A stretch of DNA of 64,000 bases, taken from the NCBI GenBank assembly GCA_028867755.1, contig JAGWFT010000001.1, positions 964,727 through 1,028,726 of the forward strand, given 5' to 3'. This DNA is from Nitrososphaerota archaeon. GTDB taxonomy: Archaea; Thermoproteota; Nitrososphaeria; Nitrososphaerales; Nitrosopumilaceae. This document shows positions 1 through 64,000 of this stretch, in pieces. Numbering within the stretch: the stretch's first letter is position 1; each line of letters opens with the position of its first letter. The position numbers and the translations under genes were made by a program. The notes under the pieces were generated by a model, which saw only the letters and a program-made list of their open reading frames with translations, was not told the origin of the DNA and did no database searches.

Positions 1-27
1 TAATATTGCTAGCAAGTAAGGATACTT

Positions 28-708
28 GTGAGGGTTGCAGTAATAGTTTTTCCTGGCAGTAATTGCGATCGCGACATGCACCATGTCCTAACAGACGTCT
101 TCAAGCTTGAATCCCAATTAGTATGGCATACCGATAACCTGCCAAACAATATTGATGCAATTGTGCTACCGGGGGGATTTTCTTATGGTGATAGGCTAAG
201 AGCAGGTGTAATTGCAGCTCATAGTCCAGTTATTGCAGAGGTAAAAAAGATGGCAGAAAAAGGCATGCCAATTCTTGGTGTATGCAATGGATTCCAAATA
301 TTGACAGAGTCTGGCCTTTTGCCAGGTGCACTTTTAAAAAACACATCTCTTAGCTACATCTGTAAATGGACTGAGATAATTGTCAAGAACAATAAAACCC
401 CATTTACAAACCGGTTCAAACCAAACCAAAGAATTCCTATTGCCATTGCAAATGGTGAGGGGAGATACTATGCAGACAAGAAAACACTAGAGTCACTGAA
501 GAAAAATAATCAGATTGTTTTTGCTTATGCCGAAGATATCAATGGCGCTACAATGAAGATTGCAGGAATATGTAACAAGGAAGGAAATGTTGTTGGGATG
601 ATGCCGCATCCAGAAAGATCAGCTGAACAAATCCTAAACCCAAGTGATGCCAAGCCTGCCTCGTTGATCTTCGAATCATTGCTAAAGACTCTGGGTGTTA
701 CTGCATGA
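28..708 (+). CDS. purQ: Phosphoribosylformylglycinamidine synthase subunit PurQ (glutaminase)
   Basis: FPGSNCD N-terminus, LPGGFSYGD, GVCNGFQIL nucleophile, GMMPHPER triad; overlaps purL start. Confidence 0.97.
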   Translation: MRVAVIVFPGSNCDRDMHHVLTDVFKLESQLVWHTDNLPNNIDAIVLPGGFSYGDRLRAGVIAAHSPVIAEVKKMAEKGMPILGVCNGFQILTESGLLPGALLKNTSLSYICKWTEIIVKNNKTPFTNRFKPNQRIPIAIANGEGRYYADKKTLESLKKNNQIVFAYAEDINGATMKIAGICNKEGNVVGMMPHPERSAEQILNPSDAKPASLIFESLLKTLGVTA

Positions 709-2870
709 GTCTGACTCCTCAAGAGTCAGAATATCTTGAAAAAAAGATAGGACGAAAACCAAATCATGTGGAGACCCAAATAGTTGCAGCAGAATGGTCA
801 GAGCACTGCTCTTACAAGTCATCAAAAAAACACCTAAAAATTCTTCCACGGCAAGGCAAAAGAGTCATCTCAGGTCCTGGATACGATTCTGGTGTACTTG
901 ATGTGGGTGATGGATATGTTGTCACAGTACACATTGAGAGTCATAATCACCCGTCTGCAGTAGAACCGTATGGTGGTGCAGCAACAGGAGTTGGCGGTGT
1001 GATACGAGATATCCTGTCTGCTGGTACAAGACCAATTGCAATTTTGGATGGTCTTCGATTTGGCGATATTGAAAAAGATATGCACGCAAGATGGCTTTTC
1101 AAAAATGCTGTCAGGGGAATTGCCGATTATGGAAATTGTTTGGGAATACCTACTATTGGTGGTGAAATAGAGTTTGACAAATGCTTTACCAACTATGCAC
1201 TAGTAGATGTGGCCTCTGTAGGTTTTGGTAAAAAAGAAAGGCTCATCCAAAACAGAGCCGACAAGGGTGATTTTGTAGTGTTGCTTGGAGGTTCTACGGG
1301 AAGAGATGGCGTCGGAGGCTCACAGTTTGCATCCGACAAGCTAGAGTCAGAAAATCGTTCTGCTGTACAAATCCCTGATCCGTTCATTGAAAAATTAGTA
1401 ATTGAGGCAATTCTTGATGCTAGGAATCAGAACTGTATCAAGGCAATGAAAGACTTGGGGGGTGGTGGGCTTTCTTGCGCCATTTCAGAAACAGCAGATG
1501 CTTTGTCAGTTGGCATAGATCTTGACCTGTCTTTGGTTCATAAAAGAGAACAAAACATGTCTCCAACTGAACTGATGATATCTGAATCACAGGAAAGAAT
1601 GCTTGTAATTACATCTCATGAAAAGCTTGAAACTCTAAAAAAAATATGTGAAAAATTCCACGTGCCATGCTCTGTTATCGGTAGAATAACTGACGACAAA
1701 ATGATGGAAGTCAGATCTGAAAAAAATATTATTGCTAAACTGCCAAGCGATGTGGTTGCAAATGCACCGCTTCTTGACAGGCCTTCAAGTGTGCCCAAAT
1801 ATCTAAAAAATATTTCTTCTGTAGAAAAACCAAAAACTCCAAAAAACCTATCTCAAACAATTCTAAAGATGCTCTCAAACCCAAATATTGCAAGCAAGCA
1901 CTGGGTCTATACGCAGTATGATCACGAGGTTGGAATTCGTACTGTGGTCAAGCCTGGAAACGATGCCTCTGTACTGAGGCTTGATAATGGAAAATTTTTG
2001 TCAGTCAAGATAGATGGAAATTCCAAGCACTGCTACGTTAACCCAAGACAAGGAGTAATAGGATGCTTTGATGAAGCCTGCAGAAATGTGATCTGTACTG
2101 GTGCAACACCAATAGGAATGGTTGACCACCTGCAGTTTGGAAACCCTGAAGACCCGCAAATATTTTGGACATTCAAAGAATCAGTAGAAGGAATTACAGA
2201 GTATGCCAAGTATTTTGAGATTCCATGTGTGGGGGGAAAGGTGAGTTTGTACAACGAGACTGATAATGGCCCAATCAAACCAACTCCATTGATAGGAATT
2301 CTTGGTCTGATTGAAAGTAAACCATTGATACCAAAGAAAGCAGAAAAAAACGACCTTGTCGTCATGGTGGGCCTCACAAAGGACGAACTTGGAGGATCAG
2401 AGTATTACGAATACATTCATGACATTATTGGAGGCAAGTGTCCCACTGTAGATATGAGCTCATCCAAGGCCAACCAAGCTGCAGTCTTGGAAGTAATACC
2501 TCAAGACCTAGTAAAGTCTGTACATGACTGCTCAAAAGGAGGAGTCGGAGTTGCAATATCAGAAACTTGCATAAAAAATGAGATTGGCTGCAATGTTTTA
2601 TTAAATAAAATTCCGTCTGAGAATCTCAGGCATGATGAGTTGCTTTTCTCAGAGTCACATTCTAGATTCTTGCTGATAGTTGACCCCTCGAAGATCAAAA
2701 AAGTCAAGTCGATTCTAGAAAAAAGAGGAGTTCAAAATGAAATCATAGGCAAGTTTTCAGGCCGTAATATTACATTTAAGGACAAAACCAAGTTGGTTGC
2801 AAGTGTAAGGGTTGATAAAGCACAAGAAAAATGGTTAAACTCGTTGGGGTCATTGGTCGGTCATGGTTAA
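705..2870 (+). CDS. purL: Phosphoribosylformylglycinamidine synthase subunit PurL
   Basis: WSEHCSYKSS, ESHNHPSAVEPYGGAATGVGG, DLGGGGL, SESQERM, GGKVSLYNE motifs; 721 aa. Confidence 0.98.
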   Translation: MSLTPQESEYLEKKIGRKPNHVETQIVAAEWSEHCSYKSSKKHLKILPRQGKRVISGPGYDSGVLDVGDGYVVTVHIESHNHPSAVEPYGGAATGVGGVIRDILSAGTRPIAILDGLRFGDIEKDMHARWLFKNAVRGIADYGNCLGIPTIGGEIEFDKCFTNYALVDVASVGFGKKERLIQNRADKGDFVVLLGGSTGRDGVGGSQFASDKLESENRSAVQIPDPFIEKLVIEAILDARNQNCIKAMKDLGGGGLSCAISETADALSVGIDLDLSLVHKREQNMSPTELMISESQERMLVITSHEKLETLKKICEKFHVPCSVIGRITDDKMMEVRSEKNIIAKLPSDVVANAPLLDRPSSVPKYLKNISSVEKPKTPKNLSQTILKMLSNPNIASKHWVYTQYDHEVGIRTVVKPGNDASVLRLDNGKFLSVKIDGNSKHCYVNPRQGVIGCFDEACRNVICTGATPIGMVDHLQFGNPEDPQIFWTFKESVEGITEYAKYFEIPCVGGKVSLYNETDNGPIKPTPLIGILGLIESKPLIPKKAEKNDLVVMVGLTKDELGGSEYYEYIHDIIGGKCPTVDMSSSKANQAAVLEVIPQDLVKSVHDCSKGGVGVAISETCIKNEIGCNVLLNKIPSENLRHDELLFSESHSRFLLIVDPSKIKKVKSILEKRGVQNEIIGKFSGRNITFKDKTKLVASVRVDKAQEKWLNSLGSLVGHG

Positions 2871-4299
2871 AGAAAACTGTGGTGTAGTGGGAATCTTCAG
2901 CCTGGATGGAGTAAATGTTATCCCAATGGTTATTGATGCATTGCGTGCACTGCAACACAGGGGCCAAGAAGCTTGGGGTGTTGCAGTTCCAAAAAAACAG
3001 CCATTCAAACAACTAGGGCTTGTATCTTCTGCAGTATCAGAATTTGACAAGATAACACGTGATTATGTTTCTCCTGCAGCAATAGGCCATGTCAGATATT
3101 CAACTATTGGTAAAAGTAACTTGGAAAATGCCCAACCGCTCAAAGTCAAGGATCTATGCATTGCCCATAATGGTACAATATCTAACGTTGAAGAGTTGGC
3201 AGGAATGGTAGGAGGATGCACATTTACCCCACAAAATGCAAGTGATACGCTTGTTGCAGCACAAAGACTAGTCTCACTCATGTCAGAAAATGGAAAACTA
3301 GGAAATGCTCTCTCAATTCTAAAAAACGAGATGGTTGGCTCGTTTTGTTTTACTTTTGTTTCTGACGATAATGCGGTATACGCCGCACGTGACCCAAGGG
3401 GATTCAGACCCATGGTTATAGGGCACAGAAAAGATAACAACACATACATCGTGGCGTCAGAATCAGTGGCCCTCTCTGCAGTGGGCGCACAGCTTGTAAG
3501 AGATGTAAAGCCAGGTGAGCTTGTAAAAATAAGCAACACGGGTCTCGAGTCTGAGATGTTTTCTGAAGCAATAAAGCCTGCCCATTGTTCTTTTGAGTTT
3601 ACTTATTTTGCACACCCGTCAAGTGTGATGGAAGATTCCAATATCTACGTGGCACGAAAAAGAATTGGGCAATTTCTAGCAAGAAAATACCCAATAAAGG
3701 ATGCAGACATTGTTGTCCCAGTTCCTGATTCTGCAAGGCCTGCTGCACTCGGGTATGCACAAGAGCTCGGAGTTCCATTTGAAGAGGGGCTACTCAAGGA
3801 TAGATACAGCAGAAAGGGCCCACTGCGTAGTTTCATTGAGCCGCATCAAAGTGACAGAGTTGAAATCAATCGATGGATTATTCCAATTACTCAGGTAATC
3901 AGCGGTAAACATGTTGTAGTAGTTGACGACAGTCTTGTAAGAGGTACAAGCTCAAAAGCAATTATCAAGGCTCTAAGACGAGCAGGCGCTAGAAAAATCA
4001 GCATGGTTATCACTTTTCCTCAAATAAAATTCCCATGTTATGCAGGAATTGACTTTCCGTCACAAGACGAGCTGGTTACATATCTTGGTGACGATAAAGA
4101 TTACACTGAAGCAGAAATTACAGAAAAAGTCAGACAGCTAATAGGTGCAGACTTTCTTGGATATAATGATTCTAAGAATCTTGCAGACGCTGTGGGCATG
4201 GACCACAGTTCCATGTGCTTTACGTGCTATTCTGGTGATTATTCCACTTTGGGAATAAAACCGACATTTAAGAGCAGAGCGGAGATCAAGGGTGAATAG
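2863..4299 (+). CDS. purF: Amidophosphoribosyltransferase
   Basis: N-terminal propeptide then CGVVG, LQHRGQE, GHVRYST, PRPP-binding VVVDDSLVRGTS, C-terminal Fe-S cysteines. Confidence 0.98.
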   Translation: MVKENCGVVGIFSLDGVNVIPMVIDALRALQHRGQEAWGVAVPKKQPFKQLGLVSSAVSEFDKITRDYVSPAAIGHVRYSTIGKSNLENAQPLKVKDLCIAHNGTISNVEELAGMVGGCTFTPQNASDTLVAAQRLVSLMSENGKLGNALSILKNEMVGSFCFTFVSDDNAVYAARDPRGFRPMVIGHRKDNNTYIVASESVALSAVGAQLVRDVKPGELVKISNTGLESEMFSEAIKPAHCSFEFTYFAHPSSVMEDSNIYVARKRIGQFLARKYPIKDADIVVPVPDSARPAALGYAQELGVPFEEGLLKDRYSRKGPLRSFIEPHQSDRVEINRWIIPITQVISGKHVVVVDDSLVRGTSSKAIIKALRRAGARKISMVITFPQIKFPCYAGIDFPSQDELVTYLGDDKDYTEAEITEKVRQLIGADFLGYNDSKNLADAVGMDHSSMCFTCYSGDYSTLGIKPTFKSRAEIKGE

Positions 4300-4301
4300 A
4301 T

Positions 4302-4547
4302 TTGGAGATAGCATTTGTTCTTGTAAAAAGCAAGATGGGCCATGAAATGGAAGTATTAAATGCACTATTGAAGATCGAGGGAGTAAAAGAAGTGATGGGA
4401 ACATACGGGCAATACGACATTTTTGCCAAAGTTCAAGTGCCAACTGAGGACCAAATTGAAAAAATAATCACCAAAAAAATACGTCAAATACCGCATGTAG
4501 TTTCCACTACCACCTTGCCTGTCATTCCAGGTCAAGGCGAAAAATAG
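4302..4547 (+). CDS. Stand-alone Lrp/AsnC ligand-binding (RAM) domain protein
   Basis: 81 aa, AFVLV...GVKEVMGTYGQYDIFAKV...IRQIPHVVSTTTL pattern; TTG start. Confidence 0.85.
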   Translation: MEIAFVLVKSKMGHEMEVLNALLKIEGVKEVMGTYGQYDIFAKVQVPTEDQIEKIITKKIRQIPHVVSTTTLPVIPGQGEK

Positions 4548-4621
4548 ATAATTTCCTTCTAAACGTTCCTGTATCTGAAAAGTATATCAGTTTAAATCCG
4601 AGTCAGTCCAATGACGCCTGA

Positions 4622-5449
4622 TTGAGGTTTCTACGCTCAGGCAAGGTTAAAGACATATACGAAGTAGACGACAAGCATGTCTTATTTCATTTTTCAGACA
4701 GGGTTTCTGCATTTGACGTAAAATTTCCTACTCCAATACCGAGAAAGGGCGAGGTTCTTTGCAAGTTTGCCGAGTTTTGGTTCAAAAAACTTGCAGTCAA
4801 AAACCATTATGTAAGAACAGAGGCAAAGGACAAGATAGTTGTTAAAAAGATGGCCATGATGCCAATCGAGTGCGTTGTTCGCGGATATTTCTATGGCAGC
4901 CTGATTCAAAGGTGGAAAGAGGGCGAAGTGAAACTTCCGGAAGGTGCAGACACCAGGATTGCAGCAAAACTTTCAACGCCAATCTTTGATCCAACAACAA
5001 AGTCAGAAACTCATGATGTTCCAATAACTAGGGATGATGCATTGGCAAAAAACCTTGCAAGTGCTGCTGAATATGATTGGCTAGAAAAAACCTCGCTTGA
5101 GATTTATCACGCAATGTCTGGCATTGCAGATAAGGCAGGATTCATCCTGGCTGACCTGAAGATGGAATTTGGAAAGATAGGAAACGAGATTATCCTGGGT
5201 GATTCTATTGGTCCTGATGAATATCGCATGTGGCCAAAAGAGTTGTACGCTGTAGGAAAGATTCAGGAAAGCTATGACAAGCAACTATTGCGTGACTGGC
5301 TTGCAGCTCGAGGACTGCAACAAAAGTTTGAAGATGAAAGAAAGAAAGGCATCGAGCCTGTTGCACCTGCATTGCCACCTGAGATGTGCAACGAATTGTC
5401 CTCTAGATACCTAACTTCATACGAGCGCATTACTGGAACTCGTCTTTAA
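4622..5449 (+). CDS. purC: SAICAR synthase
   Basis: GKVKDIY, SDRVSAFD, ECVVRGY, DLKMEFG, DSIGPDEYRMW, YDKQ motifs; TTG start. Confidence 0.96.
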   Translation: MRFLRSGKVKDIYEVDDKHVLFHFSDRVSAFDVKFPTPIPRKGEVLCKFAEFWFKKLAVKNHYVRTEAKDKIVVKKMAMMPIECVVRGYFYGSLIQRWKEGEVKLPEGADTRIAAKLSTPIFDPTTKSETHDVPITRDDALAKNLASAAEYDWLEKTSLEIYHAMSGIADKAGFILADLKMEFGKIGNEIILGDSIGPDEYRMWPKELYAVGKIQESYDKQLLRDWLAARGLQQKFEDERKKGIEPVAPALPPEMCNELSSRYLTSYERITGTRL

Positions 5450-5761
5450 CTCGAATTTTGTTTTAGGCCATAATGCAAAACCTGTCAATCCATGCTGTTT
5501 TTTTCTGCTCCAAGGAAATCTTTTTCCAAAAAAGCAGATTTTTTCCTTTTTCTACTTTTATCATACCGTTACGATATGTGATATAATAATACTAGATATA
5601 TCATAATAGTACAAGTTGTATAGTTATGGTATCACTAAAGTTATAATAAAAGGAGAAAATTAGGACTCTTCCAATTATTATGACGTGAAAATAAATCACG
5701 TATTGGACAACAAAATGTGATCTCATGATCTTTTAGGTTGTTTTAAAACTAAAATCAGGAA

Positions 5762-6295
5762 ATGTCGACTTTACTGCAAAAAGAAATCAAGATAAACAAA
5801 ATTCTTGCCACTAATATGGAACAAGCAAAAGCCCTCGATGACCAGGCTCGACTTAGAATCCTGAAGATATTATATCACAAGCAACTTTCAACAGAGCAAA
5901 TTGTAGCAGAGTTGCACAAAGATGGATACAAGAAAGCTACCACTACAATAAGGCATCATTTGGATATTCTAAAAGAAGCTGGATTGATAGAAATTGTAAA
6001 GATGGAAGAAATTAGGGGAGCGGTTCTAAAATATTATGGAACTACAGTGCGGGTTTTTGGACACAAGCTTCCGCCAAATTTTGAAAATGAATTTTCAAAA
6101 ACAATTGCAGATACGTCGGTTAAACTAGAAAAGGTAATCAAAAACATAGCACAGAACGCCGGCTCAAAAATGAAGAAAAAAAATTCATCAAAAAATAATT
6201 CAGAGCCAAACTATGAAGAATACATCTTGGTTGAAATTGTAAACAGGGCAATGGCCAAAGTATTCGAAGACAACGGTTCCATGGTTCAAAAGTAA
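5762..6295 (+). CDS. ArsR-type winged-helix transcriptional regulator
   Basis: KALDDQARLRILKIL...TTIRHHLDILKEAGLIE...KYY HTH pattern. Confidence 0.85.
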   Translation: MSTLLQKEIKINKILATNMEQAKALDDQARLRILKILYHKQLSTEQIVAELHKDGYKKATTTIRHHLDILKEAGLIEIVKMEEIRGAVLKYYGTTVRVFGHKLPPNFENEFSKTIADTSVKLEKVIKNIAQNAGSKMKKKNSSKNNSEPNYEEYILVEIVNRAMAKVFEDNGSMVQK

Positions 6296-6296
6296 T

Positions 6297-6713
6297 TCAT
6301 ACCACTTCTATTGCAAAGACACCTTTTGTTTCAGGACTTTGCAGAATCTTTATCATCTTTCTTGGAATCATGTCAGACGCCAAATCACAATTAGTGGCCA
6401 GAGTTCTCGGGCACACAAAAGCGCTTTTTCTAATTACGATATCATGAGGATTTGTCAGAGTCAACTTGTCATTTCCTCTGCCTTTTACTTTGAACGTAAA
6501 ATCCTTCACTGTGATTGTACAACTAACATGAGATTTTGAATTTTGCAAAAGTTGCTTCATTTTTTCTGGAATGTCGTTGCATCCAGAGCTTGCACTTACT
6601 CCGATGATGCAGTCACCATTTACTGTAAGATTTGACTCTGTTGTTATCTCAATTGTTTTTGGATGAAGTGATCTTATGTTTTCATGACCATAGAAAGGGA
6701 TCTCAAAACGCAT
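6297..6713 (-). CDS. DUF371 family protein
   Basis: GHENIRSLHPKTIEIT, GDCIIGV, DIVIRKS...RTLA signature. Confidence 0.85.
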   Translation of the reverse strand: MRFEIPFYGHENIRSLHPKTIEITTESNLTVNGDCIIGVSASSGCNDIPEKMKQLLQNSKSHVSCTITVKDFTFKVKGRGNDKLTLTNPHDIVIRKSAFVCPRTLATNCDLASDMIPRKMIKILQSPETKGVFAIEVV

Positions 6714-6765
6714 GATCTGTCACTTGTATAAACTTAAATTAAACCTTCAAAGGTAGAATTTTGAA

Positions 6766-7506
6766 ATGCTTCCAGCAGCAGCAGGTTATGATAGAGCAAT
6801 TACTGTGTTTTCTCCTGACGGTAGACTTTACCAAGTAGAGTATGCAATTGAGACCGTAAGAAGAGGCACTCTTGCAATCGGAGTTAAATGCAAAGAGGGA
6901 ATTGTCTTGGCAGTTGAAGAAAAGCCAAGAAAGCTACAAAATTCTGATATTACACAAAAAATATTCCAAGTCGACGATCACATTGGGGTAGCAGCAGCAG
7001 GATACATTCCTGATGCAAGATCTCAGGTAGACAACGCTCGATTCTTTTCACAGAGTAACAGGATGATCTACGATGAACCAATCGAGGTCGAATCAGTTGC
7101 AAAGCATCTTGCTGACCAATGTCAACAATTTACCCAGTATGCAGGTGTAAGACCATTTGGTGTTGCGCTGATAATTGCAGGCATTGACAAAAGCGGCAGT
7201 ACAATTTACCTAACTGACCCAAGTGGCACCTACATTTCCTATGATGCAGTTGCAATAGGCGCAGGCGCAGATCAGGTAACCGAGTATCTTGAAAAGTTTT
7301 ACAAAAGAGATATGGCACTTGATGATGCAGCAGCACTTGCAATAGAATCGATATATCTTGTAAGCGAAGAAAAAGAAGGAGTCAAACACATCAAAATGGC
7401 TCAGATTCTAAATGAATCCAAAGTCATGACAAGAACTGCTGAAAAAGATATTGAAAAGTATGCCGTTAAAGCCAAAGATAACATTTCAAAAAGACAGCAA
7501 AAGTAA
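6766..7506 (+). CDS. psmA: Proteasome alpha subunit
   Basis: YDRAITVFSPDGRLYQVEYA signature, RPFGVALIIAG, DPSG. Confidence 0.98.
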   Translation: MLPAAAGYDRAITVFSPDGRLYQVEYAIETVRRGTLAIGVKCKEGIVLAVEEKPRKLQNSDITQKIFQVDDHIGVAAAGYIPDARSQVDNARFFSQSNRMIYDEPIEVESVAKHLADQCQQFTQYAGVRPFGVALIIAGIDKSGSTIYLTDPSGTYISYDAVAIGAGADQVTEYLEKFYKRDMALDDAAALAIESIYLVSEEKEGVKHIKMAQILNESKVMTRTAEKDIEKYAVKAKDNISKRQQK

Positions 7507-7545
7507 CATCTAGTATTTTATAACGCACCCAAGTTATTTGCAATA

Positions 7546-8361
7546 TTGAAAATATCCGTAGCCATTCCAGACTCCTCATTAAGTGAAGAGCCCTCGCCTA
7601 TGGGAAAGGCGTTAAAAATCTCTGAGATTGCACGTGCCTGTGCCGTCTTTCGTGTAAAGACAATCTATCTGTACCATGAAGCTGATGGTAGAGATAGTGA
7701 CAGGTCACTTTTGCGTACCACCTTGCGTTTTCTTGAAACCCCACAGTACCTCCGTAGAGCAATGTATAGAAAAACAGACGAGCTTCAGTTTGCAGGCAGT
7801 CTTAGCCCTCTTAAGATCCCATCTCATGTGCAAACTCCAGACCCTCACAAGATAAAACAAGGTGATGTTCGTGATGGGGTTGTTGTTTTTGCCAGAGGAA
7901 AAAAATTTGTCGATGTTGGATTTGAACAGTTCATTCCGTATTATGGACCTGATGAAGTAGGAAAAAGGATCACAGTTCAGTTCAAAGAGGAATTTCCAAA
8001 TCTTTCCGTAAAACAGATCAGACGGGAAGAGATCAAACAGTATTGGGGATATGAAGTCAAAGAGGCATCTGGCCTGAGCAATGTTCTTTCTGCTTGGGAT
8101 TCTTTTGTCATATTTACATCAAGAAAAGGAAAACTTATTCATAAAACTCAAAAGTATTTCCAAGAGATTTCAAATTCCGAGGTGCTTGTGGTGTTTGGTT
8201 CTCCAAAAAGAGGGGTGCACGAGATTCTAGGAAAAGCATTAGGAAATGTTCCAAAATCGCAGATCTTAAACTTCTTTCCAGATCAAGCTACTGAAACAGT
8301 CAGACTTGAAGAAGCAATACTTGGGACACTTGCGATCTTAAACATATTGTCACGTAACTAG
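7546..8361 (+). CDS. SPOUT-family RNA methyltransferase (DUF171/C9orf114-like)
   Basis: IARACAVFRV, FLETPQYLRR, VFGSPKRG, QATETVRLEEA; usual position upstream of rpl3 in archaea. Confidence 0.88.
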   Translation: MKISVAIPDSSLSEEPSPMGKALKISEIARACAVFRVKTIYLYHEADGRDSDRSLLRTTLRFLETPQYLRRAMYRKTDELQFAGSLSPLKIPSHVQTPDPHKIKQGDVRDGVVVFARGKKFVDVGFEQFIPYYGPDEVGKRITVQFKEEFPNLSVKQIRREEIKQYWGYEVKEASGLSNVLSAWDSFVIFTSRKGKLIHKTQKYFQEISNSEVLVVFGSPKRGVHEILGKALGNVPKSQILNFFPDQATETVRLEEAILGTLAILNILSRN

Positions 8362-8390
8362 TTTTAATATTCCATAATGCAAACGATCTG

Positions 8391-8495
8391 ATGTTGAACG
8401 AAAAGAAATTTTTTCTGTTTGCAATTATGGCTGGAATCGCAGGAATTATTATTGGAAGTATAGTTATTACAATACATCTTGTGCATTTTTTATAG
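8391..8495 (+). CDS. Putative 34-aa single-pass membrane peptide (not in ORF track)
   Basis: Hand translation MLNEKKFFLFAIMAGIAGIIIGSIVITIHLVHFL*: basic N-terminus then an uninterrupted hydrophobic helix with GxxxG. Confidence 0.5.
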   Translation: MLNEKKFFLFAIMAGIAGIIIGSIVITIHLVHFL

Positions 8496-8583
8496 AAACT
8501 TGAAGTTTTGCAAAAAAATAATGACAAGATGCATTTTCTGATAATAGACTTATAATGGGGTATTCGACATTTAGCGTTTATCC

Positions 8584-9576
8584 ATGGGTCATAGGAAGCA
8601 TAGTCAGCCAAGGAGGGGAAGCCTTGCATATTTGCCAAGGGCAAGAGCGAAAAGCATGGAGGCAAGAATACGCACTTGGCCTAAATTTGAAGGCGATCAG
8701 CCAAAACTGCAGGGCTATGCCGGATTCAAAGCCGCATGCATGCGTATTGCAAGCATTGACGATAGAGAAAAGACCCCTAATTTTGGCAAACAACTTGTAA
8801 GCCTTGGAACCATTGTTGTTACTCCGCCTATGACAATTATCGGAATTCGAGGATACTCAAAAGACAGATACGGCCTTGATTCTGCTTTTGACATTTATGC
8901 AAAAGATCTCCCAAAGGAATTATCAAGACTGTTTACTACAAAGCACGACGAAAAAGGACTTGAGAAAGCAGAAAAGTCACTTGGCAAGATAAATGATCTT
9001 TTTGCTATAGTGTCTGTGACACCAAGTCACATCGGACTTGAACAAAAGAAACCATATGTGTTTGAGGTTGCAGTAAAAGGCGGCGACATTAAAACACAAT
9101 TTGCATTTCTCAAAGATCTTTTAGGCAAAGAAGTAAAAATTGATCAAGTTTTTCAAAAAGGCGCTGAAGTTGATGTTGCCGCAATAACAAAAGGAAAGGG
9201 ATTTGAAGGCCCAATTGCAAGATGGGGAGTTAAAAAGAAACAACACAAATCAAGAAAGAGTGTAAGAGCTCTTGGTACTCTGGGTCCTATCAGTCCTGCA
9301 ACAATCATGTACACTGTGCCAAGAGCAGGCCAAAGAGGATTCCATCAAAGAATACAATACAATAACAGAATAATGATAATGGGAAATTCTACTTCTGAAG
9401 AATACAAAATCAATCCTTCCGGTGGATTCAAACATTTTGGTGTAGTAAAAGGTGATTACATTATTTTGCGCGGTTCAATTCCTGGAACTTATCGAAGATT
9501 GGTAAAGCTTCGCACACCAGAGCGACCAAAACTATCAAAGATAAACCAACCAAAAGTTTTGGAGATAATGCTATGA
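8584..9576 (+). CDS. rpl3: 50S ribosomal protein L3
   Basis: MGHRKHSQPRRGSLAYLPRARA, TKGKGFEG, PRAGQRGFHQR. Confidence 0.98.
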   Translation: MGHRKHSQPRRGSLAYLPRARAKSMEARIRTWPKFEGDQPKLQGYAGFKAACMRIASIDDREKTPNFGKQLVSLGTIVVTPPMTIIGIRGYSKDRYGLDSAFDIYAKDLPKELSRLFTTKHDEKGLEKAEKSLGKINDLFAIVSVTPSHIGLEQKKPYVFEVAVKGGDIKTQFAFLKDLLGKEVKIDQVFQKGAEVDVAAITKGKGFEGPIARWGVKKKQHKSRKSVRALGTLGPISPATIMYTVPRAGQRGFHQRIQYNNRIMIMGNSTSEEYKINPSGGFKHFGVVKGDYIILRGSIPGTYRRLVKLRTPERPKLSKINQPKVLEIML

Positions 9577-10388
9577 AAGCTCCAGTCCTCTCCCTTTCTG
9601 GTGCAAAAGACGGCGAAATAGAATTACCGTTGGTATTTTCTACCCCATTAAGAAGTGACTTGATTCACAAGGCGCATATTCATTTAGAGTCCCACAATTT
9701 TCAAAGACAAGGCCGATATCCAAACGCCGGTATGGATGTAGTTGCCGAGTCAAATAGCCCCCCAACAGGACATCATGCAGCAAGAGTTGCACGTATGCTT
9801 GGAGGTGGAGGAGGAAGACAAGGCCAAGGTGGTGGTGTGGCAATGGTACGAAAAGGAAGACAAGCACATCCTCCTGTTGCTGAAAAAGTCGTATACAAGT
9901 TACTTAACAAAAAAGAAAACAAACTTGCACTGTGTTCGGCAATTGCAGCAACTGCATCTTCGATACTTGTAAAACTAAGAGGCCACAGGATTGACAAAAT
10001 CGAATCATTCCCAGTTGTTTTATCTGATCAGATAGAATCTGTATCAAAATCAAAAGAAATTTCCAAGATTTTTGACTCGTTAAACTTTTCTCAAGATGTT
10101 GCACGACTTGAATCAAGACTCAAGCGTCGTTCTGGAAAACCAAGATTGCGTGGAAGACACACCAAAGTAGGCAAAAGCATTCTGCTTGTGGTAAAAGATT
10201 CAAAAAGTCTTGCCAAGGCATGTGGCTCTATGCCAGGTGTTGATGTTGTCGAAGCTAAAAACCTAAGTGTCATCCACTTGGCACCTGGAGCAAAACCAGC
10301 AAGACTGACAGCATTTTCAAAAAGTGCTATAGACGAGCTTGCCAAACTAAAATCCACACACCTTGAATTAATGGTGACACTAAAATGA
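9573..10388 (+). CDS. rpl4: 50S ribosomal protein L4
   Basis: LRSDLIHKA, HLAPGAKPARLT; follows rpl3. Confidence 0.97.
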   Translation: MKAPVLSLSGAKDGEIELPLVFSTPLRSDLIHKAHIHLESHNFQRQGRYPNAGMDVVAESNSPPTGHHAARVARMLGGGGGRQGQGGGVAMVRKGRQAHPPVAEKVVYKLLNKKENKLALCSAIAATASSILVKLRGHRIDKIESFPVVLSDQIESVSKSKEISKIFDSLNFSQDVARLESRLKRRSGKPRLRGRHTKVGKSILLVVKDSKSLAKACGSMPGVDVVEAKNLSVIHLAPGAKPARLTAFSKSAIDELAKLKSTHLELMVTLK

Positions 10389-10651
10389 ACGTAGACGAAG
10401 CAACTCACATCATCCTCAAACCATATGTAACTGAAAAGACATTTGCGCTAGTTGAAAACGAAAGCAGGATTTGTTTTCTAGTAAGAGAAAACACTACAAA
10501 ACCAAAGATATTGGAAGCAGTAAAGGTACTCTACAACGAGACTCCAATAGGGGTTAACGTATGTAGAACAGTATACGGAAAAAAGGCATTTGTCAAGTTT
10601 GACACAATTGAAAAGGCAAGAGACCTTGCAACTAAGATAGGAATGCTATAA
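10385..10651 (+). CDS. rpl23: 50S ribosomal protein L23
   Basis: IILKPYVTEKT, KKAFVKF, LATKIGML. Confidence 0.96.
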   Translation: MNVDEATHIILKPYVTEKTFALVENESRICFLVRENTTKPKILEAVKVLYNETPIGVNVCRTVYGKKAFVKFDTIEKARDLATKIGML

Positions 10652-10692
10652 TATGGTCCTTCGTGAAGCAACTCAGATAATGGTGGAACTAG

Positions 10693-11088
10693 TTGGTTAA
10701 AGAATTCAAGTACCGTGGAATGGCAATCGAGGAATTACAAGGACTGTCACTTGAAAAGTTATTCGAACTTTTGCCATCACGTGCAAGAAGATCGCTGACA
10801 AGAGGAATTACTGATGGCAAGAGAAAATTGCTAGAAGAGACCAAACTTGCAAAGGCAGGCAAGCTCAAGGGACCTATCAAGACCCATCTACGAGATCTCA
10901 TAGTTTTACCATATATGACAGGATTAACAATTAGCGTATTTTCTGGCAAGGAATTCAAACCTGTAGAGATCAAACCAGACATGGTTGGTCACTATCTTGG
11001 AGAATTTGTAATGACTAACAAACGAGTTATTCACGGCGCACCTGGTGTGGGAGCATCAAGGTCCAGTTTGTACGTCCCATTAAAGTGA
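10693..11088 (+). CDS. rps19: 30S ribosomal protein S19
   Basis: [37 protein letters not shown]. Confidence 0.97.
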
Positions 11089-11549
11089 TTGTTATGCATT
11101 TTGGATATTCTTTTCAAAATTATGATAAAACACGACATGTCCGTGCAGCTCTGCGAGAAAAGACAATCTCACACAAGCACGCACGTGAAATTGCAGTAAC
11201 AATCAAAGGAATGTCAATCGAAAAGGCAAGAAGCTATCTGCAAGCAGTTGTTAATTTAGAGCGAGCAGTGCCATTTCGAAGATACAATAATGAAGTGGGA
11301 CACAAGTCAGACACTGGAGTAATGTCAGGCCGATATCCAAAAAAGGCCGCAACTGAATTTTCAAGACTACTTGATAACTTGGAATCAAATGCAGAGTATC
11401 GCGGAATGGACCTTGACAGATTAAGAATAATCAACGCAACTGTACACAAGGGAAGAAAAATAGAAAGATTTATTCCACGTGCACAGGGAAGAGCAACGCC
11501 AAAAATCGATATTCTAACACATGTGGAGCTAGTAGCTCAGGAATTCTAA
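11085..11549 (+). CDS. rpl22: 50S ribosomal protein L22
   Basis: [32 protein letters not shown]; true start may be a few codons in. Confidence 0.97.
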
Positions 11550-11550
11550 C

Positions 11551-12324
11551 ATGTCATCAGTAAAAAATGTAATTCAAGACAGCTACAAACTTATGCTTTT
11601 GAAAGATTATCTAAGAGAAGCAATCAAGGAAGCAGGTTTTTCAGCAGTTGATATTCAGAAAACTCCAACAGGTACTCGAGTCGGGTTGCACGTAACAAGG
11701 CCAGGAATTGTCATTGGCAGAAAAGGCAGTGGCATTCGTGATCTTACAAAAGTTTTAGAAAAAGACTTTGGACTTAAGAGCCCACAGATTTCAGTAATCG
11801 AGATTCCACGCCCAGAGCTTGAACCAAGTGTCATGTGCAACAGAATGTCACAGCACCTTGCAAGGGGAACTGCATTTAGACGAGCTGTAATGTGGACACT
11901 GCAAACAATCATGGAAGCAGGTGCAATGGGTGTACAAATCACAATATCTGGAAAACTAAGAGGAGAGCGTTCATCATTTGAAAAACATAGCAAAGGAATA
12001 CTGCCACGAGCAGGATACCAGGCAGGAATTGTAGTGTCAGAAGACATTGCACACGTGGAGACCAAAATGGGCCTCATTGGTGTCAGAATAAGAATTGCAA
12101 GAAAAGAATACTATATTCCAGAATTTGAGTTAAAGATAAGAAAGACACCAGCACCAAAACCAAAACCAGTCGAAGAAATAATCGTAGATCCAACAGCTGA
12201 GGTAATTGAAGAGCCAAAAATTGACCCAACAAAACCACGAACAGAAAGCGAAGAGATTGAAAGAGAAGAGAAGCTAATAGAACAAGTTGAGGTCTACGAA
12301 GAAGTCGAGGAGGAGCTCAAGTAA
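11551..12324 (+). CDS. rps3: 30S ribosomal protein S3 (with acidic C-terminal tail)
   Basis: RPGIVIGRKG KH domain, AFRRA, ISGKLRGER. Confidence 0.97.
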   Translation: MSSVKNVIQDSYKLMLLKDYLREAIKEAGFSAVDIQKTPTGTRVGLHVTRPGIVIGRKGSGIRDLTKVLEKDFGLKSPQISVIEIPRPELEPSVMCNRMSQHLARGTAFRRAVMWTLQTIMEAGAMGVQITISGKLRGERSSFEKHSKGILPRAGYQAGIVVSEDIAHVETKMGLIGVRIRIARKEYYIPEFELKIRKTPAPKPKPVEEIIVDPTAEVIEEPKIDPTKPRTESEEIEREEKLIEQVEVYEEVEEELK

Positions 12325-12527
12325 TGACTCGACTGAAGATGAAAACTATACGTGAGCTAAACGAGACTGACCTAAAGGACAGACTTGATCAGTTACGCTC
12401 AGAGCTGACAAAGCTTAGAATCGAGTCATCAAAAGGAACATTACGAAAAGATAGCGGTAAAGTAAAGCCTACGCGAAGAGATATTGCACGAGTACTAACA
12501 AGATTAAACGAGTTGAGAAAAAAATGA
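12324..12527 (+). CDS. rpl29: 50S ribosomal protein L29
   Basis: IRELNETDL...RRDIARVLTRLNE. Confidence 0.95.
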   Translation: MTRLKMKTIRELNETDLKDRLDQLRSELTKLRIESSKGTLRKDSGKVKPTRRDIARVLTRLNELRKK

Positions 12528-12790
12528 TAACAAAAGAAAACATCGCATCACATGAATTGATTGGATTGGAAGCACAGATTGTAGAATCTACTAATAAACA
12601 GATAATTGGTCTTGCAGGAAAAGTTGTAGACGAAACAAAATCCATGTTTACATTAAGAACTCAAAAAGGCAACAAAAAATTCCCAAAAGCAGAATCGCAC
12701 TGGAATTTTAGCTTCAATAACGATCAAGTCAAAATTGACGGCGCAAGACTAACCAAGAGGCCATACGAAAGAATGGGAGTAAAAGCATGA
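12524..12790 (+). CDS. rnp1: RNase P protein component 1 (Rpp29/POP4)
   Basis: [29 protein letters not shown]; conserved position in the operon. Confidence 0.93.
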
Positions 12791-13110
12791 CTAGAAACAT
12801 AGGGCTGCAAGTTACTACACCAAAATCAGAATGCAAAGATGACCACTGTCCATTCCATGGCACTCTTAGCGTAAGGGGCAAACTCATCCAGGGAAAAGTA
12901 GTAAGTGCAAAAGCTCCTAAAATGGTTGTAGTGCAGCAAGAGGCTCCAAAGTTTGTGCCAAAATACAAAAGATATGCACGTAGCCAAAGCAAGATTCATG
13001 CTCACAGGCCGCTCTGCCTTGATGTCAAGGAAGGCGATATTGTGCTGACTGCAGAATGCAGACCGTTATCAAAGAGTGTGTCATTTGTAGTTGTGGAGGT
13101 TGTGTCATAA
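12787..13110 (+). CDS. rps17: 30S ribosomal protein S17
   Basis: [31 protein letters not shown]. Confidence 0.97.
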
Positions 13111-13547
13111 TGACAGCAACAAAGAGTCGTGCAGTTTCTGCAAAAGGTGTACAAGAATTCAGGCCATATGTCACAAGAGCCTTGCCACTTGGAGCCCAAG
13201 TTGTCTGTGCAGATAATACCGGTGCCAAGATCCTCGAGATAGTGATGGTACAAAAGACAAAGACCAGAGTGGCAAGATACCCATCAGCAGCAGTAGGAGA
13301 TTTTGTAAACGTTGTAGTAAAAAAAGGCCCGGGTGAGCTCAGGGGCCAGATATTTGGTGCAGTGATAATTAGACAAAAGTATGCAGTTCACAGATTAAGC
13401 GGTGTTAGAGTTACATTCGAAGATAATGCAGCAGTACTTGTTACTCCAGAAGGCGAGATAAAGGGAACGGAGATCAAAGGACCGGTTGCAGTAGAAGCTT
13501 CAGAGAAATGGCCAAGGATAGCAAACCTGGCATCAATGGTGGTATAA
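13110..13547 (+). CDS. rpl14: 50S ribosomal protein L14
   Basis: CADNTGAK, FEDNAAV, IKGPVA; ATG at 13110 coupled to the rps17 stop (ORF track start 13056 is over-extended). Confidence 0.96.
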   Translation: MTATKSRAVSAKGVQEFRPYVTRALPLGAQVVCADNTGAKILEIVMVQKTKTRVARYPSAAVGDFVNVVVKKGPGELRGQIFGAVIIRQKYAVHRLSGVRVTFEDNAAVLVTPEGEIKGTEIKGPVAVEASEKWPRIANLASMVV

Positions 13548-13548
13548 C

Positions 13549-14097
13549 ATGAAGCCTACTATTATGCGAAACAGAATGTTGTACATGGCATCGGCACATC
13601 TTATCAGTAAACAAATGGCTGCTCCGCTTTCTGATGATCTGCAAGAAAAATATCATCAACACAGTGCTAGAGTGATAGAAGGCGATAGCGTAAAAGTTCT
13701 TAGAGGCGAATTCAAAGGAATCGAAGGCAAGGTTACTAATGTTTCAACTGAAAAAAGAGGAATAGCAATTGAGGGAATAAAACGTGAAAAACTCAAAGGG
13801 GGAAACGTCGACATTTACATTCACACATCTAAAGTAATGATAACTACTCTAAATCTACAAGACAAGTGGAGACAGAGCAGACTTGAAGGGCAAAAGCCAA
13901 AGACTGCAAAACAAAAACCTGCCGTAGTAGAGCAAACAGATGCTGCAAAACCAAAAGAAGAGACTCCAAAACCAAAAGAGCAACCAAAGAAAGAGGAAAA
14001 GAAAGAGCAAAAGCCAAAACAAAAAGAAACAAAAGCAGCTGAAAAACCACAAAAGACGGAGAAAAAATCTCCAAAATCAAAAAAGAGTGATAAATAA
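13549..14097 (+). CDS. rpl24: 50S ribosomal protein L24 with long Lys/Glu/Pro-rich C-terminal extension
   Basis: GDSVKVLRGEFKG KOW motif, IHTSKVMI. Confidence 0.95.
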   Translation: MKPTIMRNRMLYMASAHLISKQMAAPLSDDLQEKYHQHSARVIEGDSVKVLRGEFKGIEGKVTNVSTEKRGIAIEGIKREKLKGGNVDIYIHTSKVMITTLNLQDKWRQSRLEGQKPKTAKQKPAVVEQTDAAKPKEETPKPKEQPKKEEKKEQKPKQKETKAAEKPQKTEKKSPKSKKSDK

Positions 14098-14813
14098 TGG
14101 TAAGCATAGCAGGAAGTAAGAAACTAAAAAGACAGATGGCCCCACTTTTCTGGGGAATTACAAGAAAGGATAAGAGATTTGTAGTTACTGTCAAGCCAGG
14201 AGGCCACAAAAAAGATATCTCTATCCCAACTGCAGTATTTGTACGTGATACTCTAAAACTTGCAACAACGCTTCGAGAGACCAAGTCAGTCATTTATGGA
14301 GGAAAGATAACAGTGGACGGAATTGTCCGCAAGTCACTTCACCACGGGATTGGACTGATGGATGTAGTAGAGCTGCAAGGAGTGCAAGAAGTATACCGAC
14401 TTGTTCCAAAAGATTTGACTGTCTTAAAACCAATTACAATAAACGCATCTGAGAAGACAAAAAAATTATTGAAGGTGACCAAAAAAGTCACAATTAAGGA
14501 TAAAAAAACACAGATAGGATTTCATGACGGAAGAATTCTAATCTCTGATGCCAAAGTAAGCGTAGGCGATACCTGTCTTGTCCAAGTTCCACAAATCAAG
14601 ATCCTCGATGTGATAAAACTCGAGAAGGGCGCACAAGTAATTGTGACAAGTGGTGTAAACGTAGGAAAGATGGGCAAAGTGGCAGAAATAAAGGAAGGAA
14701 CATTCGTATTGCCAAAAAGAGCCTTGGTTGATATTGGAGAAAGACAGATCGAGATTCCGTCTGACCTAATCATGGCAGTTGGAAAGGACAAACCAGTAAT
14801 ACAAATAGAGTGA
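14097..14813 (+). CDS. rps4e: 30S ribosomal protein S4e
   Basis: KLKRQMAP, PGGH, VDGIVRK...IGLMDVV. Confidence 0.96.
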   Translation: MVSIAGSKKLKRQMAPLFWGITRKDKRFVVTVKPGGHKKDISIPTAVFVRDTLKLATTLRETKSVIYGGKITVDGIVRKSLHHGIGLMDVVELQGVQEVYRLVPKDLTVLKPITINASEKTKKLLKVTKKVTIKDKKTQIGFHDGRILISDAKVSVGDTCLVQVPQIKILDVIKLEKGAQVIVTSGVNVGKMGKVAEIKEGTFVLPKRALVDIGERQIEIPSDLIMAVGKDKPVIQIE

Positions 14814-15340
14814 TAGTAATGTCTCAAAAAATGGAATCAATAATGAAAAAAATAACAGTTGCAAAGGTAGTGCTCAATATGGGAGTGGGCAAGTCAGGGG
14901 ACCCAATAGAAAAAGCAAAGCGTGCGCTAGAGCAAATATCTGGCCAAAAACCAAACCCTAGAGCAGCCAAGGCCACCCAAAGAGACTGGGGTGTACACAA
15001 GGGAGAACCAATAGGTGTTGCAGTAACAATACGAAAAAAACCCGCACTTGAATTAATAAAAAGACTAATTTCAGCCAAAGGAAGTCAGCTCAAGGGCTCA
15101 TCATTTGATGAGTTTGGCAATGTTTCTTTTGGAATAAGAGAACATATCGATATTCCTGGAGTAAAGTATGATCCTGATGTTGGAATCGTTGGATTGAATA
15201 TCACAATTTCATTGACAAGGCCTGGATTTGGTATCAGATTTAGAAGCAAGCACAAGGCAAGCATTGGCAACACCCATAGAATAACTGCCCAGGATGCAAA
15301 GGATTTTCTTGCCCGTGAGTTTGGAGTCCAAGTGGTATAG
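14810..15340 (+). CDS. rpl5: 50S ribosomal protein L5
   Basis: KVVLNMGVG, FDEFGNVSFGIREHIDIPG.KYDP. Confidence 0.97.
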   Translation: MIVMSQKMESIMKKITVAKVVLNMGVGKSGDPIEKAKRALEQISGQKPNPRAAKATQRDWGVHKGEPIGVAVTIRKKPALELIKRLISAKGSQLKGSSFDEFGNVSFGIREHIDIPGVKYDPDVGIVGLNITISLTRPGFGIRFRSKHKASIGNTHRITAQDAKDFLAREFGVQVV

Positions 15341-15341
15341 T

Positions 15342-15521
15342 ATGGCAAAGAATAGAGAATATGCAGTTACAGGCAGAAAAGAGCACAAATTTGGCAAAGG
15401 CTCACGATGGTGTAAAAGATGCGGTGACTATAATGCTGTTATTCAAAAATATGACCTGACACTGTGCAGGCGATGTTTCCGAGAAGTAGCTGTTTCATTG
15501 GGGTTTAACAAATTTAGGTGA
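15342..15521 (+). CDS. rps14: 30S ribosomal protein S14 (Zn-binding type)
   Basis: CKRC...IQKYDLTLCRRCFRE; ATG at 15342. Confidence 0.95.
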   Translation: MAKNREYAVTGRKEHKFGKGSRWCKRCGDYNAVIQKYDLTLCRRCFREVAVSLGFNKFR

Positions 15522-15525
15522 AAAT

Positions 15526-15918
15526 ATGCCAACAACTAATATCTTAGCAAACTTGTTTGTGACACTATACAACAGCGAGGCACGAAGAAAGGGAGACTGT
15601 GTAGTTCTTCCTACCTCAAAACTTGCAACCGAGGTACTCAAGACGCTACAAAATCACAGCTATATCGGTGAGTTTGAACACGTTGACGACAAAAGAGGAG
15701 GCAAGTTCAGGATACAACTATTGGCAAAGATAACAAAGTGCGGTGCAATTACACCAAGATTCAAGGTAAGCAAGGACGGATATGCAAGATGGGAGCAACA
15801 ATACTTGCCTTCCTATTCTAGAGGCATGCTAATTGTCACAACAAATCAAGGTGTCATGTCACACCACGATGCAGTAACAAAGGGTATTGGAGGATTATTG
15901 GTGGGATATGTCTACTGA
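15526..15918 (+). CDS. rps8: 30S ribosomal protein S8
   Basis: YIGEFE, KCGAITPRF, IVTTNQGVMSH, GGLLVGYVY. Confidence 0.97.
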   Translation: MPTTNILANLFVTLYNSEARRKGDCVVLPTSKLATEVLKTLQNHSYIGEFEHVDDKRGGKFRIQLLAKITKCGAITPRFKVSKDGYARWEQQYLPSYSRGMLIVTTNQGVMSHHDAVTKGIGGLLVGYVY

Positions 15919-16465
15919 GCAAGTTGAGATACACGAGGTAACAATTACAGTACCTGATAAAGTAAAGGTATCAGAGCACCACAGAATTCTCAGTGTTGAA
16001 GGACCACTGGGCAAAACAAGAAAGAACTTTAAGAAAATCCCAGTAGAGCTTAAAATCGACGGCAAGACCATTATAGTAAAATCAGTTGGCACCCGTAAAA
16101 GAGATTATGCAATATTCAAGACAGCAGAGTCACTCATCAATACTCTCATCAAGGGGGTACAAACCGGATACACCTTTAAGATGAAGATAGTTTATGCACA
16201 CTTTCCTATCACAGTAAAAGCAAAAGATGGCAGCATCCATGTCGAGAACTTTCAAGGAGAGCGTGCACCGCGAGTATCAAAAATATTTGGTGCAACCAAA
16301 GTAGTTGCAAAAGGCGATGATGTGGTAATCACAGGGCCAGTCCTGACAGATGTTTCACAGACAGCTGCAAGTCTTCAGCAAAACACCAAAGTCAAAAATA
16401 AAGATTCTCGAGTTTTTCTTGACGGCATCTATCTTTTTGAAAAACAAGACGGAATCGAAAAGTAA
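15908..16465 (+). CDS. rpl6: 50S ribosomal protein L6
   Basis: VEGPLG, YAHFPI, ENFQGER, KDSRVFLDGIY; ATG at 15908. Confidence 0.97.
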   Translation: MSTEQVEIHEVTITVPDKVKVSEHHRILSVEGPLGKTRKNFKKIPVELKIDGKTIIVKSVGTRKRDYAIFKTAESLINTLIKGVQTGYTFKMKIVYAHFPITVKAKDGSIHVENFQGERAPRVSKIFGATKVVAKGDDVVITGPVLTDVSQTAASLQQNTKVKNKDSRVFLDGIYLFEKQDGIEK

Positions 16466-16509
16466 TCTCAGCAAGAATTAAATCGGCTTATCCTACGAAC
16501 AAGACTGTT

Positions 16510-16583
16510 GCCGCCCTAGCTCAGCGTGGTAGAGCAGCTGACTGTTAATCAGCGGGTCGTCAGTTCAAGTCTGACGGGTGGCG
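16510..16583 (+). tRNA. tRNA-Asn (GTT), no intron, CCA not encoded
   Basis: Acceptor GCCGCCC/GGGTGGC, D-arm GCTC..GAGC, anticodon stem GCTGA-CTGTTAA-TCAGC, T-arm GTCAG-TTCAAGT-CTGAC. Confidence 0.96.
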
Positions 16584-16585
16584 CT

Positions 16586-16617
16586 TAATATTTCTAAATT
16601 CGAATTCTGAAACATTA
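16586..16617. repeat. Palindromic repeat, copy 1
   Basis: TAATATTTCTAAATTCGAATTCTGAAACATTA; 29/32 identical to 20676-20707; starts 3 bp after the tRNA 3' end. Confidence 0.85.
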
Positions 16618-16671
16618 TTTTTGTTACCTGCAAATCATGATATATTGTAGTACAGCGTTTGTAGGCATGTA

Positions 16672-16693
16672 TTTCTAAATTCGAGTTTAGAAA
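16672..16693. repeat. Palindromic repeat, copy 2
   Basis: TTTCTAAATTCGAGTTTAGAAA; 21/22 match to the perfect palindrome core. Confidence 0.85.
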
Positions 16694-16784
16694 GATCGTA
16701 TTACGATCACTTGTTGGTTGATTCTCTTAGACTGTATAGATCTAATACTGATCGCAACATAACCACATATGCAGGAGGTCCGCA

Positions 16785-17042
16785 TTGGCCAGAACAAGAC
16801 GCGCAAATAGGTATTGCGTGGATTGTGGAGGGAGATTAGTTTACTATCCCCGCCTTTCGAACCCAAAAGCTCCAAATGAATACAGGGTGCTGGTTTATGC
16901 TTGTCCCGACTGCACTAAAGATTTTGATAAACCAAAGATGTTTTCCATAAAGCGAAACGTGGTAGACGAGCCAATAGAGACAGTAGAAATAGAGATAGTC
17001 CAGGCCAGAGAAAAGGTCCCAGAGGCTGCAAGAGCTGTCTAG
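16785..17042 (+). CDS. Small Zn-ribbon protein
   Basis: CVDC...CPDC pairs; GGAGG SD-like motif before the TTG start. Confidence 0.75.
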   Translation: MARTRRANRYCVDCGGRLVYYPRLSNPKAPNEYRVLVYACPDCTKDFDKPKMFSIKRNVVDEPIETVEIEIVQAREKVPEAARAV

Positions 17043-17091
17043 TGGCAAAAATGCTAAGTATTACAGTACAGAAAACAAAGCTGAAAAAAAC

Positions 17092-17418
17092 ATGCGCGTT
17101 TTCTTTACTTCAAAACTTGAGACACTATTAGAGAAAATAGAACTAGGCGACTGGCGGCAAAGGCTGCAAGAACCACTAACATACCATGAGCAGTCGCTAT
17201 CAGATAACTGGAAGTCTTGTGCCCTGGGAGAGAGAATACAAAGAGAAGGACGAGACCTTGGAAAAGTAAAGGATCTGACCCCCGAGGCCATAAAATTGGG
17301 ATTTAGTTTTGCAACTGCAATAAAGCGCAGGGATAGTACTGCTGCCTTGGATATATTAGAACAAATTGAAAAACTACCATCAATATGGCGCAGCCAAGAA
17401 GACGCAATTTCTGCATGA
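17092..17418 (+). CDS. Hypothetical protein
   Basis: 108-aa ATG ORF with protein-like composition, co-oriented with the previous gene. Confidence 0.65.
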   Translation: MRVFFTSKLETLLEKIELGDWRQRLQEPLTYHEQSLSDNWKSCALGERIQREGRDLGKVKDLTPEAIKLGFSFATAIKRRDSTAALDILEQIEKLPSIWRSQEDAISA

Positions 17419-17469
17419 TTTTATCACTGTAATTTAGGCCAGTTTTTCTGCAAAAATATGGCAAAAAAT

Positions 17470-17650
17470 GGGGTTTAACCTTTATTCGTACACCCAAAAG
17501 AAAAGCAAACTCTTACCTGGTAATGGGGGTGGTTTGACCTTTGACTGCCATATGCACGCTCAAGTGTTCAACCCCCCGCCAAAATCGCGTTTTTTGAAAA
17601 AATCACATCCTGCGTGATGCTAGGAAAATAAGCAGGGGTTTAACCTTTGA
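17470..17650. repeat. Array of GGGGTTTAACCTTT-type motifs in a non-coding gap
   Basis: Exact 14-mer at 17470 and 17635, variant GTGGTTTGACCTTT at 17529, inverted partial GTTCAACCCC at 17567. Confidence 0.65.
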
Positions 17651-17791
17651 GCCTAATATCACAAAAAAAGAATTTCGCTAAAAAAGACCATTTTAGACCA
17701 TTTATGGAAATGACACTGGTATGATCTAGCAAGTTTTGTGGCAAATAGGGGGGTAAAAATAACCCAAAAGACACCAAAGAATTGGATAACG

Positions 17792-17887
17792 ATGGTTCTT
17801 TGTCACAAATGTTCTGATGAAAAGCATGGGGAATGCATGGGAAAAGCTGGCATGTTTGAATGCGACTGTGAAATCTGCAAGAAATAG
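17792..17887 (+). CDS. 31-aa Cys/His-rich metal-binding peptide (not in ORF track)
   Basis: MVLCHKCSDEKHGECMGKAGMFECDCEICKK*: 6 Cys + 2 His. Confidence 0.7.
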   Translation: MVLCHKCSDEKHGECMGKAGMFECDCEICKK

Positions 17888-17952
17888 TTAGTAGAAATAC
17901 AAGCAAAATTAGCACTTACTGCTTATATCGCATATATCCATAACCTGAATCC

Positions 17953-18312
17953 GTGTCAACCCTTGATGATATAACAAAGGCAAAGATAGTCCAGATGATC
18001 TTGGATGGAAAGACAGAGGGTGCGCTTGGCAAACTAGGAGAATTTTACCGAGTTGAAACCCCGAAAATAGCAGTAGGTACAATCAAGGGAAAAAGAAGGA
18101 CTGTGTATGCAGTATACGTGCCTGCAGAAAAGAAGATTTATGCCCTAAACTCTGACATTTTTTGCAACCCCTTTGTTATTTTACACGAGTATTACCATCA
18201 TATTCGCTCAAAGCTTGGGGTGCACAAGGGCTCTGAAAGGCATGCCAATATGTATGCCAAGGACTTTATTAATTCCTATAATAAAATAATAAAGACCCAA
18301 ATCAAAACATAG
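17953..18312 (+). CDS. HExxH-motif (zincin-like) hypothetical protein
   Basis: FVILHEYYHHIRS plus downstream SERHANMYA (ExxA third-ligand-like); GTG start. Confidence 0.7.
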   Translation: MSTLDDITKAKIVQMILDGKTEGALGKLGEFYRVETPKIAVGTIKGKRRTVYAVYVPAEKKIYALNSDIFCNPFVILHEYYHHIRSKLGVHKGSERHANMYAKDFINSYNKIIKTQIKT

Positions 18313-18464
18313 TCGATTTTTTTTGAATTCCTGTCATTTGGTCATCAAATATGGTGTTGAAATATCTCTCTGCCTAGTTTTGGGGTGCCAAAGGTTCATG
18401 GTTTGCAAAGTTATTGCTCATGTACTAGATGCCTAAAAGGCTCTATAGTTATGTAGTTTTTGTA

Positions 18465-18911
18465 CTAGTGCTTCAAATTTTTAAGTTCTTTAAGATCTTC
18501 ATGAACTGCCAAACAATCTTCTACCACTTCTTTCCAATTTCCCCTCCTAAGAGATTCTCGTATTTTCAGAATGTTCTGAGATGCGGAATGCAATCTTTGT
18601 TCAATTTCAAGTGTCATGTTTCGTGGATTATTTGTAACTTCCAAGAATCTTGTAATTGTTCTGCAGTAGGAAAACTCTGCCAGTTCTTCATTGATTGACT
18701 TTGCAATCTTAGGATAGGAACTGCCGTATAATTCCTTGAGAATTTCAGCAAGATATTCAGGATGTTCATAACAATCTGGCAGATAACAGCCGTATTGTTT
18801 TTTCAGGATTGTTACTACCGTTTCATAAAGTGGCCTACTAATGTCTAAAAGTTTCTCTTCTATCACTGTTGCTACTAGTGCTTTTTTTGCAGTATCGCCC
18901 TCACTTGTCAT
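18465..18911 (-). CDS. Thaumarchaeal CYxPDCYEHPxYL-family helical-domain protein (NitrOD/DUF3227-like) with C-terminal coiled region
   Basis: CYLPDCYEHPEYL closely matches CYIPDCYEHPDYL of 55113..55400. Confidence 0.8.
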   Translation of the reverse strand: MTSEGDTAKKALVATVIEEKLLDISRPLYETVVTILKKQYGCYLPDCYEHPEYLAEILKELYGSSYPKIAKSINEELAEFSYCRTITRFLEVTNNPRNMTLEIEQRLHSASQNILKIRESLRRGNWKEVVEDCLAVHEDLKELKNLKH

Positions 18912-19171
18912 TCTCTACGTTTCAGATAAGGACCTTTAAAATTAAATAAATGGTTATGTGTAACATCAGAATACACAAGTATTGTTTGCTCTAGATGCAA
19001 TTGATTAGGCTTTGAAAAGAATTGACGACTTTTGACAGTGGCGAAATCTGACACAGGTTTGACATTTGGTCCATTCTTCTTATCAAGATTTGAGAGATGA
19101 AGTCCACATCTCATATTTCCAGTCCACTCTAGCAACAAAAAGACCCTCTCGTAAAACAAGGTAAAGAACAA
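18908..19171 (-). CDS. Possible hypothetical protein
   Basis: Stop overlaps the start of 18465..18911 (operon-like); no recognisable motif. Confidence 0.3.
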   Translation of the reverse strand: MFFTLFYERVFLLLEWTGNMRCGLHLSNLDKKNGPNVKPVSDFATVKSRQFFSKPNQLHLEQTILVYSDVTHNHLFNFKGPYLKRRE

Positions 19172-19233
19172 TTCACTAAATCCAAAAAATATGATTTCCT
19201 GGCTTTAAATAGACCAGATCATTTCTAGATAGC

Positions 19234-19503
19234 ATGGTCAGGCAGGAGGAAGGTAGCGTACCGACAAGCTACGAAGTAAAGAAGATAGTCTCCGACGAAG
19301 TCAAGCCCTTACTTGACAAGCTAGCCGAACTTGTAGACAAGCTTGAGCGCTATCACGATCACGACGTACAATTCCAGCAAAAATTGATACTTTTGATATC
19401 GCAGATGTTCAAAAACCAAGAGATCTCAATGGAGGGCTTTGACAAGCTTGATGCTTTCCTAAGAAAAGAATTCTCCTGGGGCAAAAACGAATCTACTGAA
19501 TAA
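19234..19503 (+). CDS. Hypothetical coiled-coil protein
   Basis: 89-aa ATG ORF with heptad-like pattern, TTTAAATA box upstream. Confidence 0.65.
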   Translation: MVRQEEGSVPTSYEVKKIVSDEVKPLLDKLAELVDKLERYHDHDVQFQQKLILLISQMFKNQEISMEGFDKLDAFLRKEFSWGKNESTE

Positions 19504-19587
19504 ACTACAATTTTTGCAATTTCACCTTCGAACTTGTTTAGATGAATTGATCTCCACATTAAATAGATAGATTTTGTAAAAAATCAC

Positions 19588-19929
19588 ATGGAAAAATTTG
19601 AGCTCAAGTTTTCTGTAACTAAAAAACCAACAGACAGCCAAGCAAGAAAACTTCAGGAATACTTTGGAGAGATGCCAATGGAGGAAATTCTTTCAGGGCT
19701 TTATTTTGCAAAAAGCAGATGGAGTGCAAAGGACGCAGGAGTGCTAAAGGTAGGAAGAAAAAGCATTATCAAAAAAGAGATCCATTCTGTCACGTCTGAG
19801 CAGGCTCAGTGGAGATTGAAAAACTGGAAGATGATGATTGCAAATTATAGAAGGCTAGGATACAGCTACCCAACAATATCTAGAATAAAAAAGCACTTTG
19901 TAGAGATAAGCAAAAAGCGAACTAGATAG
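19588..19929 (+). CDS. Hypothetical basic protein
   Basis: 113 aa, TTAAATA promoter box about 25 nt upstream; converges on the cdvB paralog. Confidence 0.75.
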   Translation: MEKFELKFSVTKKPTDSQARKLQEYFGEMPMEEILSGLYFAKSRWSAKDAGVLKVGRKSIIKKEIHSVTSEQAQWRLKNWKMMIANYRRLGYSYPTISRIKKHFVEISKKRTR

Positions 19930-20560
19930 TAGCTTGTGTCTTTGTAGTGGAAGGCAAGTTGGACGGAAGGTCGGGGAGTGTCTGTCTGACATGGCCTTCC
20001 AGTACCGCTTGCGCTTCTTCTAAAATTAGGTTTGTCTCCGAGCTTGTCGTATCGACAACAAATTGGCTATCACCACCAACTGAAGAGCCTGCCATAATAT
20101 CTCCTAGAATATTTGACAAGTCCTGCATGGTGTTGCCTGCCTCAGGCATGAGTCCGTTCAAACTGGTTCCTAGGCCCCTTATCACGGACATGCATGGGCT
20201 CAGTGTGACAACCACGTCGCCAAGTTCGGATATAGTGTTTAATCTAATCTGTATCTGCTCCATGGCAAGTTTTGCGCCTGTTACCATAGTATTCATCTTT
20301 CTAATCTCGTGCAATTCAGTAGCATATACGTTAGAATATGGTTTGTTGTGGTTTCGTACTGCATCTACCACTTTTCTGAAAATATAATCGTCTTTTTCCT
20401 TTAGTTTTCGTGAGATAGAGTCAAGTTTTGCTATCTGAAGCTGCAGCTTTTTCTGCGCCTCATCAATCTTTGGCCTTAATGGAGCATCTGGCTTTACCTT
20501 ATCAATCACTTTTTGTGATATGCTTTCTTTTTGTGTGTTCCATTTTGCTGCAAAGTTCAT
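19922..20560 (-). CDS. cdvB: ESCRT-III / CdvB-like (Snf7) protein, paralog outside the cdvABC operon
   Basis: KLQLQIAKLD, ELHEIRKM, LAMEQIQIRLNTISELGDVVVTLSP, ILEEAQAVLE: Snf7 helical pattern typical of thaumarchaeal CdvB. Confidence 0.88.
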   Translation of the reverse strand: MNFAAKWNTQKESISQKVIDKVKPDAPLRPKIDEAQKKLQLQIAKLDSISRKLKEKDDYIFRKVVDAVRNHNKPYSNVYATELHEIRKMNTMVTGAKLAMEQIQIRLNTISELGDVVVTLSPCMSVIRGLGTSLNGLMPEAGNTMQDLSNILGDIMAGSSVGGDSQFVVDTTSSETNLILEEAQAVLEGHVRQTLPDLPSNLPSTTKTQATI

Positions 20561-20667
20561 AATTTTGACTGTGCCTTGATCTGAATTGATATTTTAAACA
20601 TTCATGTTCTGCAAACTAGTGTAACTGCAGTGACAGGGTGCAATAGTTACAACAAAGTTCTACACTT

Positions 20668-20715
20668 TTGATAATTAATGTTTCTAAATTCGAATTTAGA
20701 AACATTAATTATCAA
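20668..20715. repeat. Perfect 48-bp palindrome (copy 3)
   Basis: TTGATAATTAATGTTTCTAAATTCGAATTTAGAAACATTAATTATCAA equals its own reverse complement. Confidence 0.95.
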
Positions 20716-20720
20716 CACGG

Positions 20721-21845
20721 CTAGCCAAACGTAAAGGTAAAGATTTGAAATCCTGGCTTTGCAATAAGGGTAAGTGTGTGCGAGCCTGCCTGCTGCGATG
20801 AGATGACATTGTACAACCTGTTGTCAGATACGTGAACTGTGTCATTTTGAAGGTCTTGCCCTGCATCGCTGCTGGTAACAGGAACTCCATCAAGCAGCAC
20901 CTGCACATCAACATTGGGGCCTGCAGCTACAATGTGCACATCTTTTGCAAAGTAGGGAAGCACAATTTTCCCAGTGTCAGAAGCCAGCTTCATGCTGTCT
21001 GACAGGTTCTGCCAGCTTCCATCCAAGTAGAAATTGTCTTGTTGCAAGTTGGAAGGAAGTGTGTATGTCACTGTAAGGTTTGGATGAAAACCTTCTTGGT
21101 TTCCAAGAAAGCTTCGACCTGTTGCAAAGTCATATCCAAAATAAAGTTCTGGTGTTTGCTGGTCAGAAAACTGGTGCGGCGCAATATCTGCTAGTGGCAT
21201 GCTTGCATTGACATTTAGTCCAAGTGCCTGTGATCGTTGGTCCAAGAGTTGTTGTATAGTTTTTTCTGTTTGATCGTAATCTCCTTCTCCAAAGTGTACA
21301 TGTCGTATGTGTCCAAGATAGTCTGTCATGTATTCTGCAGGCCAGTACCTGTTGCCAAATGCATCCCATGTATTGTGATCGCTGTCTAGTACCACAGGAT
21401 ATGTTATGTTGTATTTTTGCACTGCCATCTTTACGTTATCAATATTTTTTTCAAACTCAAATTCTGGTGAATGGATTCCAACTATTAGCAATCCCTTGTC
21501 TGCATACTTTGCATTCCAGTCTTCAAGATAGGGAAGGGTTCTAAGACAGTTGATGCAACTGTATGTCCAGAAATCATAAAGCACCACTTTGTTTTTCATT
21601 GCTTCTTTTAGCGCATTAGGTGTTGTGTTGACGTAACCTGAAATTCCAACCAAGTCTGGTGCCACTGGATACTGGCTTTCGTTTGATGCTGACAATGACG
21701 CATTGCCAGAAATTGGTTGCGCTAGATTCGAATTTTCACTTATTGCAGCCTTGTCTAGTGACATAAAGTATACTGCAATGCCAGCTATTGCGACTGCTAC
21801 AATTATTCCAGTAATTATTGCACTTTTGATCTCTTTTTTCATCAT
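20721..21845 (-). CDS. Membrane-anchored thioredoxin-like/redoxin protein with DipZ-type C-terminal domain
   Basis: N-terminal TM, DFWTYSCINC, GIHSPEFEFEK, NRYWPA, HFGEGDY, TPELYFG. Confidence 0.9.
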   Translation of the reverse strand: MMKKEIKSAIITGIIVAVAIAGIAVYFMSLDKAAISENSNLAQPISGNASLSASNESQYPVAPDLVGISGYVNTTPNALKEAMKNKVVLYDFWTYSCINCLRTLPYLEDWNAKYADKGLLIVGIHSPEFEFEKNIDNVKMAVQKYNITYPVVLDSDHNTWDAFGNRYWPAEYMTDYLGHIRHVHFGEGDYDQTEKTIQQLLDQRSQALGLNVNASMPLADIAPHQFSDQQTPELYFGYDFATGRSFLGNQEGFHPNLTVTYTLPSNLQQDNFYLDGSWQNLSDSMKLASDTGKIVLPYFAKDVHIVAAGPNVDVQVLLDGVPVTSSDAGQDLQNDTVHVSDNRLYNVISSQQAGSHTLTLIAKPGFQIFTFTFG

Positions 21846-21846
21846 G

Positions 21847-22581
21847 TTATCCTCCTAGCAGGGCGTTGTTTAGCAATGGGAAACTGGCAATGGCTGCAAG
21901 CTGGTTTGTGTACACCAAGACTCCAAGCAGTACTATGAGAGCGCCCATGATGATTGAATAATACTTCAAGTGTTTGCTCATTGACTTGATGAATCTCGTA
22001 AACCTCGAAAAGAACACGCCCATTAGTATGAATGGCACTCCAAGTCCAAGTGAGTAGCTAAGCAACAAAACAAACGCATGGCTTGGCGAGGTAGCGGCAA
22101 GTGTCAAGATGCTGCCCAAGATGGGGCCTATGCAAGGAGTCCAGCCTGTTGCAAAGGCAAGACCGAAGACAAAAGAAAGAGGATAGCTTGCTTTTGCCCT
22201 GCTTGGAATTATCTTCTTTTCAAAATTCAATTTTGATATCTTTGATGACAATAGCATAAAGATCCCAAATGCAATTATTATGATGCCGCCAAGATGATTA
22301 AAGTCTGCAAGTAACTTTCCTGCATTAGTTGACACTACGCTGTTGAGCACAACACCTAGAACTGAAAAAACAACTGTAAATCCGGCTACAAAGAATATGG
22401 TATTTAGCAAAATGTTCAGCCTGCTTGCAACCAAGTTTACTGTGCCGTTGGTTCTCTGGAGCTCAGATAATGTGGTTCCAGAAATGTATGCAAGAAACGC
22501 AGGAATCATGGGAAGAATGCACGGGGCAAGAAAAGAGCTCAGTCCTGCCAAGGCTGCGATTCCTATGCTTAGTTCTACCAT
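21847..22581 (-). CDS. ccdA: CcdA/DsbD-beta transmembrane electron transporter
   Basis: SFLAPCILP and WTPCIGPILG cysteine motifs, about 6 TM. Confidence 0.92.
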   Translation of the reverse strand: MVELSIGIAALAGLSSFLAPCILPMIPAFLAYISGTTLSELQRTNGTVNLVASRLNILLNTIFFVAGFTVVFSVLGVVLNSVVSTNAGKLLADFNHLGGIIIIAFGIFMLLSSKISKLNFEKKIIPSRAKASYPLSFVFGLAFATGWTPCIGPILGSILTLAATSPSHAFVLLLSYSLGLGVPFILMGVFFSRFTRFIKSMSKHLKYYSIIMGALIVLLGVLVYTNQLAAIASFPLLNNALLGG

Positions 22582-22781
22582 GCATTAGATGATCTCTTTT
22601 TTTATTAATACCTTGTTCCAAATCTACTCCAAATCATATCTCTAGGCTTTGGGACAAGAATTTCCTATGGGCCACAAAGTAACTATTACAATACTATGGC
22701 GAGCTGGTATCACCATAGGGCTCGTATGCAAACTAATTCTATATGAATAAAGTTCTAAGCCAATGAAAGGCTTGACAATCT

Positions 22782-22901
22782 ATGGCTTCAAACGAATCAG
22801 ATGAATCTTACCCCACATCTACTACAGAAAATATCCAAGAAGAGACTTCAGAAGTAGATGCAACCGCAGACGAACAAGAAGAAAATCCAAAATTAGAATA
22901 A
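22782..22901 (+). CDS. Putative 39-aa highly acidic peptide (not in ORF track)
   Basis: MASNESDESYPTSTTENIQEETSEVDATADEQEENPKLE*. Confidence 0.45.
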   Translation: MASNESDESYPTSTTENIQEETSEVDATADEQEENPKLE

Positions 22902-22945
22902 AGACATCTCTAATTTTGGGTACCATCTTTTTCTACTTGGCTATA

Positions 22946-24073
22946 TCATATAATGCCAAACTTTTTTCCGGCCCTTTCAAACACGTCTAGTGATTTTGCA
23001 ATGCTCTCATCTGTTAGCCACGAAGTAACAGAAATCCGAATTCTTGCAGAGCCAAGCTGTACAGTAGGATACCTTATTGGCTGTGCAAAAACGCCATTAC
23101 TTGACAAATACCTGCCAAATTCCAATGTTTTTTTCTCATTTCCAATTATGACAGGAATTATCTGGCTCTGTGACTCTATTTGGTATCCGCATGACTCTAG
23201 GCCTTTTCGCATCATGTTTGTGTTTTTCCATAGCTTGACTCTTTTTTGCTCTCTGTTTGAGGATATCTTGTCTAGTGCAACTTGGACTAGAAAGTTTGGC
23301 AGAGCAGAGGTGTAGATAAAAGGCCTTGAGGTGTTAATTGCAAGATCAATGACTTCTTTTTTTGATGCAACATATCCACCAAATGCGCCAAGGCCCTTGC
23401 TGAGGCTGCTGATGTATACATCTATTTTTTTAGACACTCCAAGATATTCTGCAGACCCGCGGCCGTCAGAGCCTGCAACAAAATCCCCGTGGGCATCATC
23501 TAGAATTAAAATCGCATCATGTTTTTTGCACAGCTCTGTTATCTCTTGCAGCCTTGAAAAATCACCATTCATGGAAAAGATGCCTTCAGTAACTACAAAC
23601 TTGCGACGCCTGTCTTTTTGCAGTCTTTTTTCCAGGTCTTGCATGTTGTTATGTTTGTAGATTGCCTTTCTTGCATGCGTTAGTCTACAGGAGTCTATGA
23701 TGCTTGCATGGTTGAGCTCATCGCTTAGTATCACGTCATCTTTTTGTGGCAAAATTGAGATTGCCCCCAGGTTTGCCATGTATCCAGTTGGAAATACAAG
23801 TGCGGATTCCTGGCGCTTGTGTCTTGCAAGTCTTGTCTCTAGTTTTTTAAATAAATTGTCGTTGCCTGAAATCAGCCTTGAGCTTGACTGGGTCTGCATC
23901 GGGAAAATCTTTGTGTATCCTAGTCCAAGGTAATCATTGGAGGACAGATTGACAAGTTTTTTTCTTTTTATGATAACGTATGGACCTAAAACTCTGGCAT
24001 CGTGCAGACTGCGATATAGATTAGATCTTATTCTACCAAGTCTTGCATTTATGAAATTAAATTTAGGCTTCAA
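22946..24073 (-). CDS. bioF: 8-amino-7-oxononanoate synthase
   Basis: SSNDYLGL, SDELNHASIIDSC, DDAHG, SLSKGLG PLP lysine, IRYPTV; in bio cluster. Confidence 0.93.
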   Translation of the reverse strand: MKPKFNFINARLGRIRSNLYRSLHDARVLGPYVIIKRKKLVNLSSNDYLGLGYTKIFPMQTQSSSRLISGNDNLFKKLETRLARHKRQESALVFPTGYMANLGAISILPQKDDVILSDELNHASIIDSCRLTHARKAIYKHNNMQDLEKRLQKDRRRKFVVTEGIFSMNGDFSRLQEITELCKKHDAILILDDAHGDFVAGSDGRGSAEYLGVSKKIDVYISSLSKGLGAFGGYVASKKEVIDLAINTSRPFIYTSALPNFLVQVALDKISSNREQKRVKLWKNTNMMRKGLESCGYQIESQSQIIPVIIGNEKKTLEFGRYLSSNGVFAQPIRYPTVQLGSARIRISVTSWLTDESIAKSLDVFERAGKKFGII

Positions 24074-25043
24074 GGCCTATCTTTGATATCATCTCAAAGT
24101 CCTCAACTGGGGAATTTCCCCCTATCGTGAGATAGCCGCCAGTAATGATGCCGTTAGCACCGCCAAGAAGGGCTTTTTCCTGCTCACTTGACAGATACAC
24201 TTCTCTGCCTCCGGCTATCTTTAGGATGGTCTTTGGCATGAGGAATCTAAATACTGCTATTGTGCGCAGGATCTCAGACAGTGAGAGCCTTGGCTGAACC
24301 TCAAGTGGAGTTCCTTTTTGCGGAACAAGTATGTTTATCGGGCATTCTTCTGGGCTAAGGCCTGCCAAGTCAAGACCAAGCTCAAGTCTTTGCATTCTTG
24401 TCTCTCCCATGCCAATGATTCCACCGCAACACAGCTCAAGACCTACCTTTTTTACTATTTGGTTGGTGTTCATCCTGTCGTCATATGTGTGCGTGGTGCA
24501 TATCTTGGAGAAGAAGCTTCTTGATGATTCAAGATTGTGGTTGTATCTTTTTACTCCAAGCTCTTTGAGTTGCAACGCCATGTGCTCATCTATGAACCCA
24601 AGCGAGCAGTTTACCTCGATTCCAACTTTGTCATTTATCTCTTTGATGATATCGCAAATTTGAGCAAAATCGTTTTGAGTTGGGCCTCGCCATGCGCACA
24701 CAAGACAAAAGCTTTTGACGCCATTGTCTTTTGAGAATTTTGCATTTTGTACTATGGTGTCAGCAGGCAGCAGCTTGTATGTGTCAATTCCGCTCTTGTA
24801 GAATGCAGACTGTGAGCAAAACGAACAGTCTTCTTGGCATTTTCCTTTTTTTGCATTGATTAGAGCTTCGACATCGACTAGATTGCCACTGATCTCTCGT
24901 GTGATCTCATTTGCGGCATTTGATAAAAAGTGTAATGATTCGTCTGATACGTTGACAAGTTTTTCAGCTTCTTCTTGGGTGATGGTGTGACCTGACAGCA
25001 CCTTGTTCTTGCATAACGTGATAAACTCAATCTCTTGGCTCAC
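24063..25043 (-). CDS. bioB: Biotin synthase (radical SAM)
   Basis: CQEDCSFCSQS, YNHNLE, LCCGGIIGMGE, PINIL, IAGGRE; GTG start. Confidence 0.97.
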   Translation of the reverse strand: MSQEIEFITLCKNKVLSGHTITQEEAEKLVNVSDESLHFLSNAANEITREISGNLVDVEALINAKKGKCQEDCSFCSQSAFYKSGIDTYKLLPADTIVQNAKFSKDNGVKSFCLVCAWRGPTQNDFAQICDIIKEINDKVGIEVNCSLGFIDEHMALQLKELGVKRYNHNLESSRSFFSKICTTHTYDDRMNTNQIVKKVGLELCCGGIIGMGETRMQRLELGLDLAGLSPEECPINILVPQKGTPLEVQPRLSLSEILRTIAVFRFLMPKTILKIAGGREVYLSSEQEKALLGGANGIITGGYLTIGGNSPVEDFEMISKIGLEA

Positions 25044-25082
25044 AACATGATTTTTCTGACTCTATTAATTAAGATTATTATG

Positions 25083-25110
25083 GTAAACCAGTGATATGCC
25101 TATGGTTTAC
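25083..25110. promoter_or_regulatory. BirA-type biotin operator candidate upstream of bioB
   Basis: GTAAACC-N14-GGTTTAC inverted repeat just upstream of the TTAATTAA box preceding bioB. Confidence 0.55.
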
Positions 25111-25138
25111 TGTTTTTTTAAAATACTGCCAAGACTTG

Positions 25139-26452
25139 TCATATCTTTTTTGCAACCTTTCTGATAGTGTCTATTGTCCCATCAATCAAAAAGTCAAGTT
25201 CTGTTTCTGGTATCGCAAGAGGGGGTACAAGCATGACTATGTGGCCAAGCGTTCTGAGGTAAATCTTGTGTTTTTTTGCCTCGCTGAAGATCTTTTTCTG
25301 TATATTTTTCTCAGGTGCAACAGGTGATTTTCTTGCCTTGCTGCTGACAAGCTCTATTCCCATTAACATTCCCTTGTGTCTTACGTCTCCGACCAGTTCT
25401 AGTTCTGATATCTCATCTACTCTCTTTTGTAGTTGCAAGGAGCGTTTTTTGACTTGGGAGATAATGCTGTATTTTTTGTAAAGTGAAAGGTTTGAGATTG
25501 CAGTTGCACAGGCCAGCGGATTTCCTGTAAATGTGTGCCCGTGGAAAAAGTGCCGCATGTCTTGGTATCTTCCCAAGAAAGCGTCATAGACCTTTTTGCT
25601 TGCAAGCGTGGCTGCAAGAGGAAGATAGCCAGCAGTTAGCATCTTGCCAAAAGAAACTATATCCGGGATGCTTTTCTGGCTCTGGTATTCTATCATGGAA
25701 CCCAGTCTTCCAAAACCTGTAGCAATCTCATCAAGAATGAATAAAACGTCGTGTTTTTTGCACAGGGCGCCGATCTTTCTCTGAAATCCGTCTGGGTATA
25801 TGATGACGCCGCCAGCTACCTGGGCTCCGCTTTCCATGACAAAGGCAGCAATGTTGTCATTTTGTGAGAGTGTTTTTTCTATCCTATCTATGCATTTATC
25901 CTGAAATTCTTCCAAAGTAAAGCCGCTTGGTATTCTGTAACTGTTTGGTACTGGAATTCTAATTGTAGGAAACAGCGTTGATTTGTATCTTGAAAAAAAA
26001 GAATGAACATATCCCAATGACATTGCACCAATGGTATCTCCATGATATCCATTTTCAAGTGTGACAAACTTTGTTTTTTTCTTCTTGCCCTTGTTGTGCC
26101 AGTACTGCAAGGCCATCTTTGCAGAAATTTCCATTGCAGTAGAGCCATCGTCTGAATAAAACACCTTGTGCATGCCAGGAGCTAGCCCCACAAGCTTTGC
26201 CGCAAGGTCTTCTGCCTTGTCATTTGTCAGGTTGAAAAGAGACGAGTGCTGTAGTTTCCTTGTCTGTGTTATCATTGCCCTTACAAGTTCATCTTTTGAG
26301 TGACCCCATACGTTGCACCACATGCTTGCAACCCCATCTAGCATGCGGTTTCCTTTAGAATCTTGGAGCCACATGCCTTTTCCACTTGTTATAACATCAA
26401 AGTCTGGCCATTGATTCATCTGTGTATATGGATGCCAAACATAACTGTGCAT
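25139..26452 (-). CDS. bioA: Adenosylmethionine-8-amino-7-oxononanoate aminotransferase
   Basis: WHPYTQM, DGVASMWCNVWGH, YHGDTIGAMS, DEIATGFGR, GKMLTAGYLP, HGHTFTGNP. Confidence 0.97.
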   Translation of the reverse strand: MHSYVWHPYTQMNQWPDFDVITSGKGMWLQDSKGNRMLDGVASMWCNVWGHSKDELVRAMITQTRKLQHSSLFNLTNDKAEDLAAKLVGLAPGMHKVFYSDDGSTAMEISAKMALQYWHNKGKKKKTKFVTLENGYHGDTIGAMSLGYVHSFFSRYKSTLFPTIRIPVPNSYRIPSGFTLEEFQDKCIDRIEKTLSQNDNIAAFVMESGAQVAGGVIIYPDGFQRKIGALCKKHDVLFILDEIATGFGRLGSMIEYQSQKSIPDIVSFGKMLTAGYLPLAATLASKKVYDAFLGRYQDMRHFFHGHTFTGNPLACATAISNLSLYKKYSIISQVKKRSLQLQKRVDEISELELVGDVRHKGMLMGIELVSSKARKSPVAPEKNIQKKIFSEAKKHKIYLRTLGHIVMLVPPLAIPETELDFLIDGTIDTIRKVAKKI

Positions 26453-26532
26453 GTGGCAGTCTCTAAACTGGTCACATTAATAATTATTTTAAACATGGTA
26501 TCATACGGTGAATTATTAAACAACAAGTGTGA

Positions 26533-27234
26533 TTGTCTACTGTGAAATCATACTTTATCACAGGAACTGATACTGGTGTTGGCAAGACTGCTATTACTGC
26601 TGCACTTGCAGCCTCTCTTAGAAAACGTAACATAGATGTTGGCGTGATGAAGCCAGTTGCAAGCGGAGTTGCAAGAAAGACTGGATTTAGGTCGTCTGAT
26701 GTTGCATTGTTGCACGAGGCGGCTCAAGTAAACGATAAAGAAGAGATGATAAACCCAGTGTTCTTACCGCTATCTGTATCTCCATTTGATGCAGCCAAGA
26801 TACTAAATCTAAAAATAGATATGAAAATCGTGTTTGAAAGATTTCACTCTCTTCTCAAGGCACACCAGATGTTGCTTGTAGAGGGCATTGGTGGAATAAT
26901 GACTCCGATTGCAAGGGATTTTTTTGTTGCAGACATGATAAAAGAGATGGAACTAGAAACCATCATTGTTACACGTGCGACTCTTGGTACACTAAACCAC
27001 ACCATCATGACAGTGAAGATGTGCAAAGAATATGGAATTACAGTCAAGGGCATTATAATTAATTACTTTGACGAAAAAGGAAGCCCAGCAGAAAGAAATG
27101 CCCCGTCAACTTTGCATGAAATTACTGGCCTGACAATTCTTGGAACAGTTCCTTTTGTAAAAGACTATCAAAAGCTAGAGACAATGACAAGTGCTGTAGA
27201 AAAAAATGTCAACTTGGACTTGTTCATATCCTGA
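26533..27234 (+). CDS. bioD: Dethiobiotin synthase
   Basis: FITGTDTGVGKT, MKPVASG, VEGIGG, LGTLNHT. Confidence 0.97.
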   Translation: MSTVKSYFITGTDTGVGKTAITAALAASLRKRNIDVGVMKPVASGVARKTGFRSSDVALLHEAAQVNDKEEMINPVFLPLSVSPFDAAKILNLKIDMKIVFERFHSLLKAHQMLLVEGIGGIMTPIARDFFVADMIKEMELETIIVTRATLGTLNHTIMTVKMCKEYGITVKGIIINYFDEKGSPAERNAPSTLHEITGLTILGTVPFVKDYQKLETMTSAVEKNVNLDLFIS

Positions 27235-27769
27235 AGATCTTCAGCTTTGTCTGTTTCTTGCCTGCGGAAAAACCGATTAGATCATTTATTATGTTTGCAA
27301 ATGTAAATTGATCCTTATCTAGGGAATAAATTTTGGCATCTGACGAAATTGGTTTGTCTGTGACAAGCCATATGTTTTCAGACTTTGGCTGGATTTTTTT
27401 TATCTTGTTTACCTGCTCGTTTATTTCTTGTACCTTGTCTGTCTTTGAAAAACAAATGATTATTGCATCCTCTGGGGACAAGGAAAGTGTCTTGGTATCA
27501 GGTACTGCAACATCGATATCAACAGAATCAAGTTCTGTCTTTCGCTGGCTTGGAATCAAGGCAACTGTTAACATATAGTGGGTGAGACCTTCTGCCAATG
27601 CTCCTCGAGTTTCTGGCTTGTTGCCTCCTATCTTGTCAAGATTGGGCACACAATGGCTAAAAATTGCATTTATGGTCTCTGAGCTCTCGCCCTGTGCAAT
27701 GTCTGAGAGTATTCGCCTCTCTTCATAGTCAGAGATGGCTTGGTACAATATGTCTTTTAGCTCCAACAC
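27224..27769 (-). CDS. Hypothetical protein
   Basis: 181-aa ORF (TTG start), globular alpha/beta-like composition. Confidence 0.75.
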   Translation of the reverse strand: MLELKDILYQAISDYEERRILSDIAQGESSETINAIFSHCVPNLDKIGGNKPETRGALAEGLTHYMLTVALIPSQRKTELDSVDIDVAVPDTKTLSLSPEDAIIICFSKTDKVQEINEQVNKIKKIQPKSENIWLVTDKPISSDAKIYSLDKDQFTFANIINDLIGFSAGKKQTKLKIFRI

Positions 27770-27906
27770 AGACCTGATGTCATGATGATAATTAAAACAT
27801 AATCAATAAACCCAAAACATGCAAATCAGACACTGCTTTAAATTGTAGATATATTGCACGGAATTCTATCGCAGATAACCTGTTATCTATACCCAAATAG
27901 TATGTT

Positions 27907-28494
27907 TTATTTTTTGAATTTTTTGCTTGTGTATCTTGTCAGTCCTACTTTTTTTAGCTCTTCGGATTCTCTGAGAACTGATTTATGCTGGTTTTCTTTG
28001 TACTGTTTTAGTTTTTTTCGCAGATCAGAAAATTCATTTGCCAATATCTTTGCTGCATACAGGCCAGCGTTTGCAGCCTTGTTTACGCCAACTGTAGCAA
28101 CTGGTGAACCAGTGGGCATCTCTGATATGGATAAAAGAGAATCTAGCCCCCCAAAAGCAGAAACCTTGAAGCGGTCTGACTGGCCCTTGTCGTTATACAC
28201 CATTATTGGCACACCTATAACAGGTATTACAGTGTGTGATGCAATCATTCCTGGAAGATGTGCAGATCCGCCGGCTCCTGCAATTATTACCTTGAATCCT
28301 TCTCTTTCAGCGTGTCTTGCATAATCTAGCAGTCTTGTAGGAGTTCTGTGTGCTGATACTATCTGGTCTTCGTGTTTTATCCCAAACTCGTCTAGAATCA
28401 TTGCTGCTGAATGCATTATCTTGCTATCAGAACTTGAGCCCATGATTATTCCAACCAAGGGTTTTTTCAAATAAGTCATAAGATGGTGCGGCAT
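27907..28494 (-). CDS. purE: N5-CAIR mutase / AIR carboxylase catalytic subunit (true start may be ATG at 28479)
   Basis: IIMGSSSD, SAHRTP, AGAGGSAHLPGM, GLDSLLSI.MP.GSPVATV. Confidence 0.97.
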   Translation of the reverse strand: MPHHLMTYLKKPLVGIIMGSSSDSKIMHSAAMILDEFGIKHEDQIVSAHRTPTRLLDYARHAEREGFKVIIAGAGGSAHLPGMIASHTVIPVIGVPIMVYNDKGQSDRFKVSAFGGLDSLLSISEMPTGSPVATVGVNKAANAGLYAAKILANEFSDLRKKLKQYKENQHKSVLRESEELKKVGLTRYTSKKFKK

Positions 28495-29702
28495 TGAATT
28501 TTAATAAAGGTTTAATGGAAAACACACCACATCAAATAGTTCCTATTAACCTAAAATCGCCTAAAACAAAGTCAATGAGGCGTACCAATGACCGATGTTT
28601 TGCACTCTCTGCAAGCGCAATTAAATCTGAGAAGACAAAAAGCTCCTATATACGTTGCCTTAACGCATTTTTGGATTTTAGTCATATCAAAGAGTATGAC
28701 GACCTTCTCAAGCTTGCTGACAAAAAAATTCAGGAGATGGTAGAAGACTATGTTGTGAAGCTCAAGACAAGTGACCTGAATCCAAACACAATTCCGTCAA
28801 AACTTCTGGGAGTTCAGCACTTTCTGGTTATGAATGACAAGATCATAAACTGGAAGAAAATCCACAAAATGTATCCTGAAAAAGTCCAGTCTACTGGAAA
28901 ACAAGCTTGGACAACTGAGGATCTACAAAAAATGCTCGGAGTATGTACAAATCTTAGGGCTAAAGCCATACTTTTGGTCTTTGCAAGCACATCTGCAAGG
29001 GTTGGGGCTATTCCTATGTTGAAGATTAGAGATATTACAGACTGGACGCAAACAGATGATTCTTCGCCAAATCGAAGAGGATGTAAGAAAATTGTCATTT
29101 ATGCAAGCTCAAAGGAAGAATATACTAGCTTTCTGACACCAGAAGCAAGTAAGGCAGTAGAGGAATATCTCCAAAAGAGACGTATTGACGGTGAGAAAAT
29201 AACTGGGGATTCACCACTATTCCGTAATCTATATCAGGATAACACAGTTGACAGTGTAAAGCCAATCTCGTATCATTATCTCATGGATTTGGTAAAGACA
29301 ATAGTCAAAAAAGCTGGTCTCTCAAGGAACAAGGCAAACAGGAGATTTGAGGTTCAAACCGTTCATGGCTTTAGAAAACGATACAATACAATCCTGAAAA
29401 ACAATAAGGAAATCAATTCCAATATTGCCGAGAAGCTAATGGGCCACAAAAATGGACTTGATGGAGTCTATTTTGTGCCTACCATAGAGCAGTGTTTTGT
29501 AGAATTTCAAAAGGCAATCAAGGATCTTACTGTAGATGAGTCTGAAAGGTTACTTGTTCAGAATAGAAGCCTGGAAACTAGGTTATCTGAGATGGAGAAT
29601 CTGGAAGATGAAATTCAGAGACAGAAACAGGCTATTGCATATTTGTTGAGTAAAGATTCCGAAGGTCAAAACAAGCTTCAACTACAAGCTAACACCAAAT
29701 GA
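28494..29702 (+). CDS. Tyrosine recombinase / integrase
   Basis: Catalytic set R (SARVG), K (SKEEY), HGFRK, LMGH, GVY; start uncertain (ATG 28515 or later). Confidence 0.92.
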   Translation: MNFNKGLMENTPHQIVPINLKSPKTKSMRRTNDRCFALSASAIKSEKTKSSYIRCLNAFLDFSHIKEYDDLLKLADKKIQEMVEDYVVKLKTSDLNPNTIPSKLLGVQHFLVMNDKIINWKKIHKMYPEKVQSTGKQAWTTEDLQKMLGVCTNLRAKAILLVFASTSARVGAIPMLKIRDITDWTQTDDSSPNRRGCKKIVIYASSKEEYTSFLTPEASKAVEEYLQKRRIDGEKITGDSPLFRNLYQDNTVDSVKPISYHYLMDLVKTIVKKAGLSRNKANRRFEVQTVHGFRKRYNTILKNNKEINSNIAEKLMGHKNGLDGVYFVPTIEQCFVEFQKAIKDLTVDESERLLVQNRSLETRLSEMENLEDEIQRQKQAIAYLLSKDSEGQNKLQLQANTK

Positions 29703-29896
29703 ATCAGTAGAATGCATGTTTAACGCATGCACAGGTCGATCCTAGACTATATCCAATGGAATTTCGTTTGATATGACATGAGTCTGTCTGACAAAATAAT
29801 AAATTCAAATTTTTAATTCAAGAGAAGCAACAGCTAGCTAGAGCGTAACTTTAACTCAATCTGATTCTTCAAATTGAAACAACCCTTTGTAATTTT

Positions 29897-30010
29897 ATGC
29901 CGACATGTAAAGAATGTAATCTTGATTTCTACTCAAATGAAGGCCTTCAATTACACGTAGAAAAAGCACATGGAAAAACAGATCCTAACAAATTAGATTC
30001 GTTTTCATAA
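29897..30010 (+). CDS. 37-aa C2H2 zinc-finger protein (not in ORF track)
   Basis: MPTCKECNLDFYSNEGLQLHVEKAHGKTDPNKLDSFS*: exact C-x2-C-x3-F-x5-L-x2-H-x4-H. Confidence 0.8.
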   Translation: MPTCKECNLDFYSNEGLQLHVEKAHGKTDPNKLDSFS

Positions 30011-30113
30011 AATTTAAGATATGAAGGTTCTAAAACCGATTTGAATAGTTGATAGCTTGGAGGCATCTCTATATCAAACGAGAATCTTTTTATCTTTACA
30101 TGATAAGTGTGTC

Positions 30114-30183
30114 TAGCCTTCAAAGGGGCTAGCAGGGAAATCAAGTGAACGCGTTACGTGGATCTCCTTCCCTTTGAGGGCTA
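30114..30183. repeat. GC-rich 70-bp inverted-repeat element
   Basis: TAGCCTTCAAAGGG ... CCCTTTGAGGGCTA (14-bp arms, one G-T pair). Confidence 0.6.
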
Positions 30184-30439
30184 TCTAACACTATTACAAA
30201 TATCTCTACTAAATAACCTTTGAATGATTTTAATAACATTGACCCAAAAATAGAACGACACAATACCTAGTCCCTCCGATTCTCACTCTAAATTGATTTT
30301 CAACTCTGAATCATGATCAAAAATAACCTTGAATTCAATGTGTTTAATACCTTGAATTTTAATAAACTCAGCGATTTACCTGATTTCCCTAAACCTTGTC
30401 TTATCGCGTGAAAATTCAATCTTTTAAATTATATGAACG

Positions 30440-31021
30440 ATGGATTGTACATTCTTTATGCAAAACTCCCCACTTGAAGTAAGACGGGCATTTGGGATCT
30501 TGTTTATCGGAGTTGCAATCTCTGTTGGCTCTGCCTCTATTCTAAGTGAGGCGGCATTTGAGAACAAAGACCCCATTTATTATTATGCCATAATCTGGTT
30601 TGGCAGCTTTGCAATAACATTTGGAGCAGTTCTTGGTAAATTCAGGCACATACTTGCATCAATAAGGGGCAGGATGAAAAATAGTGTGAGCTGGCCTGCA
30701 CCAGTAAAAGCGATAAATGGGCTGTGCTGGGCAGCACCGTTTGCAGCAATAGGTGCCTTTCCGCCGTTGTACCAGTATCTAATTTTGCTTGGAATAGGTC
30801 TTGGCAATGCATCAACATATGTATTCATGAAAAAATTCAGCAGTCTTGCAAATCATGAGCAAATAATAGTTGGTGCAATCTCGCTTGCAGCAATCCCGCT
30901 TGCTGTTTTTATTGATACATCATTTGTATCAAACCAGACAGTTGCAGTGATAGTTTCCAGGATTATGATAGCTGCAGCATATGGTGCAGGGGGAATCTAC
31001 GCCCTTGCAGTAAAAAAATAA
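30440..31021 (+). CDS. Multi-pass membrane protein
   Basis: About 6 hydrophobic segments. Confidence 0.8.
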   Translation: MDCTFFMQNSPLEVRRAFGILFIGVAISVGSASILSEAAFENKDPIYYYAIIWFGSFAITFGAVLGKFRHILASIRGRMKNSVSWPAPVKAINGLCWAAPFAAIGAFPPLYQYLILLGIGLGNASTYVFMKKFSSLANHEQIIVGAISLAAIPLAVFIDTSFVSNQTVAVIVSRIMIAAAYGAGGIYALAVKK

Positions 31022-31026
31022 TTATC

Positions 31027-32178
31027 TCAATCCAAAGGCTCAAACTTGATAGAGTTTCTTGCCGACTCTGCTCTGCTAATGAGTGCATCTATGTCCTTTG
31101 CATCGTCTGTGTCTACTATGTTGATGTGGCCTAGCTTGCGCTGAGGTTTTGCCTCTTCTTTGTTGTACATTTTCAAGTAAACTCCTTTTTTGCCATCTAG
31201 TGTTATTGGCTTGTATCTGCCTGAGAAGTTTTTTGGACCCAATATGTTGCGCATCACGGTGTAATGTTTCAGCTTGGTGCTTCCAAGTGGAAGGCCTAAG
31301 ATGGCCCTTAGATGCTGTTCAAATTGCGATGTATCGCTTGATTGTAGTGTATGGTGTCCAGAGTTATGCACTCGCGGTGCTATCTCATTGATTAGAACAT
31401 TATTTTCGCGTGTAACAAACATCTCTATGCCAAAAACGCCCGCCCCATGTAAGACCTTCATGGTATTTTCTGCAATCCTTTGAGCCTCCTTGGCTACTTT
31501 TGGGTCAACTCTTGCTGGCGCGATTGTAATCTCAAGTATGTTTTCTTTGTGTATGTTTTCTACAATCGAGTACGTTGCAATCTCGCCGTTGGTATTTCTT
31601 GCAGCAATCACAGAGACTTCCATCTTAAAATCAACATATCTCTCAACCATCATCTGCCTTCCTTCAAAGAGTTTGTACGCAGATTTAACCTGGCCCTCAT
31701 TTTCAATTTTAAAATTACCTCTGCCATCATAGGCATCACGCCTTGCTTTTAGCAGGACTGGATATCCAAATAACGAAATTTTTTTCCTGAGATCAGAAAG
31801 CGACTCTATTGAAAAAAATTCTGGTACTGGAATATTGTTGTCTTTGAGAAAAGTTTTCTGCATGAACTTGTCTTGTATTGTTCTAAGGGTTGCAGGCGAT
31901 GGATTTACCGATACCGATGTCTTCAATGATTCCAAAACCTGACTATCTCCAGATTCTATCTCGTAGGTCATTATGTCTGATTGTAATGATAATTCTACTA
32001 TGGCGTTTTTGTCCTTAAAGTCAGCAACAATCTGTCTTGCACCTGCCTTTGCAGCCGGGCAATTCTTTGTAGGATCTAAGACTATGACATCTGATATGTG
32101 CTCTGGCATATTCTTTGCAGCCTCAGTCAGCATCATTCCAAGCTGCCCGCCTCCTATTATTCCAAGAATTTTTGGCAC
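31027..32178 (-). CDS. purK: N5-CAIR synthase (ATP-grasp)
   Basis: GIIGGGQLGMM, YDGRGN, NEIAPRVHNSGH, SQFEQHLRA, RKLGHIN. Confidence 0.97.
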   Translation of the reverse strand: MPKILGIIGGGQLGMMLTEAAKNMPEHISDVIVLDPTKNCPAAKAGARQIVADFKDKNAIVELSLQSDIMTYEIESGDSQVLESLKTSVSVNPSPATLRTIQDKFMQKTFLKDNNIPVPEFFSIESLSDLRKKISLFGYPVLLKARRDAYDGRGNFKIENEGQVKSAYKLFEGRQMMVERYVDFKMEVSVIAARNTNGEIATYSIVENIHKENILEITIAPARVDPKVAKEAQRIAENTMKVLHGAGVFGIEMFVTRENNVLINEIAPRVHNSGHHTLQSSDTSQFEQHLRAILGLPLGSTKLKHYTVMRNILGPKNFSGRYKPITLDGKKGVYLKMYNKEEAKPQRKLGHINIVDTDDAKDIDALISRAESARNSIKFEPLD

Positions 32179-32268
32179 TATGCAGATTCGCCACTGGTTT
32201 TAAAAATAGTTACCTCTTTGCAGCATAAACGTTTGAAAGTTTATTACCTCTCCAAAGTTAGCTAATTC

Positions 32269-32685
32269 ATGGCACTAAAAGCTGCACTCATAATGTCAGT
32301 AATCTCAATAATTATGATAGCTATCTATGGTGTAGATGTTATTGCAGCTGGCCCTAATGCAAGTTCTGCTGGAAAAACAGGATTTCTTCCAATGAGTGCC
32401 TCTGTTCGAGGCTCTGTGTTTGGGATGATTCCATCTGCAATGCTAATTGCATCGTTTTTCATTACAAGAAAAGAGCCATCTAGTGCTCTTGGGGCCTTGA
32501 TGATAATTGGTGGGGCTCTGATTATTGTTGGCACCGGCGTCATACTGGCAATACAGGGAAGTCAGTCTCAAGACTCCTCACGGGTCATGCGAGAGTTTGG
32601 GGCGGTACTAGGAATAGGAATCATCATAGTGTTTCTTGGAGGCCTTAAAATCCGAGGGTCGCGAAAAGCTCGTGCATCTGCATAA
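32269..32685 (+). CDS. Small 4-TM membrane protein
   Basis: Four hydrophobic helices. Confidence 0.75.
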   Translation: MALKAALIMSVISIIMIAIYGVDVIAAGPNASSAGKTGFLPMSASVRGSVFGMIPSAMLIASFFITRKEPSSALGALMIIGGALIIVGTGVILAIQGSQSQDSSRVMREFGAVLGIGIIIVFLGGLKIRGSRKARASA

Positions 32686-32738
32686 TTCTAGCCAGTATAG
32701 TGCAAATCTTCAAACGCAAGTGCAATGTTATCTCATTT

Positions 32739-32879
32739 ATGCATGTTTGTGCAAAATGCGGGCAAGATGCCAAAAAGCTATATGATTGTGAGCATACCCA
32801 TGACCAAGAATACTGTGTTGAATGTTATACCGAGCTGCATTATTACCTGACTGAAAGCCCGAAAAAAGATTCAACCTAG
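32739..32879 (+). CDS. 46-aa Zn-finger-like protein (not in ORF track)
   Basis: MHVCAKCGQDAKKLYDCEHTHDQEYCVECYTELHYYLTESPKKDST*: CxxC, CxH, CxxC...H. Confidence 0.75.
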   Translation: MHVCAKCGQDAKKLYDCEHTHDQEYCVECYTELHYYLTESPKKDST

Positions 32880-32931
32880 ACACAAATATTTTGCTAATTG
32901 ATGGTGTGTGTAAGTAGGCGGGGCTGTTCAA

Positions 32932-33150
32932 TTAAGAGCGAACAATTTTTTCTGCCAGTGCTAATTTTGCATCCATTATGCCAGACAAGGCATTCTCAAT
33001 TCTGGCCAAGTGTTCGTTTACTCCTTCTGCATCGTTTCTTAGATTTCTTAGCTTCATTGCCTCGACTTCTAATGTTATGTCCGAAATGTATTGTGTGAAT
33101 ACATCTGAAAACGAAGTCTTTTTCGTATCTAATACAAGATCGCGGCTCAT
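32932..33150 (-). CDS. Small helical hypothetical protein
   Basis: 72 aa, amphipathic helices, ATG start. Confidence 0.6.
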   Translation of the reverse strand: MSRDLVLDTKKTSFSDVFTQYISDITLEVEAMKLRNLRNDAEGVNEHLARIENALSGIMDAKLALAEKIVRS

Positions 33151-33379
33151 GTCATTATCTACATATCAGGATTATAAAAGGCTGGTCTGCCAAAAATGGA
33201 AATGATAACAATTACTCACATCTTTGGTGTTTTTTTATACTAGAATACTGATTCTTAGTTTTATTTCTAGAAGAGGCCAAGTCAGCTATTGACCTGTATG
33301 TCTCACAGAGTTACAGATCATAAAACATTTCTAATTAACCAAGTTTTTATTTTAATAATTTAAAACATGATGTCTTTTT

Positions 33380-34165
33380 TCAATCTAGAAGATCTTTTAA
33401 GTTGTCAAACTCGCTTTTTGTAATATCGCATCCACCTTTGGAATCCATCTTTTTCTTCATCCTGTCAAATCTTTCTGCCAGTAATGAAAGTTCGATTGGT
33501 TGTCCGTTTTCCTCATTTGTCAAGTCAATATAGTATTTTACTCTCTCTTCAAATTTATCAGGTGTAATTTCTTTAATTAAAACCTCGCCAGTGGCTATGA
33601 TTTTGGCCATCTTCTCTCTTTGCTTTTGTTCCAGTTTTTTCTTTTCTGATTCTATCTGCTGTCTGTGGTCTTCGTATCCTACTTTCATTTCTTTTAGTTC
33701 AGTCTCTAATTTAGAAAGAACACCGTTTACAGCCTCAAACACCTCTTTGTCATTTTCCACATTTGCCTGAGGCCCTCTTGATGTCTTTGAATCTCTGGGC
33801 TGGATCTCTATATGAGATCCTTCTAATTGCTCATCTACAGCTAATCTTACAATCATTGGCTTTGGGTTCTTTTTTGCTACCAGCCCAAACGCTACAGAAC
33901 CAAATCCTGCAAATGTCATTCCTATCAACAAATATTGAAAGATGAGAATTACCTGATGCAATGGCGGATATCCCATCTGGCGTAGCATCCCGGCAGCGCT
34001 CATGGTATTGCCATTTGATAATGAACCGATAAAAGTGTGAACTGTATTGGTCAGAAAACTTGGCGAGTAGTAATATGCTGGTATTGAAATTATTGCAAGT
34101 AGTGCGCCTGCAGCTACTGGTACAAATCTCATTCTATACCAGATAAAACCGAATCTAATATCCAC
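33380..34165 (-). CDS. Membrane protein (2 N-terminal TM) with cytoplasmic coiled-coil
   Basis: Hydrophobic N-terminus; LETELKEMK...EKKKLEQKQREK coil. Confidence 0.8.
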   Translation of the reverse strand: MDIRFGFIWYRMRFVPVAAGALLAIISIPAYYYSPSFLTNTVHTFIGSLSNGNTMSAAGMLRQMGYPPLHQVILIFQYLLIGMTFAGFGSVAFGLVAKKNPKPMIVRLAVDEQLEGSHIEIQPRDSKTSRGPQANVENDKEVFEAVNGVLSKLETELKEMKVGYEDHRQQIESEKKKLEQKQREKMAKIIATGEVLIKEITPDKFEERVKYYIDLTNEENGQPIELSLLAERFDRMKKKMDSKGGCDITKSEFDNLKDLLD

Positions 34166-34193
34166 TTGTTTGTAATAATGACTGACATCACGT

Positions 34194-34225
34194 TCTAGAC
34201 TATGATATGAAAATCATACCCTAGA
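34194..34225. promoter_or_regulatory. 13-6-13 imperfect inverted repeat (operator-like)
   Basis: TCTAGACTATGAT-ATGAAA-ATCATACCCTAGA, about 30-60 bp upstream of the 34165 start. Confidence 0.45.
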
Positions 34226-34471
34226 CTTTGGTTTTTCTGTAAAATCTATCTGAACCTGTATTTCAAAACTTTTTGCAGTCTATGCCGCTATGATTACAAA
34301 CAGGCTTTTATCTGCCTGTGGAGACTTCTTGATGCCATTTTGTAATTCCAGAAAATTACATTTCACTATTGTAGTACTTTGTCACTTGAATAACGCGATA
34401 TGTTTTCAAGTGATTTCCAAAATTGGAATTTGTTATCTAGAAAATATCCTACTCTTTAAATATAATTTCAA

Positions 34472-35224
34472 ATGAATTTTTATGTAATGAGTGCACCACA
34501 AGTCAAAGTAAGAACAGGAGTGCCTGGTTTTGATTCTGTAATTTCTGGTGGATTTCGAAGGGGAAAGACCATTGTTCTATCAGGTCCTCCAGGTAGTGGG
34601 AAAACAACATTTGGAATGCAGTTTCTCTATTTTGGTGCAAAAGATTTTGACGAGCCGGGAATCTTTGTAACTCTTTCTCAGAGTCCAGATGAAATAAAAA
34701 ATGACTTCAAGTCGTTTGGATGGGATGTTCAAAAATTATTTGATGATGGAAAGATGATAATAATAGACGCGCGACCGTTTAAGATGGAAGACGGGTTTAT
34801 CGCACTAGATGAATCACTCTACAGGGGAGAGTCATTACCATTTATGCATCTCACTCAGTTGATACTAAGTAGCATAAAGCGAATAGGTGCAAAGAGATTG
34901 GTGATTGATTCTCTTACGGTGCTTGGCATGCAGTATACTAACAGCTTTTACACAAGGCGAGGACTGCAGGGAATGGTTCATACACTCGAAGACCAACAAT
35001 GTACCTCTCTATTGGTATCTGAAGAGAACAAGACAGACAAGACACCTTTTGAGTGGCACGTTGTGTCAGGTATTGTACTATTGCATCACGTAAGAAAAGA
35101 GGATACGATGGAAAGGGCAATTCAAGTGATTAAAATGCGTGGTACAAAGCACAGCGAGCAAATATTTCCAATTAAACTCACAGAATCAGGGTTGCAGATA
35201 ATTCATCCTAGGATAGTTCCCTAG
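34472..35224 (+). CDS. Single-domain KaiC/RAD55-like RecA-superfamily ATPase
   Basis: SGPPGSGKT Walker A, RLVIDSL Walker B, QVIKMRGTKH. Confidence 0.92.
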   Translation: MNFYVMSAPQVKVRTGVPGFDSVISGGFRRGKTIVLSGPPGSGKTTFGMQFLYFGAKDFDEPGIFVTLSQSPDEIKNDFKSFGWDVQKLFDDGKMIIIDARPFKMEDGFIALDESLYRGESLPFMHLTQLILSSIKRIGAKRLVIDSLTVLGMQYTNSFYTRRGLQGMVHTLEDQQCTSLLVSEENKTDKTPFEWHVVSGIVLLHHVRKEDTMERAIQVIKMRGTKHSEQIFPIKLTESGLQIIHPRIVP

Positions 35225-35226
35225 TT

Positions 35227-36081
35227 TTACAGATGTATGTTCTTAGATCCAGCCCAGATGGACTGGAATAGCATACGCATAGAGTAAATCATGGCTTCTG
35301 AGTCTGTCCATACTGCTGATATCTCTTGGTTTGATTGGCTCAAGTTCTTGATAAAGAAGACAAGCTCGCTATCATCCCTGACTATAAAACATAGGTTATC
35401 TCTCATGCTGTCAGGCATTTTTCTCACTTTGGATCTATCAATATCATCAAATATGTACATTGATTTATCCGATGTCAAGGCCAACAGCTTAAGATCAATC
35501 TGGGCTTTATCAAGTGGCTCAAAAAAGTCAGAATGATAGAACTTGAGAAAGTCTTTTTCTGAGCCCCACACAAAAAATTCTTTTTTGGCATTTGAGATCA
35601 TCTCTTTTATCTTGCTGTGAATCTGGTTTGTCCCTTGCAGCATCTGGAATTTGTTTTCTTTACTTTCAGAAGCGACATTAAATTCAGGAATGCTGTTCCA
35701 TAGGTCTACTATGTTTTTTTCTTGTTTTTCAAGTGTATTTACTCGCTCTTTTTCTGCATTTACCAAAACCCAAATTGCTTTGTTTAACGGCTCGGCAGAA
35801 AACTTGATTGGATGCTGGAATGTTGCAGAGACCAATCCTTTGTTTTGCAATGTTGTAAGCAGGTGGTATGTCTCTGTTCTGGGAAGTTTTAATGCTTTAC
35901 AAATATCTGGGGCTTTTTTTGAGCCATACTTGCCAAGAAATATGTAGACTTTGCATTGATTTGGCGTGAGCCCATACTTGGCAAGCTCATCTTTTAGCTT
36001 GTCAACTGATAACTTGTGTTCATATAATTTTGAATCTGAGACAGAGTCAAATATTGTGATTTGCGTCTCCTCATCTCTCAT
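35227..36081 (-). CDS. TrmB-family transcriptional regulator
   Basis: GLTPNQCKVYIFL...PRTETYHLLTTLQNKGLV wHTH plus C-terminal effector domain. Confidence 0.9.
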   Translation of the reverse strand: MRDEETQITIFDSVSDSKLYEHKLSVDKLKDELAKYGLTPNQCKVYIFLGKYGSKKAPDICKALKLPRTETYHLLTTLQNKGLVSATFQHPIKFSAEPLNKAIWVLVNAEKERVNTLEKQEKNIVDLWNSIPEFNVASESKENKFQMLQGTNQIHSKIKEMISNAKKEFFVWGSEKDFLKFYHSDFFEPLDKAQIDLKLLALTSDKSMYIFDDIDRSKVRKMPDSMRDNLCFIVRDDSELVFFIKNLSQSNQEISAVWTDSEAMIYSMRMLFQSIWAGSKNIHL

Positions 36082-36234
36082 TGTTCTTCACCTTGTATCT
36101 TGGTCTGATGTATTGGGGGCACGTCAAACACTGATCGACTTTGGTCATTTGTTGCCCTTTTATGTGTATACATTTTATTAAATATGATGGTTTTACATCT
36201 CATATAGTAATTTATTTTAATTTTGTTCATGAAT

Positions 36235-36777
36235 TTATATAATATTTATTTCATCTATTGGAACATCAAAGATCGATTTGAACGAGAATTTGGCTCTAGA
36301 CTGGGCTGTCTGCGTAAATGCAATCTCTGCAGGTAACTCGTGGGTTGTAAGAAAAACACATCCTAAGTCTTTTTTAAGGCCTCTGGCAACTAGGTCATCA
36401 ACTGCCTGTTTTATCTTGGTGGCTCGGTCTAACTCTGATTTTACCTGCTCTGCTGCTTTAAAGTATAATTCCAGTTCCCCTTTTAACCCGATTCCGTCAA
36501 ATATTGATATTGAATCAAGATTGTACCAGTTATTTTTTTGATCTTTTTTCTTGACGCTTTTTTTCTTTTTTGGGTCGTTTGTGACACCTTCTATTTTTTG
36601 TCGCATATCTTGCAATTCAGCTGAATTTGTAGAATCAGTTGCGCGAAGTTTTTCCCCGATTAATCCTGATAGCTCGCCTGATCGGTTCTTTAATTGCCCT
36701 ATGTTGCTATCTAGCATCTGCTGTAATTCGGTTATAGTTCTAAACGACTTGATTTTTTCTTGTGTCATCTGGCTCAA
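36235..36777 (-). CDS. Hypothetical protein in pilus-linked operon
   Basis: 180 aa, coiled-coil, overlaps the upstream gene by 4 bp. Confidence 0.75.
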   Translation of the reverse strand: MSQMTQEKIKSFRTITELQQMLDSNIGQLKNRSGELSGLIGEKLRATDSTNSAELQDMRQKIEGVTNDPKKKKSVKKKDQKNNWYNLDSISIFDGIGLKGELELYFKAAEQVKSELDRATKIKQAVDDLVARGLKKDLGCVFLTTHELPAEIAFTQTAQSRAKFSFKSIFDVPIDEINII

Positions 36778-37265
36778 ACTTTTCCTATCTGGGCTGCTGA
36801 CGTATCCATTGTTATTGCATCATCTGAGCTTGAGCTTGGTATTCGTTTTAGCTTCTTGGCGCCTTCCTTTAAGAAAGATATCTTTTTGTTCTTTATTTCT
36901 CTGTCAGTTCTTGCCATGGAGATGATGGCAGGTATTGAATATTTCAGGACATTAGCAGTTTCGTCCAGTGTGAGATGATCAAACCTCTTTGTTTCAGACT
37001 TGTAGTTTGGTTTGATGATTAGTAAATCCAAGTTTGGAGTCAAGACAATGCGAAAGTCTTCTGGTAAGCTTAAAAGTTGTGGATGCAAGTCAACAGAAAA
37101 TGAAAGATATGAAGTAATTATTTTCAAAGAGTTGTACAAGTCGTCTATGATGTTTACTTTTTCCTTGTCTATTTCATATACCTGAACAGCTTCGTCTACT
37201 AGGTCCTCCATGGCCTTTACTGCTGCTGCTAAATTTTCATCACTTGCGTTTGCTTCTGAGGGCAT
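36774..37265 (-). CDS. Hypothetical protein in pilus-linked operon
   Basis: 163 aa, ATG, operonic. Confidence 0.75.
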   Translation of the reverse strand: MPSEANASDENLAAAVKAMEDLVDEAVQVYEIDKEKVNIIDDLYNSLKIITSYLSFSVDLHPQLLSLPEDFRIVLTPNLDLLIIKPNYKSETKRFDHLTLDETANVLKYSIPAIISMARTDREIKNKKISFLKEGAKKLKRIPSSSSDDAITMDTSAAQIGKV

Positions 37266-37354
37266 TACCCAAAAAATGGCTTTTTTATATAAAGAATATG
37301 TGTATGTAAGTTAAAGTTACAACAGAGAACTGAATTTTTGTGTTGCCCAAAATA

Positions 37355-39850
37355 TTACGTTACCCTTACCACGCCAATATACTGGGTCACAAAGAATGGC
37401 TCGCCCTTTTGGTCATATCCACTTAGAAACGCGTACATTCTATAGCGTCCAGGAGTAATGTCTCCGTTTGCGTTCTGTGAAGGAGTTAATGCTGGAGGGC
37501 TAAAACAAACAGATAGCGTAGAGCCAACAGTAAAAATCGAACTATCTGTTAGTTGTTCATGAGGGTTTCCGCCAAATCCACAGTTCACCGACCCATATGC
37601 CTGGCTCGCATCAATGGTTTCAAATGTCACTCTAGTATTGTCTGTAAGCCATGCAGCATTAGGCCCAGGGTTGTAAACGTAGACATTTCCGTCTTGGCCG
37701 TGCTGATAAGTATAGTATGCAGGAAATGGTGTATCTGGATGTGGAACTTGAAGCATTGAGTTTGACTGTCCTGTGATTGCCGAGTTGTCAATTTCTAGCT
37801 TCATTGGGAGCTGTCCATTATTGAGTTGACTGACAAAGGTCATCTGAAGCTGCAACCTCTGGTTTGCTGTGAGTGTAACCTGTGGTAATGCGATAGAGTA
37901 ATTGTATTGCCCCCATGTATTGCTTGGATTAGAATAGGCACCAAATGAATCTGCAAAATTCATTGCAAAGCTTGAGCTTGTTGCAAGGTTCCCATTAGAT
38001 ACCAGATTACCATTTTGATCTACTATGTTTATTACAAAATTGATCTTGTGTGCTGCTGTACCGTAGTTTGTTTTATACAAATCAGCTATCTGGTTTGTAG
38101 GTGATGTTGTCAAAGCAACACTGTTCCAGTGAATCAAGTCATCTAGATAACCTGTAAAATAATTTATGCCGCTTGAGCTGTCATCTCGACCTACAGACCA
38201 TTTACTAGAAGGGTGGGAGTTACAATTAGAACATGAAACCCCTCCATTGGTTGCCTTTTGAACTCCGTCTACATATAGTGTGCACGTATCTGTACTGCCA
38301 GCATATGATCTTACAGCAATGAAATGATGCCAATTGCCATCATTGTAGGCATTTGCAGTAGGAGTTTCACAACTTATGACAGGGCTTAGATTTGACTTGC
38401 CAGCATATCTGAATAATAATTTGCCTGCATTTGCGCCGTTATCCAGTCCTATCTCATAAAATGGCTGCGAATCACCATTAGAACCAATTCGAAATATTAC
38501 CTGTCTTGCAGACGAGCTGGTCTTAAACCACCCAGATGTGGAATCTGTAGAACCCATATCGTTAACGCCTCCTTTTATGCTGGCGTCCATGTATTGTGAG
38601 TTGGCACCGTTAAAAAAACACCCCCCAGAGCCATACTGTCCATTTGCAGAAGTACACGTTGGTTTAGCACTATTGCTACCCAAAGTAAGCGCGTGGCCTG
38701 CATCAACATTTCCTGTAGACTCGGCAGCAGTAGTTGCTAGCGGCCCATCCTCAAAATGATAAATCATCATGTTGTTGTTTGTGGGCAGTGTTGTTGCAAC
38801 TGGGCTGCTCAAGTATCGAAGCGTAGCATTCCATTTTCCTGCATTCATGTCAATTGTTATGGTGTCATTGTTGGTGTAGAAATTCTGCGTTCCAGCAGTA
38901 TCCATCTGGATTATTTTTCCTCTAGTGTCAGCTGCTACAGAATGCATTTCATATCCATTTAGGGCATCTGTAGTTTCCTGATGTAAAATTAATTGGCTGT
39001 CATCAACACTAACTGCAGAAAGTCCGCTTGTGGTAAGAGACGTTTGGCTCTGAGTAGCGCTTGGAACCTGGGAGATGTTGACAACCGAGAGAGCATAATT
39101 TCCTTGATGTGCGTTCTGAATAGTTGCGTTGAATTCCTCTGAAGATCCAATCTCACCTGACAAGGTGCATGTCCATTGGAAAAGTGCCGTTTCACCGTTT
39201 TGTATTGTTGTATAAGATGGCGGTGCGGCAGTTGGCGGACAACTGGGCGTTGCTCCACCTGAAATAAAATTCAACACAGGAGTAACATTTGTCATTATTG
39301 CATTATTTGACATGTTGTTTGTTACCGCTAAAATTACTGTTGTGCTAAATCCATCTGGGACAATATTTGGAGTTGTAAAAAGTTGTATGGATATGGGTGC
39401 AGAAGCTGCCGAGTTTATGGTAAACTGTTGTTCATTGCCTCTTGATGTTACCAGTTTGATATTGTATTGATTTGAAGGATTGACGTAAACAGGTATGTTT
39501 TGTCCTATGTTAGTTAGTGTACTGCTAGGCACTACAAGCGTGCTGCTTGGTGTATAGCTGTAAACCCAATCAGTCTTTGACATGTTTTGAACCCATATTT
39601 TTGTAAAGTTGATTGGAAGAGTGCCAGTGTTTGCAACAGTTATGTTAAGCTTAGAGCCTGAAACCTCGACGTTAGAAATCTGAAATTTCTCTTTATTGGT
39701 ATCTAATAACTGCTGATTTTTTCCCAACACTGATTGGTTGTATCCATTTAGAATATTCATGCTATAGGTAATGTAAGTTACTGTACTTGTGAGTGCAATT
39801 ATGGCAAACACGGCTCCTACCACAGTAGATAGCGCTCTTCGGGATTTCAT
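37355..39850 (-). CDS. Class III signal peptide (pilin-like) adhesin with LamG/concanavalin-A-like domain
   Basis: MKSRRA|LSTVVGAVFAII; YHFEDG, STSGWFKT, DGNWHHFIAV, LYVDG, VGRD..YFTGYLDDL LamG motifs. Confidence 0.85.
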   Translation of the reverse strand: MKSRRALSTVVGAVFAIIALTSTVTYITYSMNILNGYNQSVLGKNQQLLDTNKEKFQISNVEVSGSKLNITVANTGTLPINFTKIWVQNMSKTDWVYSYTPSSTLVVPSSTLTNIGQNIPVYVNPSNQYNIKLVTSRGNEQQFTINSAASAPISIQLFTTPNIVPDGFSTTVILAVTNNMSNNAIMTNVTPVLNFISGGATPSCPPTAAPPSYTTIQNGETALFQWTCTLSGEIGSSEEFNATIQNAHQGNYALSVVNISQVPSATQSQTSLTTSGLSAVSVDDSQLILHQETTDALNGYEMHSVAADTRGKIIQMDTAGTQNFYTNNDTITIDMNAGKWNATLRYLSSPVATTLPTNNNMMIYHFEDGPLATTAAESTGNVDAGHALTLGSNSAKPTCTSANGQYGSGGCFFNGANSQYMDASIKGGVNDMGSTDSTSGWFKTSSSARQVIFRIGSNGDSQPFYEIGLDNGANAGKLLFRYAGKSNLSPVISCETPTANAYNDGNWHHFIAVRSYAGSTDTCTLYVDGVQKATNGGVSCSNCNSHPSSKWSVGRDDSSSGINYFTGYLDDLIHWNSVALTTSPTNQIADLYKTNYGTAAHKINFVINIVDQNGNLVSNGNLATSSSFAMNFADSFGAYSNPSNTWGQYNYSIALPQVTLTANQRLQLQMTFVSQLNNGQLPMKLEIDNSAITGQSNSMLQVPHPDTPFPAYYTYQHGQDGNVYVYNPGPNAAWLTDNTRVTFETIDASQAYGSVNCGFGGNPHEQLTDSSIFTVGSTLSVCFSPPALTPSQNANGDITPGRYRMYAFLSGYDQKGEPFFVTQYIGVVRVT

Positions 39851-40332
39851 GGTGGGGCTGCCTGCGTTGTAAGTGTGGTTCCTCTTTGAGTTGTAATGGT
39901 AATAGTGTCTGCACTCTTGCTCTTCCAGACTGCATTGGCAGAAAGTTTTGCTGATATGGTATACGATGCTTGCTGATTTATTGTGGCAGGCAAGGCTGTA
40001 GACATGGATAGGTAGCTGCTTATGGCCGTACTATTGACCTGCATACTAGTTATCTTTGCAGCTACTGTGCCAGTGTTTGTTAGCGTCACATTTATGATGT
40101 TTTTTGAGTTTGCTGAACCACAATTAGTACAAAATGCTACGTTTTCTATATTCAAATTTTCATTTATCTTGTTGGTCATATTTGATGAAGTGTTTATCAA
40201 TGAAGTTTCAAATGTCTTGAGATTTCCATTTGACCATGCAACTATTGAGCTGCCCAACACGGCAACACTTGTTAACAATATTGCTGTAGTGATAACACTA
40301 CTAAGACCCCTGTGAGCTCTAACAAACTTCAT
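39847..40332 (-). CDS. Archaeal type IV pilin (class III signal peptide)
   Basis: RAHRG|LSSVITTAILLTSVAVLG; INITLTNTG-like C-domain, ITTQRG. Confidence 0.88.
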   Translation of the reverse strand: MKFVRAHRGLSSVITTAILLTSVAVLGSSIVAWSNGNLKTFETSLINTSSNMTNKINENLNIENVAFCTNCGSANSKNIINVTLTNTGTVAAKITSMQVNSTAISSYLSMSTALPATINQQASYTISAKLSANAVWKSKSADTITITTQRGTTLTTQAAPP

Positions 40333-40379
40333 ACATGTTTTCTTTGATTTATTCTGTCTTGGCGTGGTACTGTATGTGG

Positions 40380-40904
40380 CTAGATTGAATTTACACTCGC
40401 CTCACTTATGATCTCTTTTGGCAAAGGCTGGATTCCAGCCATTTGTTCTGCAATAATGTCATTTTCAATATCTGTTGTAACTGTCTCTTCTACAGGCTCT
40501 GGTATCTTGGAAGCTTCTTCTTGTTTTGTTTCTACTTGAGGTGCAGACGATATCTGTGATAGCTTGTAGGCAGGGCATGGAATTTGCACGCTCTTTGAGA
40601 CTACATAAATTAAAGGAAAGATTTCTTGATATATCGTATTTACAATTAATGGTATGTTTTTTTGATCAGGTTCAAGATGTTTTGATATCTCGATATCATC
40701 CCCGCAAAGAGAGGCAATACCTTCTACGGATAATTTTGTATTTGTAGGGTTTGAAAGCAAGGTAAATTTGTATTTTAATTTGATTCCAAACTCGTTGTTT
40801 TCTATCTCATCTACTGATACATCAATGTCATATTTGATGAAATCATCATGGAAATTTTTTAATTTGTTTACTGTAAACGCTGTTATCTCTATACTTGGAT
40901 GCAT
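40380..40904 (-). CDS. Arcadin-1-like / SecB-fold-like hypothetical protein
   Basis: Alternating beta-strand pattern KYKFTLLSNP..KLSVEGIASL.G then helix IYQEIFPLIYVVSK..IP.P; recognised from memory only. Confidence 0.5.
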   Translation of the reverse strand: MHPSIEITAFTVNKLKNFHDDFIKYDIDVSVDEIENNEFGIKLKYKFTLLSNPTNTKLSVEGIASLCGDDIEISKHLEPDQKNIPLIVNTIYQEIFPLIYVVSKSVQIPCPAYKLSQISSAPQVETKQEEASKIPEPVEETVTTDIENDIIAEQMAGIQPLPKEIISEASVNSI

Positions 40905-40999
40905 TTGATCCGTATATTGAATAGATCCAGACTTAAGCCCCTGTCTGTAGCGCCATAATACATATCATACAATTAACGACTCTTCATAATACCAATTTT

Positions 41000-42010
41000 G
41001 TGAGTAATTTAGAAGAGGTCAGTCATAGGGTAAAAGAGACAAACGCTTCAAAAGTTGTAAATGAAAATTTCAATCTCAATATCACAATATCAAAACTAAA
41101 ACGAAATACGCACGCTCTTTCAAAAAACTATGATGTCAAAAAGTATCTAGACTCAAACAAATTTACTTTCTCGCCTGAAATATCAGAGCTTATTCCAAAA
41201 GACACTCCACCGTATATAGACAACGGTGAGATGTATGTAGAAAGAATTGCAAGAGCAATGGCATTTTTCAAACAATGTGCCCTAATTGGTCCTAGCGGTA
41301 CTGGAAAGACACACATTGTATATTTTGTGGCAGAGCTTGCTGGGCTACCCTTGTGGGAGATAAATTGTGGTCTGCAAACCTCAGTTTTTGATCTTTTTGG
41401 TAGATATGTAGGCCTTGGAAAAGAGAACTGGATAGATGGCCTTATCACACTGTGGTGCAGGCATGGCGGAATTTTGTACCTTGATGAGGCCAATATGATG
41501 AAACAAGATATTGCAACCAGGCTTAACCCTATCTTAGATCAGCGTGGGCACATGGTACTGACTGAAAAAGACAATGAAATCATACAACGTCACAATGATG
41601 CTTTTCTTATAATCAGCATGAATCCAGTGTCATCAGAATTTGCAGGAACAAAACCAATTAATGCTGCAATGAGGAGGCGCATGAGTGTCTGGCTGAACTT
41701 TGATTACATGAGTGTAGGAAATAAAATTGATGAGAAAGAAATTGATTTGCTAGAGAAAAAAACTGGCATTGATAGAAAAAATGCAGAAAGAATAATACGA
41801 ATTGGTGCAGAACTACGAGAACGATACAAAAGAGGCGAACTTCCGTATGGACCGTCTATTGGGGACCTGATAAACTGGGCAAAACTGGTATCAGATGGCA
41901 CAGCTTTGAAGAGTGCAGGAGAAGAAACTATAATTGCACTTACAAGCGATGATCCTGAAATTCAAGAGATTGTAAGAAAGATAGTTCACAAAAATGCCGA
42001 TAGCCTATGA
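41000..42010 (+). CDS. CbbQ/NirQ/NorQ-type MoxR AAA+ ATPase
   Basis: GPSGTGKT, LYLDEAN, SMNP, AAMRRR, C-terminal PSIGDLINWA. Confidence 0.9.
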   Translation: MSNLEEVSHRVKETNASKVVNENFNLNITISKLKRNTHALSKNYDVKKYLDSNKFTFSPEISELIPKDTPPYIDNGEMYVERIARAMAFFKQCALIGPSGTGKTHIVYFVAELAGLPLWEINCGLQTSVFDLFGRYVGLGKENWIDGLITLWCRHGGILYLDEANMMKQDIATRLNPILDQRGHMVLTEKDNEIIQRHNDAFLIISMNPVSSEFAGTKPINAAMRRRMSVWLNFDYMSVGNKIDEKEIDLLEKKTGIDRKNAERIIRIGAELRERYKRGELPYGPSIGDLINWAKLVSDGTALKSAGEETIIALTSDDPEIQEIVRKIVHKNADSL

Positions 42011-43560
42011 GAAGCGAAGAGAATTTTTATGAGTATGTCTGCAGACTGTTTTATGACTTTTCTCACACAATGCCAGACGATGTTGGCCTAGTTCTTTCCA
42101 AAAAAACAGTTTATCCGCTTTTGGAGGTTGGCTCTAACCTTCATGTTGTTTTACCATTGCCAAGAATTATTGGGGATAAATACGCGTTTGAAGGAATGCT
42201 TTTTGAAAACACCATAGATGGAAAGAAAAGTCTTTGGATTCTTTTTTTGTTCACATTGTATCATCTAGCAGCACATGTAGCTATATCTGATTATCAAAAA
42301 TACAAGGAATGGCAAAAAGACAAGACTGAAGATGCAAGTTGGCTTGTAATTGACTTTATTGAGGATATTCGAGTGGCCCGATACATAGAACGTGCAGATG
42401 CAGAAATCTGGAAAAACATGTGTTTGGTTGAAAAACAGTTTGACGATTATCTTGAAAGAAGACGATCAAATAATGCTTGCAAGCAAACCCCATACGAAAT
42501 AGTAGAGGAAGAAAAGATTCGTAGCTATTTAAAGGCTAGAGCGGTAGATGGCAAGGCATCTAATGATCATGACACCATGGCAGATCTTCTATATCATAAT
42601 CGTAATTTACTCGATTTTTTCCCACGGCCTTATCATGAGCGTCATAAATCTACATGGTTGATAAAATTTGAAGATAAGGCCCCTGGGCTCTTATCATCTG
42701 AAATTTTTAATGTGCGGATAACAAAACTAGATGAATTGTGGCAAGAGCATGAATATTCAAAAAACAGGTTATACCAAAGATACAAAAAATATCTCAAGAA
42801 TCTCAAGTTTGATTCAATTGTGGTGCCAACAGGTGATTTACAAGAATACCACAAAATAAAATCAAGAATTTTGCCGCTCTTAAAAAAAATCCGTCAACAG
42901 TTACGGTTACTACCTAATTTGGTTGATTCTCCCAAAACTGATCAAATGGGCTATATTGATATGCAAATGGCAATTCAAGCAATATCATCACAAGGACAGA
43001 CAACTGAGATCTTTGAGCAAGATGAACAAAGAAGAACTGAGGAGGCATGGGTGATTTTAGTGGATAAAAGTGGCAGCATGAGATTGTTATTTGATAAAAT
43101 TCAAGAATTTGTTGTGTGCATGGCAGAATCTGCAAACGAGTTAACAGGGAAATATGATGAATGGGCTCTTTTTAGCTTTGACAATAGTTTTCAAATTCTA
43201 AAGGATTTCAAAGAAAAATACAATCAAGAAGTTCAAGCAAGGATAGGTTCTATAAAACATGGAGGTATGTCATTGTTGCCTGATGCGCTTGAATTATCAA
43301 GTATGATATTAGCAGATAATCCTAGAGAAAAAAAATATATTTTTGTCATAACAGATGGTAATCCTTCTGGATATGAGAAAATTCATGCTGCTTTCTCAAA
43401 GACTGTTAAAAAGATGGAAATTTCCGGAATAACCCTGATAGCAATAGGCGTGTCAAAAGGAACCACTCGTGCTTTTAGGAACAGTGCAAGAGGAAAAAAT
43501 CTTAATCAACTTGTGGCCAAATTCATTACTGCTTACAGAACTGCCTCTGCAGGTATGTAA
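42007..43560 (+). CDS. VWA-domain protein (CbbO/NorD-like partner)
   Basis: C-terminal ILVDKSGSM MIDAS, VITDGNP; overlaps the AAA gene by 4 bp. Confidence 0.88.
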   Translation: MRSEENFYEYVCRLFYDFSHTMPDDVGLVLSKKTVYPLLEVGSNLHVVLPLPRIIGDKYAFEGMLFENTIDGKKSLWILFLFTLYHLAAHVAISDYQKYKEWQKDKTEDASWLVIDFIEDIRVARYIERADAEIWKNMCLVEKQFDDYLERRRSNNACKQTPYEIVEEEKIRSYLKARAVDGKASNDHDTMADLLYHNRNLLDFFPRPYHERHKSTWLIKFEDKAPGLLSSEIFNVRITKLDELWQEHEYSKNRLYQRYKKYLKNLKFDSIVVPTGDLQEYHKIKSRILPLLKKIRQQLRLLPNLVDSPKTDQMGYIDMQMAIQAISSQGQTTEIFEQDEQRRTEEAWVILVDKSGSMRLLFDKIQEFVVCMAESANELTGKYDEWALFSFDNSFQILKDFKEKYNQEVQARIGSIKHGGMSLLPDALELSSMILADNPREKKYIFVITDGNPSGYEKIHAAFSKTVKKMEISGITLIAIGVSKGTTRAFRNSARGKNLNQLVAKFITAYRTASAGM

Positions 43561-43593
43561 CCGTAAAAGACACACTAGATCAGATAAACTGTC

Positions 43594-43611
43594 ATTACCA
43601 TTTCTGGTAAT
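43594..43611. promoter_or_regulatory. Inverted repeat immediately 5' of the pilin start
   Basis: ATTACCA-TTTC-TGGTAAT followed by AAGGT-ATG. Confidence 0.4.
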
Positions 43612-43616
43612 AAGGT

Positions 43617-44303
43617 ATGTTCATAAAAACAAAGAACAGAAAGGCAATCAGTGCCGTGCTTACTACGCTGATTATCTTGGTGGCATCAGTAGTTCTTGGA
43701 ACAGGTGTTGTATTATTTGGTACAAGCCTTTTCCAGACAAACGCCCAATCATCGGGTCTGGCCGCCCAAGGTACTCACGTGTGGGTAAATGCAACTACCG
43801 GAATGACTAAAACCTACGTGTGGGGTGCTGCAGAAATACGAAACAGTGGAGACAAGATATTGTCTGTAGACCAGATTAGTGTTCGTGGTACTCAAATACC
43901 ATTTGCAAACTGGTACTATGACAGTAATCCAAATGACGTCACTGCCGCAAACTTCCAGTCTCAGCTTAACTATACTGGAACTGCAACAACTGCAAATCAG
44001 GTCGGTGGTGTTGTAGCAGGTGAGATGCAATCTTATGGTGCTAAGCAAAACTGTCCTACCGCAAGTGCAACCTCATTCTACATCAATGAATTTGGTTCTG
44101 CGGCAAATCCAACAAATCCAACACTGTGCTTCACACAAGCAAGTGGCCCAATCTCACTGAAGCCAGGAGGCTCAGCAATTGTGTACTTCCAAGTTCCTAC
44201 CGGAGTCTTGAGTACAGTTGATGGAGGCTCTAGCAGCAGTGTTGCAATATATGCTGGTAGCGTAGGTGCACCACAATCGGTTACTGTACAAAGCCAATCC
44301 TAG
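43617..44303 (+). CDS. Archaeal type IV pilin (probable major pilin)
   Basis: KNRKA|ISAVLTTLIILVASVVLG class III signal; IRNSGD, ISLKPG; first gene before the ATPase. Confidence 0.88.
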   Translation: MFIKTKNRKAISAVLTTLIILVASVVLGTGVVLFGTSLFQTNAQSSGLAAQGTHVWVNATTGMTKTYVWGAAEIRNSGDKILSVDQISVRGTQIPFANWYYDSNPNDVTAANFQSQLNYTGTATTANQVGGVVAGEMQSYGAKQNCPTASATSFYINEFGSAANPTNPTLCFTQASGPISLKPGGSAIVYFQVPTGVLSTVDGGSSSSVAIYAGSVGAPQSVTVQSQS

Positions 44304-44355
44304 AGGGCCAAAAAATGCCCAAACTCTTTTCTTTTTTATTTTCGGAGGATAGCAA

Positions 44356-45900
44356 ATGAAAGAGAGATCAAACCAAACCAAAGAAATTGAAAGTTTTCTG
44401 ACAAGTCAAATTATTGATGGAAATCAAAGTCATATTCCTCCAGGATATGAGGTGGTTAAAAACTATCAATTGCAACCACCGTTTAGTTATGCCAATATTT
44501 TGTATAACCAAGAAAAATCTTCATATCTCTATTTTGTAGACGAGTCTAAACTAAATCAAGACGAAACGTTGATCTTTCAAAAATTGTATAGACTCATAGA
44601 AGAAAGCCTAGAGTCGCCAACAGAACTAAAAAGTAACCAAAATTTTGATGACCACTTGAGTATGATTCTAAAAGAAAATGAAAAAATGTTTTTGGGCCAA
44701 TCAAGTGCTAGCATGGAGAAGGTAAAGTACTATCTAAAGCGAGACATCAATGGCTTTGGTGTCATAGATCCTTTGATGCATGATATTGGCATAGAAGATA
44801 TTAGCTGTAGTGGAACTGAAAAACCTATTTTTATCTGGCATAGAAATTATGATAGCATTCCAACTAACATACGATACACATCTAATGATCTTCTAAACGC
44901 GTTTGTTTCAAGAATAGTTTTCAGGGCTGGAAAACACATAAGCTCGGCATTTCCAATCTCTGATCTTGCACTGCAAGGAAACCACAGAATCTCTGTTCTT
45001 TATCAAAAAGAGGTAACTCCAAAGGGAACAAGCTTTACAATAAGAAAATTCAAGGAAGACCCTTACACTGTTATTGATTTAATCAAGTTTGGTACAATGA
45101 GCCTCCCAGTTGCCGCCTATCTGTGGATGCTGGTGGAGTCAAAAATGTCATTTATAATAATAGGCGCCACAGGCAGCGGTAAGACAACCATACTTAATGC
45201 AATTACTGGTCTGGTTCATCCCGATTACAAAATTTTTTCAGTTGAAGATGTGGCTGAAATTAACATAAATCACGAAAACTGGTTTACTCTTGTTTCAAGA
45301 AGTGGTTTTGGCCTTGGAGGCGAAGGTGAAATTGGTTTGTATGACTTGATAAAAGCTGGTGTAAGACACAGGCCTGACTATATTGTAGTGGGTGAAATTA
45401 GAGGCTCTGAGGCTTATGTCATGTTTCAGGCCATGGCGACAGGTCACGGTGGTTTGTGCACTATGCATGCAGATAGTCTAGAATCTGCAATAAAGAGATT
45501 GCAACAAAAACCAATGGATATTCCTCCGTCATACATCTCATTGATGAACTGTGCTGTAGTGATTAAAAGAGTAAAAGAAAATTCAACAGGTCAGAGTAGC
45601 AGACGAGCTATAGTTGTATCAGAAATTATTTCTTCTGATTCATCACATGCTGCTTTTTCATGGAACCCAAAGACTGATTATTTTGATGATGACCTCAAGG
45701 AGAGTATCCTGTTTAAAAGAATGGTAGCGTCAACAGGGCGTGACATGAGGGAATTATTAAAAGAACACCAACAAAGAATCTCGATTCTAAAGTGGATGCT
45801 TGAAAATGACATTCGCAATTATAAAAAAGTAGCCGAAATAGTTGGGAAATACTATAGAGACCCAGAATCTTTGATGCAGAAAATGGAAGTAGGAGTTTAA
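44356..45900 (+). CDS. Type IV pilus assembly ATPase (FlaI/TadA/VirB11 family)
   Basis: IDPLMHD..IEDISC, FTIRKF, GATGSGKTT, RHRPDYIVVGEIRG, TGHGGLCTMHA. Confidence 0.95.
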   Translation: MKERSNQTKEIESFLTSQIIDGNQSHIPPGYEVVKNYQLQPPFSYANILYNQEKSSYLYFVDESKLNQDETLIFQKLYRLIEESLESPTELKSNQNFDDHLSMILKENEKMFLGQSSASMEKVKYYLKRDINGFGVIDPLMHDIGIEDISCSGTEKPIFIWHRNYDSIPTNIRYTSNDLLNAFVSRIVFRAGKHISSAFPISDLALQGNHRISVLYQKEVTPKGTSFTIRKFKEDPYTVIDLIKFGTMSLPVAAYLWMLVESKMSFIIIGATGSGKTTILNAITGLVHPDYKIFSVEDVAEININHENWFTLVSRSGFGLGGEGEIGLYDLIKAGVRHRPDYIVVGEIRGSEAYVMFQAMATGHGGLCTMHADSLESAIKRLQQKPMDIPPSYISLMNCAVVIKRVKENSTGQSSRRAIVVSEIISSDSSHAAFSWNPKTDYFDDDLKESILFKRMVASTGRDMRELLKEHQQRISILKWMLENDIRNYKKVAEIVGKYYRDPESLMQKMEVGV

Positions 45901-47367
45901 TTGATTTTGCTTTCTTTAAAAAAACTTGACCAGGGGGATTATGAAAAGAAACAAAACAAAAAGATAGAAAGAGAACTACCATATTTCATAACACTTGTAT
46001 CCTTGCTTGCATCAAGCGGGCTGGGGCCGTATACTATTTTACAAAAGATAAAAGAAATCAATCTTTTGCCAATAATTCATGGAGAAACCATAAAGATCCT
46101 CAAACGTATTGATATGCTTGGAATAGATCCTCTCACTGCACTAAATCAGACAAAAGACAAGCCGTCCTCTAGAGCTCTCGGAGAATTTCTTGGAGGTTAT
46201 GTGTCTGCTATTCAAAGTGGTGGAAATGTAATCAATTACCTAAAAAGCAAAATGTCAAGCTCATATGATAGACTTGAGAATACAGAAAAACAGTCAGTAG
46301 AGAAACTAAGCGGTACTGTGCATGGCTGGCTAACGATGCAGATTGTTGTCTTGTCCGTGTTTATTCTAGTTGCGGCCATTGGTTCAAATCCACTAAGTTC
46401 TAACGGCGCAAGTCACCCAGAACCACCATATGCACTTTTGATTTTTTCACCTATAATTTCAATCGCATTTATGAAAATGGTTCAAAAAATGAATTATTCA
46501 AACATTCCAGAAATCGCGATAAAAAAGATATTAAAATCTACTTTGCCTCCCTTTCTTGTAGGACTAGTACTGATTGCAAGCAACCTGCTTTCAGACTTGA
46601 ATGCTAATGCTTACATTTTGGGTGGTTCCTTGGTGATTGGTTCTTTATGGCTAGCAATTAAATTCAAAAAAATTTATGTTGCAAATCTACATGCAGAAGC
46701 TGCAACGCCACAAATTCTCCGAGATATCACAGAGGCAAGAAAATCTGGTATGGGACCTGAAAAATGTATCATACATGCTTGCAAGAGAAAAGATTTCAGA
46801 TCATTTAACATTGTTGCAAATACCATAGCAAACAAGCTTGAATGGGGTATTCCATTATCTAACATTTTTGAAACACTTCATAAAGAAGTCAAGAATTTCC
46901 AAGTATTAATTACTTTTAGAATATTGTTTGAAATCATCTCTTCTGGTGGGGGTAATGTCAATACACTTGATTCATTAGCTGATGCTAGTGAAAAGATCCA
47001 CGACATTTCAAAAACCAAGCGTGATATGCTTCAGCCATACGTGATAGTTGGTTTTATGGTAATTGTAATTACTGGATTTACCACTCTGTTAACAATAGAC
47101 TCTTTTGCAGACATTGATAAAGAAAAAAATCTAGTCCACAACGATAATGCACAAACATCTAGCATGCCAAATTCCTTACTTGATGTTGTTTCTATTGCTG
47201 TAATTGTACAAGCATGGTTAGCTGGACTTTTCATCGGAAAAATAACAAAGGGTGCCTATTCTGGAGGGTTCATGTATTCGATGCTACTTACTATAATTAG
47301 CATGGTTGCTATAGGAATGATCCAACTCCATGTGATAAACATAGGCTCTATTCTCCAACCATCCTAA
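45901..47367 (+). CDS. Type IV pilus membrane platform protein (TadC/FlaJ-like, two T2SSF domains)
   Basis: ELPYFITLVSLLASSG, GIDPLTAL, SAIQSGG; second domain GIPLS..., SSGGG. Confidence 0.9.
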   Translation: MILLSLKKLDQGDYEKKQNKKIERELPYFITLVSLLASSGLGPYTILQKIKEINLLPIIHGETIKILKRIDMLGIDPLTALNQTKDKPSSRALGEFLGGYVSAIQSGGNVINYLKSKMSSSYDRLENTEKQSVEKLSGTVHGWLTMQIVVLSVFILVAAIGSNPLSSNGASHPEPPYALLIFSPIISIAFMKMVQKMNYSNIPEIAIKKILKSTLPPFLVGLVLIASNLLSDLNANAYILGGSLVIGSLWLAIKFKKIYVANLHAEAATPQILRDITEARKSGMGPEKCIIHACKRKDFRSFNIVANTIANKLEWGIPLSNIFETLHKEVKNFQVLITFRILFEIISSGGGNVNTLDSLADASEKIHDISKTKRDMLQPYVIVGFMVIVITGFTTLLTIDSFADIDKEKNLVHNDNAQTSSMPNSLLDVVSIAVIVQAWLAGLFIGKITKGAYSGGFMYSMLLTIISMVAIGMIQLHVINIGSILQPS

Positions 47368-47410
47368 TGAGTATGTCACGAAAAAAGTCATACCGCCTCT
47401 TATATCATCT

Positions 47411-50107
47411 TTGAAGATACATATGAATAATTTGAGATACATAGCAGTAGCCTCGCTAATTGTTTTGGCAATTCTTCCACATTATGTATTTGCTGACAAT
47501 GGTAACCAGCTTGATACTACACTAATACCAAATAAAATAATTGCAAACACTGATGGTATAATTCAGGTCTACCCAAAAAGTTTTGGTAGCACAATTAGCA
47601 GTATGGTAGCTACATCATCTGATTCTTCAATAGTGCGGATTCTAGATGTAGGAAAAGATGTCTCTCATGATATTTTTAATGTAAAGATTAAGGCATTGAA
47701 CTCAGGTCAGGCAACAATTAACATGGCAGCATCAGGTTTTGCCTCTCTAGAGTTGCCAGTTACCATCTATCCAGATTCTAAAGGAGCCACGAATCTTTTA
47801 ATCAAAGCAACTCCGAAAACTTTTTCAACGTCAGGACCAAATACTGGTTATATTTCTGTAGAAACCGTCAACGCTGATGGGGTTCCGACTCCTGCATCTG
47901 TTGATACTCCAATAAAACTAAGTGTATCAGATAGTAGCATTGCAGGACTGGCCGATGATCAAATGATGATAAAACAAGGTTCATACTTTGCCATGGAAAA
48001 ATTTGCCATAGCAAAGCCTGGCAGTGTTCAAATATATGCATCTGCACCTTCAATGCAGCCTGTATCAGCATCAGTCACGATTAATAATGAGGCTGTACCG
48101 TACACACTCCAAGTTTACGCATATCCGCCAATAGTTAATGTCAATAAAGATGCAGTGTCGTATGTAATAGTCCAATTACATGACTCTGCAGGAAATCCAG
48201 TTATAGCAAAAAATGATATTCATGTATCAGTTAGTGTCGTAAATCCTGTAGACACAACATCAGTTAACACAAGCGGTCAAAGTCCATCTGTGCAGGTAAA
48301 CGATGGTTTTGTTATACAAAAGGGCTCTTACTGGGGATATGTTCCTGTTGAATTTACTGCTGGTGTGAATGCAACGTATAATGTAAATATTTCAGCTAAA
48401 GGTTACGTAATTAGTACAATTCCTGCTAGTACAACAGTTACAACTAGTACTACAGCTACTACTGGCACAACAGTGCCTGGTGGTGGAACATCTACTAGTG
48501 GTACAACAACTACCACTAGTACGACATCTACTAGTGGTACAACAACTACCACTAGTACGACATCTACTAGTGGTACAACAACCAGCGGTACGACAACTGC
48601 AACTGGTACAACAACTGCAAGTAGCACATTGGCCTCAATTTGTACATCAAATCCAATTTCAACCTCAGAGTCACAAGTACAAATTGCTGCTGTCGCACAA
48701 AATTTTGTTATGGATGACAAGACACCATGCTTTTACCCTCTTCCAATTCTTACAACAGGCAACACAGAGTTAATTGGAGTTTTAGCTTTGAAAGACTCAT
48801 CAGGTTATCCAGTGCTTGCAAAATCAGATCTATCATTTAGAATGGATTCGTCTGATGTGTCTACAGTTTCTGTACCAGGCGTGGAAATGGGGTATGGGTC
48901 TCAATCTGCCCTTGTCTTTGCTCAAATTGGCAATGCTGCCAATCCAGTAACACTAAATGTTGTTTCAGACAGTCCTCAGCAGGTAATGCCAGTCATGGCA
49001 TCTCCCTCTCAGGTGACATCAGGTTTGGTGGCTGATTCATTACTTCCAACTGTTTTGCCAAATACGCAATTCCCACTGGCGATTTACGCTACAAATAATG
49101 GCGCTCTCGGCACATTTAAGAACGATTTTACTGCCTTGATCTCTCCACAAGAAACAATCTCGCCTATACAATTGACCGTTACAAAAGGTGATCCGATATT
49201 TCTTACCGACGAAACATTGCTTGAAGGCGGCCCCCAAAATATTGCAATCACAACACCAGATTACTCATCCAATTTCATTGTGACAGGGGCATCATCAAAA
49301 CCAAATGGTATTGTACTTGGTTATCCAGATCAAATTTTTTCAAATAGTAATTTATTGTTTTCAATCGAGTTGTTGGATGATAAACAACTCCCAATACTGG
49401 CTGACAAAGATACTGATATCAAACTAGTTTCAAGTGATCCGTCTGTACTTGATGTGCCAGATAATGTGCAGATAAAGAAAGGTACCTATTATGCAACACT
49501 TGATGCTCACTCCAATTCGTCTGGCACTGCAGAGATTGCAGTACTTGCAGATGAAATACCTCTATCAAAATTTGATGTGCCAGTTACAAGCTATGCACCA
49601 GTAATAAGCATCGACTCGGCTGATCACGCGGACAATAATTCTCCACTTACAGCCACTGTGACAGCTACCTACAATCAATTACCTCTTGCAGGTCTTAATG
49701 TGGATTGGTCGGTAACAGGTGCAACAACAAAGAACGCCGATACCATTACAGACAAAGAAGGTAAAGCAACCATCTCGTTAATCACAAACGATCCTAGTAC
49801 AGTTAGTATAGAGGCAGGCGTTGGAGGAGGACCATATCAAACTGTTACAGTCGATAAGCAAGTCAGTATCAATCCGCCATTGCAGCCTCTCATCTCAACA
49901 GGCCAATCTGGGCAATCTAATTCACAGTCATCTGGTTTTACAGTAATGGGTGTTAGTCCTCTTTTGTTTATTATTCCAGGTGCAGCAGCTGCTGCATTTG
50001 TAGTTTTAAAAAAGAAACAAATGCTAGATGGAATTACCGAAAAAATCAACATTACAGATAGATTTTCAGAAATAAAAGAAAGAATGATGGACTCTGGCCA
50101 ACGATAA
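47411..50107 (+). CDS. Large secreted surface protein with Ig-like repeats, Thr/Ser-rich linker and C-terminal membrane anchor
   Basis: Signal peptide, repeated VQLxDxxGxP / LxSSDxxV motifs, TDKEGKA, C-terminal TM followed by KKK. Confidence 0.85.
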   Translation: MKIHMNNLRYIAVASLIVLAILPHYVFADNGNQLDTTLIPNKIIANTDGIIQVYPKSFGSTISSMVATSSDSSIVRILDVGKDVSHDIFNVKIKALNSGQATINMAASGFASLELPVTIYPDSKGATNLLIKATPKTFSTSGPNTGYISVETVNADGVPTPASVDTPIKLSVSDSSIAGLADDQMMIKQGSYFAMEKFAIAKPGSVQIYASAPSMQPVSASVTINNEAVPYTLQVYAYPPIVNVNKDAVSYVIVQLHDSAGNPVIAKNDIHVSVSVVNPVDTTSVNTSGQSPSVQVNDGFVIQKGSYWGYVPVEFTAGVNATYNVNISAKGYVISTIPASTTVTTSTTATTGTTVPGGGTSTSGTTTTTSTTSTSGTTTTTSTTSTSGTTTSGTTTATGTTTASSTLASICTSNPISTSESQVQIAAVAQNFVMDDKTPCFYPLPILTTGNTELIGVLALKDSSGYPVLAKSDLSFRMDSSDVSTVSVPGVEMGYGSQSALVFAQIGNAANPVTLNVVSDSPQQVMPVMASPSQVTSGLVADSLLPTVLPNTQFPLAIYATNNGALGTFKNDFTALISPQETISPIQLTVTKGDPIFLTDETLLEGGPQNIAITTPDYSSNFIVTGASSKPNGIVLGYPDQIFSNSNLLFSIELLDDKQLPILADKDTDIKLVSSDPSVLDVPDNVQIKKGTYYATLDAHSNSSGTAEIAVLADEIPLSKFDVPVTSYAPVISIDSADHADNNSPLTATVTATYNQLPLAGLNVDWSVTGATTKNADTITDKEGKATISLITNDPSTVSIEAGVGGGPYQTVTVDKQVSINPPLQPLISTGQSGQSNSQSSGFTVMGVSPLLFIIPGAAAAAFVVLKKKQMLDGITEKINITDRFSEIKERMMDSGQR
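48488..48582 (+). repeat. 36-bp coding tandem repeat x2.6 (TSTSGTTTTTST)
   Basis: ACATCTACTAGTGGTACAACAACTACCACTAGTACG at 48488 and 48524, partial at 48560. Confidence 0.92.
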
Positions 50108-50108
50108 T

Positions 50109-50357
50109 TTATGATTTTATGAAGGTTATGACATTGGATAAATGCGATACAAATGACTTGCCTACTTGTTCATTTCTGCTTAGCATAAACAGCGAGAAGA
50201 ATCCTTCAAAGAAAGTCAAAATACTTTGCAAAAGATTTTGGTGAAAGAGTTGAAGTGTAGTAGAAATCACAACGACAGTAGCAGCTACAAGTACTATCAA
50301 ATAGTAAAGTGTATACCACTTAGTTTTAGGGTCATGAAAAGACGAGAAAAATCTCAT
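50109..50357 (-). CDS. Small membrane protein
   Basis: 82 aa, 2 hydrophobic segments. Confidence 0.55.
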   Translation of the reverse strand: MRFFSSFHDPKTKWYTLYYLIVLVAATVVVISTTLQLFHQNLLQSILTFFEGFFSLFMLSRNEQVGKSFVSHLSNVITFIKS

Positions 50358-50431
50358 GAGAGAATTTCATGGTTTCCAAAATATAAGATTTGTCTACCAA
50401 TTTTGGAAATGGAACAAGGATCTAGTGTAGT

Positions 50432-51130
50432 ATGTTAATTGAAAATTTGGATCTTAACACTGTGAGAATTATCACAGCTTTGGGTATGCTTGGAATTGCA
50501 TCTTTTTTAGACATACGAAAAAGGGAGATAAATGATATTGTATGGATTGGATTTGGAGCCATTGCGTGTGTATTTGTCTTTTTCAGTGATAATTTCTGGT
50601 TGACAATCAAGACATTAGGTTTGTCGATGATAATAGTTCCTATCGCGCTTTTCATATGGCGTCTTGGTATTTTTGGGGGGGCTGATGCTTTTTGTCTTAT
50701 AGTTCTTGGCGCCTTGGTCCCCATGGCATCAATACAAAGCTCTGAGATAACTCCATTTACAACACTCACTAATGCTGCAATAATCTCTATTGTTCCGCTA
50801 TTTGTAAATCTCAGTCGAAATCTAGTTGCCATGGCAAAAAGAGAAGATATCTTTAATGGCATAGATGAGACAAGATTAACTAAACTTGTGGCACTTTTTG
50901 TTGGTCATAGGGCAAAGAACACAAAATATGGATTTTCAATGGAAAGGATTGAAGGAAACCAAAAAAGGCTTGATTTTGGATTTAGGCATGCAGAAAAGAC
51001 ACAGTTTTGTAATGCATCCACGACATGGATTACCCCTGCAATACCGTATATCCTTTACATATCTGGCGGATTTGCGATTCAGATAATTTATGGTGATGTT
51101 ATCGTCAATTTGATTAAAAGTATCCACTGA
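50432..51130 (+). CDS. Prepilin peptidase (A24, PibD/FlaK-like)
   Basis: SFLDIRKREI and GGADAFCL aspartate motifs; TPAIPYI C-terminus. Confidence 0.92.
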   Translation: MLIENLDLNTVRIITALGMLGIASFLDIRKREINDIVWIGFGAIACVFVFFSDNFWLTIKTLGLSMIIVPIALFIWRLGIFGGADAFCLIVLGALVPMASIQSSEITPFTTLTNAAIISIVPLFVNLSRNLVAMAKREDIFNGIDETRLTKLVALFVGHRAKNTKYGFSMERIEGNQKRLDFGFRHAEKTQFCNASTTWITPAIPYILYISGGFAIQIIYGDVIVNLIKSIH

Positions 51131-51218
51131 TGTTATCCTAGAATCATGCTTTGTGTGATGGACTCTTTTTAATGCCTATTACCAAATCTTTTAATTGAAA
51201 ATATTATGTGGGATGTGT

Positions 51219-51908
51219 GTGAAAGCACTTATTCTTTCTGGAGGTCTTGGAAAAAGACTCAGACCAATAACAGATTATCTGCCTAAGCCATTAGTGCCGA
51301 TTGATAGTATACCTATAATTGAATGGCAAGCCAGATATTTTAAAAAATTTGGAATCAAAGAAATAGTTGTCTGTGCAGGCTATCGTAATGAACAAATAAT
51401 TGATTATTTGTCAAAAAAAAATCTAGGTGTGAGGGTTAGCTATTCAATTGAAAAAACCCCTTTAGGTACTGGCGGTGCAATAAAAAATGCACGTAAATAC
51501 ATCGCTGATGAAGAGAGTTTTTTTGTCATAAATGGGGACGTTATTACAGATATTGATCTCAACAAATTAAGAGCAAGAAAAAACTCAATTGCCGTGATTC
51601 CTCTACGTAGTGCATTTGGCCTAGTACACCTTACCAAAGACAAGGTTGAAAGGTTTGAAGAAAAACCAAAAGCACTCAGCTATTGGATGAATGCTGGTGT
51701 TTATCATTTGAACTCTGAGATCATAAAATCATTGCCAACTTGTGGCAATATTGAGAATACCACTTTTCCAAAATTTGCAAGTATTGGAAATCTTTATGCT
51801 ATAAAGTTCAATAATGTTTTGTGGCGTTCTATTGATTCCCATAAAGATATTGAAGATTGTGTGATGGAAATGAAATCCATGCGATATGAAAGATTTTTGT
51901 CAAAGTGA
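51219..51908 (+). CDS. Sugar-phosphate nucleotidyltransferase
   Basis: KALILSGGLGKRLRPIT..PKPL, LGTGGAI, INGDVI; GTG start at 51219. Confidence 0.92.
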   Translation: MKALILSGGLGKRLRPITDYLPKPLVPIDSIPIIEWQARYFKKFGIKEIVVCAGYRNEQIIDYLSKKNLGVRVSYSIEKTPLGTGGAIKNARKYIADEESFFVINGDVITDIDLNKLRARKNSIAVIPLRSAFGLVHLTKDKVERFEEKPKALSYWMNAGVYHLNSEIIKSLPTCGNIENTTFPKFASIGNLYAIKFNNVLWRSIDSHKDIEDCVMEMKSMRYERFLSK

Positions 51909-52885
51909 TATGTGTGAGAATTGGGTTTAGCCTAGGCTCATTACTCTCTATTAATGAAATATTGGAATGCTCCAAAACTCTTTCTGCTTATTCTCCTGAC
52001 TCCATTTGGATTCCAGAAACATGGGGCATGGAATGCAGTTCGATGATTTCTACAGTGTCACAGCTTGCAAAAAAACCAAAAATTGGCTCATCCATAATGA
52101 ATATCTATTCGAGGACTCCAGCACTTGTCGCCATGTCTGCGGTCACACTTGATACTATTACAGCAGGTAGATTCATTTTAGGACTTGGTACTAGTAGTCA
52201 GCCAATTGTAAACGAATGGCACGGACTATATTTTACAAATCCCATTGAACGAATGAAAGAATATGTCAAAATTATACGTCTTATAATTTCAGGAAGTAAA
52301 GTTAATTATGATGGTAAAATATTTCAGTTGAGAAATTTTACACTCTTAATGCATCCTGTACGAAATCATATTCCAATATATCTTGCAGCAATAAATCAAA
52401 AAATGGTTGAGCTGACATGGGATATGGCAGATGGCGCTATATTTTATTTGAGGCCATTAAATGAGCTTCAGGCAACCATAAAAAAAATGCAACAAAAAAA
52501 GAAAATTGATGTTGCCTGTCAGCTAATAACATGTGTTTCTGAAGATGCAGAAGAGGCAATGCTACGAGCAAAAAAGACAATAGCGTTTTATGTCTCAGTG
52601 GGTAAAATTTATCGAGAATTTTTGGCAAAAAATGGCTTTAAAAATGAAACTGACAATATTTTTGAAGAATATGAAAAAACTGGGCTTCAGAACAATCACG
52701 CTTTGGTATCAGATTCAATGGTTGATGCTCTTGCAATAAGTGGAACTCCAAAAGATATTGTAATAAAATTAAAAAAATTTACAAATACAGGTATAAATTT
52801 ACCAATAATTCAATTTAATCCAATTGGGGATGTGTCCAAATCGTTTGAGTTACTTGTGTCTGCATTGGCAAGTGAGATGAGTTGA
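51905..52885 (+). CDS. LLM-class (luciferase-like, probably F420-dependent) oxidoreductase
   Basis: WIPETWG, IMNIYSRTP, GRFILGLG, PIYLAA, ADG. Confidence 0.9.
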   Translation: MICVRIGFSLGSLLSINEILECSKTLSAYSPDSIWIPETWGMECSSMISTVSQLAKKPKIGSSIMNIYSRTPALVAMSAVTLDTITAGRFILGLGTSSQPIVNEWHGLYFTNPIERMKEYVKIIRLIISGSKVNYDGKIFQLRNFTLLMHPVRNHIPIYLAAINQKMVELTWDMADGAIFYLRPLNELQATIKKMQQKKKIDVACQLITCVSEDAEEAMLRAKKTIAFYVSVGKIYREFLAKNGFKNETDNIFEEYEKTGLQNNHALVSDSMVDALAISGTPKDIVIKLKKFTNTGINLPIIQFNPIGDVSKSFELLVSALASEMS

Positions 52886-53991
52886 GACAAGTAGCTGTTG
52901 CTTCTGGTGGTCTCACCAGATTTACCAAAAATGATCTATCCCTTGAAACACTTATGGTTTCTTCTGTAAAACAAATTTTTGAAAAAACTGAGAACCTAGA
53001 ACAAAAAGACATTGATGTAGTATTAATATCGACAAATGCAAATGACAAATACTTGGCAAACATTGTATCAGAATTATGTGGAATATCACCTAAAATTGCA
53101 CATTCGATAGAAAGCCTGTGCAATTCTGGAACTAACTGCATTGTATCTGCATATTCATATATTTTATCAGGTCTTGCAAAGACTGCCCTAGTAATAGGTG
53201 CAGAAAAAACTAACAGTCCTGGGCTTGTATTGGAATGGGATAAATCTAGAGGACAGTACAAACATCCGATTTATTGGTCATCAATGTTTACAAGTGCACA
53301 TATGAGAAAATTTGGTACAACATCAGAAGATCTTGCTTATGTCTCAGCCAAGAACCACAGAAATGCACTGGATAACCCATATGCTTATTTTGATAGAGAA
53401 TACTCCTTACAAGAAATTACAGAATCAAAAAATCTGACTGAGAATGTGAGATTATTAGATTGTTCAATGTCGTGTGATGGTTCTGCTGCAGTTTTGCTTA
53501 CCTCAAGTGATATCGCCACAAAATTTACAGACAGGCCAGTCTGGATAACTGGAATAGGACAAAAGTCTACTTCTGCTGGCTTTACAAAGAATGATGATCT
53601 TACATCTATGAAATCAACTGCTTATTCTGCTTCTGATGCATACCAGATGTCTGGTAGAAAACCAACTGATGTAGATGTTGCAGAATTACATGATGCTTTT
53701 AGCATATGTGAAATTATTGAGCTTGAAGACCTTGGATTTGTAAGTAAGGGGCAGGGGTCTTCTTACGTGCACCAACTATATGACTCACATGATAGACGAA
53801 TAAATCCTCGTGGTGGTTTGATTGGTGCAGGACATCCACTTGGCGCTACAGGTATTGCTCAGACTGTAGAAATTTGTCAACAGCTACAAGGAAATGCTAA
53901 AAAAAGACAAGTGGATGGAGCAAAGGTAGGTCTAGTTCACAATATGTCTGCTGCAGCAACGTCTTCAACTGTCATGATATTGGAATCATGA
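52882..53991 (+). CDS. Thiolase family protein (archaeal/SCP2-type)
   Basis: SLCNSG, KNHRNA..NP, DGSAAV, ELHDAF, NPRGGL...GHPLGATG. Confidence 0.93.
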   Translation: MRQVAVASGGLTRFTKNDLSLETLMVSSVKQIFEKTENLEQKDIDVVLISTNANDKYLANIVSELCGISPKIAHSIESLCNSGTNCIVSAYSYILSGLAKTALVIGAEKTNSPGLVLEWDKSRGQYKHPIYWSSMFTSAHMRKFGTTSEDLAYVSAKNHRNALDNPYAYFDREYSLQEITESKNLTENVRLLDCSMSCDGSAAVLLTSSDIATKFTDRPVWITGIGQKSTSAGFTKNDDLTSMKSTAYSASDAYQMSGRKPTDVDVAELHDAFSICEIIELEDLGFVSKGQGSSYVHQLYDSHDRRINPRGGLIGAGHPLGATGIAQTVEICQQLQGNAKKRQVDGAKVGLVHNMSAAATSSTVMILES

Positions 53992-54317
53992 CCAAATTTG
54001 AACAAGAACTAAAGAACAATAATTTTCTGTGTAGTCATTGTACTACATGTGATAAGCTAGTATGGCCACCAAGTGATTTTTGTAATAACTGTTTTAGTGA
54101 TGTTGTTTGGAAACCAGTTTCACGGTTTGCAAGACTTATCGAGTTTTCACGCAAAGACAATGAGTATTTTTGCATAGCAGAATTTGAAGAAAATATTAGA
54201 GTAATGGGAAGTATTCAGAATTCATCTAATTTGAAGATCAATCAACCTCTGTTTTTAGTAAAATGTGATTATGATGGTATCGAAAGGTTTGTGTTCGAAC
54301 CAGTTTTAACGTCTTAA
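53988..54317 (+). CDS. DUF35 Zn-ribbon/OB-fold thiolase partner
   Basis: CTTC..WPP..FCNNC; overlaps the thiolase stop. Confidence 0.85.
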   Translation: MTKFEQELKNNNFLCSHCTTCDKLVWPPSDFCNNCFSDVVWKPVSRFARLIEFSRKDNEYFCIAEFEENIRVMGSIQNSSNLKINQPLFLVKCDYDGIERFVFEPVLTS

Positions 54318-55109
54318 TTCTTTAAACTCGCTATCTATCTTTTCTTTCTTGAAGATCTTGATATGATCGTATACTCCAAATGAGAACAAAAGATAACTCC
54401 ACAAAAATACTATGTCTACTGGATGTCCTGTATAATACGTATTAGTAAAAGTTGTAAGCTGAAAACCGGCATCTGCAATTGTTTGTAGAATAATAGCAAG
54501 ACAAATCAGTGACCATGTGAAATTTACCTCTCCTCTAAAAAATAAAGCAACTCCAATTAGAGCTGGAACTAATAATATTGCATCAGCTATAGGATAACTT
54601 GTCGCCAGCGTATTCTCGAGCATACTAACTTTAGGATCAAAGTCATATGCCATGTAGACACTTGGAATAGATATGGCAACAGAAATCAAAATTGCAGATA
54701 TTATCATTCTCCTTGATATGGCGCGTGTAACAGGTCTTAGGTAATAAATCAAAAAACAAAAAAGTAGTGGATACCCAGATATGAAAAATACATCAGCCAA
54801 TGAAGGAAAAGGACTAATTTTGAAAACTAGTTCGTATGTTGACCATATTGTTTCTGCAATAAACCATGAAATTGAAAACCCAAGAAAAAATAACCATGCT
54901 TTACCATGATTACCAGCCTGCCTGAATCTTAAACATAACCCAGCAGATAATGCAACCTGCGCAGCAGTTACAGGAATATACACGATATCTGTTACTATCT
55001 TAACAGTCTCCTTTCCTAGAAATGTTGCAAATACTATGAGTACTCCTACAAATATTATACTATAAAGTAATGATATCTGTACACTATTTCTTGGATAATG
55101 AATATGCAA
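54306..55109 (-). CDS. Multi-pass (7-8 TM) membrane protein, sensor-domain-like
   Basis: GKAW, FPSLADVFF, YPIAD, TYYTGHPVD; paralog of 56810..57613. Confidence 0.8.
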   Translation of the reverse strand: MHIHYPRNSVQISLLYSIIFVGVLIVFATFLGKETVKIVTDIVYIPVTAAQVALSAGLCLRFRQAGNHGKAWLFFLGFSISWFIAETIWSTYELVFKISPFPSLADVFFISGYPLLFCFLIYYLRPVTRAISRRMIISAILISVAISIPSVYMAYDFDPKVSMLENTLATSYPIADAILLVPALIGVALFFRGEVNFTWSLICLAIILQTIADAGFQLTTFTNTYYTGHPVDIVFLWSYLLFSFGVYDHIKIFKKEKIDSEFKELRR

Positions 55110-55112
55110 ATT

Positions 55113-55400
55113 TTAATTCCCTATCACATTGACCATTCTTTGGACTGTACTGTCTTCAAGATGCTCCATTAATTCTATCTTGATTGATTGTGATATAGCA
55201 ACATGGGAGTTGCCAAAGACAGATTTTAGCACATTATTGAGATAATCTGGATGCTCATAACAGTCTGGAATATAACAATGATATTCCTTGTATAATTTAA
55301 TGGACACTTTGTCAAGTATGGGCTTGCCTATGTCTAAAAGTACCTTTTCAATATAAAATGACGTCAACGCTTTCATCACTTGTTTTTTATCAATATTCAT
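55113..55400 (-). CDS. Stand-alone CYxPDCYEHPxYL (NitrOD/DUF3227-like) helical domain
   Basis: Motif shared with 18465..18911; gapless alignment to the N-terminus of 57597..58232. Confidence 0.8.
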   Translation of the reverse strand: MNIDKKQVMKALTSFYIEKVLLDIGKPILDKVSIKLYKEYHCYIPDCYEHPDYLNNVLKSVFGNSHVAISQSIKIELMEHLEDSTVQRMVNVIGN

Positions 55401-55486
55401 CTAGTCAACACCTAGTTTGTCACAGCCAGAAAAGATTTTATCAAGAAACAAAAATTCTTTACAGATCTGTCTTGTGTCCATTTCTA

Positions 55487-56335
55487 CTAAGGATGTCTAG
55501 AGTTTGACCAAATGTAAGCGAATAATAATTTTAATGTATATACCATTGATAATGAATCAGTCCACATGGCAAGAATATTTTGGGGAGACTCACTTGGGTT
55601 TTTCATAAACAAAAGTAGTTCATCATCATCTTTTATGATAAAACATAGATCTTCTTTGATTTTCAATGGCATTCTTTTTACTTTGTCTTTTAACTTGCCT
55701 TCAAAAATATAGGTTGTTTTCTTTGAATTTGATGAAATGAATTGTGGTTCTACAATCGATGTTTTTATGCGTTCAAGAAACCCTGCATGATAAAATTTCA
55801 TAAAGTCTTTTTCTGATGCCAAAATCTGAATTGATTTTTTTGCATTATCAATCAAGTAGTTTATTTTTCCAGTCATTTGATTCGTGCCTTGTAATATTTG
55901 AAATCTTCCATCCTTGGTATCTTCTTTGTTGATTTTGAAGCTGGGAATAGTATTCCAGATCTCTACTAAATTCTTTTCTTGTGACTCTAGATTTTTTACT
56001 CGCTCTTTTTCTGCATTGATGAGAGTTCCTATGGCCTTATCAAGTGATAATGCTGAGAATCTAATAGGATGCTCAAAAGTGGCAGACACAATTCCCTTAT
56101 TTTGTAAATTGGTGAGAAGATAGTAAGTTTCAGTTCTTGGAATTTTCAGAGTTTTACTTATTTGTGTAGCAGTATTAGAGCCGTATTTTTCAAGATATAG
56201 ATAAACCTTGGATTGATTGGATGTAAGGCCAAATTTAGATAGCTCATTTTTGAGCTTTTCAAGTAGCATCTCATAGTCATTTGGTTTTGAGTCAAGCGAT
56301 GAGTCTAACACAGAAAAATTAGTAACAGTCGTCAT
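55487..56335 (-). CDS. TrmB-family transcriptional regulator (paralog of 35227..36081)
   Basis: GLTSNQSKVY...PRTETYYLLTNLQNKG.VSATFEHPI..SA...NAEKERV nearly identical to the other copy. Confidence 0.9.
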   Translation of the reverse strand: MTTVTNFSVLDSSLDSKPNDYEMLLEKLKNELSKFGLTSNQSKVYLYLEKYGSNTATQISKTLKIPRTETYYLLTNLQNKGIVSATFEHPIRFSALSLDKAIGTLINAEKERVKNLESQEKNLVEIWNTIPSFKINKEDTKDGRFQILQGTNQMTGKINYLIDNAKKSIQILASEKDFMKFYHAGFLERIKTSIVEPQFISSNSKKTTYIFEGKLKDKVKRMPLKIKEDLCFIIKDDDELLLFMKNPSESPQNILAMWTDSLSMVYTLKLLFAYIWSNSRHP

Positions 56336-56438
56336 ATTGCGTAATTAATACAACGGTATCTTTAGAGATCTGTATGTATCATATAATTACACACTTTTGT
56401 TGTGCATAATTTAGGCGTGTGAAACTGCTTATCTTTAA

Positions 56439-56666
56439 CTACTGGATCTGCTCAGAGAGCAAAATGACTTCTTTTGCAATTCTTTGGAATTGTCTTCTGG
56501 TTGCTTCATTCATGTCATGAACTTTTTTCACTTGAATGATTTCAAACATTATTTTTATCATGGATGAAACTGTTAACTGGCTTACAGGTTTTTTGCTGAT
56601 CTGAATTTTGTCTATGTTCATTTGTTTTGTTTGTGAATTAAGCTTGTTTGCTGTCAATACTGACAT
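56439..56666 (-). CDS. Small hypothetical protein
   Basis: 75-aa ATG ORF, helical. Confidence 0.55.
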   Translation of the reverse strand: MSVLTANKLNSQTKQMNIDKIQISKKPVSQLTVSSMIKIMFEIIQVKKVHDMNEATRRQFQRIAKEVILLSEQIQ

Positions 56667-56809
56667 ATTTTTCTTAAGTTATATTAGCATAAAAATATGT
56701 CCTGCCAAAATTGGAAATATATTTTATTATTAACTATAGCTAAGTAACAAAATAATGTGACACAGCCTAGATCAAAGAATCATATTAATTGATTTTATCA
56801 AAACTGTTT

Positions 56810-57613
56810 CTAAATAATTTTCTGATGTTTGTAGAGTGCATATGCTATTACTAGATAGCCGGCATAATAACACATGTTCATTGGATGAGTCAGAGTGTAT
56901 TGATCAAATGTATCCAAGTAACCATACCAAATATCGCCTGTGGTAGTAAGTATGATTCCAATTAGTAGAACTAACCATGCAACCCCCAGCACTCCCTGTC
57001 TGAATATTCTTGCACCCAACATTGTTCCTGAGAGTACAATAGAAGACAAAACTACGTAAGTTAAACCACTAAAGAATGTTAAATCAGGATGCCCAATTTT
57101 ACTATAGGACAAGTAACTATACACTGATGTAATCACTATTGGAATAGCTACTACCCATGCTTTTGTCAAATACCCAATTTTTGGCTTGAAGAATCGTATG
57201 TTTGAGATGAGGTGAACTAGAACTAGTGGATAAAATGAATAAAAAACAATGTCAGCTGCGGTAAAAGTCGTATCCATTCCCAAAGTATCGTAAACTCCAT
57301 AGATGATTTCTCCGCCTGCGTTCATGGCAAGAGCTAATGCCAAAGCAAGATATGCTTTGCCAAAAACTTTTGATCCTTTGTATTGTTTTGCCACATAAAA
57401 TCCAAACACTGTTGCAATTGATGGATTGATAATGGATACAATATCTAGTAGTCCTGATGCGTCATCAGGTTTTGGAAATGCGTAGTAAAGATATGCTTGA
57501 AAGGATACGATTAGTATAGCTATTGAAATTAAAATTTTATAATTTATTTTACTTGTAAGTCGTTCTGGTACAACCTCTGGCGTCTCTGAGTCTTTTTTAT
57601 TCCACCGTAACAA
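56810..57613 (-). CDS. Multi-pass (7-8 TM) membrane protein, sensor-domain-like
   Basis: GKAYL, TAADIVFYSFYP, GVAWL, GDIWY, QYTLTHPMN; paralog of 54306..55109. Confidence 0.8.
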   Translation of the reverse strand: MLRWNKKDSETPEVVPERLTSKINYKILISIAILIVSFQAYLYYAFPKPDDASGLLDIVSIINPSIATVFGFYVAKQYKGSKVFGKAYLALALALAMNAGGEIIYGVYDTLGMDTTFTAADIVFYSFYPLVLVHLISNIRFFKPKIGYLTKAWVVAIPIVITSVYSYLSYSKIGHPDLTFFSGLTYVVLSSIVLSGTMLGARIFRQGVLGVAWLVLLIGIILTTTGDIWYGYLDTFDQYTLTHPMNMCYYAGYLVIAYALYKHQKII

Positions 57614-58232
57614 GATGCTTTTCGCCCCTTAGCATCTGGATCATCATGCTGTTGCTGATAGATTCTTTTGTGAGTTGAACTTGCACTATTACTTTGTTTT
57701 TTTCTATCTGGATTCTAATATTTTCAAAGATTGATGCATATTTGCTTACTTTCTTACCATCCTGCGTAAATTCGTGTCCATTCACTACGAGAAATCCATC
57801 TTGGATCAACTTGTTGATTTTTCTATAGCCTGATGTCTGAGGAATATTGCAGGTCTCCAAAATATCTGAAATTATCTTGGGCTGGTCAAGTACGGCATCT
57901 ATTATGTTTTTTTTATCGTCATCACCAAATGACATTAAAATTAATTTGGCTAGATACCGATCTTCAATAGTAATCCATTCTTTAGCCTCCTTCTTAGCAC
58001 GTTCTATTGTCATCATGTGCTGTAAGAACTGTCTTTCTATGCCTTCTGCCCCATCGCCAAAAAATTCTCTTAAGACAGAATCTAGTTTGGGAAAATCTTC
58101 TGTTGCGTTAGTAAGATTTATTCCATATTTTTCAAAGAGTCTCTGTTCTATTTTATCAACTGTTTTCTGACCTAGATTATTTTTTACAATATCTCCTAGG
58201 GATTTCCCAATAAGGCTGTCGAATCCAGGCAT
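57597..58232 (-). CDS. DUF3227/NitrOD-like domain fused to a winged-helix DNA-binding domain
   Basis: LGQKTVDKIEQRLFEKYG...VLREFFG N-domain; IPQTSGYRKINKLIQDGFL wHTH. Confidence 0.8.
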   Translation of the reverse strand: MPGFDSLIGKSLGDIVKNNLGQKTVDKIEQRLFEKYGINLTNATEDFPKLDSVLREFFGDGAEGIERQFLQHMMTIERAKKEAKEWITIEDRYLAKLILMSFGDDDKKNIIDAVLDQPKIISDILETCNIPQTSGYRKINKLIQDGFLVVNGHEFTQDGKKVSKYASIFENIRIQIEKNKVIVQVQLTKESISNSMMIQMLRGEKHLVTVE

Positions 58233-58327
58233 GCATTTCTTGTGAGTATATGCTTAAAATGCAGTTGTATGTCATTCAAAAATGTGACAAGGCTTATTTA
58301 TCGATCTGTATTTCCCAAATATGGGAA

Positions 58328-58837
58328 ATGAGCAGGCTAATTATCGATGAAAGTAATCTTAGGAGTCTTCCAGTCAGTGAACGATTAGATAAATGCCTAG
58401 GAATACTAATGAAAGAAACAGATGAATCTCTTAGATGGGATGCTGTATGGTTAGCAGGTGAAATAGCTGAGATCAGTGGACCTGATGATCCTATCTTTGG
58501 TAAAGTATCTGATCTAATGGCATGGGTTTTAAAAAATGAAGCAAACGGGGTTGTCAAGCATGAAGCTTGTTATCAAATTGCTGCTAGGAACATGAGGGAA
58601 AAGATCCCAGACCTGATCGATGTTGCGTTAAAAGATCCTAGCATTATAGCACGACATGAGTCTATCGAGTCGCTAGGCTTGATGCGTGCTTTTGATACTA
58701 AGGAGATGCTTGCAAGAGCTACAAACGATCCAAATCCAGATGTAAAGGAAACCGCCCTTTTTGTACTAAAGAGATTGGAAAGATTGGAAAAACTAGAGGA
58801 AAATAAAAAAACCTATCAACCATCCAACATTCTCTGA
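58328..58837 (+). CDS. HEAT-repeat protein resembling one half of deoxyhypusine hydroxylase
   Basis: VVKHEACY...IPDLIDV...ARHESIESLG; probable ATG at 58328 (ORF track start 58250). Confidence 0.7.
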   Translation: MSRLIIDESNLRSLPVSERLDKCLGILMKETDESLRWDAVWLAGEIAEISGPDDPIFGKVSDLMAWVLKNEANGVVKHEACYQIAARNMREKIPDLIDVALKDPSIIARHESIESLGLMRAFDTKEMLARATNDPNPDVKETALFVLKRLERLEKLEENKKTYQPSNIL

Positions 58838-58879
58838 AGAATTCAAATTTTATCCGATTAATTATTGGTATTCTATGAA

Positions 58880-59401
58880 TTAACGCTGCTCAATTTTTGG
58901 CAATTTTGGAAACCTCACTTCTCGCAAAACAGTATAGGGTGTTTTCTTTGATTCGTCTGGTAGGATCAAATCTGTGTTGTCTGCAAAAGATGCGATCTCG
59001 TCGAAGATTTTGTTTATCTCCATATCTTTTTCTAATCTTTCCAGATATTTTTCACTCCATTCCCAATTGCTATCAGGATTGCAAGAATACACTATCCAAT
59101 GAAATTTACCTTCTACAAATAATATGTCAAAAGGATACGCTCTACAATCAAATGGTCTTTGTTCATATATACTACATAATTTTTTTTCTTCATTCCAAAA
59201 AACACAATTAGAAGAGTTTTGTTTTTTTTTCAAAGCTTTGACTTTTCTGCCTTTGATATCAAGTTCTTGTATGTATAGGTCTTGAGCCTTGCCAATAGAT
59301 TTGAGTGCCTCAAAGTCAGTAGAAAAAACTAGAGGAACGGTTGAATCTGTACAGCATCCATGAGAGGCACAGTTATCACACAATCTCTTAAAACTAATCA
59401 T
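58880..59401 (-). CDS. YkgJ/CxxCxxCC-family Cys-cluster protein
   Basis: CDNC..HGCC, CVFW....LCSIYEQRPFDCRAYPF; probable ATG at 59401. Confidence 0.88.
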   Translation of the reverse strand: MISFKRLCDNCASHGCCTDSTVPLVFSTDFEALKSIGKAQDLYIQELDIKGRKVKALKKKQNSSNCVFWNEEKKLCSIYEQRPFDCRAYPFDILFVEGKFHWIVYSCNPDSNWEWSEKYLERLEKDMEINKIFDEIASFADNTDLILPDESKKTPYTVLREVRFPKLPKIEQR

Positions 59402-60440
59402 GTTCCTTAATCTCATGTGTAGCACTTTGTTTTATTCCAACTAGCCTATTTCTAAGTAGATACAAGCCCACAAATGCGGTGGATACTGAAATTACATTTG
59501 TTATGGAAATTGTTTCGTGTAGAAATATGACAGAAAAGACTACTCCAAATGCAGAATTTATTGAATAAATCAAAATTGTTCTAACTGCGCCTATTAGTTT
59601 AAGACCTGTAACAAATAATGCTGTAGAAAGACCAATGCTGACAACACCAATTATTGCAATAGGAGGTATCTGAAGAGGGTTTATGTCTAATTTGATCTGT
59701 AATGCCAAGATGAGGCCTAGGGCAAAGCCTGCTGCCATAAATGAGGCAAGTTGGGTGATTCTTTGAGAACCTATTCTCTCGCTAACATACTTTGACATGT
59801 TAATATCAAGTGCCCAAAACAATCCTGCTGTAAGTAGAAGGATATCTCCTAGTACAAGTTTAGTCATCATCAAGCCATTGCTATAAATGTCATATCCAAC
59901 TGGTAATGCAATCATGCCAACTGTTATCATGGAAAATGGCAGTCGTTCCATTTTTTGTAATCGTTCACGAAAAACAATAATTGCAATTAATAGTGAAAAC
60001 AAAATCTCGCCATTATTTAGAACTGAGGCGTTTATTGCTGTAGAGTCATGCAAACCATAGAAATATGTAATGAGTGCAGAGCCTTCTGCAATACCTATAA
60101 AAATTAGCAAAATCAGATCTTTCTTTTTAATTTGTAAGATGGAATGGTTTTTTCTTGCAAGAGTGGTAAAAAAAATACCATTAACAATGAAGATAACAAA
60201 AGATATTGTAATAGGATTAAGATTGGATATGTCTAAAGTATCTGGAACTAGGAATGCCTTTGAAAGAATTTGACGAAAAGCTTCTAGTGTTGCAGCAATG
60301 ATAACTGCAATATATCCTAGTTTTGTGCTAGAGAATAATCCGGTATGATCGCTTCGAATTTTATCTATTCCTCCGGGTATCCCCATATTCGGAAATAACC
60401 TGGCAACCTTAATAACCTTAAATAGTACCTGTATTGACAA
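59394..60440 (-). CDS. DMT/EamA-family transporter
   Basis: About 10 TM, AINASVL, IFRERL, GDILLL.A..FWAL, FLHETI; start may be internal (MGIPGG). Confidence 0.88.
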   Translation of the reverse strand: MSIQVLFKVIKVARLFPNMGIPGGIDKIRSDHTGLFSSTKLGYIAVIIAATLEAFRQILSKAFLVPDTLDISNLNPITISFVIFIVNGIFFTTLARKNHSILQIKKKDLILLIFIGIAEGSALITYFYGLHDSTAINASVLNNGEILFSLLIAIIVFRERLQKMERLPFSMITVGMIALPVGYDIYSNGLMMTKLVLGDILLLTAGLFWALDINMSKYVSERIGSQRITQLASFMAAGFALGLILALQIKLDINPLQIPPIAIIGVVSIGLSTALFVTGLKLIGAVRTILIYSINSAFGVVFSVIFLHETISITNVISVSTAFVGLYLLRNRLVGIKQSATHEIKEHD

Positions 60441-60477
60441 ATCGAGAAAGTAGTCTCAACTAAGTGTCCTAAAACAC

Positions 60478-60828
60478 GTGATAGGTGTCTGTTTTTTGTC
60501 GATACTTACATCTCATTATATGATTTTATGTTGCGATTATCATAATTTGAGTAAAAAAGTCAGGGAATTCAGTAAGCTCGGCTTAGGATGTGCATTTATT
60601 GGTATTTTAGTACTTTTTGCATTTCTGAATCACAACAGCTCTGGTTTTTGGCCGACAAATCAAATTAGTTGGAATACAATCGAAAAAACCCTCAGAAATG
60701 ATACTAGTGTAGATGGTTCTGCCCAAGAATATGCTGTGTTAATGGCTGCATGGATTCTTCTCATGGTTATTGGAAGTTATCTGTTTGTACACATTCATTT
60801 CCGAGTTCTCAGGGAGGAAAAAAGATAG
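60478..60828 (+). CDS. Small membrane protein
   Basis: 2-3 hydrophobic segments. Confidence 0.55.
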   Translation: MIGVCFLSILTSHYMILCCDYHNLSKKVREFSKLGLGCAFIGILVLFAFLNHNSSGFWPTNQISWNTIEKTLRNDTSVDGSAQEYAVLMAAWILLMVIGSYLFVHIHFRVLREEKR

Positions 60829-60939
60829 TTGTTTATTGCTTATGAGTGTAAAGCACATGAACACACTAAGTGTATGACAATACCTTGTGATTGTCAATGC
60901 CATAAGATTGATTTGAAGTCTTGTGCTTGGAAAAATTAA
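60829..60939 (+). CDS. 36-aa Cys/His-rich peptide (not in ORF track)
   Basis: (M)FIAYECKAHEHTKCMTIPCDCQCHKIDLKSCAWKN*; TTG start with AGGGAGG SD at 60811-60817. Confidence 0.6.
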   Translation: MFIAYECKAHEHTKCMTIPCDCQCHKIDLKSCAWKN

Positions 60940-60963
60940 ACAGATATAACAAAAATAATGTAT

Positions 60964-61299
60964 TTATGGAAATTTGAGGGTTGATTTTTCTAATTCAATT
61001 ATTGGGATATATAGTGACATTCCATCATTGCCTATCTTATCTACAAAATTAAATTCTCCGCTTAGTCTCTTCAGTTCTATGAATTTCTTTGGAGGCTTAT
61101 CCTTATTGATGAGGTAGTGTATCACTAATCCACCAACTGTACCAGTTTGAAGAAAAACTATGTCTTGATTGTTATAATTAATGTGATAAATCAGAGGCAC
61201 TACTCCAAGTACAGATTGCGATGAGTATAAAATTACTTTTAAAAGATCATCATAATTTTTGTATTTCATGTATGTAGTTATTGATTCTGTAGAGTCCAT
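60964..61299 (-). CDS. Hypothetical protein
   Basis: 111 aa, globular, ATG. Confidence 0.75.
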   Translation of the reverse strand: MDSTESITTYMKYKNYDDLLKVILYSSQSVLGVVPLIYHINYNNQDIVFLQTGTVGGLVIHYLINKDKPPKKFIELKRLSGEFNFVDKIGNDGMSLYIPIIELEKSTLKFP

Positions 61300-61446
61300 A
61301 GTGTCCTATTTCCATAATAACGCATTTAAACCTAAGGCGAGGTTTTTTCTGCCTTGGAAATGTAGAGAATTAGCTATTGGTATTACTATAATTACCAACT
61401 AATATTATAACAAAGGGTTCAACTAGTATTTCAAATTAGATTAAAC

Positions 61447-62025
61447 ATGTCAGTTGTAAGAACCGAAAAATTGGTAAAATCAGATAATAAAGAGCCCAAA
61501 AGATCGTATAAATCTAAGAATCAGAGGATTGCACGAACAAGAAGGCAACGCGGGTATAATTGGGAGGATACTCTGGTTAAAAGATTCAATTCGATAGATG
61601 GTTGGAAAGCCTTTCGATTGGGGTCTCCAAGCGTAGGATTGCCTGACATATTGGCAGTGAGCACAAAGGAAAACGTCATCTACACCATTGAGGCCAAGTC
61701 TGGTACAAGCACAACATTGTATGTTCCATATGACCAGATCCTACGGTGTTTGAAATGGATTCATACTTTTGAATTATACAAAACAAGAAAAATGATAATT
61801 GCATTCAAATTTTCATCAAAGAAGCGTATTGGTACAGGAAAATACGAACACAGAGAACTACGTGAATATTACAAAATATGGGATGAATCTTATCCTGTTA
61901 CTAATTTCGTATGTACTTATGATGGTATAACATATGCACTTTTAGATGGAAAAAGAAAACAGTTAGAGCTTAAAGACTACCACATGCCATTTCCTGTAAA
62001 AAATAATTCATTAACAAGAACCTAG
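61447..62025 (+). CDS. Archaeal Holliday-junction resolvase-like PD-(D/E)xK nuclease
   Basis: RGYNWEDTLV, GSPSVGLPDILAV, IEAKS Hjc/Hje pattern. Confidence 0.82.
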   Translation: MSVVRTEKLVKSDNKEPKRSYKSKNQRIARTRRQRGYNWEDTLVKRFNSIDGWKAFRLGSPSVGLPDILAVSTKENVIYTIEAKSGTSTTLYVPYDQILRCLKWIHTFELYKTRKMIIAFKFSSKKRIGTGKYEHRELREYYKIWDESYPVTNFVCTYDGITYALLDGKRKQLELKDYHMPFPVKNNSLTRT

Positions 62026-62074
62026 GAACATAGTGTGGGCAATACGGTGAGGTCAAGGGACAATAACTTCTTTA

Positions 62075-62458
62075 ATGACAATGTATAAAATCAGACTTAT
62101 GAGTTTTGAAGATTTTGTAGATGAGCGAAGTCTAGTAAGCCATGATGCTCTTGGAACAAAAGAAATCAAGCTTAAACTTCTAGAGGTGCAAGATGATACA
62201 TCAGATCATGTGTGGAGATTTGGGGTGCGTGTAAAAGTCAAGAAGATTCTAGTTACAATAAAACACATTAAAACACAACAAGTTGAAGAAGGAGAGTTTG
62301 ATCTGCAAGAAATTGAAAGAGAGATGAAAGAAAAACGGCATTATAGTTCTACAAACAGGTGGGTGCAGACAGCTGATATCAAAAATGGATATATCCTTAG
62401 TACTAGACATGCATCATTATTAGGCGATGCGGTGGCATTGGATTATATCGTCATCTAG
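62075..62458 (+). CDS. Hypothetical protein
   Basis: 127 aa, co-oriented with the resolvase gene. Confidence 0.75.
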   Translation: MTMYKIRLMSFEDFVDERSLVSHDALGTKEIKLKLLEVQDDTSDHVWRFGVRVKVKKILVTIKHIKTQQVEEGEFDLQEIEREMKEKRHYSSTNRWVQTADIKNGYILSTRHASLLGDAVALDYIVI

Positions 62459-63350
62459 TTAGAGATTTTAAAAATGAATCTGTTTTAATTGTTTGCCAGG
62501 AAAAAAACCCAGATTTATTTTCTAGTTTTCCCTCAAATAATACAAAGTTAATTCTTTGAATTCCATCTTTGTTTTTTACAATAAGTCGTTTTAGCGTGGG
62601 TTTATTTTTTAATGTTATATCTAATTTGATGCTTTGAAGATATTTTTCCAGAGCTGTTTTGTTATTCTGGCCTTTTTTTGGTTGAATGTATGGTATGTTG
62701 AGAACAGATTTTTGTGTTGTATTTTCAAGAATTAGTATCTTATTTTTTGTTCGTATCAATACACCAACGCATTTTAATATGAATTTATTTTTATTTGGCA
62801 CAAGAAAAGAATCAAAAATGTTCTTGTTGATTATGATCTTGTCTCTTGCAGGCTCTATGCTTGGACCTATGCTGAAATATCTGTTACGGTGATACACTAG
62901 GGGTTTTTCTGTGTCATTATATCTTATTGAAACAACTTTGCCTACTACCATGATGTGATCTCCTATTTTTTTGATCATGGTGAGGTCGCATTCTGCATTG
63001 ATAAGACAATTTGCAATTAACGGTATTTTCGTTTTCTTTGATTTTAGTAATTGAAATGAATTGTTGATACTTAGTTTGTCTATCTCTTTTCTTGAATATC
63101 CTCCGGCAATGCTGATAAGAGTGGCTTGCTTTTCTGATGCAACATTTATTCCAAATTGTTTCGTTTTTCTAATGTTCTCTAATGTGCTAGATCCTTCGTG
63201 AATAAACACTGCAATCAACATTGGCTCATATGAAATCTGCATGGTCCATTCAGCTGCCATGACATTTTGTCCATTTGGACCGTAAGAGGTGATAAAACTC
63301 ACTCCTGTCATGAAAAGCCGTTGCGCACTCTGAATGACTTTTTTATTCAT
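62451..63350 (-). CDS. Flavin-reductase-like (FMN split barrel) domain plus degenerate NUDIX-like C-domain
   Basis: TGVSFITS.G..GQNVMAAEW, TLENI, FGINV, ECD...GDH.MVVGKV, PLVYH. Confidence 0.8.
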   Translation of the reverse strand: MNKKVIQSAQRLFMTGVSFITSYGPNGQNVMAAEWTMQISYEPMLIAVFIHEGSSTLENIRKTKQFGINVASEKQATLISIAGGYSRKEIDKLSINNSFQLLKSKKTKIPLIANCLINAECDLTMIKKIGDHIMVVGKVVSIRYNDTEKPLVYHRNRYFSIGPSIEPARDKIIINKNIFDSFLVPNKNKFILKCVGVLIRTKNKILILENTTQKSVLNIPYIQPKKGQNNKTALEKYLQSIKLDITLKNKPTLKRLIVKNKDGIQRINFVLFEGKLENKSGFFSWQTIKTDSFLKSLTR

Positions 63351-63601
63351 ATTAGTTTGTCTTTATTGTGCTAAAATATTAGTCCTCCAGTTGAATTGCT
63401 AATTGGCAGGTTTAGTCTTGGGTTATCTTGTTTGTGGGAAGGTGGGTCTAAGAAATTCTGTTCTGTAAATACATAATGAGCACATAGTTTGGCTGCTTGA
63501 ATCATTCGTGCTTACCTGGTTATTGTATAGTGTTTTCAACCTCAAGATTAAGGCTAAATAGATAAGGTGAGGTTCAAAAACAAAACCTGAGGAGATGCTA
63601 T

Positions 63602-64000
63602 GTGGTCAAGAAAATAAAGAAAAAAAATGAAAAGATTAATTCTGAAAAAGAGCATCGTAAGGACAAAAATACAATAATCTCAATAGTGATAATAGTTACA
63701 GTAGTATCTACATTAGTAGTTATTTTTCATGGACTCAATAACACTCCAGCAAATTCTGGTCAAGCTGCAATAGTGGATGGAATCCAATGTGATAATGTAA
63801 CATCCTCCAATTTTCACATAAACGCACATTTGGATGTGTTTGTTGATGGAAAATCATATTTTGTTCCAGAAAAAATTGGGATTGTAAATGGTACTTGTTC
63901 ATATTGGATTCATACTACAGATAATACTGGAACCATAAACATCGAGGCTCCAATGAATGACAACTTTACATTAGGACAATTATTTGATATTTGGGAGGCT
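63602..64000 (+). CDS. Membrane-anchored secreted protein, truncated by the window end (not in ORF track)
   Basis: GTG start after GAGGAG; TM then VDGIQC..FHINAHLDVFVDG..VPEKIGI..CSYWIHTTDNTGTINIEAP..FTLGQLFDIW; open to 64000. Confidence 0.8.
   Translation, partial: MVKKIKKKNEKINSEKEHRKDKNTIISIVIIVTVVSTLVVIFHGLNNTPANSGQAAIVDGIQCDNVTSSNFHINAHLDVFVDGKSYFVPEKIGIVNGTCSYWIHTTDNTGTINIEAPMNDNFTLGQLFDIWEA

Follow-up and report, generated by a model that had tools for sequence, protein, structure and literature searches.

A constant five-gene AAA+-VWA cassette travels with type IV pilus genes in ammonia-oxidising archaea

Archaeal type IV pilus loci of one subclade encode, besides the pilus parts themselves, five cytoplasmic proteins that form a dedicated cassette: a MoxR-class AAA+ ATPase, a NorD-like VWA adaptor, a protein with a predicted SecB fold (u174) and two small proteins, u163 and u180. 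The membership of the cassette is constant and its gene order is shuffled, and it accompanies the pilus genes and disappears together with them. We propose that the cassette is an ATP-driven cytoplasmic remodelling or chaperone module acting on the pilus machinery or its clients, an explanation built largely on analogy and one that, taken whole, we hold with about even confidence.

The locus lies at positions 34472-51130 of the window, the 64,000-nucleotide stretch of DNA that was analysed, and open reading frames together with Pfam and NCBIfam matches define it as a complete non-archaellum type IV pilus system of Nitrosotalea, an ammonia-oxidising archaeon (Table 1). Its core consists of three pilin-type proteins, a FlaI-like ATPase, a TadC platform, a prepilin peptidase and a surface protein, and embedded within it are the CbbQ/NorQ-class AAA+ ATPase, the MIDAS-intact VWA protein, a TrmB regulator and a KaiC-like ATPase. 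Every gene listed in the original prediction was recovered at its coordinates, and the full set of core pilus genes bears out its proposal of an adhesive-type type IV pilus locus. Three proteins carry a class III signal, in which a basic leader is followed by a small residue at the cleavage site and then by a hydrophobic helix, as judged by sequence, a transmembrane scan and weak UpsA matches. The gene for the 228-aa candidate major pilin occurs as tandem duplicates in relatives. The 831-aa adhesin candidate contains a weak LamG-like region (Laminin_G_2 E 7e-4, 20.5 bits, under the 22.9 cut-off), and the 898-aa surface protein combines Ig-like repeats, a Thr-rich linker and a C-terminal transmembrane anchor. 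An archaellum was considered and rejected: the ATPase scores 363 bits against the FlaI model (E 3e-108), under the cut-off of 550, matches to FlaH/ArlH and FlaJ are marginal, and the locus contains no archaellin genes.

Table 1. Genes and noncoding elements of the pilus locus, by position in the window
Feature	Positions	Strand	Basis and remarks
Perfect palindrome TTCCAAAATTGGAA	34415..34428	.	44-57 nt upstream of KaiC-like gene
Single-domain KaiC-like ATPase	34472..35224	+	PF06745 E 1.5e-59; converges on TrmB
TrmB-family regulator, HTH and C-terminal domain	35227..36081	-	PF01978 E 9e-12, 45 bits; PF11495 E 2e-7, 31 bits; both pass cut-off
u180, cytoplasmic (arCOG11968 by position)	36235..36777	-	No TM segment; no Pfam or PDB match
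u163, cytoplasmic (arCOG11534 by position)	36774..37265	-	No Pfam or PDB match; 4-nt overlap with u180
Pilin-like adhesin candidate, 831 aa	37355..39850	-	Class III signal MKSRRA/LSTVV...; one N-terminal TM-like segment
Pilin, 161 aa	39847..40332	-	Class III signal; weak UpsA match; 4-nt overlap with adhesin gene
u174 (arCOG05517 by synteny), 174 aa, predicted SecB-fold, cytoplasmic	40380..40904	-	AlphaFold, Foldseek, VIA-align
Intergenic region, 95 bp, divergent, u174/AAA	40905..40999	.	Sequence
MoxR-class AAA+, CbbQ/NorQ/GvpN subfamily (arCOG00441)	41000..42010	+	AAA_5 and CbbQ_C
NorD-like VWA adaptor	42007..43560	+	C-terminal VWA Pfam E 4e-11; 4-nt overlap with AAA gene
Palindrome-related site TACCATTTCTGGTA	43596-43609	.	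Upstream of 228-aa pilin
Candidate major pilin, 228 aa	43617..44303	+	Class III signal MFIKTKNRKA/ISAVL...; UpsA E 3e-5
T-rich tract CTTTTCTTTTTTATTTTC	44304..44355	.	Sequence; 3' of 228-aa pilin gene; then GGAGG before ATPase start
Pilus assembly ATPase, FlaI/PilB superfamily	44356..45900	+	T2SSE E 8e-37, above Pfam cut-off
TadC/T2SSF platform	45901..47367	+	T2SSF E 3e-14, above Pfam cut-off; BasF/UpsF-like; multiple TM segments
Sec-signal surface protein, 898 aa	47411..50107	+	Big_1 at cut-off; TM 8-29, 842-868
Small membrane protein, 82 aa	50109..50357	-	ORF; one TM segment; homologue in same place in locus L004
Palindrome-related site TACCAATTTTGGAA	50395-50408	.	Upstream of PibD
Prepilin peptidase (PibD/A24)	50432..51130	+	Peptidase_A24 E 5e-8, above Pfam cut-off, and Arc_PepC_II

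Part of this arrangement was already on record. Makarova, Koonin and Albers described the pair arCOG00441/arCOG02900 as ‘strongly linked’ to thaumarchaeal subclade-4A pilus loci in 2016 (PMC4858521), and their Table S4 gives the gene order found here for Nitrosopumilus sp. AR2 and N. koreensis AR1: TrmB, arCOG11968, arCOG11534, pilins, arCOG05517 (divergent), arCOG00441, arCOG02900, pilin and FlaI-like ATPase. The suggestion that a link between the AAA/VWA pair and pili might be undescribed is thus overtaken by that paper. Synteny with Nitrosopumilus AR2, read against the same table and tree, places our ATPase in thaumarchaeal subclade 4A; the Nitrosotalea locus is orthologous to the subclade-4A locus of that study and differs from it in nothing essential. 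The locus is a subclade-4A type IV pilus system of ammonia-oxidising archaea, and the filament is likely an adhesion pilus related to the Sulfolobus Aap group. With the Sulfolobus Aap and Ups pili it shares pilins with class III signals, a FlaI-like ATPase, a TadC-like platform, dependence on PibD and weak matches to UpsA, UpsF, BasE and BasF models, and the published ATPase tree sets thaumarchaeal ATPases beside a Sulfolobales clade (PMC4858521). The Sulfolobus systems, ‘simple’ in the words of that study, have no MoxR/VWA cassette, whereas the Nitrosotalea locus includes a large adhesin and surface proteins. Three of our results go beyond the main text of the 2016 paper: arCOG05517 is predicted to adopt a SecB-like fold, the membership of the five-gene cassette stays constant, and the VWA protein has the structural character of NorD/Rea1. 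A search of the accessible literature found nothing on the cassette members apart from that comparative note.

The AAA+-VWA pair belongs to the CbbQ/NorQ-NorD class, as originally proposed. The ATPase matches AAA_5 (PF07728, E 4e-19, 69 bits) and CbbQ_C (PF08406, E 3.5e-15, 56 bits), carries Walker A (GPSGTGKT, 97-104) and Walker B (ILYLDE, 158-163) motifs, and finds NorQ and CbbQ as its best single-domain PDB matches at about 85 bits. Its partner consists of an N-terminal domain, a conserved segment of low confidence (residues 305-345) and a C-terminal VWA domain whose MIDAS is intact, with DKSGS at 353-357 (D353, S355, S357) and D450 invariant in 28 sequences. In structural comparisons of the predicted model (pLDDT 81.6), the closest matches are the MIDAS domain of MDN1/Rea1 (Z 20.7/20.2) and the VWA domain of NorD (Z 20.1), with generic VWA domains at 16.6 or below. 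Segment 305-345 immediately precedes the MIDAS strand, at the position of the pore-inserting finger of NorD, and despite its low pLDDT it is as conserved (0.57) as the VWA domain itself; the predicted model and Atlas leads suggest a NorD-like ‘finger’ here and a NorD-like N-terminal domain. As in NorQ/NorD and CbbQ/CbbO, the two genes are adjacent and overlapping, the ATPase joins AAA_5 to CbbQ_C, and the adaptor runs from an N-domain through a linker to a C-terminal VWA. The differences are that the pilus-locus ATPase is only about 30% identical to NorQ/CbbQ and has an extra N-terminal stretch of roughly 65-90 residues, that the cassette has three further dedicated partners, and that no NO reductase or Rubisco gene is found in the window region or in related loci, as originally stated. 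The same genome holds a second MoxR-VWA pair, which is near-universal and has a housekeeping context.

The two proteins evolve at different rates. The ATPase is 80-86% identical among Nitrosotalea relatives, and against the nearest other genus it stands, with the pilus ATPase and TadC, among the slow proteins (80%, 74% and 66%, respectively). The VWA protein is at 47% in the same comparison, within reach of the pilins (31-51%) and adhesins (41-45%), so that the adaptor changes at about the pace of the secreted parts of the system.

A neighbourhood survey established the AAA+/VWA pair as a fixed part of the pilus locus and no chance neighbour, as had been predicted. Across the order, 26 loci were read in detail; in 22 of them the AAA orthologue, at least 57% identical, is 0.8-15 kb away from a pilus ATPase, and in the other four that ATPase is on another contig. 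Since these loci were chosen for the length of their contigs, and since related genomes do not count as independent, the counts overstate the statistical strength of the linkage. Coordinates alone give the same linkage in three more genomes (G042, G044 and G095). Within the family, the pair and the pilus ATPase agree in presence or absence in 13 of 15 genomes (six with both, seven with neither), and the two discordant genomes are decayed remnants: one (G084) has split AAA, VWA and pilin genes and lacks the pilus ATPase, and the other (G027) keeps ATPase, TadC and PibD and has lost the AAA/VWA genes along with the left arm. The pair is tied to one pilus type, being absent from genomes that have only a second, ~40%-identical ATPase. 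The proposed single divergent operon did not hold up: in several families AAA-VWA is on the opposite strand from the pilin-ATPase-TadC operon or 3-13 kb away, so co-transcription with the pilin operon is not general.

These patterns bear on the idea that the cassette acts on a client that has nothing to do with pili, for instance a metalloenzyme in the manner of NorQD, CbbQO or CoxDE, its position beside the pilus genes being functionless inherited synteny. Enzymes are the targets of all characterised CbbQ/NorQ-class pairs, 24 of 28 sequences of the VWA protein retain an HxxxH motif in the N-domain, and the four loci without a nearby pilus ATPase would fit as well. We nonetheless find this explanation distinctly improbable: linkage persists through extensive reshuffling of gene order across families, presence and absence follow the pilus ATPase within the family with the locus decaying as a unit, no candidate enzyme recurs in the neighbourhoods, and the housekeeping MoxR-VWA pair could cover general needs.

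The remaining members give the cassette its particular character. AlphaFold predicts a well-ordered core for u174 (residues 1-115, pLDDT >90) followed by an acidic, disordered C-terminal tail. SecB structures (1fx3/1qyn) are the top Foldseek matches at E 1e-4, and VIA-align ranks the M. tuberculosis SecB-like protein Rv1957 first (Z 9.6), then SecB (Z 8.8) and 2o2a (Z 7.9), with the next match at 5.9. Two independent aligners thus place u174 with SecB of E. coli and H. influenzae and with Rv1957, with which its predicted fold shares a four-stranded sheet and two helices. The likeness is one of predicted fold, without a sequence match: identity is about 10%, no Pfam or NCBIfam model, SecB (PF02556) included, matches at E<0.01, and a profile search gathered a small archaeal family of 235 cluster representatives without reaching bacterial SecB, from which the disordered acidic tail also distinguishes it. 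An earlier reading of u174 as arcadin-1-like is unsupported, as SecB leads both sets of structural matches and the solved arcadin-1 structure, which according to its authors resembles nothing else in the PDB (PMC5173319), is not among them; the pilus locus also contains no actin gene, although an arcade cluster would be expected to include crenactin. The u174 gene adjoins AAA-VWA across families, mostly divergent from the AAA gene. The u180 family alignment spans several families, and its HMM finds u180 beside AAA-VWA in nearly all loci; u163 homologues always adjoin u180 homologues, and u163 is not a u180 paralogue. All five genes were found in 23 of 26 loci, in shuffled order and on varying strands. 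None of the five proteins has a signal peptide, and the single TM-like stretch among them lies in the N-domain of the VWA protein, as a buried helix.

Regulation of the locus itself probably runs through TrmB, which we propose controls its transcription. The original prediction had named both TrmB and KaiC as controllers: about 20 of 28 loci have a TrmB-family gene close to the module, and adjacency of KaiC is kept only at the level of the family Nitrosopumilaceae, where it adjoins TrmB in all five same-family loci (L002-L005 and L029). KaiC is thus a family-level add-on to the pilus locus. It has a Walker A motif (GPPGSGKT), and by eye the position of the KaiC catalytic EE pair reads SQ (FVTLSQS). 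Among noncoding elements, the T-rich tract behind the major pilin gene resembles an archaeal terminator and may act as one, and the ‘divergent promoter’ of the original prediction is seen simply as a divergent intergenic region.

Could the AAA/VWA pair and its partners instead form a regulatory switch on pilus gene expression or ATPase activity, resembling ArnB-ArnA? This is the reading of Makarova et al. (PMC4858521), who placed the VWA protein in arCOG02900 with ArnB and proposed an alternative regulatory pathway; in both cases a cytoplasmic VWA protein is tied to a type IV filament, that of ArnA/ArnB through repression of the Sulfolobus archaellum. The adjoining TrmB and, within the family, KaiC would suit such a switch, as would the palindromes at the putative promoters of KaiC, pilin and PibD, although these are weakly conserved past the closest relatives and not at all across families. 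ArnB, however, has an FHA protein and kinases as partners and is never encoded in filament loci (PMC4858521), whereas the VWA protein here is paired with an AAA+ motor, and Pfam shows no FHA/ArnA-like partner in the locus. Its structural match to ArnB (8s05_B, Z 14.4) is also weaker than that to the motor-docked NorD and Rea1, and a simple switch would need less than a five-protein ATP-driven machine with a holdase-like fold. We therefore consider a switch somewhat unlikely.

For the remodelling module that we favour, work on NorQD and CbbQO provides the template (PMC9976466 and PMC13036017). By analogy, the AAA+ protein would form a hexamer whose pore is plugged by the conserved segment just before the MIDAS strand of the VWA protein, the adaptor's MIDAS and fast-evolving N-terminal domain would grip the client, and ATP hydrolysis would twist the adaptor and thereby remodel the client. 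That client is most likely a pilus biogenesis component on the cytoplasmic side. It could be the TadC/ATPase machine, or else pilin or adhesin precursors that the SecB-fold protein would hold in an unfolded state; the leader peptides of the prepilins are basic and so offer no obvious MIDAS ligands. The module would work post-translationally, as an assembly or maturation chaperone and not as a retraction motor.

A retraction role had been part of the original prediction, and nothing we found supports it. The cassette would on that account stand in for a missing PilT and drive pilus retraction or disassembly. To our knowledge archaea have no PilT, the cassette is specific to one pilus type, and membrane proteins, NorB for example, are among the targets that MoxR/VWA machines can remodel. 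Against this, there is no sign that subclade-4A pili retract, the adaptor plugs MoxR rings, and substrate threading by these rings is thought not to occur (PMC9976466), no cassette member resembles a platform-binding secretion ATPase, and assembly fits the same data equally well or better. Retraction thus appears very unlikely.

More specifically than for the remodelling module as such, and with somewhat less than even confidence, we suggest that the five proteins make up an ATP-driven chaperone machine that has not been characterised before and is dedicated to archaeal type IV pilus biogenesis. It might deliver large adhesins or pilins with class III signals to the machinery in the membrane or, alternatively, prime or reset the TadC/ATPase complex.

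MoxR-VWA machines are widespread, but clients are known for only a few of them: Rubisco, NO reductase, CO dehydrogenase and the chelatases. Since the association of AAA/VWA with pili has been on record since 2016, the value of our analysis lies in a sharper, testable parts list of five cytoplasmic proteins, including a predicted SecB-fold protein and a NorD-like adaptor. If our proposal is correct, a MoxR-VWA set serving a surface filament would represent a new class of client and a role outside metalloenzyme maturation, and it might explain how adhesion pili are built or controlled in the slow-growing, environmentally dominant ammonia-oxidising archaea.

The 1.64-Mb genome that holds the window (contig C24), whose nearest relatives are named Nitrosotalea, carries a complete pilus gene set and, in genetic linkage with it, a cytoplasmic MoxR/VWA/SecB-fold cassette. 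ORF calling combined with Pfam and NCBIfam scans recovered each gene of the original prediction in its place. Because the pilus ATPase scores under the archaellum FlaI cut-off in these scans and the locus contains no archaellin genes, we assign it to a pilus rather than to an archaellum. The KaiC-like protein has a Walker A motif (GPPGSGKT) and, at the position of the catalytic glutamate pair, S-Q (FVTLSQS); the protein may bind ATP and not hydrolyze it. A 61-aa ORF at 34290-34475, probably not a real gene, overlaps the start of the KaiC-like gene and takes in both the palindrome at 34415-34428 and a TATA-like, A/T-rich stretch (TTTAAATATAA).

Genes of the pilus locus and the coupled cassette
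Feature	Position	Strand	Remarks
KaiC-like ATPase, single-domain	34472-35224	+	convergent with TrmB
TrmB	35227-36081	-	left arm; convergent with KaiC-like gene
Unknown, u180	36235-36777	-	left arm
Unknown, u163	36774-37265	-	left arm
831-aa protein	37355-39850	-	left arm; class III signal, LamG match below threshold
161-aa pilin	39847-40332	-	left arm
174-aa protein, u174	40380-40904	-	left arm
AAA_5/CbbQ_C ATPase (AAA)	41000-42010	+	right arm; ORF calling, Pfam/NCBIfam
VWA protein	42007-43560	+	4-nt overlap with AAA gene; ORF calling, Pfam/NCBIfam
Pilin with class III signal	43617-44303	+	right arm
FlaI-like T2SSE ATPase	44356-45900	+	right arm
T2SSF/TadC platform	45901-47367	+	right arm
898-aa surface protein	47411-50107	+	right arm; Sec signal, Thr-rich, C-terminal anchor
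A24 prepilin peptidase (PibD)	50432-51130	+	right arm

Both the locus type and the association of an AAA/VWA pair with pilus genes are already known. For Nitrosopumilus sp. AR2 and N. koreensis AR1, Table S4 of Makarova, Koonin and Albers gives the order TrmB, arCOG11968, arCOG11534, pilins and arCOG05517 (opposite strand), followed by arCOG00441 (AAA), arCOG02900 (VWA), a pilin and a FlaI-like ATPase (PMC4858521), which is the gene order of our locus. This 2016 publication already reports a strong linkage of the pair to thaumarchaeal subclade-4A pilus loci, and its description as possibly undescribed is overstated; full-text literature searches turned up nothing more recent on it for these organisms.

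The AAA protein and the pilus ATPase each served as queries against 121 genomes of the order, and we read 28 related loci in detail, picked for long contigs to the exclusion of more than 10 AAA matches on short ones; an unpublished genome (G108) is counted in these two search tallies only and supports no claim. AAA orthologs form a distinct group at 57-81% identity, set apart from a ~30%-identical paralog present in nearly all genomes. A pilus ATPase lies within 15 kb of AAA in 22 of the 26 loci with an intact AAA gene and a usable contig, a count that takes in kindred genomes and hence not independent data points. Coordinates alone show the two genes to be linked also in G042, G044 and G095, at 0.8-3.6 kb, and in four genomes (G029, G254, G358, G334) the best pilus ATPase sits on a different contig, two of their AAA genes having a contig end within 9 kb. 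Presence and absence agree in 13 of the 15 genomes of the window's family, six with both orthologs and seven with neither. The remaining two belong to a single genus and hold remnants of the locus: G084 (L019, G084:C1:1079529-1082733) has a split AAA gene, VWA and a pilin without ATPase or TadC, and G027 (L020, G027:C1:201379-207917) has a pilin fragment, ATPase, TadC, surface-protein fragments and PibD but neither the AAA/VWA genes nor the left arm. These complementary remnants look like a gene-loss series. The AAA ortholog is also absent where a second, ~40%-identical pilus ATPase is the sole one. Since the orthologs are not usually unlinked from pilus genes, the link between the AAA/VWA pair and the pilus stands; that the cassette serves some unrelated client is improbable, and less likely than the regulatory switch considered below.

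The coupling extends beyond the pair. In 23 of 26 loci, HMMs from alignments spanning several families (A1, A3, A4) detect all of u163, u180, u174, AAA and VWA; the remaining three loci are truncated by the end of a contig or of the fetched region, or are one member short. Order and strand of these genes are heavily shuffled between loci, and none of the five proteins has a signal peptide or true transmembrane segment. A TrmB-family gene is nearby in ~20 of the 28 loci, and KaiC adjacency is kept within the family only. The proteins u163 and u180 are not paralogs of one another; PDB sequences gave no credible match to either (matches to designer repeats contained zero significant stretches), and the Atlas returned only unnamed archaeal clusters, Bathyarchaeota among them. 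PADLOC yielded marginal P-loop matches only, and a defense-system reading was rejected. One locus (L021, G029) has three u174-like ORFs by HMM, of which two were read (9679-10119 and 17112-17528), along with two KaiC-like genes and no pilus ATPase within 10 kb.

The AAA score of 178 bits against midasin/Rea1 is a sum over six midasin AAA modules, the best of which reaches 49.5 bits versus 85 for NorQ/CbbQ, and we rejected a special midasin kinship. The MIDAS (metal-site) residues of the VWA protein are invariant, and its VWA domain matches those of MDN1/Rea1-MIDAS and NorD near-equally (Z ~20 across ~205 residues), above generic VWA domains (Z <=16.6) and ArnB (14.4). Directly before the MIDAS strand, segment 305-345 is modelled poorly and is as conserved as the VWA domain; it occupies the position of the pore-inserting finger of NorD (PMC9976466, PMC13036017). 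By its predicted structure, the VWA protein is NorD-like. Atlas structures provide leads only for its N-domain, to NorD, CobT and DUF2201_N-like folds (TM 0.4-0.5); a zincin-like N-domain was discarded, with no Pfam match and an HxxxH motif in 24 of 28 sequences and so not universal.

Residues 1-115 of u174 are modelled with pLDDT >90; the acidic tail behind them is disordered. SecB heads its Foldseek matches, and a structure search independent of Foldseek ranks the SecB-like chaperone Rv1957 (Z 9.6), SecB (8.8) and an uncharacterized SecB-like protein (7.9) ahead of the next match (5.9). A Pfam scan gave no sequence-level SecB match, and a profile run against 1.84 billion representatives returned 235 relatives only; the modelled likeness is one of fold, not of family membership. 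Arcadin-1 has a solved structure that its authors describe as unlike any other in the PDB (PMC5173319); it is missing from the matches of both structure searches, and the earlier label "arcadin-1-like" for this gene is not supported.

A second MoxR (AAA_5, 265 aa) and VWA (522 aa) pair (G000:C35; L030 5420-7782, minus strand) lies among housekeeping genes for geranylgeranyl reductase, ribosomal S3Ae and transketolase; its AAA is ~32% identical to the pilus-linked one, and such a match occurs in all family members searched. In one genus (G090, L017 18284-19762; G104; G025), the AAA ortholog matches only from about residue 100 on, in a far longer open frame (432-598 aa), with a second, weak AAA-like stretch upstream, which may reflect N-terminal duplication or fusion. 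An in-frame TAG in one ortholog (G246:C2:42818-43813) may mark a pseudogene or a sequencing error, and a VWA gene in three pieces (L014 17593-19317), from a genome 86% complete with 5% contamination (G054), may be disrupted or misassembled.

Compared with the nearest other genus, AAA (80% identity), the pilus ATPase (74%) and TadC (66%) evolve slowly and the VWA protein (47%), pilins (31-51%) and adhesins (41-45%) fast; the adaptor's rate is thus close to that of the secreted parts. A T-rich tract that follows the pilin gene, together with a GGAGG ahead of the ATPase start, suggests, at the level of sequence, that AAA, VWA and pilin are co-transcribed in the window with partial read-through. 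Such co-transcription is not general, since other families encode the cassette and the pilin operon on opposite strands. KaiC, the major pilin and PibD are each preceded, at a distance of 20-57 nt, by a palindrome of the form TWCCA-N4-TGGWA (34415-34428, 43596-43609, 50395-50408), which recurs at the N. devaniterrae PibD promoter and at a pilin promoter of L003. The genome has 31 exact sites versus 5 for a reversed control, for a motif defined from these same sites. Of 120 sites across the 28 related loci, 10 fall in upstream windows versus 5.6 expected, and the motif is not conserved across families. A shared operator is therefore not established, and the palindrome is a candidate operator with weak conservation. 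The KaiC site is the genome's only perfect TTCCAA-N2-TTGGAA, and a one-mismatch copy (56703-56716) precedes a 75-aa ORF in the neighboring sensor/NitrOD5 region.

By analogy with NorQD and CbbQO, the adaptor would plug an AAA+ hexamer, its MIDAS and N-domain would grip a client, and ATP-driven twisting would remodel that client. We propose, with moderate confidence, that the cassette acts post-translationally in the assembly or maturation of the pilus machinery or its precursors, which is the most likely reading. That it is instead the regulatory switch put forward in 2016 ranks second and is somewhat unlikely. The original prediction was right that this is a pilus locus with a real AAA/VWA association, one already known; the role in pilus retraction that it also raised is the least likely of the readings and very doubtful.

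Follow-up and report, generated by a model that had tools for sequence, protein, structure and literature searches.

A conserved single-lobe DOHH-type HEAT protein of Nitrosopumilaceae, and a paralogue that is the better candidate for archaeal deoxyhypusine hydroxylase

Eukaryotic deoxyhypusine hydroxylase (DOHH/Lia1; EC 1.14.99.29; PDB 4D4Z/4D50) holds two Fe per holoenzyme, passes through a peroxo-diiron intermediate and hydroxylates deoxyhypusine on IF5A. The diiron centre of the human enzyme is anchored by H56, H89, E90, H207, H240 and E241, the residues that bind the deoxyhypusine side chain include the glycine G214 and its N-lobe equivalent, and E57 and E90 contact the substrate, with E57 contacting it rather than iron (PMC9117371). 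That paper prints 'G65' for the N-lobe glycine; we use the register of first His + 7, which agrees with G214. According to papers of 2016 and 2018 no DOHH homologue is known in archaea (PMC5178350; PMC6105217), and our literature search found no link of DOHH or hypusine to Thaumarchaeota, Asgard archaea, Nitrosopumilus or ammonia-oxidising archaea.

The stretch of DNA analysed here, 64,000 nucleotides in length (the window), contains a gene, referred to below as A, that the first-pass annotation had described as encoding a half-size DOHH-like protein and had proposed as a candidate for the missing archaeal DOHH. The open reading frame and the peptide quoted for it are real, and the top PDB sequence match of A is indeed human DOHH (4d4z; E 3.7e-8 in a single-sequence search). 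The frame is open from 58250 to 58837 on the forward strand, and translation from the ATG at 58328 yields 169 aa (MSRLIIDES...), a start with which more than 1000 homologues of 165-171 aa agree in both length and N-terminus. A longer protein beginning at 58250 was rejected, because the homologues begin at MS... and because the TATA-like box and palindrome discussed below would then fall within the extension. The homologues belong to Nitrosopumilaceae and to ammonia oxidisers of the Nitrososphaera type, lineages with cultured representatives. We consider the best explanation of the whole, at slightly better than even odds (a probability of roughly 0.55), to be that A is an accessory DOHH-type metalloprotein lobe, probably a conditionally expressed oxygenase, and not the primary aIF5A hydroxylase. 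This explanation is carried by the homology, motif invariance, distribution, synteny, fusions and palindrome set out below, whereas iron binding, dimerisation, oxygenase chemistry and regulation of A are properties that we infer.

Table 1. Gene A, its diagnostic codons and the features around it (window coordinates).
Feature	Position	Strand	Basis or remark
267-aa multi-TM, membrane-sensor-like protein	56810..57613	-	a- or b-type copy near A in 13/13 loci
211-aa wHTH regulator-like protein, divergent from A	57597..58232	-	beside A in 10/13 loci
TATA-like box CTTATTTATC, about 10 nt upstream of the palindrome	58293..58302	+	putative; read from the sequence
Palindrome TTCCCA-AATA-TGGGAA, candidate operator	58312..58327	.	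abuts the start codon of A
Gene A, 169-aa single-lobe HE-motif HEAT protein (DOHH-like)	58328..58837	+	ORF; Pfam HEAT_2; top PDB match human DOHH
Codons H78-E79, first His-Glu motif; aligns to human H56-E57	58559..58564	+	invariant in 41 homologues and 68 aligned lobes; 4d4z alignment
Codon A85, position of the DOHH substrate-binding Gly (first His + 7)	58580..58582	+	lobe alignment; role of Gly from PMC9117371
Codons H110-E111...E114, second His-Glu motif; aligns to human H89-E90...E93	58655..58669	+	invariant; 4d4z alignment
CxxCxxCC (PF03692) protein, not a conserved partner	58880..59425	-	Pfam E 1e-10; convergent to A

Automatic annotation gives members of the A family exclusively the label 'HEAT repeat protein'. 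Pfam assigns A to HEAT_2 (PF13646) alone (E 3.7e-10; 40.4 bits against a gathering cut-off of 27.7), and an NCBIfam search with A gave no informative match. PBS-lyase-type HEAT-like repeats and alphaReps (PF13646 HEAT_2, PF03130) accordingly share with A its scaffold, Pfam assignment and monomer fold (TMq 0.63), but unlike A they have variable residues at the positions of its invariant His-Glu pairs. They also match the A profile less well than DOHH does, by at least nine orders of magnitude: this family profile, built from 41 homologues, matched both lobes of 4d4z at E 1.4e-23, and the runners-up, designed alphaRep/HEAT proteins, began only at 8e-15. Because of this gap the resemblance to DOHH is specific, and the proposal that it reflects generic HEAT similarity was ruled out by the two E-values together with the motif invariance described below. 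Fold search is a poor discriminator here, since with the monomer model of A (pLDDT 93.3) DOHH ranked top but nearly tied with the alphaReps.

The two His-Glu motifs of A, H78-E79 in VVKHEACYQIA and H110-E111 in ARHESIESLG, are spaced 32 residues apart. A has the same HEAT-hairpin lobe as DOHH, with two His-Glu motifs per lobe at equal spacing, a downstream Tyr and Glu, and the conserved Arg of the first hairpin. In the alignment to the human enzyme, H78, H110 and E111 fall on iron-anchoring residues, and Y82 and E114 fall on Y60 and E93, which bears out the earlier observation that A has one DOHH half's two HE motifs together with the Glu and Tyr downstream. Conservation among orthologues, on which the first-pass annotation had staked its assignment, is strict: H78, E79, H110, E111 and E114, as well as R19 and R36, are invariant in the 41 homologues at identities down to 32%. 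Across natural A-A fusions, fusions of a paralogue B, eukaryotic DOHH and a family of about 250 aa with four HE motifs, all eight H/E residues are invariant. Judged by its sequence, A truly belongs to the DOHH-type His-Glu HEAT superfamily, as a conserved member with a single lobe. Each A chain would correspond to one lobe, of about five HEAT hairpins, of a DOHH-type metalloprotein, and would bring the His, His and Glu with which DOHH binds one iron.

A differs from DOHH in both size and substrate pocket. It has 169 aa against about 300, and one lobe with two HE motifs per chain against the eight hairpins, two lobes and four HE motifs of DOHH. An extra N-terminal hairpin carries conserved residues of its own, and R19, W66, Q83, R149 and R152 are conserved surface residues peculiar to A. 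Of the DOHH substrate residues A keeps both Glu, but the Gly is replaced by Ala85; the His + 7 position is Gly in 46/46 DOHH-group lobes and Ala in the majority (55%) of the A family. Since Ala is a conservative change, and deeper members of the A branch retain Gly, it is possible on these grounds that A shares the aIF5A substrate. On the reading that we prefer, the likelier target of A is another amine or lysine-derived substrate, the other possibility being that it serves aIF5A in particular situations.

The first-pass annotation had also suggested that a homodimer of A could rebuild the diiron centre, and natural fusions speak for self-pairing into a DOHH-like two-lobe unit. In searches covering longer proteins, the longer forms of A were A-A fusions only, and no A-B or A-X fusion was found among them. 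The 316-aa fusions P0121/P0397, with lobes 45-47% identical, occur on several contigs. P0396 (333 aa, lobes 99% identical) was given little weight, because it could have arisen by duplication very recently or be an artefact of assembly. The in-frame tandem duplication of gene A at L025:1920-2921 (333 aa, lobes 99% identical), to which the same caveat applies, is in a locus syntenic with the window, with the 75-aa, TM and wHTH genes on one side and the CxxCxxCC and EamA genes on the other. A further A-A fusion from a single contig, P0272, is divergent from an FMN-reductase-like gene (a weak Pfam match) that is a possible electron donor; also nearby are a response regulator gene, a second small HEAT gene, and genes for SET-domain proteins and methyltransferases.

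A structural model of P0121 (pLDDT 92.3, pTM 0.90) aligns with 4d4z over its full length (about 315 columns; TM 0.67/0.73; rmsd 4.3-5.0 Å), compared with TM of at most 0.45 and rmsd above 12 Å for all other HEAT/ARM structures. Since DOHH homologues were part of the alignment used for P0121, and 4d4z part of the training data of AlphaFold, this clamshell is a matter of consistency and not independent evidence. Taken together, the natural A-A fusions and the modelled DOHH-like clamshell make a two-lobe, two-iron dimer of A plausible. In such a dimer two A chains would most likely pair face to face, like the N and C lobes of DOHH, and could form a two-iron, O2-activating centre within the clamshell.

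The same genome encodes a paralogue, B (G000:C24:1173580-1174071; L005:1483-1974, reverse strand), on the same contig and 150 kb from A. It is listed as 164 aa, probably 162 aa from an ATG at MELIPNG, and carries two VRHEAA motifs; its closest relatives are Nitrosotalea proteins (91% identity), and many members of its family are labelled 'deoxyhypusine monooxygenase' by JGI automatic annotation. Like A, B is a half-size protein of the same predicted architecture with two HE motifs, and the two are 32% identical over 135 residues. By sequence similarity B is much the closer to DOHH, matching 4d4z at E 3.6e-19 against 3.7e-8 for A. The same holds for the positions conserved in at least 70% of DOHH-group lobes, of which B keeps 19/19 and the A-family consensus 13/19. 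A quick tree was built on 149 columns from 68 lobes, with half-size proteins entered whole and full-size ones split into their N and C halves. In it, A forms a clade with a long stem (SH-aLRT 100) that lies outside a group (100) containing B, the eukaryotic DOHH N and C lobes and the family of about 250 aa. On the preferred reading, A would be an accessory branch at the level of Nitrosopumilaceae, with a substrate pocket altered by the change from Gly to Ala at His + 7 and by surface residues of its own.

The full-size four-HE family of about 250 aa comprises P0163 (MCY3413108.1) and its relatives P0152, P0191, P0207, P0255 and P0261, and groups close to B and the eukaryotic DOHH lobes. A Heimdallarchaeota MAG is the source of at least one member, whose only annotation is 'HEAT repeat protein'.

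In the tree, the lobe pairs of B-B fusions, of eukaryotic N-C proteins and of the N-C proteins of about 250 aa each group by type, which indicates that same-type fusion happened repeatedly. Because same-type lobes have been fused independently several times, it is conceivable that eukaryotic DOHH arose from a homodimer, and the fusions show how its two-lobe form could have come about.

The distributions of the two paralogues also differ. We surveyed a further 300 genomes of the phylum. Within the same family, 42/43 genomes had a B-type match at E<=1e-39, and two other families had such matches in 7/11 and 2/11 of their genomes. At this threshold A orthologues were confined to the family, where about 23/43 genomes have one; even a genome of the same genus (G175) has none. 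Every A-bearing genome sampled also has B, and about 19/42 family genomes have B without A. Most of the other Thermoproteota genomes sampled yielded no match to either A or B at E<=1e-5. The A/B family therefore cannot be the general archaeal DOHH, nor can it account for the hypusine that has been reported from Sulfolobus and other Crenarchaea (PMC5178350).

These data bear on the proposal that A and B form a heterodimer in imitation of eukaryotic DOHH, whose N and C lobes are not identical. This genome has both genes, and the constant company of B in A-bearing genomes would suit such a partnership, as would the non-identity of the eukaryotic lobes themselves. We nevertheless regard a heterodimer as very improbable, given that B does without A in about 19/42 family genomes and in two other families, that natural fusions join A to A and B to B but never A to B, and that the two genes lie 150 kb apart behind differing upstream regions.

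The hypusine pathway itself is represented in the 1.64-Mb genome by an aIF5A with an SKPGKHGAAKA loop and by two DHS-family (PF01916) genes at G000:C24:341362-343992 (L001, L002), whose open frames encode 316 aa and 360 aa (ORF 358 aa). An ORF between them was read by eye as a pyruvoyl-type arginine decarboxylase. These genes are about 680 kb from A on the contig, and A has no genomic linkage to DHS or aIF5A; its 13 orthologous loci show no link to translation or polyamine genes. For the B type such a link exists on an 18-kb metagenomic contig, where a B-B fusion of 363 aa with four HE motifs (P0147, L019:4001-5092) directly follows genes for DHS, an Orn/Arg decarboxylase, a CN-hydrolase and an agmatine deiminase, a context that provides strong guilt-by-association for action of the B type in the hypusine pathway.

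The suggestion that A is a genuine, homodimeric aIF5A deoxyhypusine hydroxylase, either as an isozyme of B or as the main enzyme, has to be weighed against this background. All of the iron ligands are conserved in A, as are the equivalents of the substrate-contacting E57 and E90, the genome provides both the aIF5A and the DHS-family genes, and the literature names no archaeal DOHH (PMC5178350; PMC6105217). We still think it rather unlikely: B is nearer to DOHH by every measure, is near-universal in the family and is of the type found beside DHS, whereas A has lost the substrate-binding Gly, lacks the translation and polyamine links and does not occur at all in about half of the related genomes, one from the same genus among them. 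The earlier choice of A as the missing archaeal DOHH is therefore not upheld, A being patchy and never found without B. On account of its E-value, its position in the tree, its conserved positions (including the Gly), its near-universality and the DHS linkage seen elsewhere, B is the better candidate, and the role of primary aIF5A hydroxylase would fit this core paralogue and not A.

With two single-lobe DOHH homologues in these archaea, the question of an archaeal DOHH becomes testable with two small soluble proteins. For gene A itself, the value lies in telling a likely true DOHH (B) apart from a divergent paralogue, one that might act on a new substrate or as a sensor and that would mislead if it were chosen for a DOHH assay.

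A further difference from B is that the patchy, divergent A is tied to a sensor/regulator module (Table 1; synteny was counted over the 13 orthologous A loci). The nearest named atlas neighbours of the 211-aa protein are HTH/TrmB-type regulators, and the predicted fold of the multi-TM protein resembles membrane sensor modules of bacterial GGDEF/histidine-kinase proteins (TM 0.70-0.79); both similarities are no more than leads. Because the wHTH family is multi-copy and is found in A-less genomes too, the synteny may represent co-location in a variable gene island and not shared function. An EamA gene is near A in 4/13 loci.

Within the window, a module of a soluble-domain gene and a multi-TM gene is duplicated around a TrmB-like gene (54306-58232), pairing a 95-aa protein with one 267-aa TM protein (TM267a) and the 211-aa wHTH protein with the other (TM267b). 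In several related genomes the match to the 211-aa protein has one in-frame stop, which suggests split forms in which the N-domain and the wHTH are separate genes.

The gene on the other side of A encodes a CxxCxxCC protein that the first-pass annotation had considered as a possible supplier of electrons. Its position next to A and its PF03692 assignment were confirmed. As a redox partner it was rejected: it is convergent to A and adjacent in only 1/13 orthologous loci (L006), plus the close relative L025. The facing 3' ends of the two genes are 42 bp apart, so they are not co-transcribed.

The regular presence of a wHTH regulator and a sensor-like TM protein near A leads to a third alternative, namely that A is a non-catalytic partner of this system that senses metal, O2 or redox state, or else a plain HEAT scaffold. 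Most HEAT proteins are binders, and the loss of the substrate-pocket Gly would be in keeping with such a role. This seems quite unlikely to us, as strict invariance of the exact DOHH ligand set, including E79, fits retained catalysis better, and the wHTH/TM module also exists without A.

Immediately before the A start codon is a palindrome (Table 1). The motif TTYCCA-N4-TGGRA occupies this place in 9/13 orthologous loci, with degenerate versions in 3 more, whatever gene lies upstream, and A/T-rich boxes occur in orthologous loci at the position matching the TATA-like box. The palindromic motif is rare in the genome and enriched in the window (5 matches against 0.31 expected), and it is absent from the region upstream of B. 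We take the palindrome to be a candidate operator overlapping the transcription start, an arrangement that would make A a specifically regulated gene. As the accessory lobe of our preferred reading, A would be under its own operator-like palindrome, beside a membrane-sensor and wHTH-regulator module, and would probably be a conditionally expressed oxygenase.

A bolder version, which we put forward only tentatively, is that the A-type proteins form a second functional class of HEAT-repeat diiron proteins, so far unrecognised, acting as homodimeric oxygenases or O2/iron sensors on a target other than aIF5A and switched on through the palindromic operator by the membrane-sensor/wHTH system that ammonia-oxidising archaea carry beside A. 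If so, DOHH would no longer be the sole enzyme of its fold.

The TYCCARNWWTGGNA palindrome has further copies in the window at 34415-34428, 50395-50408 and 56703-56716. The first is 44 nt upstream of a KaiC/RecA-like ATPase gene (34472-35224, forward strand, read by eye), the second lies between an 82-aa ORF and a prepilin-peptidase-like gene (50432-51130, forward strand, read by eye), and the third is 37 nt upstream of a 75-aa ORF (56439-56666, reverse strand). Together with gene A, these copies may mark a small shared regulon.
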